DNA from: Octopus vulgaris
Taxonomy: Eukaryota
Reading direction: 5' to 3'
Assembly: GCA_951406725.2 (NCBI GenBank)
Contig: OX597814.1
Location: forward strand, 9,362,001-9,426,000
Length of the DNA stretch: 64,000 bases
The position numbers were made by a program, and so were the translations under genes. Of the stretch, positions 1-64,000 are shown piece after piece (the first letter of the stretch is position 1; each line of letters opens with the position of its first letter). The notes under the pieces were generated by a model. It was not told where the DNA came from and made no database searches. It worked only from the letters and a program-made list of their open reading frames with translations.

Positions 1-654
1 GGAATAAATGATTATCAGATGGGGCAATGTTTGGTGAATATGGTGGGTGGGGCATTGTTTCCCATTCAAACTGCTCCAGTGTATGTGGCTAGGCATTATC
101 CTAATGGAAGAACACCTTTTGTCTTGAAACCAAAGATGGTTGTTTTTCTTCTAGCACAGGTGTCTATGAATGGTTGAATGACCAAATCCAAGCTTCTCTG
201 CTAGTTCTTCAACAGTTACGATGGGATTTTGTTCCACCAGGGTTTGCAGGACGTCCTCATTGAGCTCTACAGATCTTCCAGGATGGGGCTCATCTTCTAG
301 GCTGTAGGTTCCGGCTCAGAATTTCTGTAACCACCATTGACACTGACGTATGCTTATTGTCTGATCCCCATATACTGCATTAATGTTCTTCACACTTTCT
401 GTTGAATTGTTGCCTTTATTGAACTCATAAAGCAAAATATACCGAATATGCTCTTTTGTCACTTCTATTATAGCTTTTAAAAAATAACTGTTAAAATCGA
501 ACTGCACTCTTCAAAACTTGCACTAAGAATAAGGACAAGGTAAAATTATTACCTGCTTTAATAGCATGTTGATGCAGGTAGTTTATCCTGTCCTACTCTA
601 ACTTTTAGTTCATGCAATTGAACAAAATCACATTACTTATGGGATGACCCAATA
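1..654 (-). mobile_element. Mariner transposon, 5' part (degenerate)
   Basis: ORF 316..507 KEHIRYILLYEFNKGNNSTESVKNINAVYG resembles the mariner transposase N-terminal HTH; TIR-like end tattgggtcatcccataagtaatg at about 631-654. Confidence 0.85.
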
Positions 655-797
655 TATCCATGCAGCATCAAGTCAGGAGTGTAGGAGTCCTGTCAAACAA
701 ATGGTGTGTTGTTCTTGACCAGGAGATCTTGGATTTGACTCTCTTATTGCACTGACACTCCCCACATGCACAGATCATTCATTAAAATGGAATGCAT

Positions 798-1847
798 TAT
801 TTTCACAGCTTCCACAAACCAGATGTGGAACTTGCTGACAGAAAGCTACTGCAACTTTTATACCAACCACTCTGATGAGCACAGTCTTAGATAATCACCT
901 AATTACCCAATATCAGGTGCAAAACAAATTTGTAAGAATGGTTGAAATAGATTTATAATACTGAATAGTTTACGCTTAATATGCCCATTCCGTGGTGGGG
1001 ACACTGGCAACGGGTAGTGTCAGAGCTATGCCGTCGGGAACTTCGGTTCCTGGTAGGGCCACCCAAGGCGGATTGGTCTGACACCGAGTGGTATTAGGGC
1101 CACAACTCAGCAGACGGGGCTCTGGTGAAAATCCTCGGAGTGTCTGCTTTGGTAACTGGCGGCTCCTCGGTCGTTCTGTCTCTGTGTCTGCGTACAATCT
1201 GTGGCAAACAAGATGTCTCCACATGCGGGATTGTTGGGGACCGCTTTTGAAATCCACATATCCCAACGAAACTTCTTCCATGAGTAGAAGAAGCTGACAC
1301 AACCCACCCAGGGTGAATGTCGCCACAAGTACAAGTAAGTAATATACCCACTCTGTTGAAAAATGTACGAGTGCGTGTTTTTCTGACTTACAGACTCACG
1401 GACTGTATCATTATCCTCATCCTCATTTAATGTCCATCATTTACTCTGGCATGGGTTACACAGTTTGACAGGATCTGGTGACCACCAGATCTGTTTTAGG
1501 CTCCACGCTCAGCTTTGGCATGGTTTCTATGGCTGGCTTGCTGGCTGGCTGGCTGGTTGCCCTTCATATTGCCAACCATTTTACAGTGTGCTTTTCTCAT
1601 GGCACCAGCACTGGTGAGGTCACCAAGTATCTTGCAAAACAAAGCAAAGAATGGAAAAGGATAAGAACCCCCTATGGAAAGGGGAGGGGAGGTGCCTTGA
1701 TGCCAGGGGTAGAAAGCCTAAAGTTTGCCAGAGGGTCAAGCATAGTTGTCTGGATATAGGGGAGACTCATGGCCTCCTTATATTTATGCAAGGGTGCATG
1801 ACAGTATCTAGAAGGGAGAAAGATGGTGGTAATAGGGTGCCAGAGCA
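798..1847 (+). repeat. Segmental duplicate of 16495-17535 (D-A intron sequence)
   Basis: Direct, near-identical sequence including the same embedded RTE-derived element; paired ORF translations such as 976..1326 and 16675..17025. Confidence 0.95.
991..1339 (+). mobile_element. Short non-autonomous RTE-derived retroposon, copy 1
   Basis: Flanked by degenerate 14-bp TSD taatatgcccattc (977-990) / taatatacccactc (1340-1353); 5' end cgtggtgggg...gagctatgcc...ggtagggccacccaaggc resembles RTE 5'UTRs; 3' tail caagtacaagtaag. Confidence 0.75.
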
Positions 1848-2491
1848 TAGTCCCAAGTTACAAGAAGGGGAGTAGAAGGGAGACTGTGGATGAGGAAAGA
1901 AGGAATGGGAGGGTAATGGCATCAGAGTGTGAGATGAGAAGGGAAGAGGTTAGAGATGGGGCTAGAGGTGGATGTAGGGAGTGAGGAACAATGGTTTGAG
2001 GTGGAGTTGAGAGACTGACGGGGCTCGGTAAGGAGGGGGTGACAAGAAGTAGCATAGGAAGGGTGGAGAGCAGCAGAACCATCAATCTGTTGATAGATGA
2101 GGAGGAAGAGAGATGATGACCAAGATCTGACAGCAGAGGGAAAGCAAAGATGATGAACTGTGAAAGAGATGGGAGTTAGAGATACATGGGGGTGGCTGTT
2201 GTGAGTGGGGCCAGAAAATTAGAGGGAGTATTAATAATGGATTCTACTCTCAAATGGTTACAGCAGCAAAGTAGGGCCATAGTTAGAAGAGTAATGGAGG
2301 GATGGGTGTTAGGAAGATGAGATGTGGTGAGGGAGATGTTGCACAGGGGCAGATGTGGGTGTGAGGAACAGCATTGACAGGAATATGCACAATACTGTTA
2401 CTATGATTTTGTTCAACTTTTGCCACCATGGAATATGGACATTAAATGATGATGATGGTATATATATATATGTTTGTGTGTGTGTGTGTGT

Positions 2492-3250
2492 ATCATCATC
2501 ATCATCATTTAACATCCGTTTCCCATGCTAGCATGTGTTGGATGGTTCGACTGGGGTCTGGTAAGCCATGGAGGCTGAGGCTCTGGTCTGATCTGGCAGT
2601 GTTTCTACAGCTGGATGTCCTTCCTAACACCAACCACTCTGTGAATGTAGTGGGTGTTTTTTAAGTGCCACCAGCATAGGGGCCACAGCAGGCTGGCAAA
2701 TGGCCACGATCGGTTGGGGCTTTTACGTGTCACCGACACGGACGCCAGTCAGGCGGCGCTGGCATCTGCCACGTTTGGACGGTGCTTTTTATGTGTCACC
2801 GGCACGGGTGTCTTCACCACAATTTCCATTTGATTTTATATTGACGTTGGTGTTGACATACTTGACTCAATAGGTCTCCTCAAGAACAGCAGGTCACTTT
2901 ACGATCCAAGGTTAGCACAGCAGGCCGTCGTGCGAGCCATGAACTCACTTCATTTGTCGGGTCTTCACAATCACAGCATATCTCAGGGGTCTCGTTCTTC
3001 GTCATTTCCTCTGTGAGGCCCTACATGCCACCGGCATGGTTATCACAACTATAATAGCCATACGATTTTTATTTTTATGTTGTTGAACTTGACACAATAG
3101 GTCTCCTCAAGCGCAGCAGGCCGCACTGCAAGCAATGAACTCACTTCATTTGTCGGATCTTCGAAGTCATAGCATATCTCCAGAGGTCTTGGTCTTTTGT
3201 CATAGCCTCTGTGAGGCTCAATGTACGAAGGTCATGCTTGACCACCTTGT
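2492..3250 (-). mobile_element. RTE LINE 3' end with (GAT)n tail
   Basis: Homologous to 30850-31460, where the same UTR follows an RTE ORF end. Confidence 0.85.
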
Positions 3251-3319
3251 CCTATATATATATATATATATATATATATAAGTAAAGTACATGGAAAAGA
3301 AAAAAGAATGTAGGTGTAG

Positions 3320-3721
3320 ATGATCTTTAAATGTTTAACCCAAAGTTTAGGAATCTTTTTTAAATGTAAAGAAGTAGTTTATCAAGCTAAAGTGATTTGT
3401 GAGAGTAATGATTACTTTTATATTGATTCTTCTGCTAATTATATTAAGAAAAGGGTTTTGAATCATTACCATTCCTTTAGGAGCAGTAATTGGGCTTCAT
3501 CTACTAGTCTTAGTAATTTCTGCTGGAATCTTAAAGATAATTATATAATGTTCTTTATTGAATGGAAGATTTTAGGGATGGCTCTGGCCTATAAGACTGG
3601 TAATAGATTCTGCTATCTTTCTTCTCAGGAATTATTTTTGATTCTGTTTTCTAGAAGAAAATCGCTAAACTCTAAATCTGAAAGGATTTTTTTCTGTGTT
3701 CATAGGAATAAATGTGTTTAA
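3320..3721 (+). mobile_element. Penelope-like element GIY-YIG endonuclease remnant
   Basis: VVYQAKV..YFYIDSS..KKRVLNHYHSFR..TSLSNFCWNLKD..IEWKIL..C.L...E..LNSKSE...CVHRNK pattern. Confidence 0.8.
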
Positions 3722-3801
3722 AAATTTTAAATAAAGATGTCTATTATGGATGTTTTATTTTATCTGGTTTTATTTCTGATTAACTCGTAATTGAGACTAC
3801 A

Positions 3802-3960
3802 TTTCTATATTTGAGAGATGAGGAATTACGTACATTATTTACTTTATTTACATTTGACTGATATTTGTCCTCATCTTGGTGAGTACATCAGCCAAAATGT
3901 GTTAACAACAAACAAGATGAGGACAAATATCAGTCAAATGTAAATGAAGTAAATAATGGT
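3802..3960. repeat. Internally deleted palindromic repeat, same family as 18745-19237
   Basis: tttacatttgactgatatttgtcctcatcttg ... caagatgaggacaaatatcagtcaaatgtaaa inverted arms. Confidence 0.8.
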
Positions 3961-4929
3961 AATTGAGAGTCTGACAATCACTGTTTCACCCTTTGTAGTT
4001 ACTACTTAAGTTGGTTCCTCTCTCATTGGTTTTTGTTTTTGTTTATCTACATCACTATTATATTTTGTTTTTAATTTTTTAGGTGAATTCCTACAAGTTT
4101 TATTTTTTAGATTTGGATATTTATTCTAGTCTAGTAAAACATTATAAGTTCTAAATCTATTTCTTAATCCTATAATTTGGATGATTTATAGCTTAATTTT
4201 TCTTGTGGTGGTGGTAACTTTATTACAATTCAATAACAATTTCTATATTTTAAAAGAAGCAGCAAGTAGGTGGAAATGAAGATATTTTTGCCGAGCCTTG
4301 TGACGTTAAGCTGAACTTAGCATGTAGTATGACCATGTTATACAACGGTAGTTTGTACATACATAGTTTTTACGATATTTTTACGACATTAAGATAAAGT
4401 TGGAAGAAGAAAGAAAACAGGTGCAAAAGGAAGAACCTGTCATGTTTGAGAAGCAGGTAAGTAACACCTTCAAGACCAGGAGAGGCACAGGTGTGCTTAT
4501 TCTTGAGGTGGCATCACAGCATTGCAAGTGTAAATTTCAATGATGTTATACAGTCTGATGCTAGAGGTAGAGAAGATGGTACATTTAGATTTTCAACAGT
4601 AAAATTGCCAGCAAATCACTCAGCAATAAGTTCTGCACATTCTTTCAGTTCATCAATAATCTGACTTGTGTGTGTGTGTGTGGGGGGGATTATAAAGAGG
4701 CCCAACTGGAGAGTGGGGCCTCTGCTTTGAACATACATATTTACAGACCACTTTGCTGTCAGGGCTGGTTGCTATCCATTGTTCAAAATCAGGCACTGCC
4801 TTGTTTGTCATTCGCTTGGAATAGTTGGATGATCTATGGAGCCTTCTTCTATTCTCATCTGTTTTATGCAGTCTATATTCTTTTTCAGAATCATCACATT
4901 TTTTCCTGACAAGTTGAACTGTTGCAGTC

Positions 4930-5680
4930 CCCCAAATTGTACTTTTGGGATTTTAAAAACATTCCTGTGGTATTGATGCTTCATGTGTGGCCCAGAATTA
5001 AACTGGGGATGTTCTGAAGTGCAGTATTGACATCTTCAGAATCATAAAATTCAAACCAGTTTGGGTGTCGTAACTCATCATGGTAACAGTTCCATGTTTG
5101 TTTGTTTCAGTCAAAACAATGAGATTGGTAGAGGTGATATTCTTGTTTCTGCCCATAAGAGACAGATTGGTAATGATCATAGCATAATCGGAGTCACCAA
5201 AAGGTTTCTCAGCAGTGACGCTCATAACCATTTCAGGAGTAGGGGGTCAAGAGCAGATTTAAAGTGTTGCTACATTTTGCGGAGGAGATGACTACTTGGA
5301 ACTAGTTTGAGTCCAGCACTACATCAAGGAAATCTTGAGCACTTAGTGGCCAACAAAAGGTTTCCCAATTAATCTGAGGGTTGCTGAAATCACTAGCAAG
5401 GAAAACATAAATGGCTGCTTTCTTAGATGCAGCTCTGAGGATGTCAAAAATCTGTGTTGTGTTGGTAATTTGGTGAGCAGTAGACAACTCCATGTAGCAG
5501 TGTTGACATGCTTATGCATATTTCACAAAAGAATACCTTTTGCTGTGATTGGTTCAAATTCTCAGAAGGAATTATTGAAAAGTTTGACTGAATGTAGACC
5601 CTCACATTACTCCTAAAATGGCAAATGTGATCTTTGTGAAACAAATTGTAACCAGCCATGCTAATTAACATCATCGCAGA
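4930..5680 (-). mobile_element. Highly decayed LINE endonuclease fragment
   Basis: ISMAGYNLFHKDH...VRVYI, FLASDFSNPQINW and PFGDSDYAMI resemble APE motifs (GY...R.DR, GDFN, SDH). Confidence 0.55.
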
Positions 5681-5696
5681 GTAAAGAGTGGGTCCA

Positions 5697-5976
5697 TATT
5701 TATATTTTCATGTTATTTCATTTCCAAATAAGGAATCATTACAGTTAATTAAAACATTTTCTCAATCTAACTCAAACATTTTATTTCCTTCACATCTGAT
5801 ATCGTGAGTATATCTTTTGCTAACTTTAACAACCTCAAACTTACTACAGCCATTCTGTAGAGCCTTTCTTAACAACAATATCAACTGCAACAATGTATCT
5901 CTCTTCTCTCCATGGAATGTTCCTTAGCTGTTTACCATTAATTACTTTTGTAGGTTGATGTCATTGTTAACAGCAC
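5697..5976 (+). pseudogene. Orphan remnant of a further module: A-B intron plus the first 23 nt of exon B
   Basis: Near-identical to 17968-18237 and 6200-6467; ends gtag|gttgatgtcattgttaacagcac (VDVIVNS) and then breaks into a TG/CA tract. Confidence 0.85.
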
Positions 5977-6030
5977 ATGTGTGGGTGTGTGTGTACACAC
6001 TATACACACACATTAATATTTTCTTTTCAG

Positions 6031-6167
6031 ACACCACATCATCAAGCCCACCCCTTCTGTCTTCACAACAGGAACCCTCTTCTGTGGAACCCAGAAGTAA
6101 TGTGATATCTCAAGAATATGATGACATCAAAATAAACCAAATAATTGATTCAATTTCTAATGCATCT
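6031..6167 (+). CDS. Multi-macrodomain (PARP9/14/15-like) gene, module 1 exon A (S/P-rich linker plus start of macrodomain)
   Basis: Acceptor ttcttttcag ends at 6030, donor gtgagt at 6168; phase 1 to 0; (D)TTSSSPPLLSSQQEPSSVEPRSNVISQEYDDIKINQIIDSISNAS; homologous to 17824-17942 and 45166-45302. Confidence 0.85.
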
Positions 6168-6444
6168 GTGAGTAAATAGATTCAAGTAACATAGATTTAA
6201 TTGTCATTTCATTTTCAAATGAGGAATCGTTAAAGTTAATTAAAACATTTTCTCAGTCAAACTCAAACATTTTATTTCCTTCACATCTGATATCTTGAGT
6301 ATATCGTTTGCTAATTTTAACAACCTCAAACTTACTACAGCCATTCTGTAGAGCTTTTCTTAACAACAATATCAACTGCAACAATGTATCTCTCTTCTCT
6401 CCATGGACTGTTCCTTAGTTGTTTACCATTAATTACTTTTGTAG

Positions 6445-6672
6445 GTTGATGTCATCGTTAACAGCACCAATAAAGAACTCCAGCTTCAAAAGGGTTCTTT
6501 CTCCAAATATATTCTCTTTGCTGCTGGTTCAGAGATACAAGATGAATGTAACCAGAAATATCCTCAAGGTATTTCTACATCTGAAATAGCCATCACTAAA
6601 GGATATAACCTCAAATGTAAGAATGTATTTCATCTGGCATTACCTCCCTGGGATGAAAATTCCTCTGATTCA
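6445..6672 (+). CDS. Module 1 exon B, macrodomain N-terminal half
   Basis: ttttgtag acceptor, gtaagt donor; 228 nt, phase 0-0; VDVIVNSTNKELQLQKGSFSKYILFAAGSEIQDECNQKYPQG...AITKGYNLKCKNVFHL, matching the macro-PARP DVIVNS and 'IT.G..L.CK.V.H' motifs. Confidence 0.93.
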
Positions 6673-7281
6673 GTAAGTATCAATCATATGATATTGATTT
6701 ATTGAAAGAGTTAATGTTTGAAGAGAACCTTATGCATGTTGTGTGAGAATCATAAAGCAAATGTCAGCATCCTGTTTAATATTTGTTCTTCCAAGTTATC
6801 ATTGGAAGGAAGCAGAAGATATCGATGAACAGGACACTTTTATATATAAATAGAAGGAAAAAGCCTCATGGCCTAACAACAGTTATGTGACTGATAAATA
6901 AGACTATATTAAAACATATTTCTCTGTTTTACTGTCTGTATTGGTGAGTTTTTCTCTGTCATGGCACGAGCACTAGAGAGGTTGTCATGTCCTCAACAAC
7001 ACTAAAGACTCCTCTTGGGTCTGCATTCTCTCTCTTCATTCACCAACCATTTTACACGGTGGATTGGGTCTGTTTTATTGTAGCAGCAACATGAGTGAGG
7101 TTGCCTTGTCCCTTGCAGGACTAAAGAGTGATAGGAATGACAGTTGTGTTTAGAAGTGGTAGGAGTGAGAGGAGTTGTGAGAGGAGGATATATTTATTAC
7201 AACTTAATGGTTTCTTCCTGTAATAAGAAAATAATTTAATAAAATGTTCATTATCAATTACTAAACAATTATTTTTTTTAG

Positions 7282-7506
7282 ATTCTGGCAAACTTGACTC
7301 AAATAATAACCACTTGTCTGGAAGCTGCTGAGAGAATGGGAACAAAAAGCCTTGCATTTCCTATATTAGGAGCTGGAACATTGAATTATCCCATTGAAAA
7401 CCTACCCAGAACTATGTATGAAGCCGTGAAAAACTACTCAAATCAAAATTCAAGCTGCATCAAAGATGTTTACTTTGTTTTTCCAAAACACACAGAGATA
7501 GTAAAG
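7282..7506 (+). CDS. Module 1 exon C, macrodomain C-terminal half
   Basis: tttttttag acceptor, gttggt donor; 225 nt, phase 0-0; CLEAAERMGTKSLAFPILGAGTLNYP matches the macrodomain S(I/L)AFPA(I/L)GTG motif. Confidence 0.93.
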
Positions 7507-7585
7507 GTTGGTTTGTTTATTTTCCATTTGTTGTTTTAAGTTGATATTTTTGGAATTTACAAAAAAAAAAATTCTACATTAAATA

Positions 7586-8005
7586 GGCGCAGGAGTGGCT
7601 GTGTGGTAAGTAGCTTGCTAACCAACCACATGGTTCCGGGATCAATCCCACTGCGTGGCATCTTGGGCAAGTGTCTTCTGCTATAGCCCCGGGCCAACCA
7701 ATGCCTTGTGAGTGGATTTGGTAGACGGAAACTGAAAGAAGCCTGTCGTATATATGTATATATATATATGCGTGTGTGTGTTTGTGTGTCTGTGTTTGTC
7801 CCTCTAGCATTGCTTGACAACTGATGCTGGTGTGTTTACGTCCCCGTCACTTAGCGGTTCGGCAAAAAGAGACCGATAGAATAAGTACTGGGCTTACAAA
7901 AAAAGAATAAGACCCGGGATTGAGTTACTCGACTAAAGGCGGTGCTCCAGCATGGCCGCAGTCAAATGACTGAAACAAGTAAATGAGTAAAGAGTAAAAA
8001 GAGTA
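7586..8005 (+). mobile_element. tRNA-derived SINE with internal (TA)/(TG) tract
   Basis: A-box-like tggctgtgtgg and B-box-like ggatcaatccc; tail ggcggtgctccagcatggccgcag...gaaacaagtaaa(gagtaaa)n; partial copy at about 20528-20725; absent from modules 2 and 3. Confidence 0.85.
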
Positions 8006-8029
8006 AATGAATAATAATGAAATTATTGT

Positions 8030-8895
8030 ATACAGTGCTCAGGTGCACCACAACTTGTCAAAAGTGCGTATAAAGCATCTGCAGTAATGTACAAATGTCT
8101 GGGAAGTGAACAGTGTATGAGTCAGATACATGCTCGCGTGTGTATGGAGGGGAGAAAGATCAGGTGTAGTGTTGGCAAATCTGAGGAAGCATGGAAGTTT
8201 TGAAGGATGCAGTGCTCCAACAACTAACAACTGATGCCGGCAGTTTGTTCCATGCTTCAGCAACTCTCAGCGTGAAAAAATGTTTCCGAAAGTCATGGAA
8301 GGAGCTGTGCTGTTTTCTGACTTTGTAAACATGTCCACGGGTGTTAGACAGGTGGAGTTTGAAAAGGTGCTCAGAGTTATTGTTTGTAAGATGGTTAATA
8401 ATTTTATGAGTGTCTACCAAGTCAGCTGCCAGACGTCGGAGTTTCAATGTATCCATGCCCAGGGAAGTAAGGCATTCAGAATATGGCAAATGCCTCATGG
8501 AGGGTATTCTCTTGGTTGCACGTCGCTGAACGGTTTCCAGACGATTAATATCCTGGGAAAGATAGGGGTTCCAGACCAGTGATGCAAATTCCAGTTGAGG
8601 CCACACCATAGCTATATAAAGCTGCAAATAGATAGCCGGAGAGTGGCTCACAAAGGACTTGGTGAGTGATGCCAAGACACCCTCAGCCTTCTTGGCAATT
8701 TTAGCAATGTGTTTTGTCCAACACAAATCACTGTCGACAATAATGCCCAGGTCACGTTCACAAGAAGACTTTTTGAGATTAGTGTTGTGGAGGGAGTAAG
8801 TAGACGCTGAGTTTTTCCTCCCAAAATGCATGGTGGTACATTTGTCCACAGCCAGCTTGAGTTGCCAGTCCATGATCCTCTGCTGTGTTTTATCC
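8030..8895 (-). mobile_element. CR1-type LINE, 5'-truncated 3' fragment
   Basis: ORF 8160..8873 with ERDLGIIVD, LEFASLVWNPY, LETVQRRATK, TRGH and FFTLRVAEAWNKLP motifs. Confidence 0.92.
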
Positions 8896-9608
8896 AGGAA
8901 ATAGAAACAAAAATATGGAATCCTTCTGTAAATTTATATATTGGTGTCTTAGAATTCTTCAGTTGGAATGTTGGAATCTTTGATGTGTCTCATGGCCCTG
9001 TCTACCATACTTTTAGGTTAGCTTGGTTTTCTTCAACTCTTCCATTCCATGATTTAATTCTTAGTAACTTGATATGGATTCAGTATAGCTACCTCCACCA
9101 CCACCACTACCTACCCACAACATCCTTCAACAATTCCATTTTGGTTACTGACCAACCAAAAATGTGTTAATAGCACCACCAGAACACTGATGGTTTTCTT
9201 TCATTTCTGTTCTTCAAAGTGGAACGCTTTGGAAACTCTTTCCACAATTCTTTACAGTTCTTCTCAAAGTTGGATGAATCAATTAAGGGGCTTCTATGCT
9301 GTGCCTTAACTTGCTAGTAATAACAGCCAAGTGTCTCTTAAATCACAGTCTGCTGTCGTCAAAACTGGCAGAGTTGTTAAGGTGTCAGATAGGAAACCTT
9401 CTAATCTTTGTTTCAGCCCTTGGCATTCTGAGTCCAAATCCTGCTGGTGCCATACTAACCTTTTATTCCTTCACAATTCATAAAAATGTCCGTCTTCTCT
9501 GTTGGATTCATAGAAGTAGAAGAATGACAGAAGATCTTCTGTGGTGTTCGTTTCAGTACTTGGCATTCTGATTTCAAATCCTGCCATGGCAATGCTGGAT
9601 TGTGAATG
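8896..9608 (+). repeat. Segmental duplicate of about 21317-22157 (C-D intron sequence)
   Basis: Direct alignment by eye; ORFs 9296..9571 and 21773..22123 translate nearly identically. Confidence 0.92.
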
Positions 9609-9614
9609 TGCGTG

Positions 9615-9620
<6 letters not shown>

Positions 9621-9708
<88 letters not shown>

Positions 9709-9726
9709 CTCTCTCTCTCTCTCTCT
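9621..9726. repeat. (CA)n followed by (CT)n microsatellite
   Basis: Direct reading. Confidence 0.98.
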
Positions 9727-10537
9727 GATCAAGAATCCCATTCACACCTATACATTCATTTACCTACACATATGCATTCGCATAGGCATATCCTTGAGCA
9801 CCCCAACATATACACACACACATACATATGTGGAATGGGAAGAATGGGTGGAGTGGGGAAACTAAATTATAGATATTTTTATACACTGTCCCATCTTGAA
9901 AATGCATATTTGGCACAGTGATTATACTCTGGAATTTTCTCATCATGCTTGTTTACCAGGTTCTCATTATTCATCAGTATACTCAATGCTTCCTCAAGTA
10001 ACGAACCACACAGGTGTGCATTTTTTATTATTGACCATTCCATTTTGTATTTAATTTATGATTCTTTCATTCCCCATATGAGGTCTGCCAGTGAAGTTGC
10101 GTGTTGTCTGTTTATTTTTCGGAATGACAACGTGTGGCTGTGATAACTGACTTTGAATTGGTTTTCCATGGCACCTATGTACACATATTTATGTTGGGAG
10201 GTGGAGATTGTTTATTTGTATACTATGTTTTTTTGGACACATTGGTTCATGAGCAGACAAGTGGATTTTCTACAGCTTGTACAGTTATTTGTACTATTAA
10301 TTTTTATATTTATCTCATGACTTTTTGATTCTGTTTTCATGATGTTCCATTTGATTGTTAGTATCTGGAACATTGTGAAATCGGTAATCCATTTTGTTGG
10401 ATCTTTTTTGATGATTCATTTTAATATTATTGCCACTGTCTTTTATATTATCTGAGTTTTTGAAGTCTTTCTGTTGCTTATTTTTGTTATTGACCTTAAA
10501 TCCTGTGATGTTTTCATTTGCTCATTCTCTGCCAGTA

Positions 10538-10944
10538 CTTACTTGTACTTGCGGTGACATTCACCCTGGACGGGTTGAGTTGGCTTCTTCCACCACCCTC
10601 GAGGCATTGTATTCGCCATTGAGGATTCATGGAAGAAGTTTCGTGGGGATATGTGGATTTGACAAGTGGTCCCCAACAATTCTGCATGTAGAGACATCCT
10701 GTTTGCCGCAGATAGTACGCAGATGCAGGGGCAGAATGACCGAGGAGCCACCAGTTGCCGAAACAGACACTCCAAGGATTTTCACCAGAGCCCCGTCTGC
10801 CGGGTTGTGGCCCTAATACCACTCTGTGTCAGACCAATCCACCTTGGGTGGCCCTACCAAGAACCGAAGTTCCCAATGGCATAGCTCTGACACTACCCGT
10901 TGCCAGTGTCCCCACCACGGTGAGGAGGGTATGGACTTTGGGGA
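10538..10944 (-). mobile_element. Short non-autonomous RTE-derived retroposon, independent longer copy
   Basis: Inverted homologue of 991-1339; perfect 9-bp TSD ctgccagta at 10529-10537 and 10945-10953. Confidence 0.8.
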
Positions 10945-11059
10945 CTGCCAGTAGACATTGTTTGTATGTTTATTTCCCTGTTCTTGTATTTATGTATGTA
11001 GTACTCAATCCTATAAGATGTTGCATATGGTATTTACACTGTGTGCTTGTTGAATAAAC

Positions 11060-11380
11060 CAGAACTGTGGAGTCAGAGCTGAAGTTTGAGTCATGGAGTT
11101 GGAGTCAGAGTGTCAGAGTTGTGGAGTTGGAGATGAAGTCGAAACAATTAAGGGGTAGCTGGAGTTGGAGTCGGTAAAACTATACCGACTCTGACTCACA
11201 ATGCCTTCATTCTTTAATATAAACCAGTTATAACATATAGGCCTACTCAAAGTACAAGTGTATGCATATGCTTTATGAGATAGGTTGACCACAATTACTT
11301 AATTACATACAGAAGAGTCAGAGTCAGAGGTGCCAACAGTAGAGGACTCAGAGTCAGAGTGGTGAAACTGAATTTAAACT
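11060..11380 (+). mobile_element. GGAGTC-rich MITE-like remnant
   Basis: Repeated ggagtc/agagtc/ggagtt hexamers and hairpin gagtcggta...taccgactc. Confidence 0.5.
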
Positions 11381-11809
11381 GAAGTCAATTTTTAGGCAGA
11401 TGTGGTGCATATTGTTGGTGGACAACAATCATCTGCTAAAGGCACCAGAACTGCCAGATCACGTATTTTCGCCCTGCTCAAGTTCATCAGTGACAGACAC
11501 CCTGTAGCAACATAACAGCCAAATCTCCGTGTCAACGATATATAGACACTGATGTCACAAATAGCCTGAAGTCTTATTAAAGATAATTAATAGCAACAGA
11601 AGCAGTGTTAATACCAAAAGGCATTCTTTATGTTCATATGCTGTAATGAAGAAATTAGGGAAATTCCTGCCCACTGTAGAACTGTTTGTGAAGTTCTTTC
11701 TTTTTGAATCTTTTCTCTTTTCGTTTGTCATCTCTCTTAAGAATGACCATGATCCTAATTGTTGGACCTCTTCCACCTCCTCCTTCTTGCTTACAATATG
11801 AAAATAATT

Positions 11810-12190
11810 ACCTTGTACTCTGCTTTTGTTGCTCAAATATTCTTGGCTACACAAGATGCACCAAAGAACCTCAACTTCAACATTCTTGATAGACATTTCA
11901 ACAGCAAACATAAGACTCAGCAGTTTTAATCAGAATGGTGAGTGGAGAGAAGAAACAATACAACTTCAGCTACATGAAGACACCATTGCCACATGTTTAA
12001 CTTCACTAACACTACATCAGTGGCCATGTAAATTGTGAGAGGTTTTTCTGCCGCATCCACTGTATTACCATATTGAGACAGGTTTCATATCTTCTGGAAG
12101 ACATGGATGGTTATACATGGAATAGCTTTGATCTGAATAACAAAATAATTTTCCTCGTTTGTTTGTTATTGATGAGAAATAAATCGTTAA
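11810..12190 (+). repeat. More diverged duplicate of about 40174-40551 (upstream of exon D)
   Basis: Shared block aacctcaacttcaacattcttgatagacatttcaacag...cagctacatgaagacaccattgccacatg. Confidence 0.9.
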
Positions 12191-12324
12191 GTTCACAGTC
12201 TGATCAATAAATATCTGGACTGTTGCCAGAGTAATGAAGCTAAAGCATGCAGAGTTATGCCACTTGGTACAGCTTGACCTCCAACTCTGTTGTGAATGCT
12301 CACTAAGTTTTAACATTCTAGCTC

Positions 12325-14630
12325 AGGCATGTCAGAGTGAGGGGCTCCCAAGGGCCATATGGGCCACATTTGTGTTGTCACAAGGGCTGCACTCGCTTCA
12401 ATTCCAATTGAAGTCATTTCATAAAAATTATTGCAGAATATTTTTCTTACTTAAACTTAGAAACATACTTTGGGTAAGTAATGAAGTACTTTAACCAAAA
12501 GAAAAAAAATGAAGCTTAAATAGGCAACATAGATGTGAATGCAACAGCAACAAATATATTGTACAAAATTTACAATAGTTCAAAATGAACATTTAGTTAC
12601 AACTTTTCAAACATTTTCAGTATTTTGTCGTGAGGCTTGACACCTTTTTGCTGAAAATTTTTGGTATGTCTGGCTGAAATGTCTGTGCAGTTCTGAGTTT
12701 GATCAGAGATAACAAGTGATAAAAGGCAGCGAGCTGGCAGAACCGTTAGCACACCGGGCGAAATGCGTAGCCGTATTTTGTCTGCCGTTACGCTCTGAGT
12801 TCAAATTCCGCCGAGGTCGACTTCGCCTTTCATCCTTTCGGGGTCGATAAATTAAGTACCAGTTACGCACTGGGGTCGATGTAATCGACTTAATCCGTTT
12901 GTCTGTCCTTGTTTGTCCTCTCTATGTTTAGCCCCTTGTGGGTAATAAAGAAACAGATAACAAGTGTTGATTGTCAGTCTTGTTTTCTGAGAAGTTTTTG
13001 TTGATTTCATGAAGGAAAATAACTGTTTACACACACAGGTAGAATGAAACATTGCCATAATCCTTGTGGTAAACTTTCTGAAGTCTTTAAAGTTTTCAGG
13101 AAGGTATGAAAAGAAACCAGTTATCCCCACTTCAAAATACTTTGATCTGAGTGAAGAATCTGACTGCATTTTGAATAGCTTCCTCTGCAGACTTTCTTTT
13201 GCCTTAGCAACATCAAAGGTGAATGGTGCTGAGAATAATGCAAACAGATGTTCAAAAGATGAGAGATCTTTCCTGAAATTCCAGGTGACTGTCATACTTA
13301 GCAAAGCTAAGTACAGACTCAGTATTAGCGCAGTTTTTCAGCTCTTTGCACTTAGGAAAATGGATTAAATTTTCATTTGACAACTGTGACTTCCATAAGC
13401 TTCATTTTCTAATGAAGCACTTGATGTCACCATACAACTGAGTGATGGGTTTGTTTTTACCTTGTAATTACAAATCGAGATTAGTTAATTGTGCAGTAAT
13501 GTCCACAGCAAAAGCCAGATCCTGGAATCACCTCTCATCTTTTGTTTCATCTGTTTTTGACCTTTCATCTCCAAAAACATAATTATTTCTTATTTCAACG
13601 AATGAAATATTTTCTGCACTTTGTGGCATGAAAACCAGCAGACTTCTGTGAAGAATGGAACATCAGTGAACTGATTATCCATATCTTTCAACAACTGACT
13701 GAATTGACAGTGGTTGAAAGCGTGGCCTCTGATATAGTTCACTGTCATTGTGACCAAACTAAGCGCAAGATCCAATTTTAAAATCTTTGAGCACAAATTT
13801 TGCTGATGAATAATGCAATGAAAATGTGCAACTAATGGATCCAGATGCAAATTTTTTATTTTTGTTTGTAACTTAGCAGAAACACATTATGTCTGCCAAC
13901 TATATTCACTGCACCATGAATAGATAAGTGTGCAAGTTTACTCAAATCAAAACCATAATCATACAGAACCCGTTCGACTTTCTCAAAGATGTTTTGGCTT
14001 GTTGTAGTATCATGCATGGAGATCAGTTCAATCAGTTCTTCATAAATATTAAATTCACTGTCACAGGCCCCGATGAAGACTGCGAGCTGTGCTATTCCAG
14101 TGATGTCAATGGTCTCATCAATAGCAATACAAAATGTTCAAATCTTGATGATGCAGCTTTCAACTATTGCTTCAGATCACCTGACATTTCATCAATCCAT
14201 TGAGCAACAGTGTTCCTGGTTAATGAGATATCTTTGAATAAGTATGCTTTCTCTGCACACACAATTTCAGACGTTTTTTACAAAGCATTGCTTTATGAAA
14301 TCTCCTTCACTGTAAGATTTCCCATTCTTGGCGATCATTTGGTGGAGTTTATAGCTTGCTGTAACGGAAGCGACATTCCTTTTCTGATTTTTCTGTGAAA
14401 CAGGTCTGTTGCTGTGTTGAGTTAGCCTTCAGTTCCTTGAGTCTTGAAACATGCATTGAACCACCTCCATATTTATCATAAGATCGATGATATGTTTCAT
14501 AATGTCTTTTCAAGTTGTACTCTTTCAGTGTATCTTTCCACTCACTGTTGTGCAAAAATACTATAATTCCCATTTTTCTTGAAACACTCGCCCTCCTCCA
14601 TTCAGTTTAAAGACAAAATAGATTTGTAAA
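12325..14630 (-). mobile_element. hAT transposase remnant (SPIN/GTF2IRD2-like)
   Basis: LKEYNLKRHYETYH, FHCIIHQQNLC, FFTEVCWFSCHK and MFHSTCVCKQLFSFMK fragments, in order on the - strand. Confidence 0.9.
12725..12953 (+). mobile_element. tRNA-derived SINE inserted in the hAT remnant
   Basis: ggcagcgagctggcaga...gagttcaaattcc B-box; central gcctttcatcctttcggggtcgataaattaagtaccag; flanking repeat agataacaagtg on both sides. Confidence 0.88.
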
Positions 14631-14899
14631 TCTACTCACCAGAAATGCAGCACACTGGGACAAGAATCGCAGGACACAGGCAATGCAGGGCTTGAAAGCA
14701 CTCTATGAACTCTGTCTACCAGATGAGAATTTAATGAATGATGAAGAGAAGAAAGGAAAATCAACTCATATGAACGTTGACAGGTACATTCCACAATGTT
14801 CAAACACCTGTAACATTTGATGTACAAAACATCTGGAGTCACAGATTAGCCAATTGCTAGCTCGCTGATGGGAAATTTCGCAACTCTGGGCCTCTGAAT

Positions 14900-15756
14900 A
14901 ATTGTATAACTTTCTTCTTGCTTGTAATCAGATCCAAATCCAAAGATGCCAATGCATTCAGGGGAAAAGGGTGGCTGTCTGTGTGGGTCACAGGTGTTTT
15001 GCAATGGGCTGCATGTTTGACATACCCGTTCTAGCTCACGTCTACTGTTTACAGCAGTGCTTGGAAAGAAGGTGTGTAGTGTGTGGTTGTTGCATTGACC
15101 ATGAAGAAGAAGAGAATCTGCATCAAATTTTGTCAAAAGCTTCGTGATACCTGCTCAGAGACCTATGCAAAGTTTTCAAAAAGATTTCATCGTTCTCAAC
15201 ACAGTCAAGGAGATTTTGTGCAACTGAAATCCAAATGTCTTTTTGATCAACTGAAAGCAGTTTTGGCACAAACTTGGCAGACATGCGTCTCACACCCAAA
15301 TCTTCAGTGATAATCGACTGAACTGAACTGTAACTAATCTGCACATCCTCTGATAACTCAAGGATGGTGATTCAATGATTTCCCCTCACAGCTGCATGCA
15401 CATCTACAGCGTTTTACTCATTTATGTTGTCTGTGGGTCTCCCCGAACATTTGTCACTCTCGACATTTTACGGCAATTTTGGAAATGTCTGAACCACTTG
15501 TACACTTGTGTGCAGCTCATACACTCCTCTCCATACACTTTCTGCAATTTTGTGTGTGCCATTGAGCAGGTATCACCATGACAACTTTTTCTGTCATGGT
15601 CGATATTTCAATTTCATGTTACACATGTTATTTCCAAGCTCTACTGTAATCAACGGAAGTAAGCTAAGGTCAATCTGTGCCAAGCAGCTTCACTCTGCTT
15701 ACTTTAGCTTCCTTACTAAGGCAACAGTTCAAATACTTATTGATCAGACCTTGTAT
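14900..15756 (-). mobile_element. Rearranged mariner remnant
   Basis: ISYSSVQSIITEDLGVRRMSAKFVPKLL on the - strand; KRICIKFCQKL on the + strand; terminus tacaaggtctgatcaataagta at about 15735-15756. Confidence 0.8.
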
Positions 15757-15857
15757 TTCAAATATTTTGTTTCGTTTTGTTGAATTAAATCTCTTCCTTT
15801 TGCAAGAATGAAAAAATAAAACATAAAAGTGATTCTGATTGTTTTCTGTTTTAACAG

Positions 15858-15939
15858 AAATTTGATGAATATCTCCAAAATAAAGACGAAAATGAAGGAG
15901 TAATAAATAAACAGGAAAATGAAGGATTTCATTCAAAAG
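15858..15939 (+). CDS. Module 1 exon D (final helix and linker)
   Basis: ttttaacag acceptor, gtaaac donor; 82 nt, phase 0 to 1, exactly what is needed to join exon C1 to A2; KFDEYLQNKDENEGVINKQENEGFHSK; homologues at 40661 and 54023. Confidence 0.8.
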
Positions 15940-16494
15940 GTAAACAATTTGTTGTGAGGTGAACAATTTATGCAAGGTCTGAGCATGCCTCACACTCCAC
16001 TGAGTTGTGGCTTTGTCTGAAGTGGTTTTACGAGTTATTTATCTGAGTTTTGGCCATGGCATCATTACTGAAGGCCTGCTGAACTTTTCTGGATGCTTTG
16101 AGCTTGAGTGTCACCAAGCTTTTGGTAAAACTTGATGCAATATCTTTACTCAATACATTTGGTCATCTTGCATGAACACAAAGGTCTGTCCAGTGCACAC
16201 TACAAGTTTATACTCTAGGTTTAATGTCCAGGAGCAGTTGCAGTTGCACAGGAAAGGTGAAGTCACCGCTCACCCAAAGGGTTTTTCCCACATGGGAAGG
16301 AAAAATAAAGTCAGATACTTTTTGAGTGCAACTCATAAATGCATTGACATGAGTTTAACTGTTTGAGTGTTTGTCCCATCCTCTCCTCCCAAACCTCACT
16401 TTGCAGGTAATTACTTCTTGTTCAGGGATTTGGGGCAAGGGACATATTCTTTATAGGGTCCCTTCTCTAACTGCTTCCTTCTCATTTGTTCAGT

Positions 16495-17535
16495 TATTTT
16501 CACAGCTTCCACAAACCAGATGTGGAACTTGCTGACAGAAAGCTACTGCAACTTTTCCATACCAACCACTCTGATGAGCACAGTCTTAGATAATCACCTA
16601 ATTACCCAATATCAGGTACAAAACAAATTTGTAAGAATGGTTGAAATAGATTTATAATACTGAATAGTTTACGCTTAATATGCCCATTCCGTGGTGGGGA
16701 CACTGGCAATGGGTAGTGTCAGAGCTATGCCGTCGGGAACTTCGGTTCCTGGTAGTGCCACCCAAGGCAGATTGGTCTGACACTGAGTGGTATTAGGGCC
16801 ACAACCCGGCAGACGGGGCTCTGGTGAAAATCCTCGGAGTGTCTGCTTTGGTAACTGGCAGCTCCCCAGTCGTTCTGTCTCTGTGTCTGCGTACAATCTG
16901 TGGCAAACAGGATGTCTCCACATGTGGGATTGTTGGGGACCGCTTGTGAAATCCACATATCCCCACGAAACTTCTTCCATGAGTAGAAGAAGCCGACACA
17001 ACCCACCCAGGGTGAATGTCGCCACAAGTACAAGTAAGTAATATACCCACTCTGTTGAAAAATGTACGAGTGCGTGTTTTTCTGACTTACAGACTCACGG
17101 ACTGTATCATTATCCTCATCCTCATTTAATGTCCATCATTTACTCTGGCATGGGTTACACAGTTTGACAGGATCTGATGACCACCAGATCTGTTTTAGGC
17201 TCCACGCTCAGCTTTGGCATGGTTTCTATGGCTGGCTGGCTGGTTGCCCTTCATATTGCCAACCATTTTACAGTGTGCTTTTCTCATGGCACCAGCACTG
17301 GTGAGGTCACCAAGTATCTTGCAAAACAAAGCAAAAAATGGAAAAGGATAAAACCCCCCAATGGAATTGGGTTGGGGAAGAGCCTTGATGCCAGGGGTAG
17401 AAATTCTAAAGTTTGCCAGAGGGTCAAGCATAGTTGTCTGGATATAGGGGAGACTCATGATCTCCTCATATTTATGCAAGGGTGCATGACAGTATCTGGA
17501 GGGGAGAAAGATGGTGGTAATAGGGTTCCAGAGCA
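16495..17535 (+). repeat. Segmental duplicate of 798-1847
   Basis: As above. Confidence 0.95.
16690..17038 (+). mobile_element. Short RTE-derived retroposon, copy made by the segmental duplication
   Basis: Same flanks and the same two TSD mismatches as 991-1339. Confidence 0.75.
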
Positions 17536-17823
17536 CACTTTCTATAACTTAGTGGTTTATCAAAGGAGACTGATAGAATAAGTATCTGGCTTTAAAATAT
17601 TAATGTATTGGGGTCGATTCATTTGACTAAAAATTCTTCAAGGTGGTGCCCCAGCATGGCCACATTCGAATGACTGAAAGAAGTAAAAGATAAAAGATAT
17701 AACGGGGTTAATTCATTCAACTAAAAGCCTTCAAGGTGGTGCCCCAGCATGGCCACATTCGAATGACTGAAAGAAGTGAATGATACACACACACACACAC
17801 TGATATTTGTCTATTTTTTTCAG

Positions 17824-17942
17824 ACACTGCATCATCGAAAGCATCCCTTCCTGGTTCACAACAGGAACCCTCTTCTGTGGCATCTGGAGAAAATGCTCGC
17901 ATCAACATACAACTATTGATTGATTCAATTTCTAATGTATCT
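17824..17942 (+). CDS. Module 2 exon A
   Basis: tttttcag acceptor, gtgagt donor; 119 nt, phase 1 to 0; (D)TASSKASLPGSQQEPSSVASGENARINIQLLIDSISNVS; 18-nt in-frame deletion relative to A1/A3. Confidence 0.85.
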
Positions 17943-18214
17943 GTGAGTAAATAGATTCATGTAACTTATTTATATTTTCATGTTATTTCATTTCCAAATA
18001 AGGAATCATTACAGTTAATTAAAACATTTTCTCAGTCAAACTTATTTCCTTCACATCTGATATCTTGAGTATATCTTTTGCTAACTTTAACAACCTCAAA
18101 CTTACTACAGCCATTCTGTAGAGCCTTTCTTAACAACAATATCAACTGCAACAATGTATCTCTCTTCTCTCCATGGAATGTTCCTTAGCTGTTTATTATT
18201 AATTACTTTTGTAG

Positions 18215-18442
18215 GTTGATGTCATCGTTAACAGCACCAATAAAAACCTTGAGCTTGACAGTGGTGCTGTCTCCAAATCTATTCTTTTTGCTGCTGGTCC
18301 ACAGATACAAGATGAATGTAACCAGAAATATCCTCAAGGTATTTCTACATCTACAATAGCCATCACTAAAGGATATAACCTCAAATGTGAGAATGTATTT
18401 CATCTGGCATTACCTCCCTGGGATGAATATTCCTCTGATTTA
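18215..18442 (+). CDS. Module 2 exon B, macrodomain N-terminal half
   Basis: 228 nt, AG/GT, open; VDVIVNSTNKNLELDSGAVSKSILFAAGPQIQDEC... Confidence 0.93.
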
Positions 18443-18477
18443 GTAAGTATCAATCATATGATATTGATTTATTGGAA

Positions 18478-18688
18478 GGCGGTGGGCTGGCAGATATGTT
18501 AGGATGCTGGGCGAAATGCTTAGCAATATTTCATCTGTCTTTACATTCTGAGTTCAAATTCCACGGATGTCGACTCTGCCTTTCATCCTTTTGGGGTCAA
18601 TAAATTAAGTACCAGTTGTGTATTGGGGTCGATCTAATCGACTGGACCCCTCCTACAAAATTTCAGGCCTTGTGCCTAAAGTAAAAAG
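18478..18688 (+). mobile_element. tRNA-derived SINE in the module 2 B-C intron
   Basis: Same family as 12725; TSD gatattgatttattg(g/a)aa at 18460-18477 and 18689-18706; empty site in modules 1 and 3. Confidence 0.9.
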
Positions 18689-18793
18689 GATATTGATTTA
18701 TTGAAACAGTTAATAATTGAGAAGAACCTTATGCATGTTCATTATTTATATTATTACATTTGACGGATATTTGTCCTCATCTTATTTGTTGTT

Positions 18794-18839
18794 AACACAA
18801 CGTTTCAGCTGATATACCCTCCAGCCTTCATCAGGTGTC
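18794..18839 (-). ncRNA. Minimal hammerhead-like motif, inverted copy
   Basis: Reverse complement reads gacacctgatgaaggctggagggtatatcagctgaaacgttgtgtt. Confidence 0.65.
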
Positions 18840-19023
18840 TTGGGGAAATTTCAAACCTGGGTTCTCATTCCTAAAGTATTTTTCGAAGTTATTATTATTA
18901 TTACTATTCAGGTCACTACCTGGAATCAAACTTGGAATCTTGGGGTTAGTAGCCCGCACTCTCTATAGTGGTTAAAGTGTGGGCTACTAATCCCTAGATT
19001 CTGAGTTCAATTCTAGACAGTGA

Positions 19024-19064
<41 letters not shown>

Positions 19065-19110
19065 TCGAAAAATACCTTAGGAATGAGAACCCAGCTTCGA
19101 AATTTCCTAA

Positions 19111-19156
19111 GACACCTGATGAAGGCTGGAGGGTATATCAGTTGAAACGTTGTGTT
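19111..19156 (+). ncRNA. Minimal type I hammerhead ribozyme-like motif
   Basis: GACAC-CUGAUGA-A-GGCUG(gagggtatat)CAGUU-GAAAC-GUU-GUGUU: conserved core boxes, stem I GACAC/GUGUU, stem II, self-complementary AACGUU in place of stem III. Confidence 0.65.
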
Positions 19157-19640
19157 AGCAACAAACAAGATGAGGACAAATATCTGTCATATGTAAATAA
19201 TGTACATAATTCCTCATCTCTTAAATATAGAACTGTATCAGTTATATGACTGATAAATAAGACTATATTAAAACATATTTCTGTGTTTTACTGTCTGTAT
19301 TGGTGAGTTTTTCTCTGTCATGGCACGAGCACTAGAGAGGTTGTCATGTCCTCAACAACACTAAAGACTCCTCTTGGGTCTGCATTGTCTCTCTTCATTC
19401 ACCAACCATTTTACACGGTGGATGGGGTCTGTTTTATTGTAGCAGCATCATGAGTGAGGTTGCCTTGTCCCTTGCAGGACTAAAGAGTGATAGGAATGAC
19501 AGTTATGTTTAGAAGTGGTAGGAGTGAGAGGAGTTGTGAGAGGAGAATATATTTATTACAACTTAATGGTTTCTTCCTGTAATAAGGAAATAATTTAATA
19601 AAATGTTCATTATCAATTACTAAACAATTATTTTTTTTAG

Positions 19641-19868
19641 ATTCTGGCAAACTTGACTCAAATGATTACCATATGCTTACACACTGCGGAGAAAATGGGA
19701 GCAAAATGCTTGGCATTTCCTATAATAGGAGCTGGAAAATTGAAGTACCCCATAGAAAACCTACCTGGAATTATGTATGAAGCAGTCAAAAACTACTCAG
19801 ATCTAAATTCAAGCCAGATCAAAGTTGTAAACTTTGTGGTTTATCCTCAAGACACAGAAATAGTAAAG
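19641..19868 (+). CDS. Module 2 exon C, macrodomain C-terminal half
   Basis: 228 nt, AG/GT, open; ILANLTQMITICLHTAEKMGAKCLAFPIIGAGKLKYP...VVNFVVYPQDTEIVK. Confidence 0.93.
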
Positions 19869-19961
19869 GTTGGTTGATGTATTTGTTGTTTTATGTTGAT
19901 ATTTTTGGAATTCATCGAAAAAAATATTCTGCAACAAAGGAAGGAAATAGAAACAAAAATA

Positions 19962-21316
19962 TAGTACTGTGCAAAAGTCTTTGGCCACTTTAAACAATTG
20001 TAAATTTCTAGTAATTGCCAACTTATAAGTGGATTTGTCACATTGTGTTTGTTTACAGATGAAACATTGGCCCTGTTGGAGTTAATTCCATACTTAATCA
20101 TTGTATTTTGTAGTAGAAGTTCCGAATGAGAGGGGAAGATGTGATGAGGCTTTCTGACAAATTCTCACTTATATGTTGGCACGTTAAGAGCACCATTCGA
20201 TCGTGGCCGTTGCCAGCCTCGCCTGGCCCCCGTGCCGGTGGCACGTAAAAAGCACCCACTACACTCACAGAGTGGTTGGCGTTAGGAAGGGCATCCAGCC
20301 ATAGAAACATTACCAGATCAGACTGGGGCCTGGCGCAGCCTTCTGGTTTCCCAGACCCCAGTTGAACCGTCCAACCCATGCTAGCATGGAAAGCGGATGT
20401 TAAACGATGATGATGATGATGATGATGATGATGTTACACAATGAAAACAGTGAAGTTTGTGGGAAAGAGTCTGATGCTTTGGGTATACATAAAAAGTGAT
20501 GGTTCAAGAAAATTGGTTAAAATTAATGGAGTGGCTGTTTGGTAAGTAGCTTGCTAACCAACCACATGGTTCTGGGTTCAGTCCCACTGCGTGGCACCTC
20601 GGGCAAGTGTCTTCTACTATAGCCCCGGCCGACCAATGCCTTGTGAGTGGATTTGTGACGGAAACGAAAGAATGCAACACAACAGAATCTGGCTGTCACT
20701 TAGCGGTTCGGCAAAGAGACCGATGAAAGTGTTACTGTATTGAAAGACTGGCCAGCCCAGAGTCCTGGCTTAAATATTATCAAGCAAATGTGGACAGAAC
20801 TGGCCAAAGAGTCCTGGCAAATATTATCAAGCAAATGTGGACAGAGAGTCCATCAGAAGAATCCATGCAATTTTGAAGAACTATGGGAGCTCAACCACAA
20901 AGAATGGCATCTCATACCTATAAAGATGGATTTGTACACATCTCTTCCCAGGCGCATTGAAGACATTTTTAAAGCTAAGGGAAGCCACATGGAATATTAA
21001 CAATGCACAGTAACTTCTTGAAATGTGCATTATGTAATAAATTTTCATTATAGACATTTTTTCTGTTTTAAAACACTGAATCTTGATTGGTTTATGTAAG
21101 GTGGCTGAAAACTTTTGGATGGCCATTTTTGATGGTCATCTCACGTCTTCCCCTCTCATTCAGAATTCCTACTACAAAATATAATGATTAGGTATGGAAA
21201 TTACTCCAACAGGGTCAATGTTTCATCTATGAAAAATGCAATGTGAAACATCCACTTATAAGTTGGCAATCAGTAGAAATTTACAATAGTTTAAAGTGGC
21301 CAAAGACTTCTTACTG
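19962..21316 (+). mobile_element. Tc1-like element with long TIRs, internally deleted, with nested RTE tail and SINE
   Basis: TIRs of about 200 bp (19962-20160 and 21140-21316); TA on both sides; WPAQSPGLNIIKQMW remnant; empty site aaaaatatggaat at about 8909-8921 in the duplicate. Confidence 0.9.
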
Positions 21317-23154
21317 TATGGAATTATTTTGTAAATTTATTTGTTGGTGTCTTAGAATTCTTCAGTTGGAATGTTGGAATCTTTGATGTGTCTTCATGGC
21401 CCTGTTGACCATACTTTTAGGTTAGCTTGGTTTTCTTCAACTCTTCCATTCCATGATTTAATTCTTTGAAACTTGATATGGATTCAGTGTAGCTACCTCC
21501 ACCACCACCATTGCCAAGATCTTACTGTATGGAATTATTTTGTAAATTTATTTGTTGGTGTCTTAGAATTCTTCAGTTGGAATGTTGGAATCTTTGATGT
21601 GTCTTTCTTCATACTCTTCCATTCCATGATTTAATTCTTTGAAACTTGATATGGATTCAGTGTAGCTACCTCCACCACCACCATTGCCACTACCTACCCA
21701 CAACATCCTTCAACAATTCCATTTTGGTTACTGACCAACCAAAAATGTGTTAATGGCACCACCAGAACACTGATGGTTTTCTTTCATTTCTGTTCTTCAA
21801 AGTGGAACGCTTTGGAAACACTTTCCACAATTCTTTACATTTCTTCTCAAAGTTGGTTTGACGTGCTAGTAATAGCAGCCAAGTGTCTCTTAAATCACAG
21901 TCTGCTGTCGTCCAATTTGGCAGAGTTGTTAAGGTGTCAGATAGGAAACCTTCTAATCTATGTTTCAGCCCTTGGCATTCTGAGTTCAAATCCTGCTGGT
22001 GCCATACTAGCCTTTTATTCCTTCACAATTCATAAAAATGTCCATCTTCTCTGTTGGATTCATAGAAGTAGAAGAATGACAGAAGATCTTCTGTGGTGTT
22101 CGTTTCAGTACTTGGCATTCTGATTTCAAATCCTGCCATGGCAATGCTGGATTGTGAACTTAATCCATCATTTCGTTTCACACCAACCCTTGCCACCGTG
22201 GCTGTATTTACTGAAATTCCCTCTGATACAAGTATTTCAGTGAGTTCTCTTATTGGAGGGCTGTACTAGGCCCCAATTGTCTGTTTTGGCATGGTCTCTA
22301 TGGCTGGATGCCCTTCTTAATGCCAACCACTTTACTGAGCGAACTGAGTACCTTTTACATGGCACCAGCACAGGAGCTCTACATGTGGCACCAGCACAGG
22401 TGATTTATGTGTGGCACCAGCAGGGACAAGTACTTTTTACATGGCTCCAGCACAGATGAACTCTGATGGCCAGGACGTGTCAACTGAGAGGAGGAGTGGA
22501 AGCAAAGGGCCAAGGAGATACTTGGTTATCTCAGCCAGGCAAGAAAGGAGAGGAAGTTAGGAGAGACAGAGAGACAATCAGAGGGTGAGAGAGAGAGAGA
22601 GAGAGAGAGAACTTACCTACAGGGAACAGTGGGTATAGTAAAGACGAGATAGAGGGGCCAACAATGGGAATGTGGAGTTATGGGGGTAGTTTGATAGACA
22701 ACAGAGTTATGTGTGAGAGGTGGCTCATGGCTGTAAAAGGGTATCCCTATATGTATGGAAGGCCACAATGTCACTTAGCTTCCACTACAATTTCTCTTCA
22801 CAGCTTGCAATCATCAGAAAATTATCATTATTATAATTAGTTTTTGATGAAAAGTGTCAAGTCTTGTAGTTCCAGACAATGATAATTTTTAGGTTTTCTA
22901 TCTTTAGATTGCCCCAGTGTGTTTGAGCCACGTTGGGGGTTAAGTGCTGATGCTTCTAAGTGCATTAAGCACTATTGATATTAATGTCCTTTCTCTTTAT
23001 TGCCTACAACTTGTGTTTTTACTATTGTGGTTGTGGTTCATCATAAGGACTAGATGTGTCATGAGTGCTCTGTGAGTGATTCACTTGTTTCATTGTCACA
23101 AATCTAATTTTGTTTCCCTTTTGGTGTATAGTGTGTCATTAATTTGAGCATACT

Positions 23155-26100
23155 ATAGTAGGTATCTGTCGGTCTTGAGAAGCCATGGATTTGCACCTGA
23201 AGAAATTGTGTCAGGTGCTGCTGGTGATGCAGTGTCTGCTGTAGCTGCAGAGGCCTGCATGGGAGTGGCTGTCACACATACAGTGACTGCATTTGTAGGA
23301 GCTCTCTGTCGGCACTACTGGTTTTGCCTTCCACTGAGTGCACTTCTTTTTGGTGGCAGGTTCCTGTTTATCTTCCTCCTCTTTTGCAGTATTTGTCTCA
23401 AGTGTAGGCAATCATTTGTGACCTCCTCCCATCACAGGACATCCAGATCAAGTGACTTCACATTCCTCTTACAGATATCCTTGAAACAAAGATGAGGTCA
23501 TCCTCATGCTCTTGTGCCAGTGGCCAATTTCCCATACAGGAAGTCTTTTGGGATCCTTCCATCCGACATGCAATGTAATGACTGAACCAACACAGATACA
23601 GATGATGCTGCTGGAGTACCTGGCACACTCTGGATTTTGCTTTCAGCCTCAGCAGACTAAACAGTTTACTGTCTGATCTGGTGTGAAAGTAAACACCATC
23701 AGTTGATGCCTTAAATGTATGTTTCAGCATGACTGCAAAGAAGATGCCAAACAGGGTGGAAGCCAGCACACAGCCCTGCTTCATGCCTCTAAGTATGTTG
23801 AATACCTCTGAAGAAAAACCATCAAATTGAATGACATCTTTCATATCTACACGAAACGATTGGACAATCCTGAGAAGTCTTGGAGGACAGCCAATCTTGG
23901 AAAGGATTTTGAGCAGGCCATCTCTACTAACTAGGTCAAGAGCCATTTTGAGATCACTGAAGATAATAAAGAGTGGTTGCCTTTGCTCTCATCACTTCTC
24001 CTGCAGCTAACAAAGAGAGAATATCATGATGATGGTTGGGCATTCTGATCTGAGACCGCACTGAAATTTAGAGTATACCCTCTCAGTGATTTTCTGTGTA
24101 GGACTATGGAGGCAAATGCCTTATTCACAATGCTTAACAGCAGAAAGCCTCAGTAACTGTTGCAGTTGCTTTTGTCTCCTTTGTCTTGTGGGACTGATCC
24201 CACCCTCCTCCCAGTACTGACACAATAGCTTCAGCAAGTGGCTGAGTAGAACTCTCCTCCTTGCACATCTGATGATTTCTGGTGGGATGCCATCCAAACT
24301 CAGTACTTTTCCAGTGAGCAAGCTGTTAATGGCTCTCCTCAGTTTTCCCTCATTTGGCATTATGTCCAGCTCCTCCATACCAGCTAGGTATTCTCCAGTA
24401 TCTAGTGCTCTGTCTGAGATGTTTTTCTTGGTGTAGAGTTCAGAATAAGGTTCTCCCCAGCTGCTCTCTTTTGTCCTTGATAACTTCTGCTGTTCTGGAT
24501 TCTATCTTGCTCTGGGTTGGGCCAGGGGCTTTCTTCATACCCTCATACATTCATGAATGCTGTCTATGTCCAACGACAGCTGGGTATCTACACATAGTTG
24601 TAACCAGTAGTCATTTGCGCACCATCTCACTCTTCCTTGCCGATCTCAATACTTGCAGTGTTGCCCTGGTGGGTTGGTGTTTGTGCTTTAAGCATGGCAG
24701 CACACTTCACCTCCATGCGGCTATTGATCTCTTCCACACTTGTCTCAACAATCTTGCGTCATCTTCCTCCTCCTCCCAAAGACCCTCAGTGCAATACAAT
24801 GGCTTATGTCCCTGAGACAGTCCCAGCTCTGCTGAACAATGCCTTCTGGTGGGTTTGCATGGAGAGCATTGTCCAAGGATTTGAGGAATTTATTTGTCTT
24901 AATTTAGCTGCTGGTTTGCGGTAGCATCGTTGCACTTCTTGCGTGGGGACCAGATGCAGTGCATCATTATTGGTTGGAGTTTGAGATTGCAGTAAGCCAG
25001 AGTGTGGTCTGTGTCACAGCACTCTGAAAAGACTGAGTCTGGAGCACATTCCTCAGGTGGTTGCATCTCATGATCTTCAAATCTAGCTGGTGCCAATGCC
25101 CTAAGCAATGGTGATGCCAGGAGACCCACTGTTCAGCTACTGAAAGTAGGTGTTGGTGACACAATTCTCGAAGCATGCAGAGCTCAAGCAGCTGTTGCCC
25201 CTTTTCTTTCATGTTAGCAACCCCATACCGACCCAGACACCCTGGCCAGGAGTCGTGATCTGCTCCCACTCTGGCATTGAAGTCACTAAGTAGCTCCAGC
25301 TGTTCTCCATTTGGGATCACCTGTATTTTCCTGGAGAGTTGATCATAAAACTTATCCTTGACATCTTGTGTGGAATAGAGGATTGGCACATATGTATTGA
25401 TCAGGTTGACAGGCCTATCAGAAGTATGCAATCGAAGTATGAACCATCACTGTTGACTTCTACCAACTTTATCAGAGAGGTTTTTATAGCAAAGCCAACA
25501 CCAGGCTCTCTCACTTCATCTATGCCTTTCTCTTGCCAGAAAAAGCTATACTCTCTTTCATGAAGGGTCCCCAAATCTGGGAGCCTCATTTCCTGGAGTA
25601 TTGCAATGTCCACTCAGAGTCACAGCAGTTCATTGTTGATCACTGCTGTCTTGCGTGTGTCACTGATTTTTAGAAGATCCTCTGACACACCAGTTGTCAT
25701 GGTCCTTATGTTGCAACATCTGAGCCTGAATGCTGTTTTTTTTTACGTTTACTTGCTTGTTTGTTCGTTTTTTTTCGTGCAATGTTTACAGCCCACAATT
25801 TGAGATGTTAGTTTCCCTAATCCCCACATGCCTAGTGGAGCAGGTGGGCTGTGATGGGACAGCACCTAATTGGCTGGGGTACTGTCCAGTGAGGCACAAT
25901 GGCCTCTCCCTCTGTTGAAGGCAGCCCTTTGTTCTTATGCCAATTATGTGCAGGCTTAAAACAGTAGACTGCTGCTTTCCATGTTTTACTGATGCTGTTA
26001 GACAGCACTGGAGTGTCCTCCCTAGGGTAGAAGCCAGGGCAGTTGTTCATGGGAGATTGACAGTTGCCCATGTGACCCGTCTCCCCTGTCCACTGCAACC

Positions 26101-26270
26101 AGTATTATCCAAGAGAAGGGCTTTGCCCAATACAACTTGGCACCAGTGGAGCCACAGGAGTTGCCAGAATGAGGTTGTCTACAGCATCAAACTGCCTAAG
26201 GGATTCTGGCTCCCAACTTATCCTAAAGGGTTTACTCCCAAAGCCTTTCCCTTAAGTGGATATTGCTACT
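23155..26270 (-). mobile_element. Degenerate near-full-length RTE/BovB-like LINE
   Basis: DIAILQEMRL..G, LSDFNARVGADH, HWHQLD (APE); LSKIGCPPRLL...GMKQGCVLASTLF (RT); C-terminal C..C...H; many stops and frameshifts. Confidence 0.9.
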
Positions 26271-26845
26271 AGGCAGTGGAGTTGTTACTATCGCCGCTGT
26301 CTTAAGCAGGGAAGGACTTAATAAGCATCACAGCTAATCATGAGAGTTGCTTATTTTAATGGCTGTTGACTCTTCAGAGTTTATCCACCCTTTGACAGGC
26401 CTTGTATCTAATCCTGCAGGGTGGCCAAATAGCAAGGAAAGCACCCTCCTCACAAAGCAAGCTCTGTGGGGTTGCCAGTTTACACATTGAGGGCCTGACA
26501 CCTGCCTCCTGTAATTCAGCGATTGGTAAAAGAGAGAAAGAAAATGGGGTGGGGAGCTGCAAGGCAGAGGTACAGGGGGAAGCACAGCAGACTTTAACAG
26601 TAGTTTTAGTTTTAGGAGCTGAGGGACTTCAATCTACCGAAGGGCAGCATGGGTGTTAATACTGCTTAATACTAGGGCTGTTATTTTATTTCTATTTTGG
26701 GGCTTGGTTCATCTGGTAGTGGGTGAGAGGGGTTACGGGAAGAATGGAAGCAAGCTGGAAGTTAAAGCTATATAGGCAGAGAATTAGAGAAAAAACACAC
26801 AAAGAAAACACCATGTTTTCTTCAAATTGATATTGCTGCACCTCT

Positions 26846-27945
26846 TATGTATCCATAAATTACACCAGGTACATCTTATGGGGTTTTCGACCTCCGCCTT
26901 TTCTACAGATAGAGCAGGGCCATCTACCTGAAGAGATTTGTAATTTGTCTGCCATCCTACTTAGTAAGACTTTGGTTTTTGCCAGGTTAACTAGACCTTG
27001 CTTCCATACCTGAAATTTCTCCTCTAGGTTGGGTATTAGAGCAAGGTCATCAACATAGAAGACACCTTGGGGCAGTCTATTTTGAGTTCCTCTGTTATTG
27101 CCTAGAGGACTATGATGAACAAGAGGGGGCTGAGGACTGATCCTTGTTAAACCCCTACTTTTACTTGGAATTCTTCGCTATATTCTTTGCCAACCCTCAC
27201 CTTACTGACAGCATCCCTGTACATGGCTTGTACAGCCCTCAGCAAGCACTCATCTATCCCTAGTTTCCACATTGACTCTACCAGGTCAACAAAAGCCAAG
27301 TACAGTGGTTTATCTTTGGTTAGTTATTTCTCCTGCAGCTGTCTTATCAAAAAACCTAAGTGCATCTAATCTAGGCTAACTCTCTCCCTAATTACTTTGC
27401 CTATGACCCTGTTGATCACTTTCATTACCTGATCCAACAACTTGATACCGTTGTAATTATTTGTATTTAATGCATCACCTTTACCTTTGTAGCAGTAAAC
27501 TATGGTGATGCTACACCAGTCATTGGATATGACTCCTTCATGCGTCACCTGATTGATTATACAGGTGACTAGACTATAGCCGACAACGCTAGATATTTTA
27601 AGCATCTCAGCAGTGATTCCTAATGGGCCATGGGCTTTTACTGTCTGCATACCCTTAATTGTTTTATCTACCTAGGTACTGTTGATTCTGATAGCTGGTC
27701 CCTCTGTTGGGTCAACATTTTGCAGAAACTCTTTCTTCTATTCTTTCTCTTCGTTTAACAACCTTTCATAATGGCGTCTCCGAGTCTCTTTCTTCACAGC
27801 ATCATGAAATGCAAGTGCACAGTCATCCATTCAGAAACATTTCTCTCCTATGACATCGCAATTTTCTCTCACACACAGTGTCTTGTAATTTGAAACACTT
27901 CAAGTCTCTGGTCCTCACAACGCAGAACATTGGTAAATTTCTTTT
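26846..27945 (-). mobile_element. RTE LINE RT fragment
   Basis: GITAEMLK...YKGKGDALNTNNYNGIKLLDQVMKV. Confidence 0.85.
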
Positions 27946-28373
27946 TATTTTTGAGAATTAGGGCTGCAGTCAAGGAAACTATGGAACATTAAGATAAAAT
28001 AGTAGGTAACAAAACAAAACAAATGAAGAGATGGAATTTTTAGATTTAGAGCAACAGTAAACAGAATTGAACAATTGGATTTCTTCACTTTGCCATAACG
28101 TACTTCTAAATAAACAGTTAAATGAATAACAATAGTAATTATAAGGAGTGAAACAGAATTGAATATTTGCATTCTTAATTTTAACTCTAGCTATAACATG
28201 TAGTATGGAGTGAGCAAAACTTTGCGACAAAGTGGATAAATAAATGAATAGCAATGATTATAAGTCTAATGATCAATAAAGTGAGAGAGAATAGGGTTTC
28301 TTAAATTTGCCAAAACATACAGCATGGAATAAATGGAACTGTGTAGGTAAACAGATAAATTAAAGAATAATAA

Positions 28374-30053
28374 TCTATTATATAAAATCTGTTCTGTCTG
28401 TGTGTGTGTGTGTCTTCTAGGATCCCGGGCATCCTCCATCCGATTGCGCTCAAATTTGATATGTAGATACCGACAGTATCAGTGTATAAGTCTTGAAAAA
28501 AATTACAAAAATTGATTCCAGGTGAGAATGCGATTGATAAAGCTGTGGGAACATGCATTTGTACATGCAAGTACGTACATCAGCTGTTGTGATCGATACT
28601 ACATGTACGCGAGAAAAATGCGCGTGCAGTTTGTGCAAAAAAGGCCAGCAGGCTTGGAATAATGCCACAAAATGCAGTATATTTAAGAGACCAAAAAAGT
28701 AAGATGCGAAAGAGATATTTTCTTCAAACTTGGCATGAAGGAAGGAAAGACTATTCGGTTTCTCAAGAAGTGTTTTTTTGCCTTAACTTCGTTTAACAAA
28801 GCCAAAAATTTTATTGAAATAAAGGCATGCTTAATTATTTTTAATGAATAGAAAACACTAATTGCTTTTTATTCAAGGAAGAAAATACTATTTTCTTCTG
28901 CTTTAAACCAAAAAAGTTTGTTTTTTAGTAAAAGAAAACCATTATTGTATTCAATCAAGATTGTTTGAGCTTTATTTCAAGGTGAATGTAGTCGAAATAC
29001 TTCAATTTTAGAAACAAAAGAACCATCGGGTTTGCCACCCTATAAACTCTGCCTCAAGGCTGGAAGTCCCATTATTCTCCTCCGAAACTTGCAACCCCCA
29101 CGACTTTGCAATGGCACTCAGTTGGTTCTCACCCAACTTTTGGATGAAGTTCTCGAGGCAAAAGTTATCATGGGTCAGGAGCAGGGAATGTTGTTTTTAT
29201 TTCTCACATGCCATTGATTCCGTCAGACTGTGGTTACCCTCTGAAACGCATTCAATTTCCTATTCGCCTGAGCTTCGCAATGACCGTCAACAAAGTACAG
29301 GGGCAGTCATTGAAAATCGTGGGGTTGGACCTCAGCACTCCCTGCTTTTTGCATGGGCAACTGAACGTGGGCTGTTTGAGGGTTGGCTATTTGACAAACC
29401 TTTTCTACTACGCTCCAGACTGAGTGACAAGGAATGTGGTTTACAAGGCTGCGCTCCACTAGCTTTTCCATGCCCTTGAACATCCCGTAAAGTAAGTTAG
29501 CTTAAAATTAGTTACTTTGTTCCCTGGGTTGTTGCTTTTCAGCAAAAATCGCCCCAAGTGATTTCATACATGTTTTATCGGATAAACTTATTATTGTCCC
29601 GGGTACGTTCTCATAAATTCATCATGCTTTTCCATTTAGATTTACCTATAGCTAACCCATTTGCATGCATCGTTTTTGTCCTGCTTTTCTTCCGTCAAAC
29701 TGTACATAACTGCACCTTCCATTTTTGTTGTTTTTGTCCTGCTTAAAGGCATGTTTCTTTCCTGCCAAGCTTACTGTTTAAACCATGTTTGTGTTCTCCC
29801 AATCAACAGCCTTATCATTACTGGTAATTTAAAATCTTCGGTTTCATATTTGTGTGAATAAAATCGTTTTTCTTTGGAATAGAAAAAAAGTCTATCTTCA
29901 TTTCTTCTTTTGCTGGTGTCTCAAATTTAGGTTAAATCAGTGTTTCTCAAATGGGAGGCGTATGGGACGGTCAGACAAGCTGTTTTGAGAAGATTTAGTT
30001 TAAATGTTTGACAACTCAGCACTGTCCATTGGACGGGGGGGGCGTTTTCCTAG
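28374..30053 (+). mobile_element. Non-autonomous Helitron with a PIF1-like helicase remnant
   Basis: A|TC 5' end (tctattatataaaa); 3' hairpin tgtcc-att-ggacg then CTAG|T; internal LKAGSPIILLRNL..PRLCNGTQL and RIQFPIRLSFAMTVNKVQGQSL...HGQL. Confidence 0.9.
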
Positions 30054-30268
30054 TGTATGAATATATATATGCATATATAAAACAAAGGATGTCTGTGTGT
30101 GTGATAGTATGCATTTCAACCGATTTTCACCAACTTCTACACACACATTAATTATGCGCTAAGGATGGTCATGCACTATAACATTTTGCCCAGAGCTCCC
30201 GTGTAAAGAGAGAAACGGGGTAAAAATGTATTTCACATATTTTTTTTCTTTCAAAACTGCAATTTTCA

Positions 30269-30490
30269 ACTGATTATCTCCTTTGACTATTGCAGTTTCC
30301 ATCTGATTGTCTCCCTTTGACTTCTGCAGTTTCCATCTGATTGTCTCCCTTTGACTTCTGCAGTTTCCATCTGATTGTCTCCCTTTGACTTCTGCAGTTT
30401 CCATCTGATTGTCTCCCTTTGACTTCTGCAGTTTCCATCTGATTCTCTCCTTTGACTTCTGCAATTTTTAACTGATTCTCTCCCTTGTCT
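30269..30490. repeat. 34-bp minisatellite, about 6.5 copies
   Basis: Unit tctgattgtctccctttgacttctgcagtttcca at 30302, 30336, 30370, 30404 and 30438, plus degenerate flanking copies. Confidence 0.95.
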
Positions 30491-30849
30491 CTGATTTGTC
30501 TTTTCTCTTCGTCTTTCTCACTTTCCCCCTCTGTAATAACTCCTCTCTTTAAGTCTATGCCTATTCCTTTCTCTCTCTTTTCAGCTGACATACTATAACT
30601 TCTGTCTAGACATTCACTTCTATGTATTTCTGTTAGTTGTGTGTAAAAATCTCTCTTGTTACAGTTTTTGTAATTCTCACTGTAAATTTAGTCATTTTTC
30701 TTCATTTTCGTTCAGCCAGTGTGTTTAAATTCAGTTTCACCACATCTGCCTAAAAATTGACTTCAGTGTATTTATGCTACCTGCACGTTCCTCCCACAAC
30801 ATTATTTTCATTTTTCTAATTTTTTTGCCGCATCTGCATTTCGCAATTG

Positions 30850-32213
30850 ATCATCATCATCGTCATCATCATCATTTAACGTCTGCTTTCCATGCTGGCA
30901 TGGGTTGGACGGTTCAACTGGGGTCTGGGAAGCAAGAAGGCTGCACCAGGCCCATTCTGATCTGGCAGTGTTTCTACAGCTGGATGCCCTTCCTAACACC
31001 AACCACTCCGTGAGTGTAGTGGGTGCTTTTTTACATCCCACTGGCACAGGTGCCAGACGGGGCTGGCAGACGGCCACGATCGGATGGTGCTTTTTACGTG
31101 CCACCGGCACGGGGACCAGACGGAGCTGGCTACGGCCACGGTCGGATGGTGCTTTTTACGTGCCACCGGCATGGAGGCCAGTCGGGCGGCGCTGGCTACG
31201 GCGCGTTTGGATAGTTCTCTTACGTGCCACCGGCACTGGTATCACAGCTACAAATTCCATTGATGTTGATAGATTTTGATTTTGATTTTCACTTGCCTCA
31301 ACAGGTCTTCACAAGTGGAGTTTTGTGTCCCAAGAAGGATATGGCCTCACTTGTCCTGCTGGGTCTTCTCACGCACAGCATACGTCCAGAGGTCTCGGTC
31401 TCAAATCATTTCCTCGGTGAGACCTAAAGTTTGAAGGTCGTGCTTCATCACCTCATCCCAGGTTTTCCTGGGTCTACCTCTTCCACAGGTTCCCTCAACC
31501 GCTGGGGTGTGGCACTTTTTCACACAACTATTTTCATCCATTCTCACCACATGACCATACCAGCGCAAACGTCTCTCTTGCACACCACAACTGATGCTTC
31601 TTAGGTCTAACTTTTCTCTCAAAGTACTTACACTCTGTTGAGTATGAACACTGACATTACACATCCATCAGAGCATACTGGCTTCATTTCTTGCAAGCTT
31701 ACGCATATCCTCAGTAGTCACGGCCCATGTTTCACTGCCATGTAGCATAGCTGTTCGTACACATGCATCATACAATCTGCCTTTTACTCTGAGCGAGAGG
31801 CCTTTTGTCACCAGCAGAGGTAAGAGCTCTCTGAACTTTGCCCAGGCTATTCTTACTCTAGCAGTTACACTTTCAGCGCACCCACCCCCGCTGCTGACTT
31901 GGTCACCTAGGTAACGGAAGCTATCAACTATTTCTGGAATGTGGCGGAAGATGGTCTCTGCGTATTTTCAGTGTTTATTACTCCCGAGCATCTGCCACAT
32001 ACAAAAACTATTTTCCTAGTTAGCCTTCCTTAGACATTGCTGCACCTCTTATGTGTCCATAGCTTACACTTGGTGCATCTTATAGAGTTTCTACCTACAC
32101 CTTTTCTACAGATCGAGCAGGGCCATCTACCTGAGGGTGTTTGTGATTTGTCTAACTTCCTACTTCTTAGAACTTTGGTTTTAGGTAGGTTGACTCTTAG
32201 GCCCTTCGAGTGG
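30850..32213 (-). mobile_element. RTE LINE 3' portion with (GAT)n tail
   Basis: ERRLRWYGHVVRMD...GRGRPRKTW, and a GLRVNLPKTKVL...WPCSICRKGVGRNSIRCTKCKLWTHKRC zinc-finger-like insert. Confidence 0.93.
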
Positions 32214-32491
32214 CCGTTGCCAGCGCCACCCCGAGTGGCCTCTGTGCCGGTGGCACGTAAAAAGCACCATCCGATCGTGGCCGTTTGCCAGCCTTGTCTG
32301 GGCCCCCGTGCCAGTGGCATGTAAAAAGCACCCACTACACTCTCGGCGTGGTTGGCGTTAGGAAGGGCATCCAGTCATAGAAACATTGCCAGATCAGACT
32401 GGGCCTGGTGCAGCTTTCTGGCTTCCCAGACCCCAGTCGAACCGTCCAACCCATGGAAAGCGGATGCTAAATGATGATGATGATGATGATG
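32214..32491 (+). mobile_element. RTE 3' tail in opposite orientation, fused to the previous element
   Basis: Ends in (GAT)n at about 32472-32491; inverted homologue of 30850-31150. Confidence 0.88.
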
Positions 32492-33034
32492 AATGCCACC
32501 TTAGAAAAGAGCTCGTATTGGTCACAAAACTGGTCAGAGCAGAGACATTAAAGAGAAGGAGAGCAAATGAATCCTCACACGGGACTGCACTAAGACATTC
32601 ACAAAATGCTGCCTACACAGCCAATGCGAGAGCCATGGAAGCGAGGGGCAGAGTAGCAGTTGCCTGATCAGAAATGCTGCATTAACAGCTTCATTACACA
32701 CAAACCTGAGTCAGTCACAGCACATTATTCTTTGTAATAAGGATGCTACATCAACTGCAGCCACGTGAGCTGCAGAGAATGAAGAACAGCATGCCATTCG
32801 ATAGTCTTTCTTTTTTATATGTATTTTCATCAATTTCAAGTCATTATATACCCATATGTTTCAAATTTCCAAAGAAAAACCAGTATTTTTCTCTGTCTTT
32901 GCAGTTGTGACATATTTCAAAAATATTTTGTACATTTTTGTGAATTTTGGTACATTTTGGTATGGAATTCTATACATTTTGCAAAAAAGCTTTGGCAGCC
33001 CAAGTTGTTAGACTAGAAAATAAGTGTTCTTAGA

Positions 33035-34020
33035 ATGACGAAGCATTCAAACCCTTTGCAACCCCAAGTACCTCTGCTTGTAGTAATTATAATTAGCAGT
33101 ACAAAACGAGGATTAGATGTATGCCAGGTTGGACAAACAAGAGTTGATTATCTGAACATTTTCTTTTACTTACTTCCACTTCATGAGGCAAGGATTGATG
33201 AGTTAAAAAATGGAAGAATGGTAACCCTTAACGCTCTCGAAGCCATTGTACAGGACACACTGAGAGAAACAAAAGCCCATAAAACAATAGGAGTTAAAAG
33301 TCATCGATAAGAATGAATGATGCAACATCAAATGGAAAAGTGTCTACATCCAGTTTAGGACACAAACAAACTTGTGTTGCAAGAGGGAAGAGATATGGCA
33401 CCGTAGAGGTGAAATTTTTCTGACAGGAGAAGGCAAGGAAGCACTTCACTTTGAACCTAAAAAATGAAACCTGCTTCTGTTACCCATATACTTGGGTTAG
33501 AGAGTGGTGAAAATAAAAACTGCAGACATACCACCAGAAATAAACATCTGCTGGTTGGTGGCAGTTGTCCTTCTGGACATTGAGGGTCAAACAAACATCG
33601 TACGTGTGTGGAAAGTTGGGCAAGACTTAGAGTTGTGGGTGCAAATAGATTACAAAACTTAATAAACAATTCTGGACATCATAAATTTACCACATGACAC
33701 CAAACTCCAGATACCCTTTGAAGGTAGAAATCTGATGTGTCACCTATGTGGGGACACAAATCATCTAAAGGTTTTCTGCCCACAACAAATGAGAGAAGGG
33801 AGACCCTCACTTCTGCCAACACCATCACCACTACCACCACAACCACAACAGCAGATGCAAGTGACTACTATGGATATAAAAGCAACTACAACAGCAATCA
33901 CAGCAACACTGACAACAAGAACAACAGCAACAAACAGAACAGAGAACTCACAAACGTCTATGGCTTTAATATGCCAGGGAGTAGCAAAAGCAACAGCATC
34001 AGAATTTGCCAAAACATGAA
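33035..34020 (+). mobile_element. Decayed gag/ORF1-like remnant with a CCHC knuckle
   Basis: CHLCGDTNHLKVFC (CX2CX4HX4C) at about 33738, followed by low-complexity sequence; extent uncertain. Confidence 0.45.
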
Positions 34021-35074
34021 CTTTATTCTTAGCAAAAAAACAAAAATCTCCTCTAAACATGTCCATTCCATGTTTGTATTTGTCTGATAGGTACCGACTG
34101 GATTTATTGAAAGTGCCAGTATGGATTTTGGATGAATCGCATCAGGTCATTCAGATCGCATCTTGACAGGATGTTCTGTAGGTCAGTAGATAAGGATAGT
34201 GTAAGTTGTCCACTTTTAAAAATCATTGGCTACATCGACCACGTATGTATGATTTCTACAGTTGACCTAGATAGGCTTAAGAAGGCAGGAACTCGGCTAC
34301 TGGGAGCTGAATGTGTCACTGTTGGCATGTGAGGCTTACAGAGACTGGATTAAAGAATTAGTTAAGCATCGACAGGGGCAATCATCGACAACACATGGTA
34401 GCTTGCACTGAAAAGACCAGTTAGAGTAAAATCAATTGCCAGTAAAGATTAGTGTTAGAAAGAAATAAAATAGAAGGGAAATTAGAAACTTAGAAAAGGC
34501 AATTAGAAAATGTATCATAACTGACATACTGGCTGTGAGATTGGCCCCTGGGTCACTTCTTCAATGCTAAACATAAAAGTTGCATTGTCAGAGCTAAAAT
34601 GCTTGCACTGAGACAAGTCAGAATGAAAATCATCCAATGGACCTCAGTGGCAGAGCTCCAATACTAGTAACAAAGCCACAATTTGGTTTTTGGTGGACCA
34701 AATGGGGTACATGGTATTCGAACACAAGCAGAGGTGTGTGGCATTTCAACAGCACTTCACCCAACAGTTTGGAATGAATGGCAGTCCAGAACGCAGGATG
34801 AATTTCAGTGCTTACCTTGCAGACATACCATAACTCTTGGTAAGTGGGGCATAGCCTTACAAAATGTTGATAACAGCTGCAGAAATATGGGATGTGATAA
34901 TGGGTTGCATAGGTGGGGGAGGTGCAAATTGCTTGATTTGGATGGTCTGCTCTATGGTCTTTACTTTATATGCCACACTTATTTGGTGGTCTTTCAGCAG
35001 ATATCTACCATGACTGGCTGAAGAATAGGAGAATTTCCAATTCTGTGAGTCAAAGAACGGTGACACTGCTAATA

Positions 35075-35370
35075 AAGGGCCCAAACAAGGATTCTTCATG
35101 ACTACATTGCATCCCATCAAGCTCTCCTCCCTACCCTATTTACCACCTGTTGACTTCCATCTATTCCCCAAATGAAGAAGCAATCAAAGGTTGCTATTTT
35201 AATACCATTGTCATGATTCAGAGTAAACTGTTGAAGGTCCTCGATCTGCTGTGCAGTTTATTGCTGTGCAAGGTAACTATTTCAAAGAAAATGATTTTTA
35301 AAACATAGGCAAATAAGTTATTTTTTATTGAACATGATTAGTCCGGAAAGTTTTTGATAGCACTTTGTAA
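35075..35370 (+). mobile_element. Mariner 3' remnant
   Basis: Degenerate YSPDLAP.DF.LFP region at about 35110-35180 and terminus agtccggaaagtttttgatagcactttgta. Confidence 0.55.
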
Positions 35371-35834
35371 ACCAAAATTGAAATAGAAGAAACATTTAAG
35401 ACATGGAAATGCATATTAGTTTTTGAATAGAGTCTACTTTCATAGAAGCACATTGCCATCTTGTGATGTCTTTAAAGAGGGACTTTAGTTCATGAAACTG
35501 GTGAAGAATATGGAAAAAATGATGGAGAGAGAAATAATCATTCTACTGTTTTTCTGAAACGATTGAATGAAGGAAACCAAGGTAGACGGTGCCTGTGAGT
35601 TGTCTAGGTTGATTGTGTATTGGGGAGGCTTATTTCATTTTCTGCCTACCAGACCTACTCACAGAGCTTTGTTTGGCCTAAGGCTGTAGTTAAAGAGACT
35701 TTCCGAAGGTACCATACATTGAGACAACTTAAATTAAGGCAATTAAAAGTAATAGCAACAGAAGCAGTATTAATACCAAAAGGCAATCTTTATATCCAAC
35801 TAAATGTGAATGTTGTGTTAGAATACCAAATACT

Positions 35835-37170
35835 GCCTTATTTACCTTGAGAGGACCTCTCATATGGACACACAGTCCATAAAATTTTTTCCATACAATT
35901 TAATATTTTTGGCACTTGTATTCTTTTCCTCTCACTTGTATGCTTAGGTTCAATCACCTGCTGTGGTGTTGGTACTTGGAACGTATCATACAACCATTCC
36001 ATTAACTCCTCCAACTTCTTTGGTTCACTTTCCACGAATCTCTTTTTCAGAAGGTTCCTGTGTCTCTTTTGTATGCCTTTTCTACTTTTTACCCAATACA
36101 TTATTTTTACCTATTCATTTGGTAATTACGCCATCTTCCCAACTCTGCTTTCCATTCTTGTATGCCCTCATATACACCTTTTCACCAACTTTAAAGAGTC
36201 TTGCTATGTCTTCCCTGGCACGTTTTGTTTTCTTGCCAGGGAGCAATTTATCAAAGACTGACTTAACTTTCCTTGCAAACATCAGCTCCACTGGTGAGCT
36301 ACTGGCTGGTGTATTTGGATTTGGTGTCACACAGTACACTCTTAAAAATTGTTGTAGAGCTACCTCATTTGTAACTTCCTTATTCAACTTTCTTTGGGTT
36401 CTCTTGAAGGTGATGACAAAGCGTTTTGCACTGTACTTTATATGTTCTACCGTGAATGTTTCACAAATTTTTTATAATCCACTAGACACAAAATGCATTC
36501 CATTGTTAGACATTGTCTTGTCTGGGTGTAAAAAATATATCACAGTTGAGGGGGTTGGTCTTTTTTACATTTTATAGTTTCAGGCCATCTTGAGAAGCTA
36601 TCAACTACCACTAAGTAGTAAGAACCATTTAAAGGACCAGCAAAATCGGCGTGCAGTCTTGACCATAGACCAATGTTTAGATTTTATTGTCGGCAATTTT
36701 TTGTTTCATTTTGGCTTACATACCAGTGTTCCACTCTGTTTTACTGCAGTTTTTTGTTTCAGTCCCTCAGCCACATTCAAACCTTTGACTGATCCAACTA
36801 TATTTCCTCACAAAGCACTTATGGGTGTATTCCATACTTTGAATAATTCCATCCACCCTGTGCCGAATAAATTAACTGAACTTTTTAACACAAATTTTGC
36901 CTTTTTTGTTTGCCTTTTTCATTTGACCTTGAAATGTTACATTACATACAAATTCACAGAAAAAATATAATCTTTTTCCTGTTACACCATGTACTGCCTT
37001 TTTTGATTTAATTAATTTCAGCTTACCAACATATTTCCACGGTTTTTCATTTATAATGGTGATATCACTGACCATGTCCAACTGCATTTTAACTGATTTT
37101 CACCTTCATGAATTTCCTCATTGTTATATTGCCAATTTCTTCTGATGGCATACTATTTATTCTTTCTCCT
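35835..37170 (-). mobile_element. Ty3/Gypsy pol remnants (protease and integrase)
   Basis: MQLDMVSDITIINEKPWK (LDTGSD-like) and FLRVYCVTPN...SPVELMFARKVKSVFDKLLP. Confidence 0.8.
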
Positions 37171-37249
37171 TTGCTGTACCATTTTGTCATCTGCATTCTT
37201 CAGTGCTTCTTTATTTGTCCTACTCTGTTGGACATGCACACTGACACTG

Positions 37250-39900
37250 GCATGGAAGCATACTGGCTTCATTTCTTTCTACTCTACACATGTCTTCGGC
37301 TATCACAGCCCATGTTTCAATGCCATGTAGTGTAATTGTTCACACACAAGCATTATGCAATCTGCCTTTCACTCTGAGGGAGATGCCCTTTGTTGTCAGT
37401 AGAGGTAGAAACTCTCTGAACTTTGCCCAGCGTAATCTTATTCTCACAGCTATGCTCTTGGAGTATCCATCTTCGCTACTAACTTGGTCACCTAGGTAAC
37501 AGAAGCTATCTACTACCTCTGGTATACCCCTAGTTGATGGAGCCTAAATTCTGCACACTTTCAGCGTTTATTGTACCTGTACATCTTCCACACACAAAAC
37601 CTATTTTTCCCTGTTAACCTTCCTCTGGCATTGCTGCATCTTTTATATTTCCAAAGCTTATACCAGGTCCATCTTATGGAATTTCTGCCCATGCCTTTTT
37701 TAAAGATCAAATAAGGCGATCTACCTGAAGGGATTTGTGATTTGTTTGCCTTCCTACTTACTAGGACTTTGGTTTTTGCTAGATCAACTCTAAAGCTCTT
37801 CAATTCTAAACCTTGCTTCCATACCTGAACCTTCTTTAGTTCTTGTAGTGATTCTACTATGAGAGCATAGAAGAGCTCCCAGGGGAAGCCTGTCTAGAAT
37901 TCCTCCGTTAATACCTGGAGGACTATGATGAACAAGCGGGGTTGAGCACCCTGAATTATTCACTGTACTCGTTACCAACCCTCACCTTACTGATAACATC
38001 CCTGTACAGGGCTAGTACAACTCTTACCAACCATTCATCTATCCCTAGTTTCCGCATTGACCACCAGATAACGGATCAGAGAATTCTGTCAAAAGTTTTC
38101 TCCATGTCAACAAAAAGCCAGGTACAGAGGTTTATCTTTGGCTATATATTTCTCCTGCAACTGTCTTACCAGAAATATAGCATCAGTGGTGCTTCTGCCT
38201 GGCACAAAACCAAACTGCACTTCATCTAAACTAATTCCCTCCCTAAAGTAGTTGGGCTACGGCCCTTTCCATGACTCATCCCCTGATCCAACTATTTGAT
38301 ACCTCTGTAATTATTTCTATCTAAATCATCACCTTTACCCTTGTAGCTGTTGACTATGGTGCTGCTACACCAGTCATTGAGTATGATTCCTTCATGAACT
38401 ACCTGATTTACAATACGTGTAACTCAACTATAACCCACACCACCAGATATTTTAAGCATCTCAGCAGTGATTCCTGATGGGGTGGGGGCTTTCCCTGTCA
38501 TCAAACCCTTAATTGCTTTATCCATCAAGGTACTGTCAATTTGGATAGACTCCCCTCCTCCCATTCATTCTCCACATTCAGCAGTCTTTCATAATAGCAT
38601 TTCCATGCCTCTTTCTTTGCAGAATCATTAAACTCAAGTGCACCATCATCGATGCACATACATTTCTCTCCTATAACATCACAATTTTATCTCACTCACT
38701 GTCTTACAATCTGAAACACATCAGTTCTTTGGTCCTCACATCACTGAACAGAGGCAAACTTCTTTTCTGCTTCTCCCTTGGCTAGATATACCTGTCTCCT
38801 AGCTTCCTAGCTTCCCTTCAGGCAATTTAAACAGTTTCCTGCTATCCCCACTCCTCCAGGACTTCCAGGCCTGTTTCTTTGCTTTAATGGCCCTGTCTAC
38901 TGCATCGTTCCACCACTATGTTACCCTAAGTCTGGAAGGGACTTTGCACCAGCTGCAGATTTGGTCTGTGGCACTCAGCAAGCTGTCTCACAAGAATTCT
39001 TAGTTGCCCTGTATGTCACAAGTCTGTAGCTCCTCCTCCTCCCTCTCATCAGATTTCTCAGTTTGGATGTCCCTAAATCTCTGACCATATGAGGGTCCTT
39101 AAGCTTCCAAATTCTTCTTATCCAGATTGGTCTGCTTCTTGGCATCCTTCTGGCCTGGAGTCTAAAGACATTATTGATTAGTCTATGCTGGGGGGTACAT
39201 TCTTCACCAGGGAAAGTCTTTGCATTTAAGAGCAACCATACATCCCACTGTCTGGTCAGGATGTAATCAATCTGGTTAGCAGAAACACCTGACTGATAGG
39301 TTATCAGGTAGCTGATTGGCTTCCTGAAGTTGGTGTTGCAAATCAGTTGGTTATTTGCATCACAGAACTTCAGTAGCCTTTTTCCATTTTCATTTCAGGA
39401 ACCCATTCTATGGTTCCCATGTACACCATGGAAATTATTGGGCAGCCATATGGCATGCCCATTTGAATCCCCCAGCCATGAAGGCGAGATCTTTGTCACT
39501 CATCTTTGAAGTAGCCTGCAGAAGAATATCATAAAAGTGGTCCATCTGAACATTTGGTAGGCCCACTTGTGGGATGTAGGCAAATATAATTGTAGCCATA
39601 CAATTCTGTAAGACTAGCCTGAACTTAAGTATTCTATCACATATTCTAACTACCTCTATGACCTTATTCACCCATTTATTATCTAGAAGTATGCCCACCT
39701 CACTTGCCCCATCACTGTTACCTTCCCAGAAGATTTTATACCCTTGAGTCTTGCCTGTGAGGAATCTGACTGAAGCTCCTTTCCACCTTACCCCTTGAAT
39801 GCAACATATCTCAACATGCCTCCTTTCAAGTATCTCTACAATCTAGTTAGACCTACTTTTCAGTGTATCTACATTGTGGGTGCCAACTCTAAAATTCCCA
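37250..39900 (-). mobile_element. Degenerate RTE LINE (APE plus RT)
   Basis: GILLDNKWVNKVIEVVRICDRIL, KTFPGEECTPQHRL and VDLAKTKVL fragments in order. Confidence 0.9.
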
Positions 39901-40660
39901 CAGCTAAAACTTTTGTGTGTATGTTAACTCCTCTTCAAGTTTCTATTAACCCCACATGAATTGGTTTATCCTGTTATAATTCTTAAAATGTTGAATTGTT
40001 TTAATGCCTATTTTGGGATACAGTATATTTAGTAAAACTAATTAAGACACAACTATCTCTGACCACCTACCGTGTACTCTGGTACTTCACGTACTTCTCT
40101 TTACTTACAGTGACTAGGTTATTCCATTGGTCACATGGGAAGGGTATACCATTATTACTAATTCCCAACAACACTTGTACTCTGGTTTTGTTACTGAAAT
40201 GTTTTTGGACATATGAGATGCAAGAAAAATAACCTCAACTTCAACATTCTTGATAGACATTTCAACAGAAAACACAAGACTCAGCAGTTTTAATCAGAAT
40301 GGTGAGTGGAGAGAAGAAACAATACAACTTCAGCTACATGAAGACACCATTGCCACATGTTTAACTTCACTAACATCACATCAGTGGCCATGTAAAGTGT
40401 GGGAGTTTTTTCTGCTGCATTCACTATAATACCATATTGACATAGGTTTCATGTCTCTCAGAAGACAGGCAGGCCATACACAGAATAGCTTTGATCTGAA
40501 TGACAAAGTAATTTTCCCCTCTTGTTTGTTACTGATTAGAAATGAACCATTAAATATTTCAAATATTTTGTCATGCTTTTGTTATATTAAATCTCTTCTA
40601 TTTGCAAAAATGAAAAAATTAAGCATAAAAATAATTCTGATTGTTTTTTTGTTTTAACAG

Positions 40661-40706
40661 AAATTTCGTGAATATCTCTTAAAAACTGAAAAATTTCATT
40701 CAAAAG
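40661..40706 (+). CDS. Module 2 exon D
   Basis: ttttaacag acceptor, gtaaat donor; 46 nt, phase 0 to 1; KFREYLLKTEKFHSK; upstream intron aligns with that of exon D1. Confidence 0.8.
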
Positions 40707-41747
40707 GTAAATAATTTGTTCATTAATATTGAATATTATTATGACCTCTATACCTGTGGGGTGTGCCCTGGCACCTGGCCTTCCACCATTTATTTCTCTC
40801 TTCCTTACTTTACCATCCCATCTAGGCCATGGTCCCTATCCTTTGTGAGGATACCCTGGCACCTCTCTTCCACTCCCACTCTCCCTTTGGTAGAGTAACC
40901 ACGTATCTCCCTCCTTCTGTCCTCTCTCCGTCCCTCTCTCTCACATTGGGTAACCGTGTATCTCCTCTTCAGCAGCATGCCTGTTTCTGCTCTCATTCTT
41001 AACCATACACCCTCTCTCTCTCTCCTTCCCTTGCTCTTCCCTCCAACTAGGTAACCATTCATCTCATTTACACCAGAACATCTGTTCCTACCTTCTTTCA
41101 TGTTATCTCTCACTCCCTCTCCCCCTTTCTTCTCTCACTCTCCCTTTCTTCTCTCTCTCCCCTTCTTCTCTTTCTCTCTCACTTTCTCTCCTTTTCTTCA
41201 ATTCCCCTCTCTCTCTCTCTCTCTCTCTGTAACCATGTATCTCCTCTACAGCAAGACATCTGTTTCTGTCTCTCTCCAACCATTCATCATCTGGCACAAG
41301 CTCCCCTCCTCCAGTGCTGCCTCTCCTTTGTCTTGCAAGGTTACTTGGTTACCCTGCTGGTGCCACTTAAAAAGCACCCAGTCTATGCTGTGAAGTGGTT
41401 GCTATTTGGAAGGGCATCTAGCTGTAAAAATCTTGCCAAAACTGACCTCACCTGTGATTGTGCCATGTAAAAAGCACTGCTAAGTGGTTGGTGTTAGGAA
41501 GGGCATCCAGCTGTAAGAATCCAACCAAGACAATTACAGAAGTCTGGTGCAGGCTTCTGTAAAACCATCCAACTCATGCTAGCATGGAATGAGGATGTTA
41601 AATTATGATGGCAATGGCAGAAAGCAACCAGATGGCCTTACCCTGTGTCCCTGGGTAAGAGGTAGGTGTCTCTCTATGTTGTCTGCAATACTGAATATTC
41701 TCAAACATTCATTATCCATGTGTGTAGAATCATATCATAGGCTTTCT

Positions 41748-42897
41748 GCATCTGTTCAGTTTGGCGTACAAATTTTTTAATTTTTGAAACTTTATATACT
41801 GGTAGAAGTTCTCAGGCAGAACAGTTTACTTTAAACATTTTTGACAAAATTTCATATTTTAGAAGTTATTTCAGGTTAAAGTTGTTGTATTTGGGTAATT
41901 TTAACCAATCAACGATGTGTATTCAGTTGACGAAAGCTACTGCTGTTTGTGATAGTAATTGAAGAGGAACAACTTACGGGTCATCTCTACTAAATGTCAC
42001 CACTCTGTTCTATTCGTATGTCGAGCGAAGACAATGTCACCTTTATCCTTTCTTCCTTCCTAGTCAGCACCATGCATTCCTTACTCTTTCCCTCCCTACT
42101 GGCAGACAGCCACTTCTACACTATCAACTAGCAACCAGTGAGTGAACTTGTCTCTACCACTACAATTACCGTATTTCTGGTGTATAAGTCACTATTTTTT
42201 ACCTGGAAAATTTAGAGTGCCCTTTATGGAAAAGTGCACCTAATATGTGTACTTTTTTATAAGTTTCAGGAGGAAAATAATTTGTGTATGGAGATTGACT
42301 GATTCTGCTGAATTTTTCAAGGAAAGATTGGTTGGTGAACAATGTGAAAGACTACGGCTTCAGTACATTGGTGCCTGGAAGAAAACACAGCATATTTATT
42401 TTGTTTTACCTTCATGTTTTTATAATGTTATTTTTAATCTAATAGAGACTTTCATATTGATGAAAAGTGTTTGTTGATGATTATAGTAAGATAAAATCAT
42501 AACAATAATAATATATCTCATAGTGTCGATCAGTGTTACTCCGATGCAAGAACCTAAAACAAAAAAAAATGTGTATAATATGCAACATGGACAGTAAACA
42601 ATAAATAAAATAGTGCAGAGTGGCAACATTTAGTAGAAATTACCTGGAAGTTGTTCCTCTTCAATTACTATCGCAAACAGCAGTAGCTTTCTTCAACTGA
42701 ATACATGTTTTTGATTGGTTAGAGTTACCCAAATGCAACAACTTTAACATGAAATAACTTCTAAAATACGAAATTTTGTCAAAAATGTTTAAAGTAAACC
42801 ATATTCTGCATGAGAAATTTCACCAGTATACAAAATTTCAAACTGTTTAGTTAAAAAAAAATTAATAAAAAATCTGTGAGCCAGATTGAACAGATCT
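41748..42897. mobile_element. MITE-like DNA element with TIRs of about 230 bp
   Basis: 41748-41975 is the reverse complement of 42648-42897 (e.g. gtaattgaagaggaacaactt / aagttgttcctcttcaattac). Confidence 0.88.
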
Positions 42898-43009
42898 GGC
42901 TTTCTTATTATCTATCCATGCTATTGTTAAATTTTTCTTTCTAGATTTTACTTTATTTAGAACTGAATTATCTGTATATAATAGATCATGTGCTTCTCTA
43001 GCATTCTTC

Positions 43010-44160
43010 CTGCAACAATTCACTGCTACCACCATTCTTCCAGTCCTTCCAAGCCTGTTTCTTTTCCCTAATGGCCCTTTTAACTACATTGTTCCACCAC
43101 TAAATTACCTTGGGTCGAGAGGGGACTTTGCACCATCCACAGATCTGTTTCGTGGTCCTCAACATGTTGTCCTGTTGGAACCTCCAGTTGTCTTCAACAT
43201 CATGTGATGCTATGTCCCCCTCTATTTTGTCAAAAGCTTTGACTAATATGTCTCTAAATCTCTATCTATTCACAAGATCCTTAAGCTTCCAGACCCTTCT
43301 TGTCCATGCTGGTCATCTCCTGGGCATCCATTTAGCCCTGATCCTGAAGTCACTAACTACTAATCTATGTTGTGAGGTACATTCTTGACATGGGAACATT
43401 TTGGCATTTATAGGTAGCCATCTTTCCCATTTCCTAGTGAGGGTGTAATCATTTTGACTAGTGTGTCCACCAGATCAGTAGGTGAATAGATGACTGGCAG
43501 GTTTCCTGAAGTTATCATTACAAACCAGAGGATCATTTGCATCGTAGAACTCCAGCAGCCTGGTTCCCTCCTCATTACAGGAACCAAAACCGTAGCATCA
43601 GTGTATGCCATGGAAGCCCCTTGCATGTTGTCCAACTTGTCCATTGAAGTTGCCAGCCACAAAGAGAAGGTCCCTGTTGTTCATCCACAAGGTAATCTGC
43701 AAGAGGAAGGGTGTCATAAAATTAGTCTTTCTGTTCATCTGGTAGCCCTGGCTGAGGAGCATAAGCTGAGATAATGGTTGCTAATCCATGTTGCAGCACT
43801 AATCTAATCCTTAGTATTCTATCACAGACTCTGACTACCTCGATTACCTTATCAACCCATTTCTCTGCAAGAAGTATACCCACGCCCCCGACCCCATGTG
43901 TGTTCCCTACCCAGAAAATCTTACACCTATGTTCTTTGCCTGTGAGGAACCTAGCAGAACCTCCTCTCCACCTTACTTCTTGGATGCAGCACAAATCTAC
44001 ATGTCTCTGCTCGAGCATTTCAACAATCTCACCAGACCTATCTGTCAGTGTGCCAACCCTATGGATGTGGGAGGTGTGGGCCTGAGAAACCCTGGGATGG
44101 GGGACAGCAGTATCATGTACCTGAAAAGAAAGCTCGCATTTGGTTGAACTCATAAACATA
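43010..44160 (-). mobile_element. RTE LINE APE endonuclease region
   Basis: VGTLTDRSGEIVEMLEQRHVDLCCIQEVRWRG...GVGILLAEKWVDKV...ISAYAPQPG. Confidence 0.92.
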
Positions 44161-45165
44161 CATTAGCCTTCACCCTTCATACACTACACCATCATTTTAT
44201 GTGCTACATAATCACTACATTACATAGGAGATAAACCTAAGTAGGGACGGGAGAGCATTAAGCCTTTGGAAATGTTCAGGGGAAAGACATCCGATAGAGG
44301 TCTGAGAATAGAGACTTCTGTGAAACGGCAAACACTCTGGCTGCTGGTGTGGAATAATAATAATAATAATAATAATAATGAGATAGAATTGGACATTTGC
44401 ATTCTTAACTAGAGCTATAAGCAACAGTTTTCAGTCAGCCAAACTATGACAAAATTAAATGAATGAATGGCTGAATGGCAATAATAAATGAGTGTAAGAG
44501 AAAGGGAGAGCTGGATTGAGCATAGGGATCTTAAGTTTTTTTCTCGAAACATACAGCTTGGAAGACTATGCTGACATACATAATGAAATAATAAAGTAAT
44601 CATAATTTGCACTGTAAAAACAGGTTTTAGATGTGTGCTAGGTTGGAAATCAAAGTTGCTCGGCAAGAGAGATCAATACTACGAGAGATCAGTACTAGTC
44701 TTACAAAGAGTAAGTCCTGTAGCTGATTTGTTCAACTAGATGTGGTGTTCTAGCATGGCTTCAGTGAAATGACTGAAACAAATAAAAGAATATAGATACA
44801 TGTATAAAAAGCACCATTCGAGTGTGGTCGATGCTACTACCAACTGACTGGCTCACGTGCCAGTGACACATAAAAAGTACTATTCTAGCATGGTCAGTGC
44901 CAGTGCTGCCTGATTGACCCACATGCCAGTGGCACACAAAATGCGCCCACAACACTCATGGAGTGGTTGGTGTTAGGAAGGGCATCCAGCTGTAAAAACC
45001 TTGCCAGATCAGATTGGAACCTGGTACAGCCTCCTGGCTTGCCAGTCCTCAGTGAAACCATCCAACCCATGCCCGCATGGAAAGCAGGCATTAAACAATT
45101 ATCATCATGATGATATGTATACATAACATACAACATACACCTTGATATTTGTTTATTTTTTTCAG

Positions 45166-45302
45166 ACACTGCATCACCAAACCCATCCCTTCCTGGTCCA
45201 CAACAGAAAGCAGCCCCTATGACACCCAGAACTAATGTGGCATCCGGAGAAAATGCTGGCATTGAAATAAACCTAATGACTGATTCAATTTCTAATGCAT
45301 CT
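45166..45302 (+). CDS. Module 3 exon A
   Basis: tttttcag acceptor, gtgagt donor; 137 nt, phase 1 to 0; (D)TASPNPSLPGPQQKAAPMTPRTNVASGENAGIEINLMTDSISNAS. Confidence 0.85.
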
Positions 45303-45583
45303 GTGAGTAAATAGATTCACTTAACATATTTGTATTTAATTGTTATTTCATTTGCAAATGAGGAATCATTACAGTTAATTAAAACATTTTCTCAATCAAA
45401 CTCAAACATTTTATTTCCTTCACATCTGATATCTTGAATATATCTTTTGCGAACTTTAACAACCTCAAACTTACTACAGCCATTCTGTAGAGCCTTTCTT
45501 AACAACAATATCAACTGCAACAATGTATCTCTCTTCTCTCCGCGGAATGTTCCTTAGTTGTTTACCATTAATTACTTTTGTAG

Positions 45584-45811
45584 GTTGATGTCATCATTAA
45601 CAGCACCAATAAAATCCTCCAGCTTAATGATGGTTCTATCTCCAAATTTATTCTCAATGCTGCTGGTCCACAGATACAAGCTGAATGTAACCAGAAATAT
45701 CCTCAAGGTATTTCTACATCAGAAATTGCCATCACTAAAGGATATAACCTCAACTGTGAGAATGTATTTCATCTGGCATTACCTCCCTGGGATGAAAATT
45801 CCTCTGATTTA
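45584..45811 (+). CDS. Module 3 exon B, macrodomain N-terminal half
   Basis: 228 nt, AG/GT, open; VDVIINSTNKILQLNDGSISKFILNAAGPQIQAEC... Confidence 0.93.
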
Positions 45812-46410
45812 GTAAGTATCAATCATATGATATTGATTTATTGAAACAGTTAATGTTTGAAGAGAACCTTATGCATGTTGTGTGAGAATCATAAAGCAAA
45901 TGTCAGCATCCTGTTTAATATTTGTTCTTCCAAGTTATCGTTGGAAGGAAGCAGAAGATATCGATGAACAGGACACTTTTATATATAAATAGAAGGAAAA
46001 AAGCCTCATGGCCTAACAACAGTTATGTGACTGATAAATAAGACTATATTAAAACATATTTCTCTGTTTTACTGTCTGTATTGGTGAGTTTTTCTCTGTC
46101 ATGGCACGAGCACTAGAGAGGTTGTCATGTCCTCAACAACACTAAAGACTCCTCTTGGGTCTGCATTGTCTCTCTTCATTCACCAACCATTTTACACGGT
46201 GGATGGGGGTCTGACTTATTGTAGCAGCAACATGAGTGAGGTTACCTTGTCCCTTGCAGGACTAAAGAGTGATAGGAATGACAGTTGTGTTTAGAAGTGG
46301 TAGGTGTGAGAGGAGGATATATTTATTATAACTTAATGGTTTCTTCCTGTAATAAGAAAATAATTTAATAAAATGTTCATTATCAATTACTAAACAATTA
46401 TTTTTTTTAG

Positions 46411-46638
46411 ATTCTGGCAAACTTGACTCAAATAATAACCACTTGTCTGGAAAATGCTGAGAGAATGGGAGCAAAGAGCCTTGCATTTCCTATAATAGGA
46501 TCTGGAGTACTGAAGTACCCCATTGAAAAACTACCTAGAACTATGTATGAAGCAGTGAAAAGCTACTCAAATCTAAATTCAAACCAGATCAAAGTTGTAA
46601 ACTTCGTTGTTTTTCCTCCAGACAAAGAAATAGCAAAG
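46411..46638 (+). CDS. Module 3 exon C, macrodomain C-terminal half
   Basis: 228 nt, AG/GT, open; CLENAERMGAKSLAFPIIGSGVLKYP...VVNFVVFPPDKEIAK. Confidence 0.93.
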
Positions 46639-47884
46639 GTTGGTTGATGTATTTGTTGTTTGTTGTTTGATGTTGATATTCTTGGAATTTACCAAAAACC
46701 AATATTCCGCAATAAAGAAAAGAAAATAGAAATGACCCTCATAATAATTTACTGCCCTTGTTCCATACTTTCATGGGTGCAACATTTTGACTGGCTCCAA
46801 TGAGCCACAAGGGTTTATTGAACCCCAGTGTCTGCTTTGGCATGGTTTCTATGGCTGGATGCCATTCCTAATGCCAACCACTTCACAGCATGTCCTGGGT
46901 ACCTTTCTTCATGCTACCTTTAATGCTGTTCATTATATTTTGTTGTGCTTTATCCTTTCATTATACCATTTCCCATCACCAAATTCTTGCTTCTGAAATA
47001 TTCCATTGTAACATTTGAAGCTAAGAATGTTTTGTTTGTTGTTGTTGTTGTTGTATCCAAAACCAACTCTACAAGAATTGCTAACACTGAAGGTCTTCTT
47101 TGCAGTTTGGCTGCTGATCTTATTGTTCTTATTTAACCCCGAGTCGGTTCTGATTCAGCAGATTTGAAGTCAGTGATGTCTGTCTTCCTTTCACTCTTTT
47201 CTTCCTCTTCTTCCAAGCTGCCACAATCAAGACACATTTCACAATTCCACACCAATAATCTCTGTCTGCACCCCCTTACTCTGCTTCTTGTTCTGTGTCT
47301 TTTCCAAGAATATCAATGTAACTGAGTGGAACTCAACCTCCTGTTGGAGTGTGGAAATCTCCAAAATATAAAATCTGATCTGGTCAAGAGTTCAACAAAG
47401 TAGCAGGGGTCAGCAAACCCTATTCTGTGTTTGAGCATCGATAGCAGAGATGGGTGGAATATCAACTTCATCATTGTTTAACATCTGTTGTCCATGCTGG
47501 ATTGGGTTGGATAGTTTGACTGGGCTGGCATGCTGGAAGGCTGTACCAGGTTTCAGTCTGATTTGGCATGCTTTTTTACGACTTGATGCCCTTCCTAATG
47601 CCAACCACTCTGAGAGTATAATGGGGTTTTTATGTGCCACTAGCGTGGGTGCTGTTTGCATGGCACTGGGTTGGGTTTATGTCCCATTGGTATGGGTGCA
47701 AATTTGCATGAAACTGGTATCTGCCACAGCTGCAATTTTCCTTGGCTTGATGGGTCTTTTTCTCAAGCACGACATAATACCAAAAGTCTTGGTCATTACC
47801 TCTATCAGGCCCAACACTCAAAAGGAACTCAGCTGTTTTGCCTCCAGGAAGCCCAATAACTTACTGCTTTCTTCATAGAGAAGC

Positions 47885-48946
47885 ATTGATGGCAAAAACA
47901 TTAGGAGACAAATTAAGCAAAGTTTTGAATCAAGATTTTGAGATTGTAAATTTTATAAAAACAAGACTAGTAAAGTGATGTTTATTCAAGTAGTTTTGTA
48001 TTGATGTGGATTCACAAAACAGACACCTGCTTTTGCACAGAGAGGTGGCTTTCAAAAGGGAAAGCACTTGATCATGTATATGAGTTACAAGAGCTACTCA
48101 AGTTTTTTGAAGAAATGGAACAAAACCACTTTTGTGAGCTCCTTCGATGTAAATGTTGGATTAGCAGATTAGTGTATTTGGCTAATATATTTCAGCACCT
48201 CAGTATTTTGAATACTAGCATGCAAGGAAATGAAGAAAACATTTTGATATCTACTGATAAAATGAAAGCATTTCAGAAAAAAACTACTTATCTGGAAGAA
48301 AAGTGCTACTAAGGGTAATCTGGAAATGTTTCCTTTGATAAGTAGAACTTGCATAAATGACATCTTTCCTTTAATACTTGAAAATTTCACAAATTTGGAA
48401 GATAAATTAAATTATTATTTTCCATCACTTAACACTGAACAATATGCTTGGATTTGAAATCCATTCATTGAAATTTCAGATGATGCTTGTTTAACATTAA
48501 CCAAAGAAGATTAGCAGTTATATCCACCAATGGTGGATTGAAGATTAAATATAAAGAATCTAGTCTTGAAAAATTTTGGATTTCAATCAGAGAAGAATAC
48601 CAGTCAATATCCTGAAAAGCTTTAGCCATTTTACTGCAATTTTCAACATCATATTTATTCGAATTAGGATTTTCCATTCTCACCAACATCAAGTGCAAAA
48701 AGAGAACAAATCTTCAGTCTATTGACAAGGAAAAGAGAGTTTGTTTATCATACATACGTCCCAACATTGAAGAAATTGCTAAGACATGCTAGGCTTATAC
48801 TTCACAATAGTGCAAAACAGATGAGGAATAATGGTAGATACCCTTGTTTTCAGTTATTTCTTTTGCATTATACTTCTTAGTATTTTGTGTGTAGTGTGCC
48901 CACAATTTTTTGTGTGCCACGGCTTCTAAAAGTTTAATAACCACTG
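47885..48946 (+). mobile_element. hAT (Charlie/Buster, ZBED5-like) transposase 3' remnant
   Basis: TERWLSKGKAL...LVYLANIFQHLSILNTSMQG; C-terminal ILLQFSTSYL.ELGFS; terminus aaagtttaataaccactg. Confidence 0.88.
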
Positions 48947-50879
48947 GCTTATATATTTTTGCATATAATTCTTTTATTATTATTATTATGGTTGTTATGT
49001 ATGATATCATTTCATCCTGGTTTTAGCACTTCAGCATGGCACAACTTGAGATTTTAAAACTAGTTTATATAAAGTTATTTCAAAACTAAAGTTAAAGATG
49101 ATCAATTTTTTGTCTTCTAATAATAATGGAAAAAAGAAGGGAAATAGAGGGACAGGGAGAAATAAAGAGAGAAAAACCCTCTTATTTCATTTTGAAATAC
49201 ATTGCATTTATTTTTTTCCCTTTATTTATACATAGCTCTAATATTAATTTGCCTTGTATACTAGTCCTTTATATAGTGACATTTCTCGTCCTTTCTACAG
49301 GCAAAATAGAAACCCTTGTCTTTTTTCCAGGCGCAGATTTGGAATTTCTGGCTGCATTTTCTTTTTGCTTTGCAGCTGGACTGGCACCTGTGCAGGTGGC
49401 ATGTAAAAAATGCCATTTGAGCATGGCTGTTGCCAGTACCGCCTAACTGGCCCTCGTGCCGGTGGCACGTAAAAGCATCCAGCTGTAGAAACTCTGCCAG
49501 ATCAGATTGGAGCCTGGTGCAGCCATCTGGTCCGCCAGTCCTCAGTCAAATCATCCAACCCTGCTTTCAGTTGTGTTTGTTTGTCTGTGGACAAGATATC
49601 ACGAGAATCGCTGAATGGATCCGGATAAAACTTTCAGGGATGTTTGGCACCATGGCTAGCACAAACTAATCTGGTACCAGACAAGGATTCTGCATTATGT
49701 TTTCTCTTTTTTTTTTTTACTTAATTTTTGAAAGCGAAGGGTCCATTTTTAGTATTTTCGTTTGTGAGAGCAGTCGAGTTTATTTCAGATATTCTCATTT
49801 CAAAAATCATCTCTGACTAATCGTTGAGAGGACATTGGTGTTGCCTTGGCACTCTCTGATTGCTTTTGTTTTTATTTCATCTCACCATGATATTTTTTTT
49901 ATGTTTATGCATCAGATCTCTTGATGGATGTGTAGATAGATATATATGGATGTGTAGATTGACTTTATATATTCACTCTCTGTATATATATATGCATATG
50001 CGTATGTATATCATCATCATCATCGTTTAACGTCTGCTTTCCATGCTGGCATGGGTTGGACAATTTGACTGAGGACTGGCGGACCAGATGGCTGCACCAG
50101 GCTCCAATCTGATCTGGCAGAGTTCCTACAGCTGGATGCTTTAACGTGCCACCGGCACGAGGTGCCAGTTAGGCGGTACTGGCAACGGCCATGCTCAAAT
50201 GGCATTTTTTACATGCCACCTGCACAGGTGCCAGTCCAGCTGCACTGGCAACAACCTCACTCGAATATTTTTTCAGGTGCCACTGGCACAAGTGCCAATA
50301 AGGCAGTGCTGGTAATGATCATGCTTGAATGGTGCTTTTCACGTGCCACCAGCACAAGAGCCAGTCAGCTGCCCTGGCAATGATCATGCTCAGAAGGTGC
50401 TCTTAGTGCTCCACTAGTACCCCAGTTGAACCGTCCAACCCATGCTAGCATGGAAAGCGGACGTTAAATGATGATGATGATGATGATGATGATAGAATAC
50501 TTAAGTTCAGGCTAGTTTTGCAGAATTGTATAGCTACAATTATATTTGCCTACACCTCACAAGTGGGCCTACCAAATGTACAGAAGGACCACTTTTATGA
50601 TATTTTTCTGCAGGCTACTTCAAAGATGAGTTACAAAGATCTCGCCTTAGCAAACATAGTACCAGTTATGCAATGGGGTCAATGTAATCGACTTAATCCC
50701 TTTGTGTGTCCTTGTTTGTCCACTCTATGTTTTGCCCCTTGTGGGTAGTAAAGAAATATATATATATAGCAGAGTATTGTAGATCGCTTGAAGCGTTGTG
50801 TATTGTTTATGAAATATAAAGTGTCTTGAATGGCGCAACAATGCAGAGTGGACTATAATAACTAATTATAATTTAATTA

Positions 50880-51640
50880 TCCATAGTCTGATATAATATT
50901 TTGGGATACAAAAATTCTTTCTTCAGATATCGCTAGAAATTGATCTGATCAAGTCACTACTATAATCGGTTCTCCAATGGTTACTGAATTTTTTTTTTTT
51001 TGGAAGTGTCTCTGCAGTGGTCTCATGAAGCTCCTTCTGGAGTTCCTCATGGGAAGTGCATGAGGACGGCTATGTCTCAAGTGTGTTGGCATATCTGCAG
51101 CGGTGCTTCTAAGTTATGTATTATACGTGCAATCATGAGCATGTTACCAGAAATGAACTTACTCGCATCCAGATGTAGCTAAATAATATATTCTTTGCTA
51201 ATTTCCAGCCTGTTGTTAATTTGGGGTGCTAGTCTTTCTTTGAAAATAGCTTCCTTAATTCTTAAATTACCCAAATTTCTTTCATTGGCCTCAGTTGTGA
51301 CTGTTATGCTTTTGCCGGTATTCCGGCATCTGTCTAGATGTTTTCTGAAAAAGGAGGCTCTCGTGTTCAGATGTTCTTTGATGTGGACGTGTAACAGTCT
51401 TGTTGTGCTACCCACATAGAACTTGTTGCATCTGTTGCATTGTATTCTATACACAACATTTAGCCATTGGCATAAATCTGTGTCATGGACGGGGCAGTTA
51501 GCTAGTGTGCATTGATTGCTGTCCCTTGCTCATTTCTTTGCAAGGTGTCCTCTCAGAGAGGGGCCGGAGTGGGCTAGCTGTATGTCTAATCCTTCTCTTC
51601 TTATGGTTCTTCAGGTGGCTGTAGTTATCCTCTCACTGTA
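50880..51640 (-). mobile_element. Penelope-like element 3' remnant (GIY-YIG) with a degenerate hammerhead
   Basis: VYRIQCNRCNKFYVGSTTRLLHVHIKEH...IKEAIF...PQIN; downstream gatat-ctgaaga...aaatatt-atatc at 50931-50890. Confidence 0.85.
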
Positions 51641-52084
51641 GTTATCCAGTTGAAAATTCTGGGCATCCTGTTAGCAAATGAAGTGCGTAATGGTGATTAA
51701 ATAATATCAATAAATATTCCAAATGTCTGTTTTGTTATATATATGTGTAAAGTAATGTAAAGTCTTGTGTAAAAAGGGTAAAGACCCCCCCATCCTTCGG
51801 TCATGAATGACCATGGATTGCACCTAGAAAGCTTCCCTCCAAAGCAGAAGTCTAGGCAAGGTTGTTTTGTGGGAGAGCAGCCAGTTGCCTATGCATACCA
51901 GTTTCTCTTTTCCATACCATGCCCAAGAGAAAAGACTGATACAGGTTGGCACCAGTGATGCTGCAACTCATTTCTACTGCTGAGTGACTGGAACAATGTG
52001 AAATAAAGTGTCTTTCTCAAGAACACTATACAGGAATCAAACTCGCTACCTTATGATTGTGTGTCTGATGCTGTAACCACTGAG

Positions 52085-53533
52085 CAAGGTGTACAACCAA
52101 AATTGTCCACATTTTAGAGTCAGCTTTGAACCTTTGTATCTCAGGAATGCTTAAAGATAACTTAATGAAACTATCAGAGGTTTTTCCAATGCTATTGGAC
52201 TCTACTTTGAGTAAGAAAAATGTTAATTACTCACAAAACTTACCAGAAGTATCGTTATGAAGTTGATTATGGACGAAAATGACATTTTCATGAATAATTA
52301 ACCATAGCTTTGGATGGAGATCTCATAAAGGATTGGAATAAATTTTAAATGGAAGCTTAAAATTTTATTTCAAAGTGCCTGAGAAAATTCTAACCAAAAT
52401 TCTATCTTTTAGGCATCAAGAGTTTCTCCTCTTTTGGCAATGCCTTCCTCAACCCACTTCCTGACCATACCACAAGCTTTCTTAATGAATTCTTCATCAA
52501 TGTCTTCCTCCTACGTCCTACATCATAGGGTTTTTGAGGGTTTGAAGGTTACTGTGGGGCTTCTCACAAGCTTTTCTAACCAGTTCATTCTAGATACTGA
52601 AGTCTAAAGGGTTAAAATCAGGTGATGAAAGGGGTCAAGTGTTCCTATCCCCAAAATTTTTGTACCATTGCATTTGTGTGAAAAGGAGCTTCATCTTGCT
52701 GGAATGTAAATTTGAAGTCCTTAATGATTTGGGGTTTCCCTTGTTTCTTGCTTCTTGATTCACAAAGAATCCAGGTCTTTACATCTTTCAAAACCTGAAC
52801 ATAACAAACTCCTATCAGTCTCTCAACCTTATCAAACATGATCAGTGACATCTTCTTACCATCAAAGGCTGTACAGGCGAAAATCATCACCTTGGCAGAG
52901 TTTGTGCACCTGAAAATAACTCCAGGATTGTTTCACTTTGTTCAAGATCCTCTCCAACCTTCTAACATTTTGTTCTGGAGTAACAAGATACCTCATAGGT
53001 CTCACATACGATTTCATTTTCAAGTCCCTTATCACTGCTCTTTAAACTGTCATAGCTGAAACTCCTCTCTCATATGCTAAGCATCTTTTGGATTGAGTTG
53101 GATCTGTTCTGATTGATCTCTTCAGCTCCAGATTGAAATGATGAGCCCTCTTGTGGATATGACCTCCAGATCCAGTTTTTTCCTTCCACTATCCCCACTT
53201 TCTCAAACTTATTAACAATTCTCTTGATGGCTCTTGAATGGACATTGAAGATAGAAGCCAGAGAATGAATGTTGGTACCATTACTTAAGAGCTGGATGAT
53301 CTTAGCCCTTTCAACATTGATCAGTAAGGAAGACATGGTGAGGTTGGCACAAACGATTTCAGTCTGTTCTAGCTAAGTATCTCAATGGATATTTCACTGA
53401 TTCTTACAAAAACTTGTGTCAATATGGCCAGACATCTTATTTGGAAAACATGGGAAATTGCAAATCGATTAGTTTATTGGTTTGGGGAAGTTTTAAGAAT
53501 TTGTGAGTGTAACAGTTTTGCTGATACACCCTG
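52085..53533 (-). mobile_element. Tc1/mariner element, probably maT/DD37D type, decayed
   Basis: N-terminal HTH ORF 53070..53336; TFQQDEAPFHT then SSPDFNPLDFS; imperfect TIRs caaggtgtacaaccaaaattgt / acagttttgctgatacaccctg. Confidence 0.8.
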
Positions 53534-54022
53534 TATATAGACTATTGTGAATGTCTTGTATTTATATACTCTACTTTGTATGCGTAGATGGATGTAAGCA
53601 AGCTGTATATAAACTGAGCGTCATATAAACACTTTCTGTATACAATATGTGTTGGGGACAGGAAAAGATTGTTTGGCTGGACCCGTTCCTTTTCTTCTTT
53701 CTCCTTTTATCTATACCCACAGTGTTGGGTACACATCTGCAGATATACTCTGTAGGACAGTATATATAGCATTGAAGTAAAGCACTGTTGACATACCAGT
53801 AATTCACTGAGATTTACTCAAAGCCAGTCTGTTTCAACAGAAATGTTCTTCCTTTGTTTTAATCAGTTTTGAAAATAATGAAGAATTAAGTAAAATCGGT
53901 TTGTCATTATTAAGCTGATGTTTGGACACAATATGGAATCTTGACTAATTTTTTACTGTTACATAGAAAATCAATTATGTTTTTGATTGAGTGATGATAA
54001 ATTATTTGTTTGTTTCTAACAG

Positions 54023-54077
54023 AAATTTAATGAATATTTCCAAGAAATTCTGGCAAATGGTTCTGCTGCATAATCAG
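54023..54077 (+). CDS. Module 3 exon D, with in-frame stop TAA at 54071-54073
   Basis: tttctaacag acceptor; KFNEYFQEILANGSAA*S, then G|gtaaat donor in phase 1 as in D1/D2. Confidence 0.7.
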
Positions 54078-54159
54078 GTAAATTGTTTTTTTTTTACTTT
54101 TGTTGAATATTATTTGGGAAGAAATTAGTGCCATTTGTCAGCAGTTTTGATTTTATAAT

Positions 54160-54450
54160 GTTGACCAACAGAGGGACCACTATTCTGATTGACAGTACCT
54201 CGGTAGATAAAGCAATTAAGGGTATGAAGATAGGGAAAGCCCCTGGCCCATCAGGAATCACTACTGGGACGCTTAAAATATTTGACAGTGTAGGCTATAG
54301 TCTAGTCACTTGTATAGTCAACAAGGTGATACATGAAGGAGTCATACCTAAAGACTGCTGTAGCAGCACCATAGTCAACTACAACAACGGTAAAGGTGAC
54401 GCATTAAATAGGATTAATTACAGAGGTATCAAATTGTTGGGTCAGGTATA
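54160..54450 (+). mobile_element. RTE RT fragment
   Basis: KAIKGMKIGKAPGPSGIT...GKGDALNRINYRGIKLL. Confidence 0.85.
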
Positions 54451-54879
54451 GATCATTCTAAGTCTTTTCATCTCTCCAAATATTTTTCCAAAAGTTTTTA
54501 ACTTCTTCCGTGGGAGTGAGGTCTTCAACAGTTATTTTCTCCTCTGTAGAATGTTTTCAGCTTGGATGTGAACAGCTTATTTTGCTTGTAAAACTTGTTT
54601 CTCTTCTCAAATCTTCATATTCATTGAGCTTTTGCTTGGAATTTTTGTTGCAGTGTTTCTTTGACGGAAAGCGGTTCTCTTGGCAAGAATTTACGTTTCC
54701 TTTCATTTTTCTTCCTTTTTTTTTTTTTTAGTATTATTTTTTACTTTTAATCTGCATGTTTGTTACAATCACTTGCCAAGACACACCCAGTTTTCTGGGG
54801 CAAGTAAAGGATAAGAGATGTTACAGTATGATTGAAATCTTGGGGAGAAGTGACAAGGGCAGTTCCAAAATAACTTCAT

Positions 54880-55080
54880 TTAAATGGATAGGGTTTATCT
54901 AAGGATGTGGGCAGTACTTGTCACCACAATCTTTTGGATTTCTCTGAGACACAGTTCTGGGATCTTATTGAGATGTCTTTTAGGGCACCTACAATAACAG
55001 GAACAGTTCTAGCTTTAAGATGCCACATCTTTTGTATTTCAATTTCCAGGTCTTTATATTTACTTAATTTATCAAATTCC

Positions 55081-55083
<3 letters not shown>
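54880..55083 (-). mobile_element. R4/Dong-like (RLE-type) non-LTR 3' fragment
   Basis: KEFDKLSKYKDLEIEIQKMWHLKARTVPVIVGAL, directly abutting a (TAA)n tract. Confidence 0.75.
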
Positions 55084-55127
<44 letters not shown>

Positions 55128-55200
55128 CATTATTATCATTATTGTTATTATTATCATCATTATTATTATAATTATTATTATTATTATTATTATTATTATT
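55083..55200. repeat. (ATT)n microsatellite
   Basis: Direct reading. Confidence 0.98.
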
Positions 55201-55869
55201 GCTTTCATGGAAATTTGAAGCTCCGTAAGTTGAAATATTGTTTGTAATCTTTTTGGCCTTCTAAGGCCCAGTTGTTTTCATTTTATTCTTACTATTACAT
55301 TTCTGAGATTGTCTGGACTGCACAGATAGTAATTTTGTGTAGAAACCACCCTGTTTTGCAGGGGGTGCGCATCAATATTTAAAAAAAAATCTTAACAACA
55401 TTTGGAAAAAAATAATATTTTGCTGTTTGTATTATTCAGTTTAAGATAGCTGATAAAGAAGCCATCATAATGTTCAACAAACATAGCATTCCTCGTCAGA
55501 AATAAATGAGGGCCTAAACTTAATGACTTCACTGAGGCAAATAATGTTTTGTCTCTAAGCAACGTCAAAACAACAGCAACAGCAGTGAGAAAAACAACAA
55601 CAAAAATATGAAAGAAATGAAACATAAAAATGTGAATATAAAATGTGAATGTTTCTTTTGTGTTTGCAGTGAGAAATATGGAAAATATGGCAAGAAAAAT
55701 TGTAAAAAGAGATGGGAGAAGGATAACACTAAACCCTCCATCTGACGTGATAGAGAACATCATAAGATGCACAGTAACATACCGCTGCATTCGGGTTAAG
55801 TCACGCTGGATGGAAAATGCTCTTGACAGCGAAATACAAAAGTATTTCAGGTGTGTGTGGAAACAAAAG

Positions 55870-56100
55870 ATCACTTGAGGAAAGTTGTTTGGAACTATCA
55901 AGTGTCCCTGATGAACCAACTTCACAGCAGGAAGTGCAGATGGGGGCAGCAGCATCATATTTCCCCTCATTCATCAAATGTCAATTTCTAAAAAGAGTTA
56001 GAAAAGTAAAATTATGTAGCGACACCAAATGGCAGTGCCCCAGCATGGCCACAGTGCATAAGCTGAAACTAGATCAAATCAAATCAAAAAATAAATCAAA
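55870..56100 (+). mobile_element. 3' tip of the CR1-group LINE family seen at 58070-62770
   Basis: SSVPDEPTSQQEVQM and tail cagcatggccacag..agctgaaactag. Confidence 0.8.
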
Positions 56101-56119
56101 TCACATATATGTATGTGTG

Positions 56120-56555
56120 TCATCATCATCATCATCATCATTTAACGTCCGTTTTCCATGCTAGCATGGGTTGGACGGTTCAACTGGGGTCTGGGAAGCC
56201 AGGAGGCTGCGCCAGGCCCAGTCTGATCTGGCAGTGTTTCTACAGCTGGATGCCCTTCCTAACGCCAACCACTCCGAGAGTGTAGTGGGTGCTTTTTATG
56301 TGCCACCTGCACAGGTGCCAGACGAGGCTGGCAAACGGCCACGATTGGATGGTGCTTTTTACGTGCCACCGGCATGGGGGCCAGACAAGGCTGGCAATGG
56401 CCACAATCAGATGGTGCTTTTTACGTGCCACCGGCACGGAGGCCAGTTGGGGCAGCACTGGCAACGGCCACGTTCGGATGGTTCTCTTACATGCAACCAG
56501 CACTGGTATCTCAGCTACAATTTCCATTGATGTTGAACAATTTCGATTTTGATTG
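56120..56555 (-). mobile_element. RTE 3'UTR with (GAT)n tail. Further copies at about 20180-20432(+), 41345-41610(+), 44800-45115(+), 47470-47830(-), 50010-50420(-) and 63856-64000(-)
   Basis: Shared catcatttaacgtccgttttccatgctagcatgggttgga...ggatgcccttcctaacgccaaccact. Confidence 0.9.
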
Positions 56556-56562
56556 TGTGCGT

Positions 56563-56597
<35 letters not shown>

Positions 56598-56649
56598 TGT
56601 ATTTATATATTTGCACCATTCACAGACTTGGTCTCTGGCATTCAGCTAG

Positions 56650-57128
56650 CTGTCCTATAGGAATTTCCAGCTACCTTCTATGTCCGAGGACTGTAGCTCC
56701 TCCTCGCTCTCATCAAATTTCTTGATGAGGATATCCCTAAATCTCAGACAATGTGAAGGGTTCTTTAGCTTCCAAATCCTTCTTTTCTGGATTGGTCTGC
56801 TTCTTGGCATCCTTCTGGCCTCGAGTCTAAAGTCACTATTGACTAGTCTATGCTGGGGGTACATTCCATACCTGAGAGGGTCTTTGTATTTAAGAGCAAC
56901 CCTGCGTCCCGCTGTCTGGTGAGGATGAAATCAATCTGGCTAGCAGAGTCACCTGATTGATAGGTTATCAGGTGGCTGCTTGGCTTCCTGAACTTAGTGT
57001 TGCAGACTAAAAGGCTACATGCATCACAAAACTCCAGTAGCCTGGTTCCATCTTCTTTTCAGGAACCAATACTATTACGCCCATGTACACCAGTGAAAAT
57101 ACCGGATTGCTGTCCAACATGCCCATTA
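56650..57128 (-). mobile_element. RTE APE-region fragment
   Basis: PQHRLVNSDFRLEARRMPRSRPIQKRRIWKLK, homologous to 38975..39235. Confidence 0.85.
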
Positions 57129-57547
57129 AAGTTTGCATCTAACTGTTGCAAACAAAATTCTGTACTACAGAATTTTGTTTGCAACAGTTAGATGCAAACT
57201 TAACCGTAGTCTGATCAGCATCTTCCCTCATGTTTCTTGAAATTTATATCCACATCTTTATGAGTAGATTTACCTTCTCTGAGATGTCAATAATTAATTT
57301 AAGAACTTTGTATTGTTGGAAAACATATATAGTCTGCTTGGAATCTTACTTCAAGTTCCTGGAACTTACTTCTGTAACTTTATAAGGATATTTACACTCT
57401 CTAAGATGATTGGAAAACCTATATGAAATTTAGCTCAAGAGTACTTGACATTATATTTGCTGTAATATTTGCAGCTTTAATAAAATGTTTATAGTATGAA
57501 ACAATTGTACTAAACTACCGATCCATTCTTGTTGCTTATTTTTTGGT

Positions 57548-62775
<5,228 letters not shown>

Positions 62776-62776
62776 T

Positions 62777-63070
62777 CGTAACTGAGATGTCAGCTTAAAA
62801 AATTAATAAACAAACAATCGTAACTGAGATATTAGCTTAAAAAATTAATAAACAGACAATCGTAACTGAGATGTTAGCTTAAAAAATTAATAAACAAACA
62901 ATCGTAACTGAGATGTTAGCTTAAAAAATTAATAAATAAACAATCGTAACTGAGATGTCAGCTTAAAAAATTAATAAATAAACAATCGTAACTGAGATGT
63001 CAGCTTAAAAAATTAATAAACAAACAATCGTAACTGAGATGTTAGCTTAAAAAATTAATAAACAGACAAT
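62777..63070. repeat. 42-bp tandem repeat, 7 copies
   Basis: cgtaactgagatgtcagcttaaaaaattaataaacaaacaat starting at 62777, 62819, 62861, 62903, 62945, 62987 and 63029. Confidence 0.97.
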
Positions 63071-63452
63071 TGCATGCGATACTTATCTTGAAAGGTACAG
63101 TCCAAACCCTCGTGCTTGTACGAAGAAATTTTCTTTCACAACAGAAAAGAAAACAATTCTTTTTTTTTCTTACATTTGACTGAAGATAAATTAAAGACTT
63201 GCCACTACATGCTTTTTCGGTGAAGATTCTAGCATGCGTAACCAACTTTACTGTATTATATTTGGCTGCAAGCGAAATATATTGCGTTTATAATTAATAT
63301 ATTTTCAATTAATGTATTTTAGTAGACTTTATGAGTTAACAAGTTCTACGTTTTGTTACTTTTAGTAGAATATTTCGTCGATTTATGCAAACCTTTTTGT
63401 TTTTTCACAGAGCAAGAGCAAACACGTCTTTCCTCTATGAAAACCGGAAGTA

Positions 63453-63509
<57 letters not shown>

Positions 63510-63763
63510 CCAGTGATGCAGCACGGATGTTTGTCAGTGAACAGGTCGCGGTCTTATAGCGACGAAAATATTTTGACAAATTAAACTTAAATGTTGAAGT
63601 GAATCGAACGGCTTTTGTGTGTTTCTTAAATGGCCTACAAACACCTTCCATGTTGCAATTGTTTTCGTTCCAGCACACGATCTCAGATCAAATCACTTGC
63701 TATGCAAGTACATCTCCGTAATATATATACATACATATATACATATACATATATATATATACA

Positions 63764-63795
<32 letters not shown>

Positions 63796-63798
63796 CAC

Positions 63799-63829
<31 letters not shown>

Positions 63830-63857
63830 CATATATATATATACATATATATATACA
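63453..63857. repeat. Two (TA)-rich microsatellite tracts (about 63453-63507 and 63720-63857)
   Basis: Direct reading. Confidence 0.95.
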
Positions 63858-64000
63858 TCATCATCATCATCATCGTTTAACATCCGTTTTCCGCGCTAGC
63901 ACGGGTTGGACGGTTTCGACCGGGGTCTGGGGAGCTAGGGACTGCCCCAGGCTCCAGTCTAGTCTGGCAGTGTGTCTACAGCTGGATGCCCTTCCTAACG

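Follow-up and report, generated by a model that had tools for sequence, protein, structure and literature searches.

Does a 64,000-nucleotide stretch of Octopus vulgaris DNA (hereafter the window) hold one gene of repeated macrodomains, and if so, what would its product do and why are some parts of the repeats so much more alike than others? A first-pass annotation of the window had proposed that 12 short exons splice in frame, over about 645 codons, into three macrodomains, each encoded by a phase-symmetric four-exon cassette termed A-B-C-D. We followed up this proposal by comparing the exons, introns, and predicted protein modules with related octopod sequences.

Gene anatomy

The exon joins were predicted from splice signals together with two gene models, O. 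vulgaris CAI9714785.1 and O. sinensis XP_036364520.1. The features are listed below by their positions in the window.

797 to 1847, forward strand: part of a D-A intron, homologous to the intron between D1 and A2; 95.4% identity over 1054 nt to 16494 to 17535
5695 to 5976, forward strand: deleted-module relic; A-B intron followed by 23 nt from the start of a B exon (5954 to 5976)
6031 to 6167, forward strand: exon A1; linker and first strand of macrodomain 1, phase 1 to 0; 45/45 against the models of both species
6168 to 6444 and 6673 to 7281, forward strand: A-B and B-C introns, homogenized, with counterparts at 17943 to 19640 and 45303 to 46410; likely exchange substrate
6445 to 6672, forward strand: exon B1; N-terminal macrodomain half with loop 1; Pfam Macro E 1.1e-10; 76/76 against the models of both species
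7282 to 7506, forward strand: exon C1; C-terminal macrodomain half carrying loop 2; C2 and C3 are each one codon longer
15858 to 15939, forward strand: exon D1; end of the last helix and linker; phase 0 to 1
17824 to 17942, forward strand: exon A2; A1, A3, and the O. sinensis orthologue are each longer by 18 nt
18215 to 18442, forward strand: exon B2; Pfam Macro E 2.4e-11; 72/76 against the O. sinensis orthologue, differences clustered
19641 to 19868, forward strand: exon C2
40661 to 40706, forward strand: exon D2
45166 to 45302, forward strand: exon A3; 45/45 against the O. sinensis orthologue and against the paralogue pair P0017/P0050
45584 to 45811, forward strand: exon B3; 72/76 against P0017/P0050; unlike the exon after A3 in the O. 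sinensis orthologue
46411 to 46638, forward strand: exon C3; 76/76 against O. sinensis P0017
54023 to 54077, forward strand: exon D3; terminal-type D exon with an in-frame TAA at 54071 to 54073 and an intact donor; 16/16 against the P0017 C terminus

An AG acceptor and a GT donor flank all 12 exons, whose summed length is 1941 nt, and the phase pattern 1-0-0-0-1 recurs in each of the three modules, as the proposed cassette demands. The exons are real, but the frame is not open to its end, as the TAA in D3 is codon 645 of 646 and is preceded by 644 open codons. The predicted splice agrees with CAI9714785.1 at 552/552 residues, and nine exons in a row correspond to the PARP-bearing O. sinensis model at 95 to 100%. 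Exons A1 through A3 are joined in the same order by the two independent gene models, which upholds the assignment of the modules to one gene; past A3, the O. vulgaris and O. sinensis genes go on with different modules. The matching gene models also predict one more full module (module 0) upstream of the window. Overall, the splice signals and models support a single gene in which a phase-symmetric cassette encodes macrodomains in tandem.

No N-terminal RRM/KH region or hydrolase macrodomain 1 is seen in either matching model, and the 5′ end of the gene lies outside the window. A hidden-exon search of the introns, the upstream region, and the region after D3 recovered nothing beyond the ends of two gene models, and no transcript-derived octopus ORF was recognized in sequence searches. 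Uncollapsed haplotypes were considered as a source of the modules and rejected: the modules are 78 to 80% identical to one another, yet modules 1 and 2 are each matched at 95 to 100% in O. sinensis.

The terminal stop and the PARP domain

This locus belongs to a large PARP14-like family, and its PARP14-like descent is indicated by the nine-exon match and by the PARP14 RRM domains and PARP domains that paralogues carry. In macroPARPs (PARP9/14/15), the same polypeptide also carries a PARP catalytic domain, and none was found for this gene within the window. The first-pass suggestion to look for nearby RRM, KH, WWE, or PARP exons was followed in the 3′ stretch from 54078 to 64000, and neither a PARP exon nor an exon of any other domain of the fetched octopod proteins was detected in these 9.9 kb. 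Because D3 carries an in-frame stop and no PARP exon follows in this interval, the gene product is predicted to be a PARP-less chain of macrodomains. Exons C3 and D3 are both missing from the O. vulgaris gene model. The anatomy described here corrects the 3′ end of a public model. The same stop terminates O. sinensis XP_029635758.1 (16/16 residues), and a search among proteins of 242 to 772 aa turned up no P0017 isoform of greater length.

A PARP-bearing enzyme would nevertheless be produced if D3 were bypassed, either by a downstream D exon or through an in-frame GT at 54060 that would preserve phase 1 and drop the stop, or if module 3 belonged to a neighboring gene or were mis-joined. Read-through of the stop by RNA editing is a further conceivable route. 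The O. sinensis orthologue model XP_036364520.1 comprises five modules followed by PARP, A3 is common to several loci, and, with introns as long as 20.8 kb in this gene, an exon-free stretch of 9.9 kb does not settle the matter. However, the GT at 54060 is far from consensus whereas the donor at 54078 is good, and the empty 3′ stretch and the O. sinensis model that ends at the same stop both speak for termination in D3. We therefore regard a PARP-bearing product as unlikely.

The stop could also mark a decaying, truncated duplicate, the array having arisen neutrally from an unstable cluster and serving no reader function. The stop is premature by comparison with the homologous exons, of which 28 of 29 read through its position; a relic module lies at 5695 to 5976; and half-modules and fragments occur among the paralogue models. 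Moreover, dN/dS significantly above 1 was not obtained for exon B (2.43, 1.96, and 0.88; Fisher p 0.16–0.70) or exon C (0.37–0.64), with three DNA copies only. Decay is nonetheless difficult to reconcile with 644 open codons, the low exon C ratios, the many columns, loop-1 Gly among them, that are invariant across 41 octopus modules, and the recurrence of the stop at another O. sinensis locus. In addition, the exons have stayed distinct despite homogenized introns, which drift alone does not predict. Decay without function is quite improbable.

Macrodomain type and pocket residues

Pfam Macro (PF01661) matched 6/6 of the B and C exons, five of them over the curated cut-off, and 0/4 of the A and D pieces scanned (A1 to A3 and D1); the matching model P0003 scored 234.6 bits to Macro in four stretches. 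The best solved relative by sequence is macrodomain 2 of human PARP14 (ARTD8/BAL2; 3q71), with 85.7 bits versus 47 for macrodomain 1. The predicted structure of module 2 (pLDDT 91.8) aligned to 3q71 in Foldseek with a TM of 0.92 and an rmsd of 1.6 Å, and with lower TM to 3q6z (0.83) and 4abk (0.78). The modeled fold places the modules with the PARP14 macrodomain-2 reader rather than with macrodomain 1 or 3. Position-class HMMs for macrodomains 1, 2, and 3, derived from 89 proteins with three domains, assigned all 66 sequences, even the outgroups, to class 2 and were discarded.

According to PMC10221186, macrodomain hydrolases are recognized by Asn or Ser plus Gly in loop 1 and an aromatic residue in loop 2. 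Across the 41 modules, loop 1 has Asn in 39, Ser in one, and Ala in one, with Gly in all 41. In loop 2, where a hydrophobic residue should be followed by the aromatic, the aromatic is absent in 41/41, its position being occupied by Leu (30) or Met (11). Octopus macrodomain-1 copies retain the hydrolase motifs (6/6 examined). The invariant loop-1 Gly appears, from chain offsets, to align with the G1044 position of PARP14. The canonical adenine-binding Asp is Ser in the octopus modules, and binding of ADP-ribose is therefore not assured; human macrodomain 2 is likewise without this Asp. That the modules act as ADP-ribosyl hydrolases, or erasers, is very unlikely: they do keep the loop-1 Asn, where human macrodomain 2 has Pro, and the Gly, but the required loop-2 aromatic is absent from every module and the nearest structure, macrodomain 2, is inactive. 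The modules are likely non-catalytic ADP-ribose readers.

Intron homogeneity and module age

The A-B and B-C introns (270–600 nt) are 93 to 99% identical between modules, versus 83 to 92% for exons B and C. C-D introns 1 and 2 have collinear patches in common (five matches, 86–94%), what C-D intron 3 shares is confined to short pieces (about 85 nt where it begins, a single 105-nt match, and dispersed repeats), and D-A intron 2 can be aligned with other introns through dispersed repeats only. The claim that introns were duplicated along with the exons is well borne out only for the A-B and B-C introns.

Two upstream traces had been taken to signal further modules. Both exist, and the relic at 5695 to 5976 does mark a module: it is fused to the CA-rich intron end preceding A1, and its A-B intron is closest to that of module 2 (98.4%, compared with 93.0% for module 1 and 94.9% for module 3). 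No A-exon remnant was found upstream of it. The segment at 797 to 1847, which contains a dispersed repeat at 990 to 1341, is intronic and is placed between module 0 and module 1; it need not mark a module beyond the one in the gene models.

The array had also been called young, a view that read age from intron identity and that the exons do not support. In the three module pairs, exon mismatches numbered 58/453, 51/453, and 55/456 (11–13%), whereas intron mismatches numbered 26/670, 22/667, and 27/662 (3–4%; exon versus intron p 3e-8 to 5e-7). Synonymous divergence in exon C is 0.21 to 0.41, against 1.5 to 2.6% in the adjacent intron, and modules 1 and 2 have orthologues in O. sinensis (about 2.5 My). 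Because the exons are more diverged than the short introns, conversion is indicated instead of recent birth, and the data point to modules that are not simply young, their intron likeness probably stemming from conversion. Intron-restricted gene conversion is known from MHC and plant NLR immune genes. That functional constraint such as splicing control, and not conversion, keeps the introns alike is hardly credible, even with 93 to 99% identity over 270 to 600 nt and O. sinensis isoform models that differ by whole repeat units, since the homogeneity extends into the adjoining ends of the exons and is interrupted at variable codons, and informative sites change partner along the module. The proposal that the array grows and shrinks fared better: octopus models hold zero to five full modules between paralogues and species, and the relic records a lost module.

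Probable exon exchange and variable sites

Exons B and C have had independent histories, as judged by distances among the 41 octopus modules: those of exon B and exon C are uncorrelated (Mantel r = -0.01, p = 0.53), and the within-exon controls of odd versus even columns gave 0.29 for B and 0.39 for C (both p = 0.0005). The two halves of exon B correlate weakly (0.13, p = 0.06). Apparent shuffling could also arise from chimeric gene models or from mis-assembly within the near-identical introns.

The most variable columns across the modules are 11 and 16 in loop 1 and 109 in loop 2. Codons 11 to 25 hold 16 of the 28 variable bases of exon B (p 1.4e-5, for a window picked after inspection). Variable loop sites may merely be surface-exposed. 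Median identity is 75.6% for PARP domains (16 paralogues) and 76.9% for modules (near-copies removed); the PARP domains being as diverged, the modules do not evolve faster overall.

Discussion

We think it probable that the window holds the 3′ part of a PARP14-like gene whose macrodomain module is present three times, with a fourth predicted upstream, and whose stop-ended, PARP-less product consists of non-catalytic ADP-ribose readers, the exons likely being exchanged via near-identical introns. Gene conversion and unequal crossover, acting within the short A-B and B-C introns, would homogenize these introns and alter module number without a frame shift. Such exchange would pair differing loop-1 exons (B) with differing loop-2 exons (C). 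The protein may bind mono-ADP-ribosylated targets multivalently and act in trans, as an adaptor or a competitor, on marks written by PARP-bearing paralogues. Its role is probably in antimicrobial defense, an immune function borrowed by analogy from vertebrate PARP14.

Human PARP14 macrodomain 2 and the octopus modules share the fold, the best sequence match, a non-hydrolase loop 2, and the Gly. However, the human domain is one of three anciently diverged macrodomains, whereas the octopus array repeats one type; the octopus modules also keep the loop-1 Asn and have no PARP after them. PARP9 (a catalytically inactive regulator of PARP14), PARP15, and the invertebrate PARP14-like clusters of lancelet and sponges are similar in their partial and tandem PARP14 duplication. 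In the accessible parts of PMC13224862 and PMC10221186, the duplications described are whole-gene or ancient partial ones, and arrays of one macrodomain type, exon-level exchange, and stop-terminated macro-only paralogues do not appear. In bovine CEACAM32 (PMC7042247), conversion affects the introns and spares the domain exons, as is probable here; the octopus case would differ in that exchange runs between modules within and across genes, and each exchanged exon bears one loop of a single pocket.

Octopus paralogues with the same module (for example, XP_036364520.1, XP_029633854.1, XP_029635758.1, and CAI9714784.1) are also among the closest known systems, and many of them retain the PARP domain. 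The window gene amounts to modules 0 to 2 of XP_036364520.1 plus a stop-bearing terminal module of the XP_029635758.1 type. In the seven paralogue PARP domains examined, the His and Tyr motifs are kept and the third triad position apparently is not Glu. A quick tree separated three Argonauta modules from 59 Octopus modules (SH-aLRT 91 and 90), with 22 of 63 inner branches unresolved. Near-identical module pairs occur in P0001 (98%), P0050 (97%), P0018 (96%), and Argonauta (96%), and near-identical macrodomain pairs in 12 of 135 other multi-macrodomain proteins; by this measure, recent macrodomain duplication recurs in other animals. A "PARP14-like isoform X2" protein is reported from O. vulgaris skin mucus (PMC11431876). 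No octopus or invertebrate macrodomain array was found in open-licence PMC and bioRxiv literature, searched mainly by listings; the gene is a variant of the known macroPARP family, with an array of one macrodomain type not found in print in that literature.

A broader reading, possible although doubtful, is that octopods maintain a combinatorial repertoire of ADP-ribose sensors. Loops 1 and 2 would be selected to be diverse and reassorted via homogenized introns, module number would change by in-frame crossover and module skipping, and the stop-bearing terminal module would be swapped between loci so that writer enzymes become reader-only decoys; the recurrent duplication of macrodomain 2 in other molluscs, an echinoderm, and lamprey would then represent less pronounced versions of this strategy.

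In the literature, as far as its accessible text goes, the three-macrodomain layout of PARP14 is treated as ancient and stable. In the octopus gene, a single reader domain has become several, apparently with exchange at the exon level, and PARP-less versions are predicted in two species, O. vulgaris and O. sinensis. If true, the family would amount to a naturally occurring library of dozens of such readers that vary at the pocket mouth. It would open to direct test the target specificity of macrodomain readers and the idea that ADP-ribosylation is a front in an arms race in animals that lack both interferon and adaptive immunity. It would then represent a variable immune-sensor repertoire in an invertebrate.

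Gene structure and identity

Self-comparison of the window revealed a 1.6-kb core in three copies with two traces upstream, which bears out the repeated modules and upstream traces of the first-pass annotation. Each module comprises four exons (A to D), and all 12 exons delimited, with a summed length of 1941 nt, have AG/GT ends and follow the phase order 1-0-0-0-1 in each module. While the in-frame splicing proposed earlier stands in these ends, phases, and 644 open codons, the proposal missed the in-frame TAA at 54071-54073 in the last exon, D3 (54023-54077). A weak GT lies at 54060 inside D3, and its use would retain phase 1 and drop the stop. The Pfam search recommended at that stage matched Macro with exons B and C in 6/6 cases, five of them over the cut-off. 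The structure predicted for module 2 takes its first strand from exon A, and its last helix extends into exon D, suggesting that a single domain is built by all four exons.

The locus is a real, partly annotated PARP14-derived gene. The spliced product is identical over 552 residues to the Octopus vulgaris model CAI9714785.1 (P0003), which has one further module upstream of the window and departs from the array after B3 (45584-45811). The terminal exon of this model, at 55440-55505, bypasses C3 and D3 and is probably a prediction artefact. From A1 through A3 (45166-45302), the window agrees at 95-100% per exon with XP_036364520.1 (P0001) of O. sinensis; beyond A3, that model has two different modules and then a PARP domain. 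Exons B3, C3, and D3 of the window match another paralogue pair, XP_029635758.1 of O. sinensis and CAI9716701.1 of O. vulgaris: B3 at 72/76, C3 at 76/76 and 75/76, respectively, and D3 at 16/16 against XP_029635758.1, which terminates at the same stop. As the stop in D3 also ends XP_029635758.1, it is not an error of one assembly. Terminal-type D exons occur in 29 of the proteins examined (isoforms counted), 28 of which read through and one of which stops. The genes of the two species part ways at the A3-B3 intron or close to it, either by a true crossover or through a mistake of assembly or gene modelling in a near-identical intron.

Between B2 (18215-18442) and residues 493-568 of P0001, four residue differences are packed within 19 codons; three carry module 1's residues, and the cluster looks like a short conversion tract. 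Positions 55671-55742 exactly match the last 24 residues of CAI9744149.1 (P0008, O. vulgaris), which sits on a different chromosome (34.6 Mb) and also has C2-, D2-, and A3-like exons, so the 3' portion of the array may have been copied as a segment, or both loci may carry a common repeat.

The first-pass annotation advised inspecting the flanks for PARP and WWE exons; in the 9.9 kb searched after D3, no PARP, WWE, or other paralogue exons were found. The gene descends from PARP14, but falls outside the macroPARPs (PARP9/14/15) because its frame stops before any PARP domain.

Repeats in the window, with element classes as we presume them from motifs:
58141-61419 (minus strand), 8160-8933, 23458-25446, 26829-27945, 37561-39866, and 43014-44162: remnants of broken LINE-type retrotransposons, whose frames resemble endonuclease and reverse transcriptase
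12852-14606, 15123-15371, 20704-21000, 28969-29479, 35838-36471, 47974-48312, and 52645-53372: fragments like hAT-type and Tc1/mariner transposase, a Helitron-like helicase, and LTR-element integrase
62774-63070: minisatellite, 42 nt x 7.1 (96%)
30257-30486: minisatellite, 34 nt x 6.8 (92%)
17610-17785: minisatellite, 93 nt x 1.9
49371-49561 and 50053-50244: 192-nt inverted repeat (96.9%) within the C3-D3 intron, belonging to a ~300-nt dispersed family with at least 10 copies in the window

Putative reader-type pockets

The nearest solved relative of the modules, both by sequence and by fold, is human PARP14 macrodomain 2 (TM of the predicted model = 0.92, versus 0.83 and 0.78 for macrodomains 1 and 3). 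One study characterizes hydrolases by Asn/Ser and Gly in loop 1 and a hydrophobic-aromatic pair in loop 2 (PMC10221186). We compared 41 distinct Octopus-type modules, namely 59 rows less three partial or chimeric and 15 near-copies (at least 95%). Loop 1, on exon B, is hydrolase-like, with Asn in 39/41 and Gly in 41/41; the aromatic position of loop 2, on exon C, is Leu or Met in 41/41, unlike hydrolases. The canonical adenine Asp is replaced by Ser, and separate macrodomain-1 copies in octopus paralogues keep the hydrolase motifs (6/6 examined). Human macrodomain 2 is described as a reader without hydrolase activity (PMC10499325). The missing aromatic and the proximity to this non-hydrolase domain thus point to reader function; the modules are putative ADP-ribose readers, although the Ser at the canonical adenine Asp position makes binding less assured.

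Variability among the modules is highest at columns 11 and 16 (loop 1) and 109 (loop 2), though these sites may simply be surface-exposed. Both loops presumably lie beside the distal ribose, at the point of exit of the modified target from the pocket. In exon B, 16/28 variable bases fall within codons 11-25, a window chosen post hoc. Arguing against positive selection at these sites, dN/dS was not significantly above 1 for exons B and C of the three DNA copies, and the PARP domains of 16 paralogues have diverged as much as the modules.

Probable conversion, shuffling, and turnover of modules

The first-pass annotation proposed a young array that grows or shrinks. The array is not simply young: modules 1 and 2 already existed before O. 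vulgaris and O. sinensis separated, about 2.5 My ago (PMC10700109). Between modules, 11-13% of sites differ in exons B and C, against 3-4% in the introns next to them (p = 3e-8 to 5e-7); exon C shows a synonymous divergence of 0.21-0.41, and likeness in the long C-D introns is limited to patches. Such a picture is consistent with older modules in which conversion is homogenizing the short introns while the exons remain distinct, a pattern like that reported for bovine CEACAM32 (PMC7042247).

Exons B and C are incongruent: their distances over 41 modules do not correlate (r = -0.01, p = 0.53), whereas interleaved columns correlate within B (0.29) and within C (0.39), each at p = 0.0005. The two halves of C are also correlated (0.35, p = 0.001), and those of B weakly so (0.13, p = 0.06). 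We infer conversion and crossover between modules.

The proposed growth and shrinkage fared better, as module turnover appears to continue in octopods. Near-identical module pairs lie inside single proteins (98%, 97%, and 96% in Octopus; 96% in Argonauta), the intron of the relic module (5695-5976) is 98.4% like that of module 2, and 55 gene models hold 0-5 full modules each. In a quick tree, Argonauta modules cluster separately from all Octopus modules. Five of the seven isoform models of one O. sinensis gene depart from the longest one in a repeat unit. Differences among its isoforms X1-X7 (P0002, P0004-P0007, P0048, and P0049) are whole or half units, one module lacking exon C with the frame kept; combinatorial splicing or mis-mapped junctions are possible.

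Macrodomain duplication in other animals

Among the best 150 of 6994 matches, 139 proteins were new and 135 had at least two macrodomains. The best internal pair had a median identity of 35% in these 135, exceeding 60% in 12 and reaching at least 84% in six; such high-identity pairs imply that recent macrodomain duplication is recurrent. The 10 proteins with the highest-ranking internal pairs come from abalone, two snails, scallop, oyster, freshwater mussel, sea star, brittle star, lamprey, and cod, and a macrodomain-2-like domain is duplicated in six of them, as judged by eye. Ten proteins from molluscs, echinoderms, lamprey, and cod (P0153, P0145, P0138, P0142, P0139, P0180, P0149, P0144, P0200, and P0186) have internal duplications of 69-95% identity, and a simple pattern search found no PARP motif in 6/10. 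Octopods have the most extensive macrodomain duplication among the proteins compared. Tandem PARP14-like genes are known in invertebrates (PMC13224862); no published account of such macrodomain arrays was found in the open-licence PMC and bioRxiv literature. The octopus product would act like a chain of macrodomain-2 readers, and such a PARP-less chain may have a trans-acting immune role.

Follow-up and report, generated by a model that had tools for sequence, protein, structure and literature searches.

The 64,000-nucleotide stretch of the Octopus vulgaris genome analysed here (the window; contig OX597814.1, positions 9,362,001 to 9,426,000) contains three closely similar macrodomain repeats, and the question raised by this locus is whether selection has diversified them and, if so, which property of the encoded domains it has changed. 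Each repeat is divided over exons A, B and C, with exons B1, B2 and B3 being located on the plus strand and spanning 76 codons apiece between AG and GT ends.

6031..6167, plus strand: exon A1, encoding a linker and the first strands of repeat 1; identical to P0003 252-296
6168..6444, plus strand: intron A-B; family-wide diversity below that at silent exon sites
6445..6672, plus strand: exon B1, 76 codons from a NAAN-like motif through loop 1 to the beta-alpha loop with codon 68; PF01661 E 1e-10
7282..7506, plus strand: exon C1, encoding the C-terminal half with loop 2 (the diphosphate loop); C2 and C3 have one codon more
15858..15939, plus strand: linker exon joining repeats 1 and 2, with an approximate 3' end; 27/27 match to P0003 448-474
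17824..17942, plus strand: exon A2, 40/40 match to P0003; intron length 272
18215..18442, plus strand: exon B2, PF01661 profile match
19641..19868, plus strand: exon C2, part of repeat 2
40661..40706, plus strand: linker exon joining repeats 2 and 3, with an approximate 3' end; 15/16 match to P0003 667-682
45166..45302, plus strand: exon A3, 45/45 match to P0003; intron length 281
45584..45811, plus strand: exon B3, 100% match to P0003
46411..46638, plus strand: exon C3, identical to O. sinensis P0016 350-425
54023..54070, plus strand: next coding exon past repeat 3, 3' end approximate; 16/16 match to the end of P0016

The A1-B1 splice joint (6167>6445, GT..AG) is present in RNA-like runs (X14, X16 and X19, taken to be RNA), in which transcripts of the family are spliced. 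Beyond the window, at a distance of about 70 kb and in the same orientation, there are catalytic exons (9.495-9.503 Mb of contig C1); no transcript joins the repeats to them, and the P0003 model lacks them. These exons encode HGT, GVYF and Ile as the third triad residue, which is a triad of the mono-ART type, H-Y-(I/L) without the polymerase Glu.

The repeats belong to a large family. Stop-free matches to exon B and to exon C number at least 51 each in the O. vulgaris genome; the near-identical units lie mostly on contig C1 and are distributed over about 17 PARP14-like genes. The last catalytic exon was matched at 17 places, 15 of them stop-free within the match; a genome search with Pfam PF00644 gave 9 matches elsewhere and missed the C1 catalytic exons, which were recovered by a family-specific query. 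PF01661 and PF00644 occur together in the relatives P0001, P0011 and P0012. When scored for MD1- and MD2-type domains, the protein models contain 0-1 MD1-type (hydrolase-type) domain and 1-5 near-identical MD2-type repeats, and none has the three distinct macrodomains (MD1-MD2-MD3) of PARP14 proper. No published report of an octopus PARP14-like expansion was found in literature searches.

Exon B scores 42-44 bits against PF01661 (cut-off 22). The best single-domain sequence match is human PARP14 macrodomain 2 (PDB 3q71, 3vfq, 4d86; E 3e-22, fold Z 25.7-26.8), which is also the top structural match of the model of O. bimaculoides domain P0039 (pLDDT 84), with Z 26.8 and an rmsd of 1.4 over 168 residues. 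Macrodomain hydrolases (MacroD/MD1) carry a Gly flanking loop 1 and a hydrophobic-aromatic pair in loop 2 (PMC10221186). The octopus repeats lack these residues, as B18 is Ser, Ala or Val in 47/47 copies and C34 is Leu or Met in all 32 copies that have this codon. Together with the human domain they share an extra residue in loop 1, the absence of hydrolase motifs and Gly1044, which corresponds to B17 (Gly in 47/47). Moreover, N6, L12, G17, S20, H63, W69, the Pro of C27 and the Gly of C30 are invariant in 47/47 copies. The repeats are thus predicted, from sequence and a structure model, to be macrodomain-2-type, non-catalytic ADP-ribose readers. In MD2-type readers, ADP-ribose is accommodated by glycines of both loops. 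That of loop 1 is B17, whereas the loop-2 glycine C32 (Gly1135) is present in 32/47 copies, including all three in the window; in the other 15 it is replaced and one codon is lost, and ADP-ribose binding may be absent from these copies.

An earlier note on this locus had proposed diversifying selection from a comparison of the three window copies. Its hand count for exon B is exact, with 13 replacement and 2 silent codon differences both between B1 and B2 and between B1 and B3; B2 and B3 differ at 13 replacement and 4 silent codons. The multi-nucleotide changes it mentioned are also found (in each B1 pair, 4 codons have 2-3 base differences), as are the quoted strings of both loops, except that B3 reads INSTNK instead of VNSTNK. 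The introns described as almost identical are 94-95% identical over the upstream 250 nt (13-15 mismatches) compared to 91-92% for exon B, the downstream comparison covering 35 nt only. For the trio, at a transition/transversion ratio of 1, exon B as a whole has a pN/pS of 1.72 (bootstrap P 0.094); codons 11-22, a region picked post hoc, reach 2.5 (P 0.043). The signal from the window trio alone is not clearly above chance, but it is clearly so with 47 copies from the whole genome.

For these 47 copies, a tree-free comparison of M2a with M1a on exon B yields a 2dL of 45.6, with an omega of 10.6 on 7% of codons. The likelihood is our own implementation of an approximation and is calibrated solely by the simulations given here; none of 32 null simulations exceeded 11.0. 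The value is 27.9 with rate variation and 42.2 after removal of the window copies and their twins; for two non-overlapping subsets it is 29.4 (26 copies) and 19.3 (19 copies). The check for dN/dS above 1 with codon models thus turned out positive at four codons of exon B (11, 13, 16 and 68), with an omega of about 11.

6475..6492, plus strand: selected codons B11 (6475-6477), B13 (6481-6483) and B16 (6490-6492) of loop 1; tree-free posterior 1.0, 0.98 and 0.99 over 47 copies
6646..6648, plus strand: selected codon B68; tree-free posterior 1.0, site omega 10-22

Codon 68 is the strongest site and lies outside both loops; it encodes Pro in all three window copies and is therefore invisible there. 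Doubling the neutral rate of exon B leaves both B68 and B11 significant (site 2dL 25.9 and 10.8). Positions 1 and 2 of B68 hold all four bases and all 25 Pro codons are CCC, a pattern unlike that of a mutation hot spot. A joint fit of exons A, B and C gives a posterior above 0.8 for B11, B68 and C59 only, so that the status of B13 and B16, which drop out, hinges on the correct neutral rate. Over all copies, exon B has a pN/pS of 1.36 (bootstrap P 0.076) and the three exons together one of 0.93, and 75% of exon B codons fit an omega of about 1, indicating weak constraint. The 19 hydrolase-type domains of the family, used as a control, give no signal (2dL 0.5 and 3.4; two of the 19 second exons are misaligned by a one-codon gap, which only adds noise), whereas 2dL is 17-47 in eight random samples of exon-B copies matched in size (19). 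Exon C, which encodes loop 2, shows no tree-free signal either (2dL 0.4); pN/pS over C29-36 is 0.47 and codon C33 is flagged by tree-based models only. Selection on both loops, as put forward in the earlier note, is therefore supported for loop 1, where codons 11, 13 and 16 stand out in recombination-robust tests, but not for loop 2.

By motif position, we take B68 to correspond to Mac1 Asn99. A published alignment equates B9, B11 and B13 with Mac1 Asn40, Tyr42 and Lys44, and B15-18 with the Gly46-48 loop. According to Schuller et al., the outer site lies between Asn40 and Asn99, and the peptide path is given by two models, one following the Tyr42-Lys102 cleft and the other the Gly46-48 loop. 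A literature search on Gly97, Pro98 and Asn99 found nothing, and PMC6008491 and PMC11490716 list no contacts for the rim surface. The selected codons likely map to the rim next to the distal ribose, which is presumably the place of the modified protein. An invariant pocket combined with rim-aligned sites fits target-protein selectivity, or escape from antagonists, better than a new small ligand, and since the rim is the presumed docking spot of the tagged target, the copies may recognise different targets. We lean, with some restraint, towards the reading that selection at codons 11, 13, 16 and 68 diversifies which ADP-ribosylated proteins each predicted reader binds while the pocket core is kept fixed. 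Tandem and segmental duplication would have produced the copies, gene conversion would even out introns and shuffle exon variants into fresh combinations, and selection would favour new side chains on the rim by the distal ribose, at the exit of the modified chain. The one to several readers of each PARP would then bring its mono-ADP-ribosyltransferase domain to differing marked targets. A point against this reading is that 37 O. sinensis segments add no new residues at codons 11, 13, 16 and 68, and that the B1 protein is identical there, which argues against fast ongoing change in orthologues.

Alternatively, the selection could be defensive, with rim residues of the readers changing to evade binding or blocking by a pathogen protein, and target choice remaining unaffected. 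Escape from antagonists is favoured for mammalian macro-PARPs by Daugherty 2014, and the many unrelated substitutions at surface residues (10 residues at B68, 8 each at B11 and B16 over the 47 copies) suit escape and recognition equally well. However, the mammalian sites are dispersed and away from the ADP-ribose site, whereas the octopus sites cluster by the pocket exit. Furthermore, the hydrolase-type domains lack the signal, and many variants coexist as paralogues and are shared with O. sinensis, which suits a repertoire. Taken together, we consider defensive escape unlikely.

A further reading follows the earlier note, which proposed diversifying ligand specificity: the pocket itself would be retuned, via both loops, towards other small ligands or other forms of ADP-ribose. 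Codon B10, one past the Asn34 equivalent (placed by motif), is Lys or Glu (32/12); K35E contributed to a higher affinity of Af1521. B22 (F/S/Y/L) and C33 of loop 2 vary as well, besides the 15 copies with the altered loop 2. However, B10, B22 and C33 are non-significant in the tree-free test, exon C has no signal, and the core pocket residues listed above are invariant while the selected sites probably lie at the rim, which makes retuning of the pocket improbable.

The least probable alternative, that redundancy has relaxed surface positions while recombination and uneven local ancestry mimic selection, is largely refuted for B11 and B68, which hold at the doubled neutral rate. It does draw on real features of the data. 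Exon B recombines internally (PHI P 0.0035); for the intron and exons concatenated, PHI is not significant (P 0.73), yet distances of the parts are uncorrelated. Tree-based comparisons of exon B (M1a/M2a, M7/M8 and M8a/M8) give 2dL of 142, 132 and 131, with 27% of sites at an omega of about 5, and those of exon C give 18.3 and 13.5. Because recombining null sets yield false tree-based values (2dL 5-71 in 10/10), these results were discounted. Silent diversity is also high in loop 1 (pS 0.14 vs 0.07), and the two-state sites 30, 41, 57, 59 and 65, flagged by tree models, disappear in the tree-free test. Nevertheless, the observed tree-based 2dL of 136 exceeds all 16 nulls, and the tree-free value of 45.6 lies above 32/32 nulls and that of 29.1 above 23/23 hot-segment nulls, none of which passed 10.8. 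Double-nucleotide mutation was rejected as a cause, as the tree-based 2dL is still 118.9 with a double-hit rate. Intron A-B diversity is 0.040, compared to 0.058 and 0.196 at four-fold sites of exons B and C; uniform introns next to diverse exons would be as expected under conversion with exon variation retained. Gene conversion, which the earlier note had named as a possible full explanation of the signal, is thus present but does not account for it, since selection survives the recombination-robust tests.

The octopus family differs from its known counterparts in several respects. Human PARP14 macrodomain 2 is single-copy, whereas in octopus the domain exists in 51 or more copies, with several in one gene and an identity of about 29% to its human counterpart. 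Mammalian PARP9/14/15 likewise combine positive selection on macrodomains with gene birth and loss (PMC4038475). In mammals the sites emerge from comparisons of orthologues, lie on surfaces apart from the ADP-ribose site and differ per domain (overlap at residue level is possible); in octopus they are shared between paralogous repeats that recombine, and are placed by the pocket exit. Clustered duplication of PARP14-like genes also occurs in lancelet and sponges, the review PMC13224862 citing four lancelet paralogues, compared to about 17 loci plus internal amplification of the reader domain in octopus. Instead of the ancestral three-macrodomain layout (PMC10221186), the octopus models combine the few hydrolase-type and several macrodomain-2-type units described above. 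Conversion with retained coding diversity is shared with multigene immune families such as RPP8 NLRs and CEACAM, which are receptors of pathogen molecules; the varied octopus module is a predicted reader of a post-translational mark.

A role in immunity is suggested here by analogy with mammalian PARP14 only, and PMC13224862 describes the physiological targets of PARP14 MD2 and MD3 as still to be established. A natural set of some 50 domains, nearly identical and varying chiefly at the rim, makes both target choice and the path of the modified chain directly testable, and could supply target-selective ADP-ribosylation probes. For the octopus, which is not known to have adaptive immunity, the family adds a candidate immune gene-family expansion. 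Tentatively, its more than 50 predicted readers of ADP-ribosylation may form a germline repertoire, with a rim diversified by selection and conversion in the manner of innate receptors, in which each PARP would read its own set of marked proteins, of host or pathogen origin, and the one third of copies without the loop-2 glycine would serve as decoys or ADP-ribose-independent binders.

Three exons make up each repeat unit: A, covering a linker and the opening strands, then B and C. A short linker exon separates neighbouring units. The exons concerned, on the window (C1:9362001-9426000) and elsewhere on contigs C1 and C29, are as follows.

Positions of the repeat and catalytic exons
6445-6672, + strand, window coordinates: exon B of repeat 1 (B1)
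18215-18442, + strand, window coordinates: exon B of repeat 2 (B2)
45584-45811, + strand, window coordinates: exon B of repeat 3 (B3)
C1:9334287, upstream of the window: fourth repeat, the first repeat of O. vulgaris protein model P0003
C1:9495099-9503222, same strand as the window repeats: catalytic exons
C1 5.3-9.4, 206.6-207.1 and 215.8-216.4 Mb, and also C29: clusters of exons B and C from the genome search

Exon B3 matches P0003 at 100%, and the positions of the fourth repeat, the window repeats and the downstream catalytic exons suggest a single transcript. The 44 protein matches are, where named, from O. vulgaris, O. sinensis, O. bimaculoides and Argonauta; PARP14- or PARP15-like is the label of most named ones, and the others are called hypothetical. 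Exons B and C each have at least 51 genome matches, the last catalytic exon matches C1 at 17 places, 15 of them free of stops, and the middle exon of the hydrolase-type macrodomain has 19 matches. In the RNA-like runs X16 and X19, from separate studies, exons are covered far more deeply than introns. The splice joint from 6167 to 6445 across GT..AG is present in X16, X19 and X14 and was not found in the DNA run X3; at 90% likeness, this establishes splicing for the family rather than for each copy. Directly upstream of exon A1 (window 5695-5976), a local 491-bp duplication has left a truncated exon-B start of eight codons followed by a GT microsatellite. Within window introns there are long open frames resembling LINE-type retroelement fragments (8163-8933, 23461-23988, 59346-61419; - strand); the window also holds many SINE-like repeats and, around 57500-58100, a long AT/GT microsatellite.

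Human PARP14 macrodomain 2 (MD2) is the closest solved structure by both sequence and fold, the model of O. bimaculoides domain P0039 (pLDDT 84) matching it with Z 26.8 and rmsd 1.4 over 168 residues. The hydrolase features, as far as listed in PMC10221186, are absent, codon 18 of exon B (B18) being non-Gly in 47 of 47 copies and C34 non-aromatic in 32 of 32. MD2 is described in PMC10499325 as a reader without hydrolase activity that is blocked by mutating Gly1044, the residue to which the invariant B17 aligns. All 46 copies have Ser at the adenine-binding Asp position (exon A, window about 6150), and human MD2 likewise lacks the Asp. Within L100-L110, some hydrolase-type macrodomain 1 copies have an altered catalytic loop, with the His missing or the Gly changed to Glu or Asp, and a deletion is present in L108; judged by sequence, a few may be without hydrolase activity, as repeatedly lost in mammals.

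A script reproduces the hand count of the earlier note, with 13 replacement and 2 silent codon differences for both B1/B2 and B1/B3, and gives 13 and 4 for B2/B3. The contrast it drew with near-identical adjacent introns is real but modest, since the 250 nt upstream of exon B differ at 13-15 sites (5-6%) among the three copies, against 19-21 of 228 (8-9%) in exon B; pN/pS for these copies is 1.72 (bootstrap P 0.094, transition/transversion ratio 1).

The selection data set comprised 47 of 51 copies. L007 was left out for a frameshift late in exon C, L040 for truncation, L002 for odd indels and a missing exon A, and L024 as identical to L023. One insertion column was masked, as was the hybrid codon where loop 2 has its deletion. 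The PHI test is significant for recombination in exon B (P 0.0035), exon C (0.039) and the A-B intron (0.026). Tree-based likelihood-ratio statistics (2dL) were 142 (M1a/M2a) and 132 (M7/M8) for exon B and 18 for exon C. The same pipeline scored 5-71 on ten recombining null sets and 0-1.6 on six without recombination, so that tree-based values are inflated, although the observed 136 exceeds every null set. A tree-free Dirichlet-multinomial approximation of the genomegaMap type (own implementation) bears out the proposed diversifying selection in exon B, with 2dL 45.6 and 7.4% of codons at omega 10.6 (sites 11, 13, 16 and 68), against a null maximum of 11.0 in 32 simulations under four recombination settings. 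The value is 27.9 with gamma rate variation, 42.2 without the window copies and their twins (42 copies), and 29.4 and 19.3 in two disjoint cluster sets. Hydrolase-type exons (19 copies) gave 0.5 and 3.4, with at most two residues at each of the B11 and B68 equivalents, and eight random 19-copy draws of exon B gave 17-47. Selection on the second loop, also proposed, finds no tree-free signal in exon C (2dL 0.4). Two results weigh against selection in exon B: its whole-exon pN/pS is not significant (1.36, P 0.076), and a joint fit of exons A, B and C yields 29.2 (20.0 with gamma) with only B11, B68 and C59 above 0.8. C59, whose states include CAG, CGG and TGG, may be CpG-driven. The earlier observation is a real finding, in part re-interpreted.

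Figure S5 of PMC4038475 aligns PARP14 MD2 with the SARS coronavirus macrodomain (Mac1), placing B9, B11 and B13 on Mac1 positions 40, 42 and 44 (numbering as used in PMC7729036), B15-B18 on the Gly46-48 loop, where B16 is an additional residue, and C30-C34 on the diphosphate loop. According to Schuller et al. (bioRxiv 10.1101/2020.11.24.393405), Asn40 and Asn99 flank an outer site whose walls are Tyr42 and Lys102, and the peptide path has two models, through the Tyr42-Lys102 cleft or along the Gly46-48 loop. In the next strand a conserved H-x-x-x-P precedes B68, which is a loop position in the predicted model (residue 121). We tentatively equate it with Mac1 Asn99, in which case B11 and B68, the strongest sites and 57 codons apart, would face one cleft.

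In 15 of the 47 copies (L003, L046-L050 and others), Glu or Lys stands in place of the loop-2 glycine and one codon is deleted. The equivalent G334V almost abolishes Mac1 activity as reported in PMC7729036, and by analogy these copies may bind poorly. Nine of 12 copies in the C1:206.63-207.04 Mb array are of this type, several with Tyr at B68, possibly a non-binding or re-purposed subfamily.

Pairwise distances of intron, exon B and exon C are nearly uncorrelated (Spearman 0.11, 0.00 and -0.01; 1035 pairs), and in the 91 pairs whose introns differ by 2% or less, each exon has a median difference of 11%. The intron core has a diversity of 0.040, compared with 0.058 in B (26 four-fold sites) and 0.196 in C (24 four-fold sites). 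This suggests that gene conversion homogenises introns while exon variants persist; constraint on the intron is a possible alternative reading. At four-fold sites exon C (e.g. window 7282-7506) is roughly five times as diverse as the A-B intron, which suggests old lineages shielded from conversion, though omega is below 1. The exon B of the repeat-2 twin on C29 has 7 differences in 228 bases, six of its amino acids in codons 29-59 being changed, against 7 in 2614 for its introns, a pattern resembling an imported tract. The C29 region (31.78-31.82 Mb; L002, L009, L014, L059) is a twin of window repeats 1 and 2, at 98-99% identity and with similar spacing, its third repeat being only 95% like repeat 3; it could be a second haplotype placed wrongly or a recent duplication. 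Two repeat pairs separated by about 969 kb (C1:7558374/C1:8527238 and C1:7588899/C1:8557748), with 0 and 1 exon differences, represent either a segmental duplication of very recent date or a duplicate made in assembly.

Positive selection on macro-PARPs and their duplication are already known (described in PMC4038475 and PMC13224862). An octopus PARP14-like expansion was not found in the literature searched, a scope outside subscription journals; its only relevant mention is in PMC11431876, which reports that skin mucus of octopus kept in aquaria contains more of a PARP14-like protein. The surfaces under selection in mammals are distinct from the ADP-ribose site, going by the surface descriptions of PMC4038475 rather than residue tables. 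Escape from antagonists is an unlikely source of the octopus changes. A retuned small-ligand pocket is less likely still; the pocket floor and core residues are invariant among copies. Least probable is no selection; hot-segment nulls (threefold, codons 7-16 and 67-76) reach at most 10.8 in 23 sets versus 29.1 observed.

O. sinensis contributes 37 distinct exon-B segments. Their five most variable positions are likewise 11, 16, 33, 68 and 22, none shows new residues at 11, 13, 16 or 68, and eight are identical to a vulgaris copy, B1 among them. Two near-identical units in Argonauta protein P0022 extend tandem repeats beyond the genus; squid or cuttlefish names are absent from the protein matches, which is weak evidence. 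Because variants are held in common, the reader repertoire predates the O. vulgaris/O. sinensis split. We lean towards an account in which redundant readers would have arisen by duplication, new side chains on the rim been favoured by selection, and the rim variants been recombined by conversion, the outcome being PARPs that would differ in target preference.
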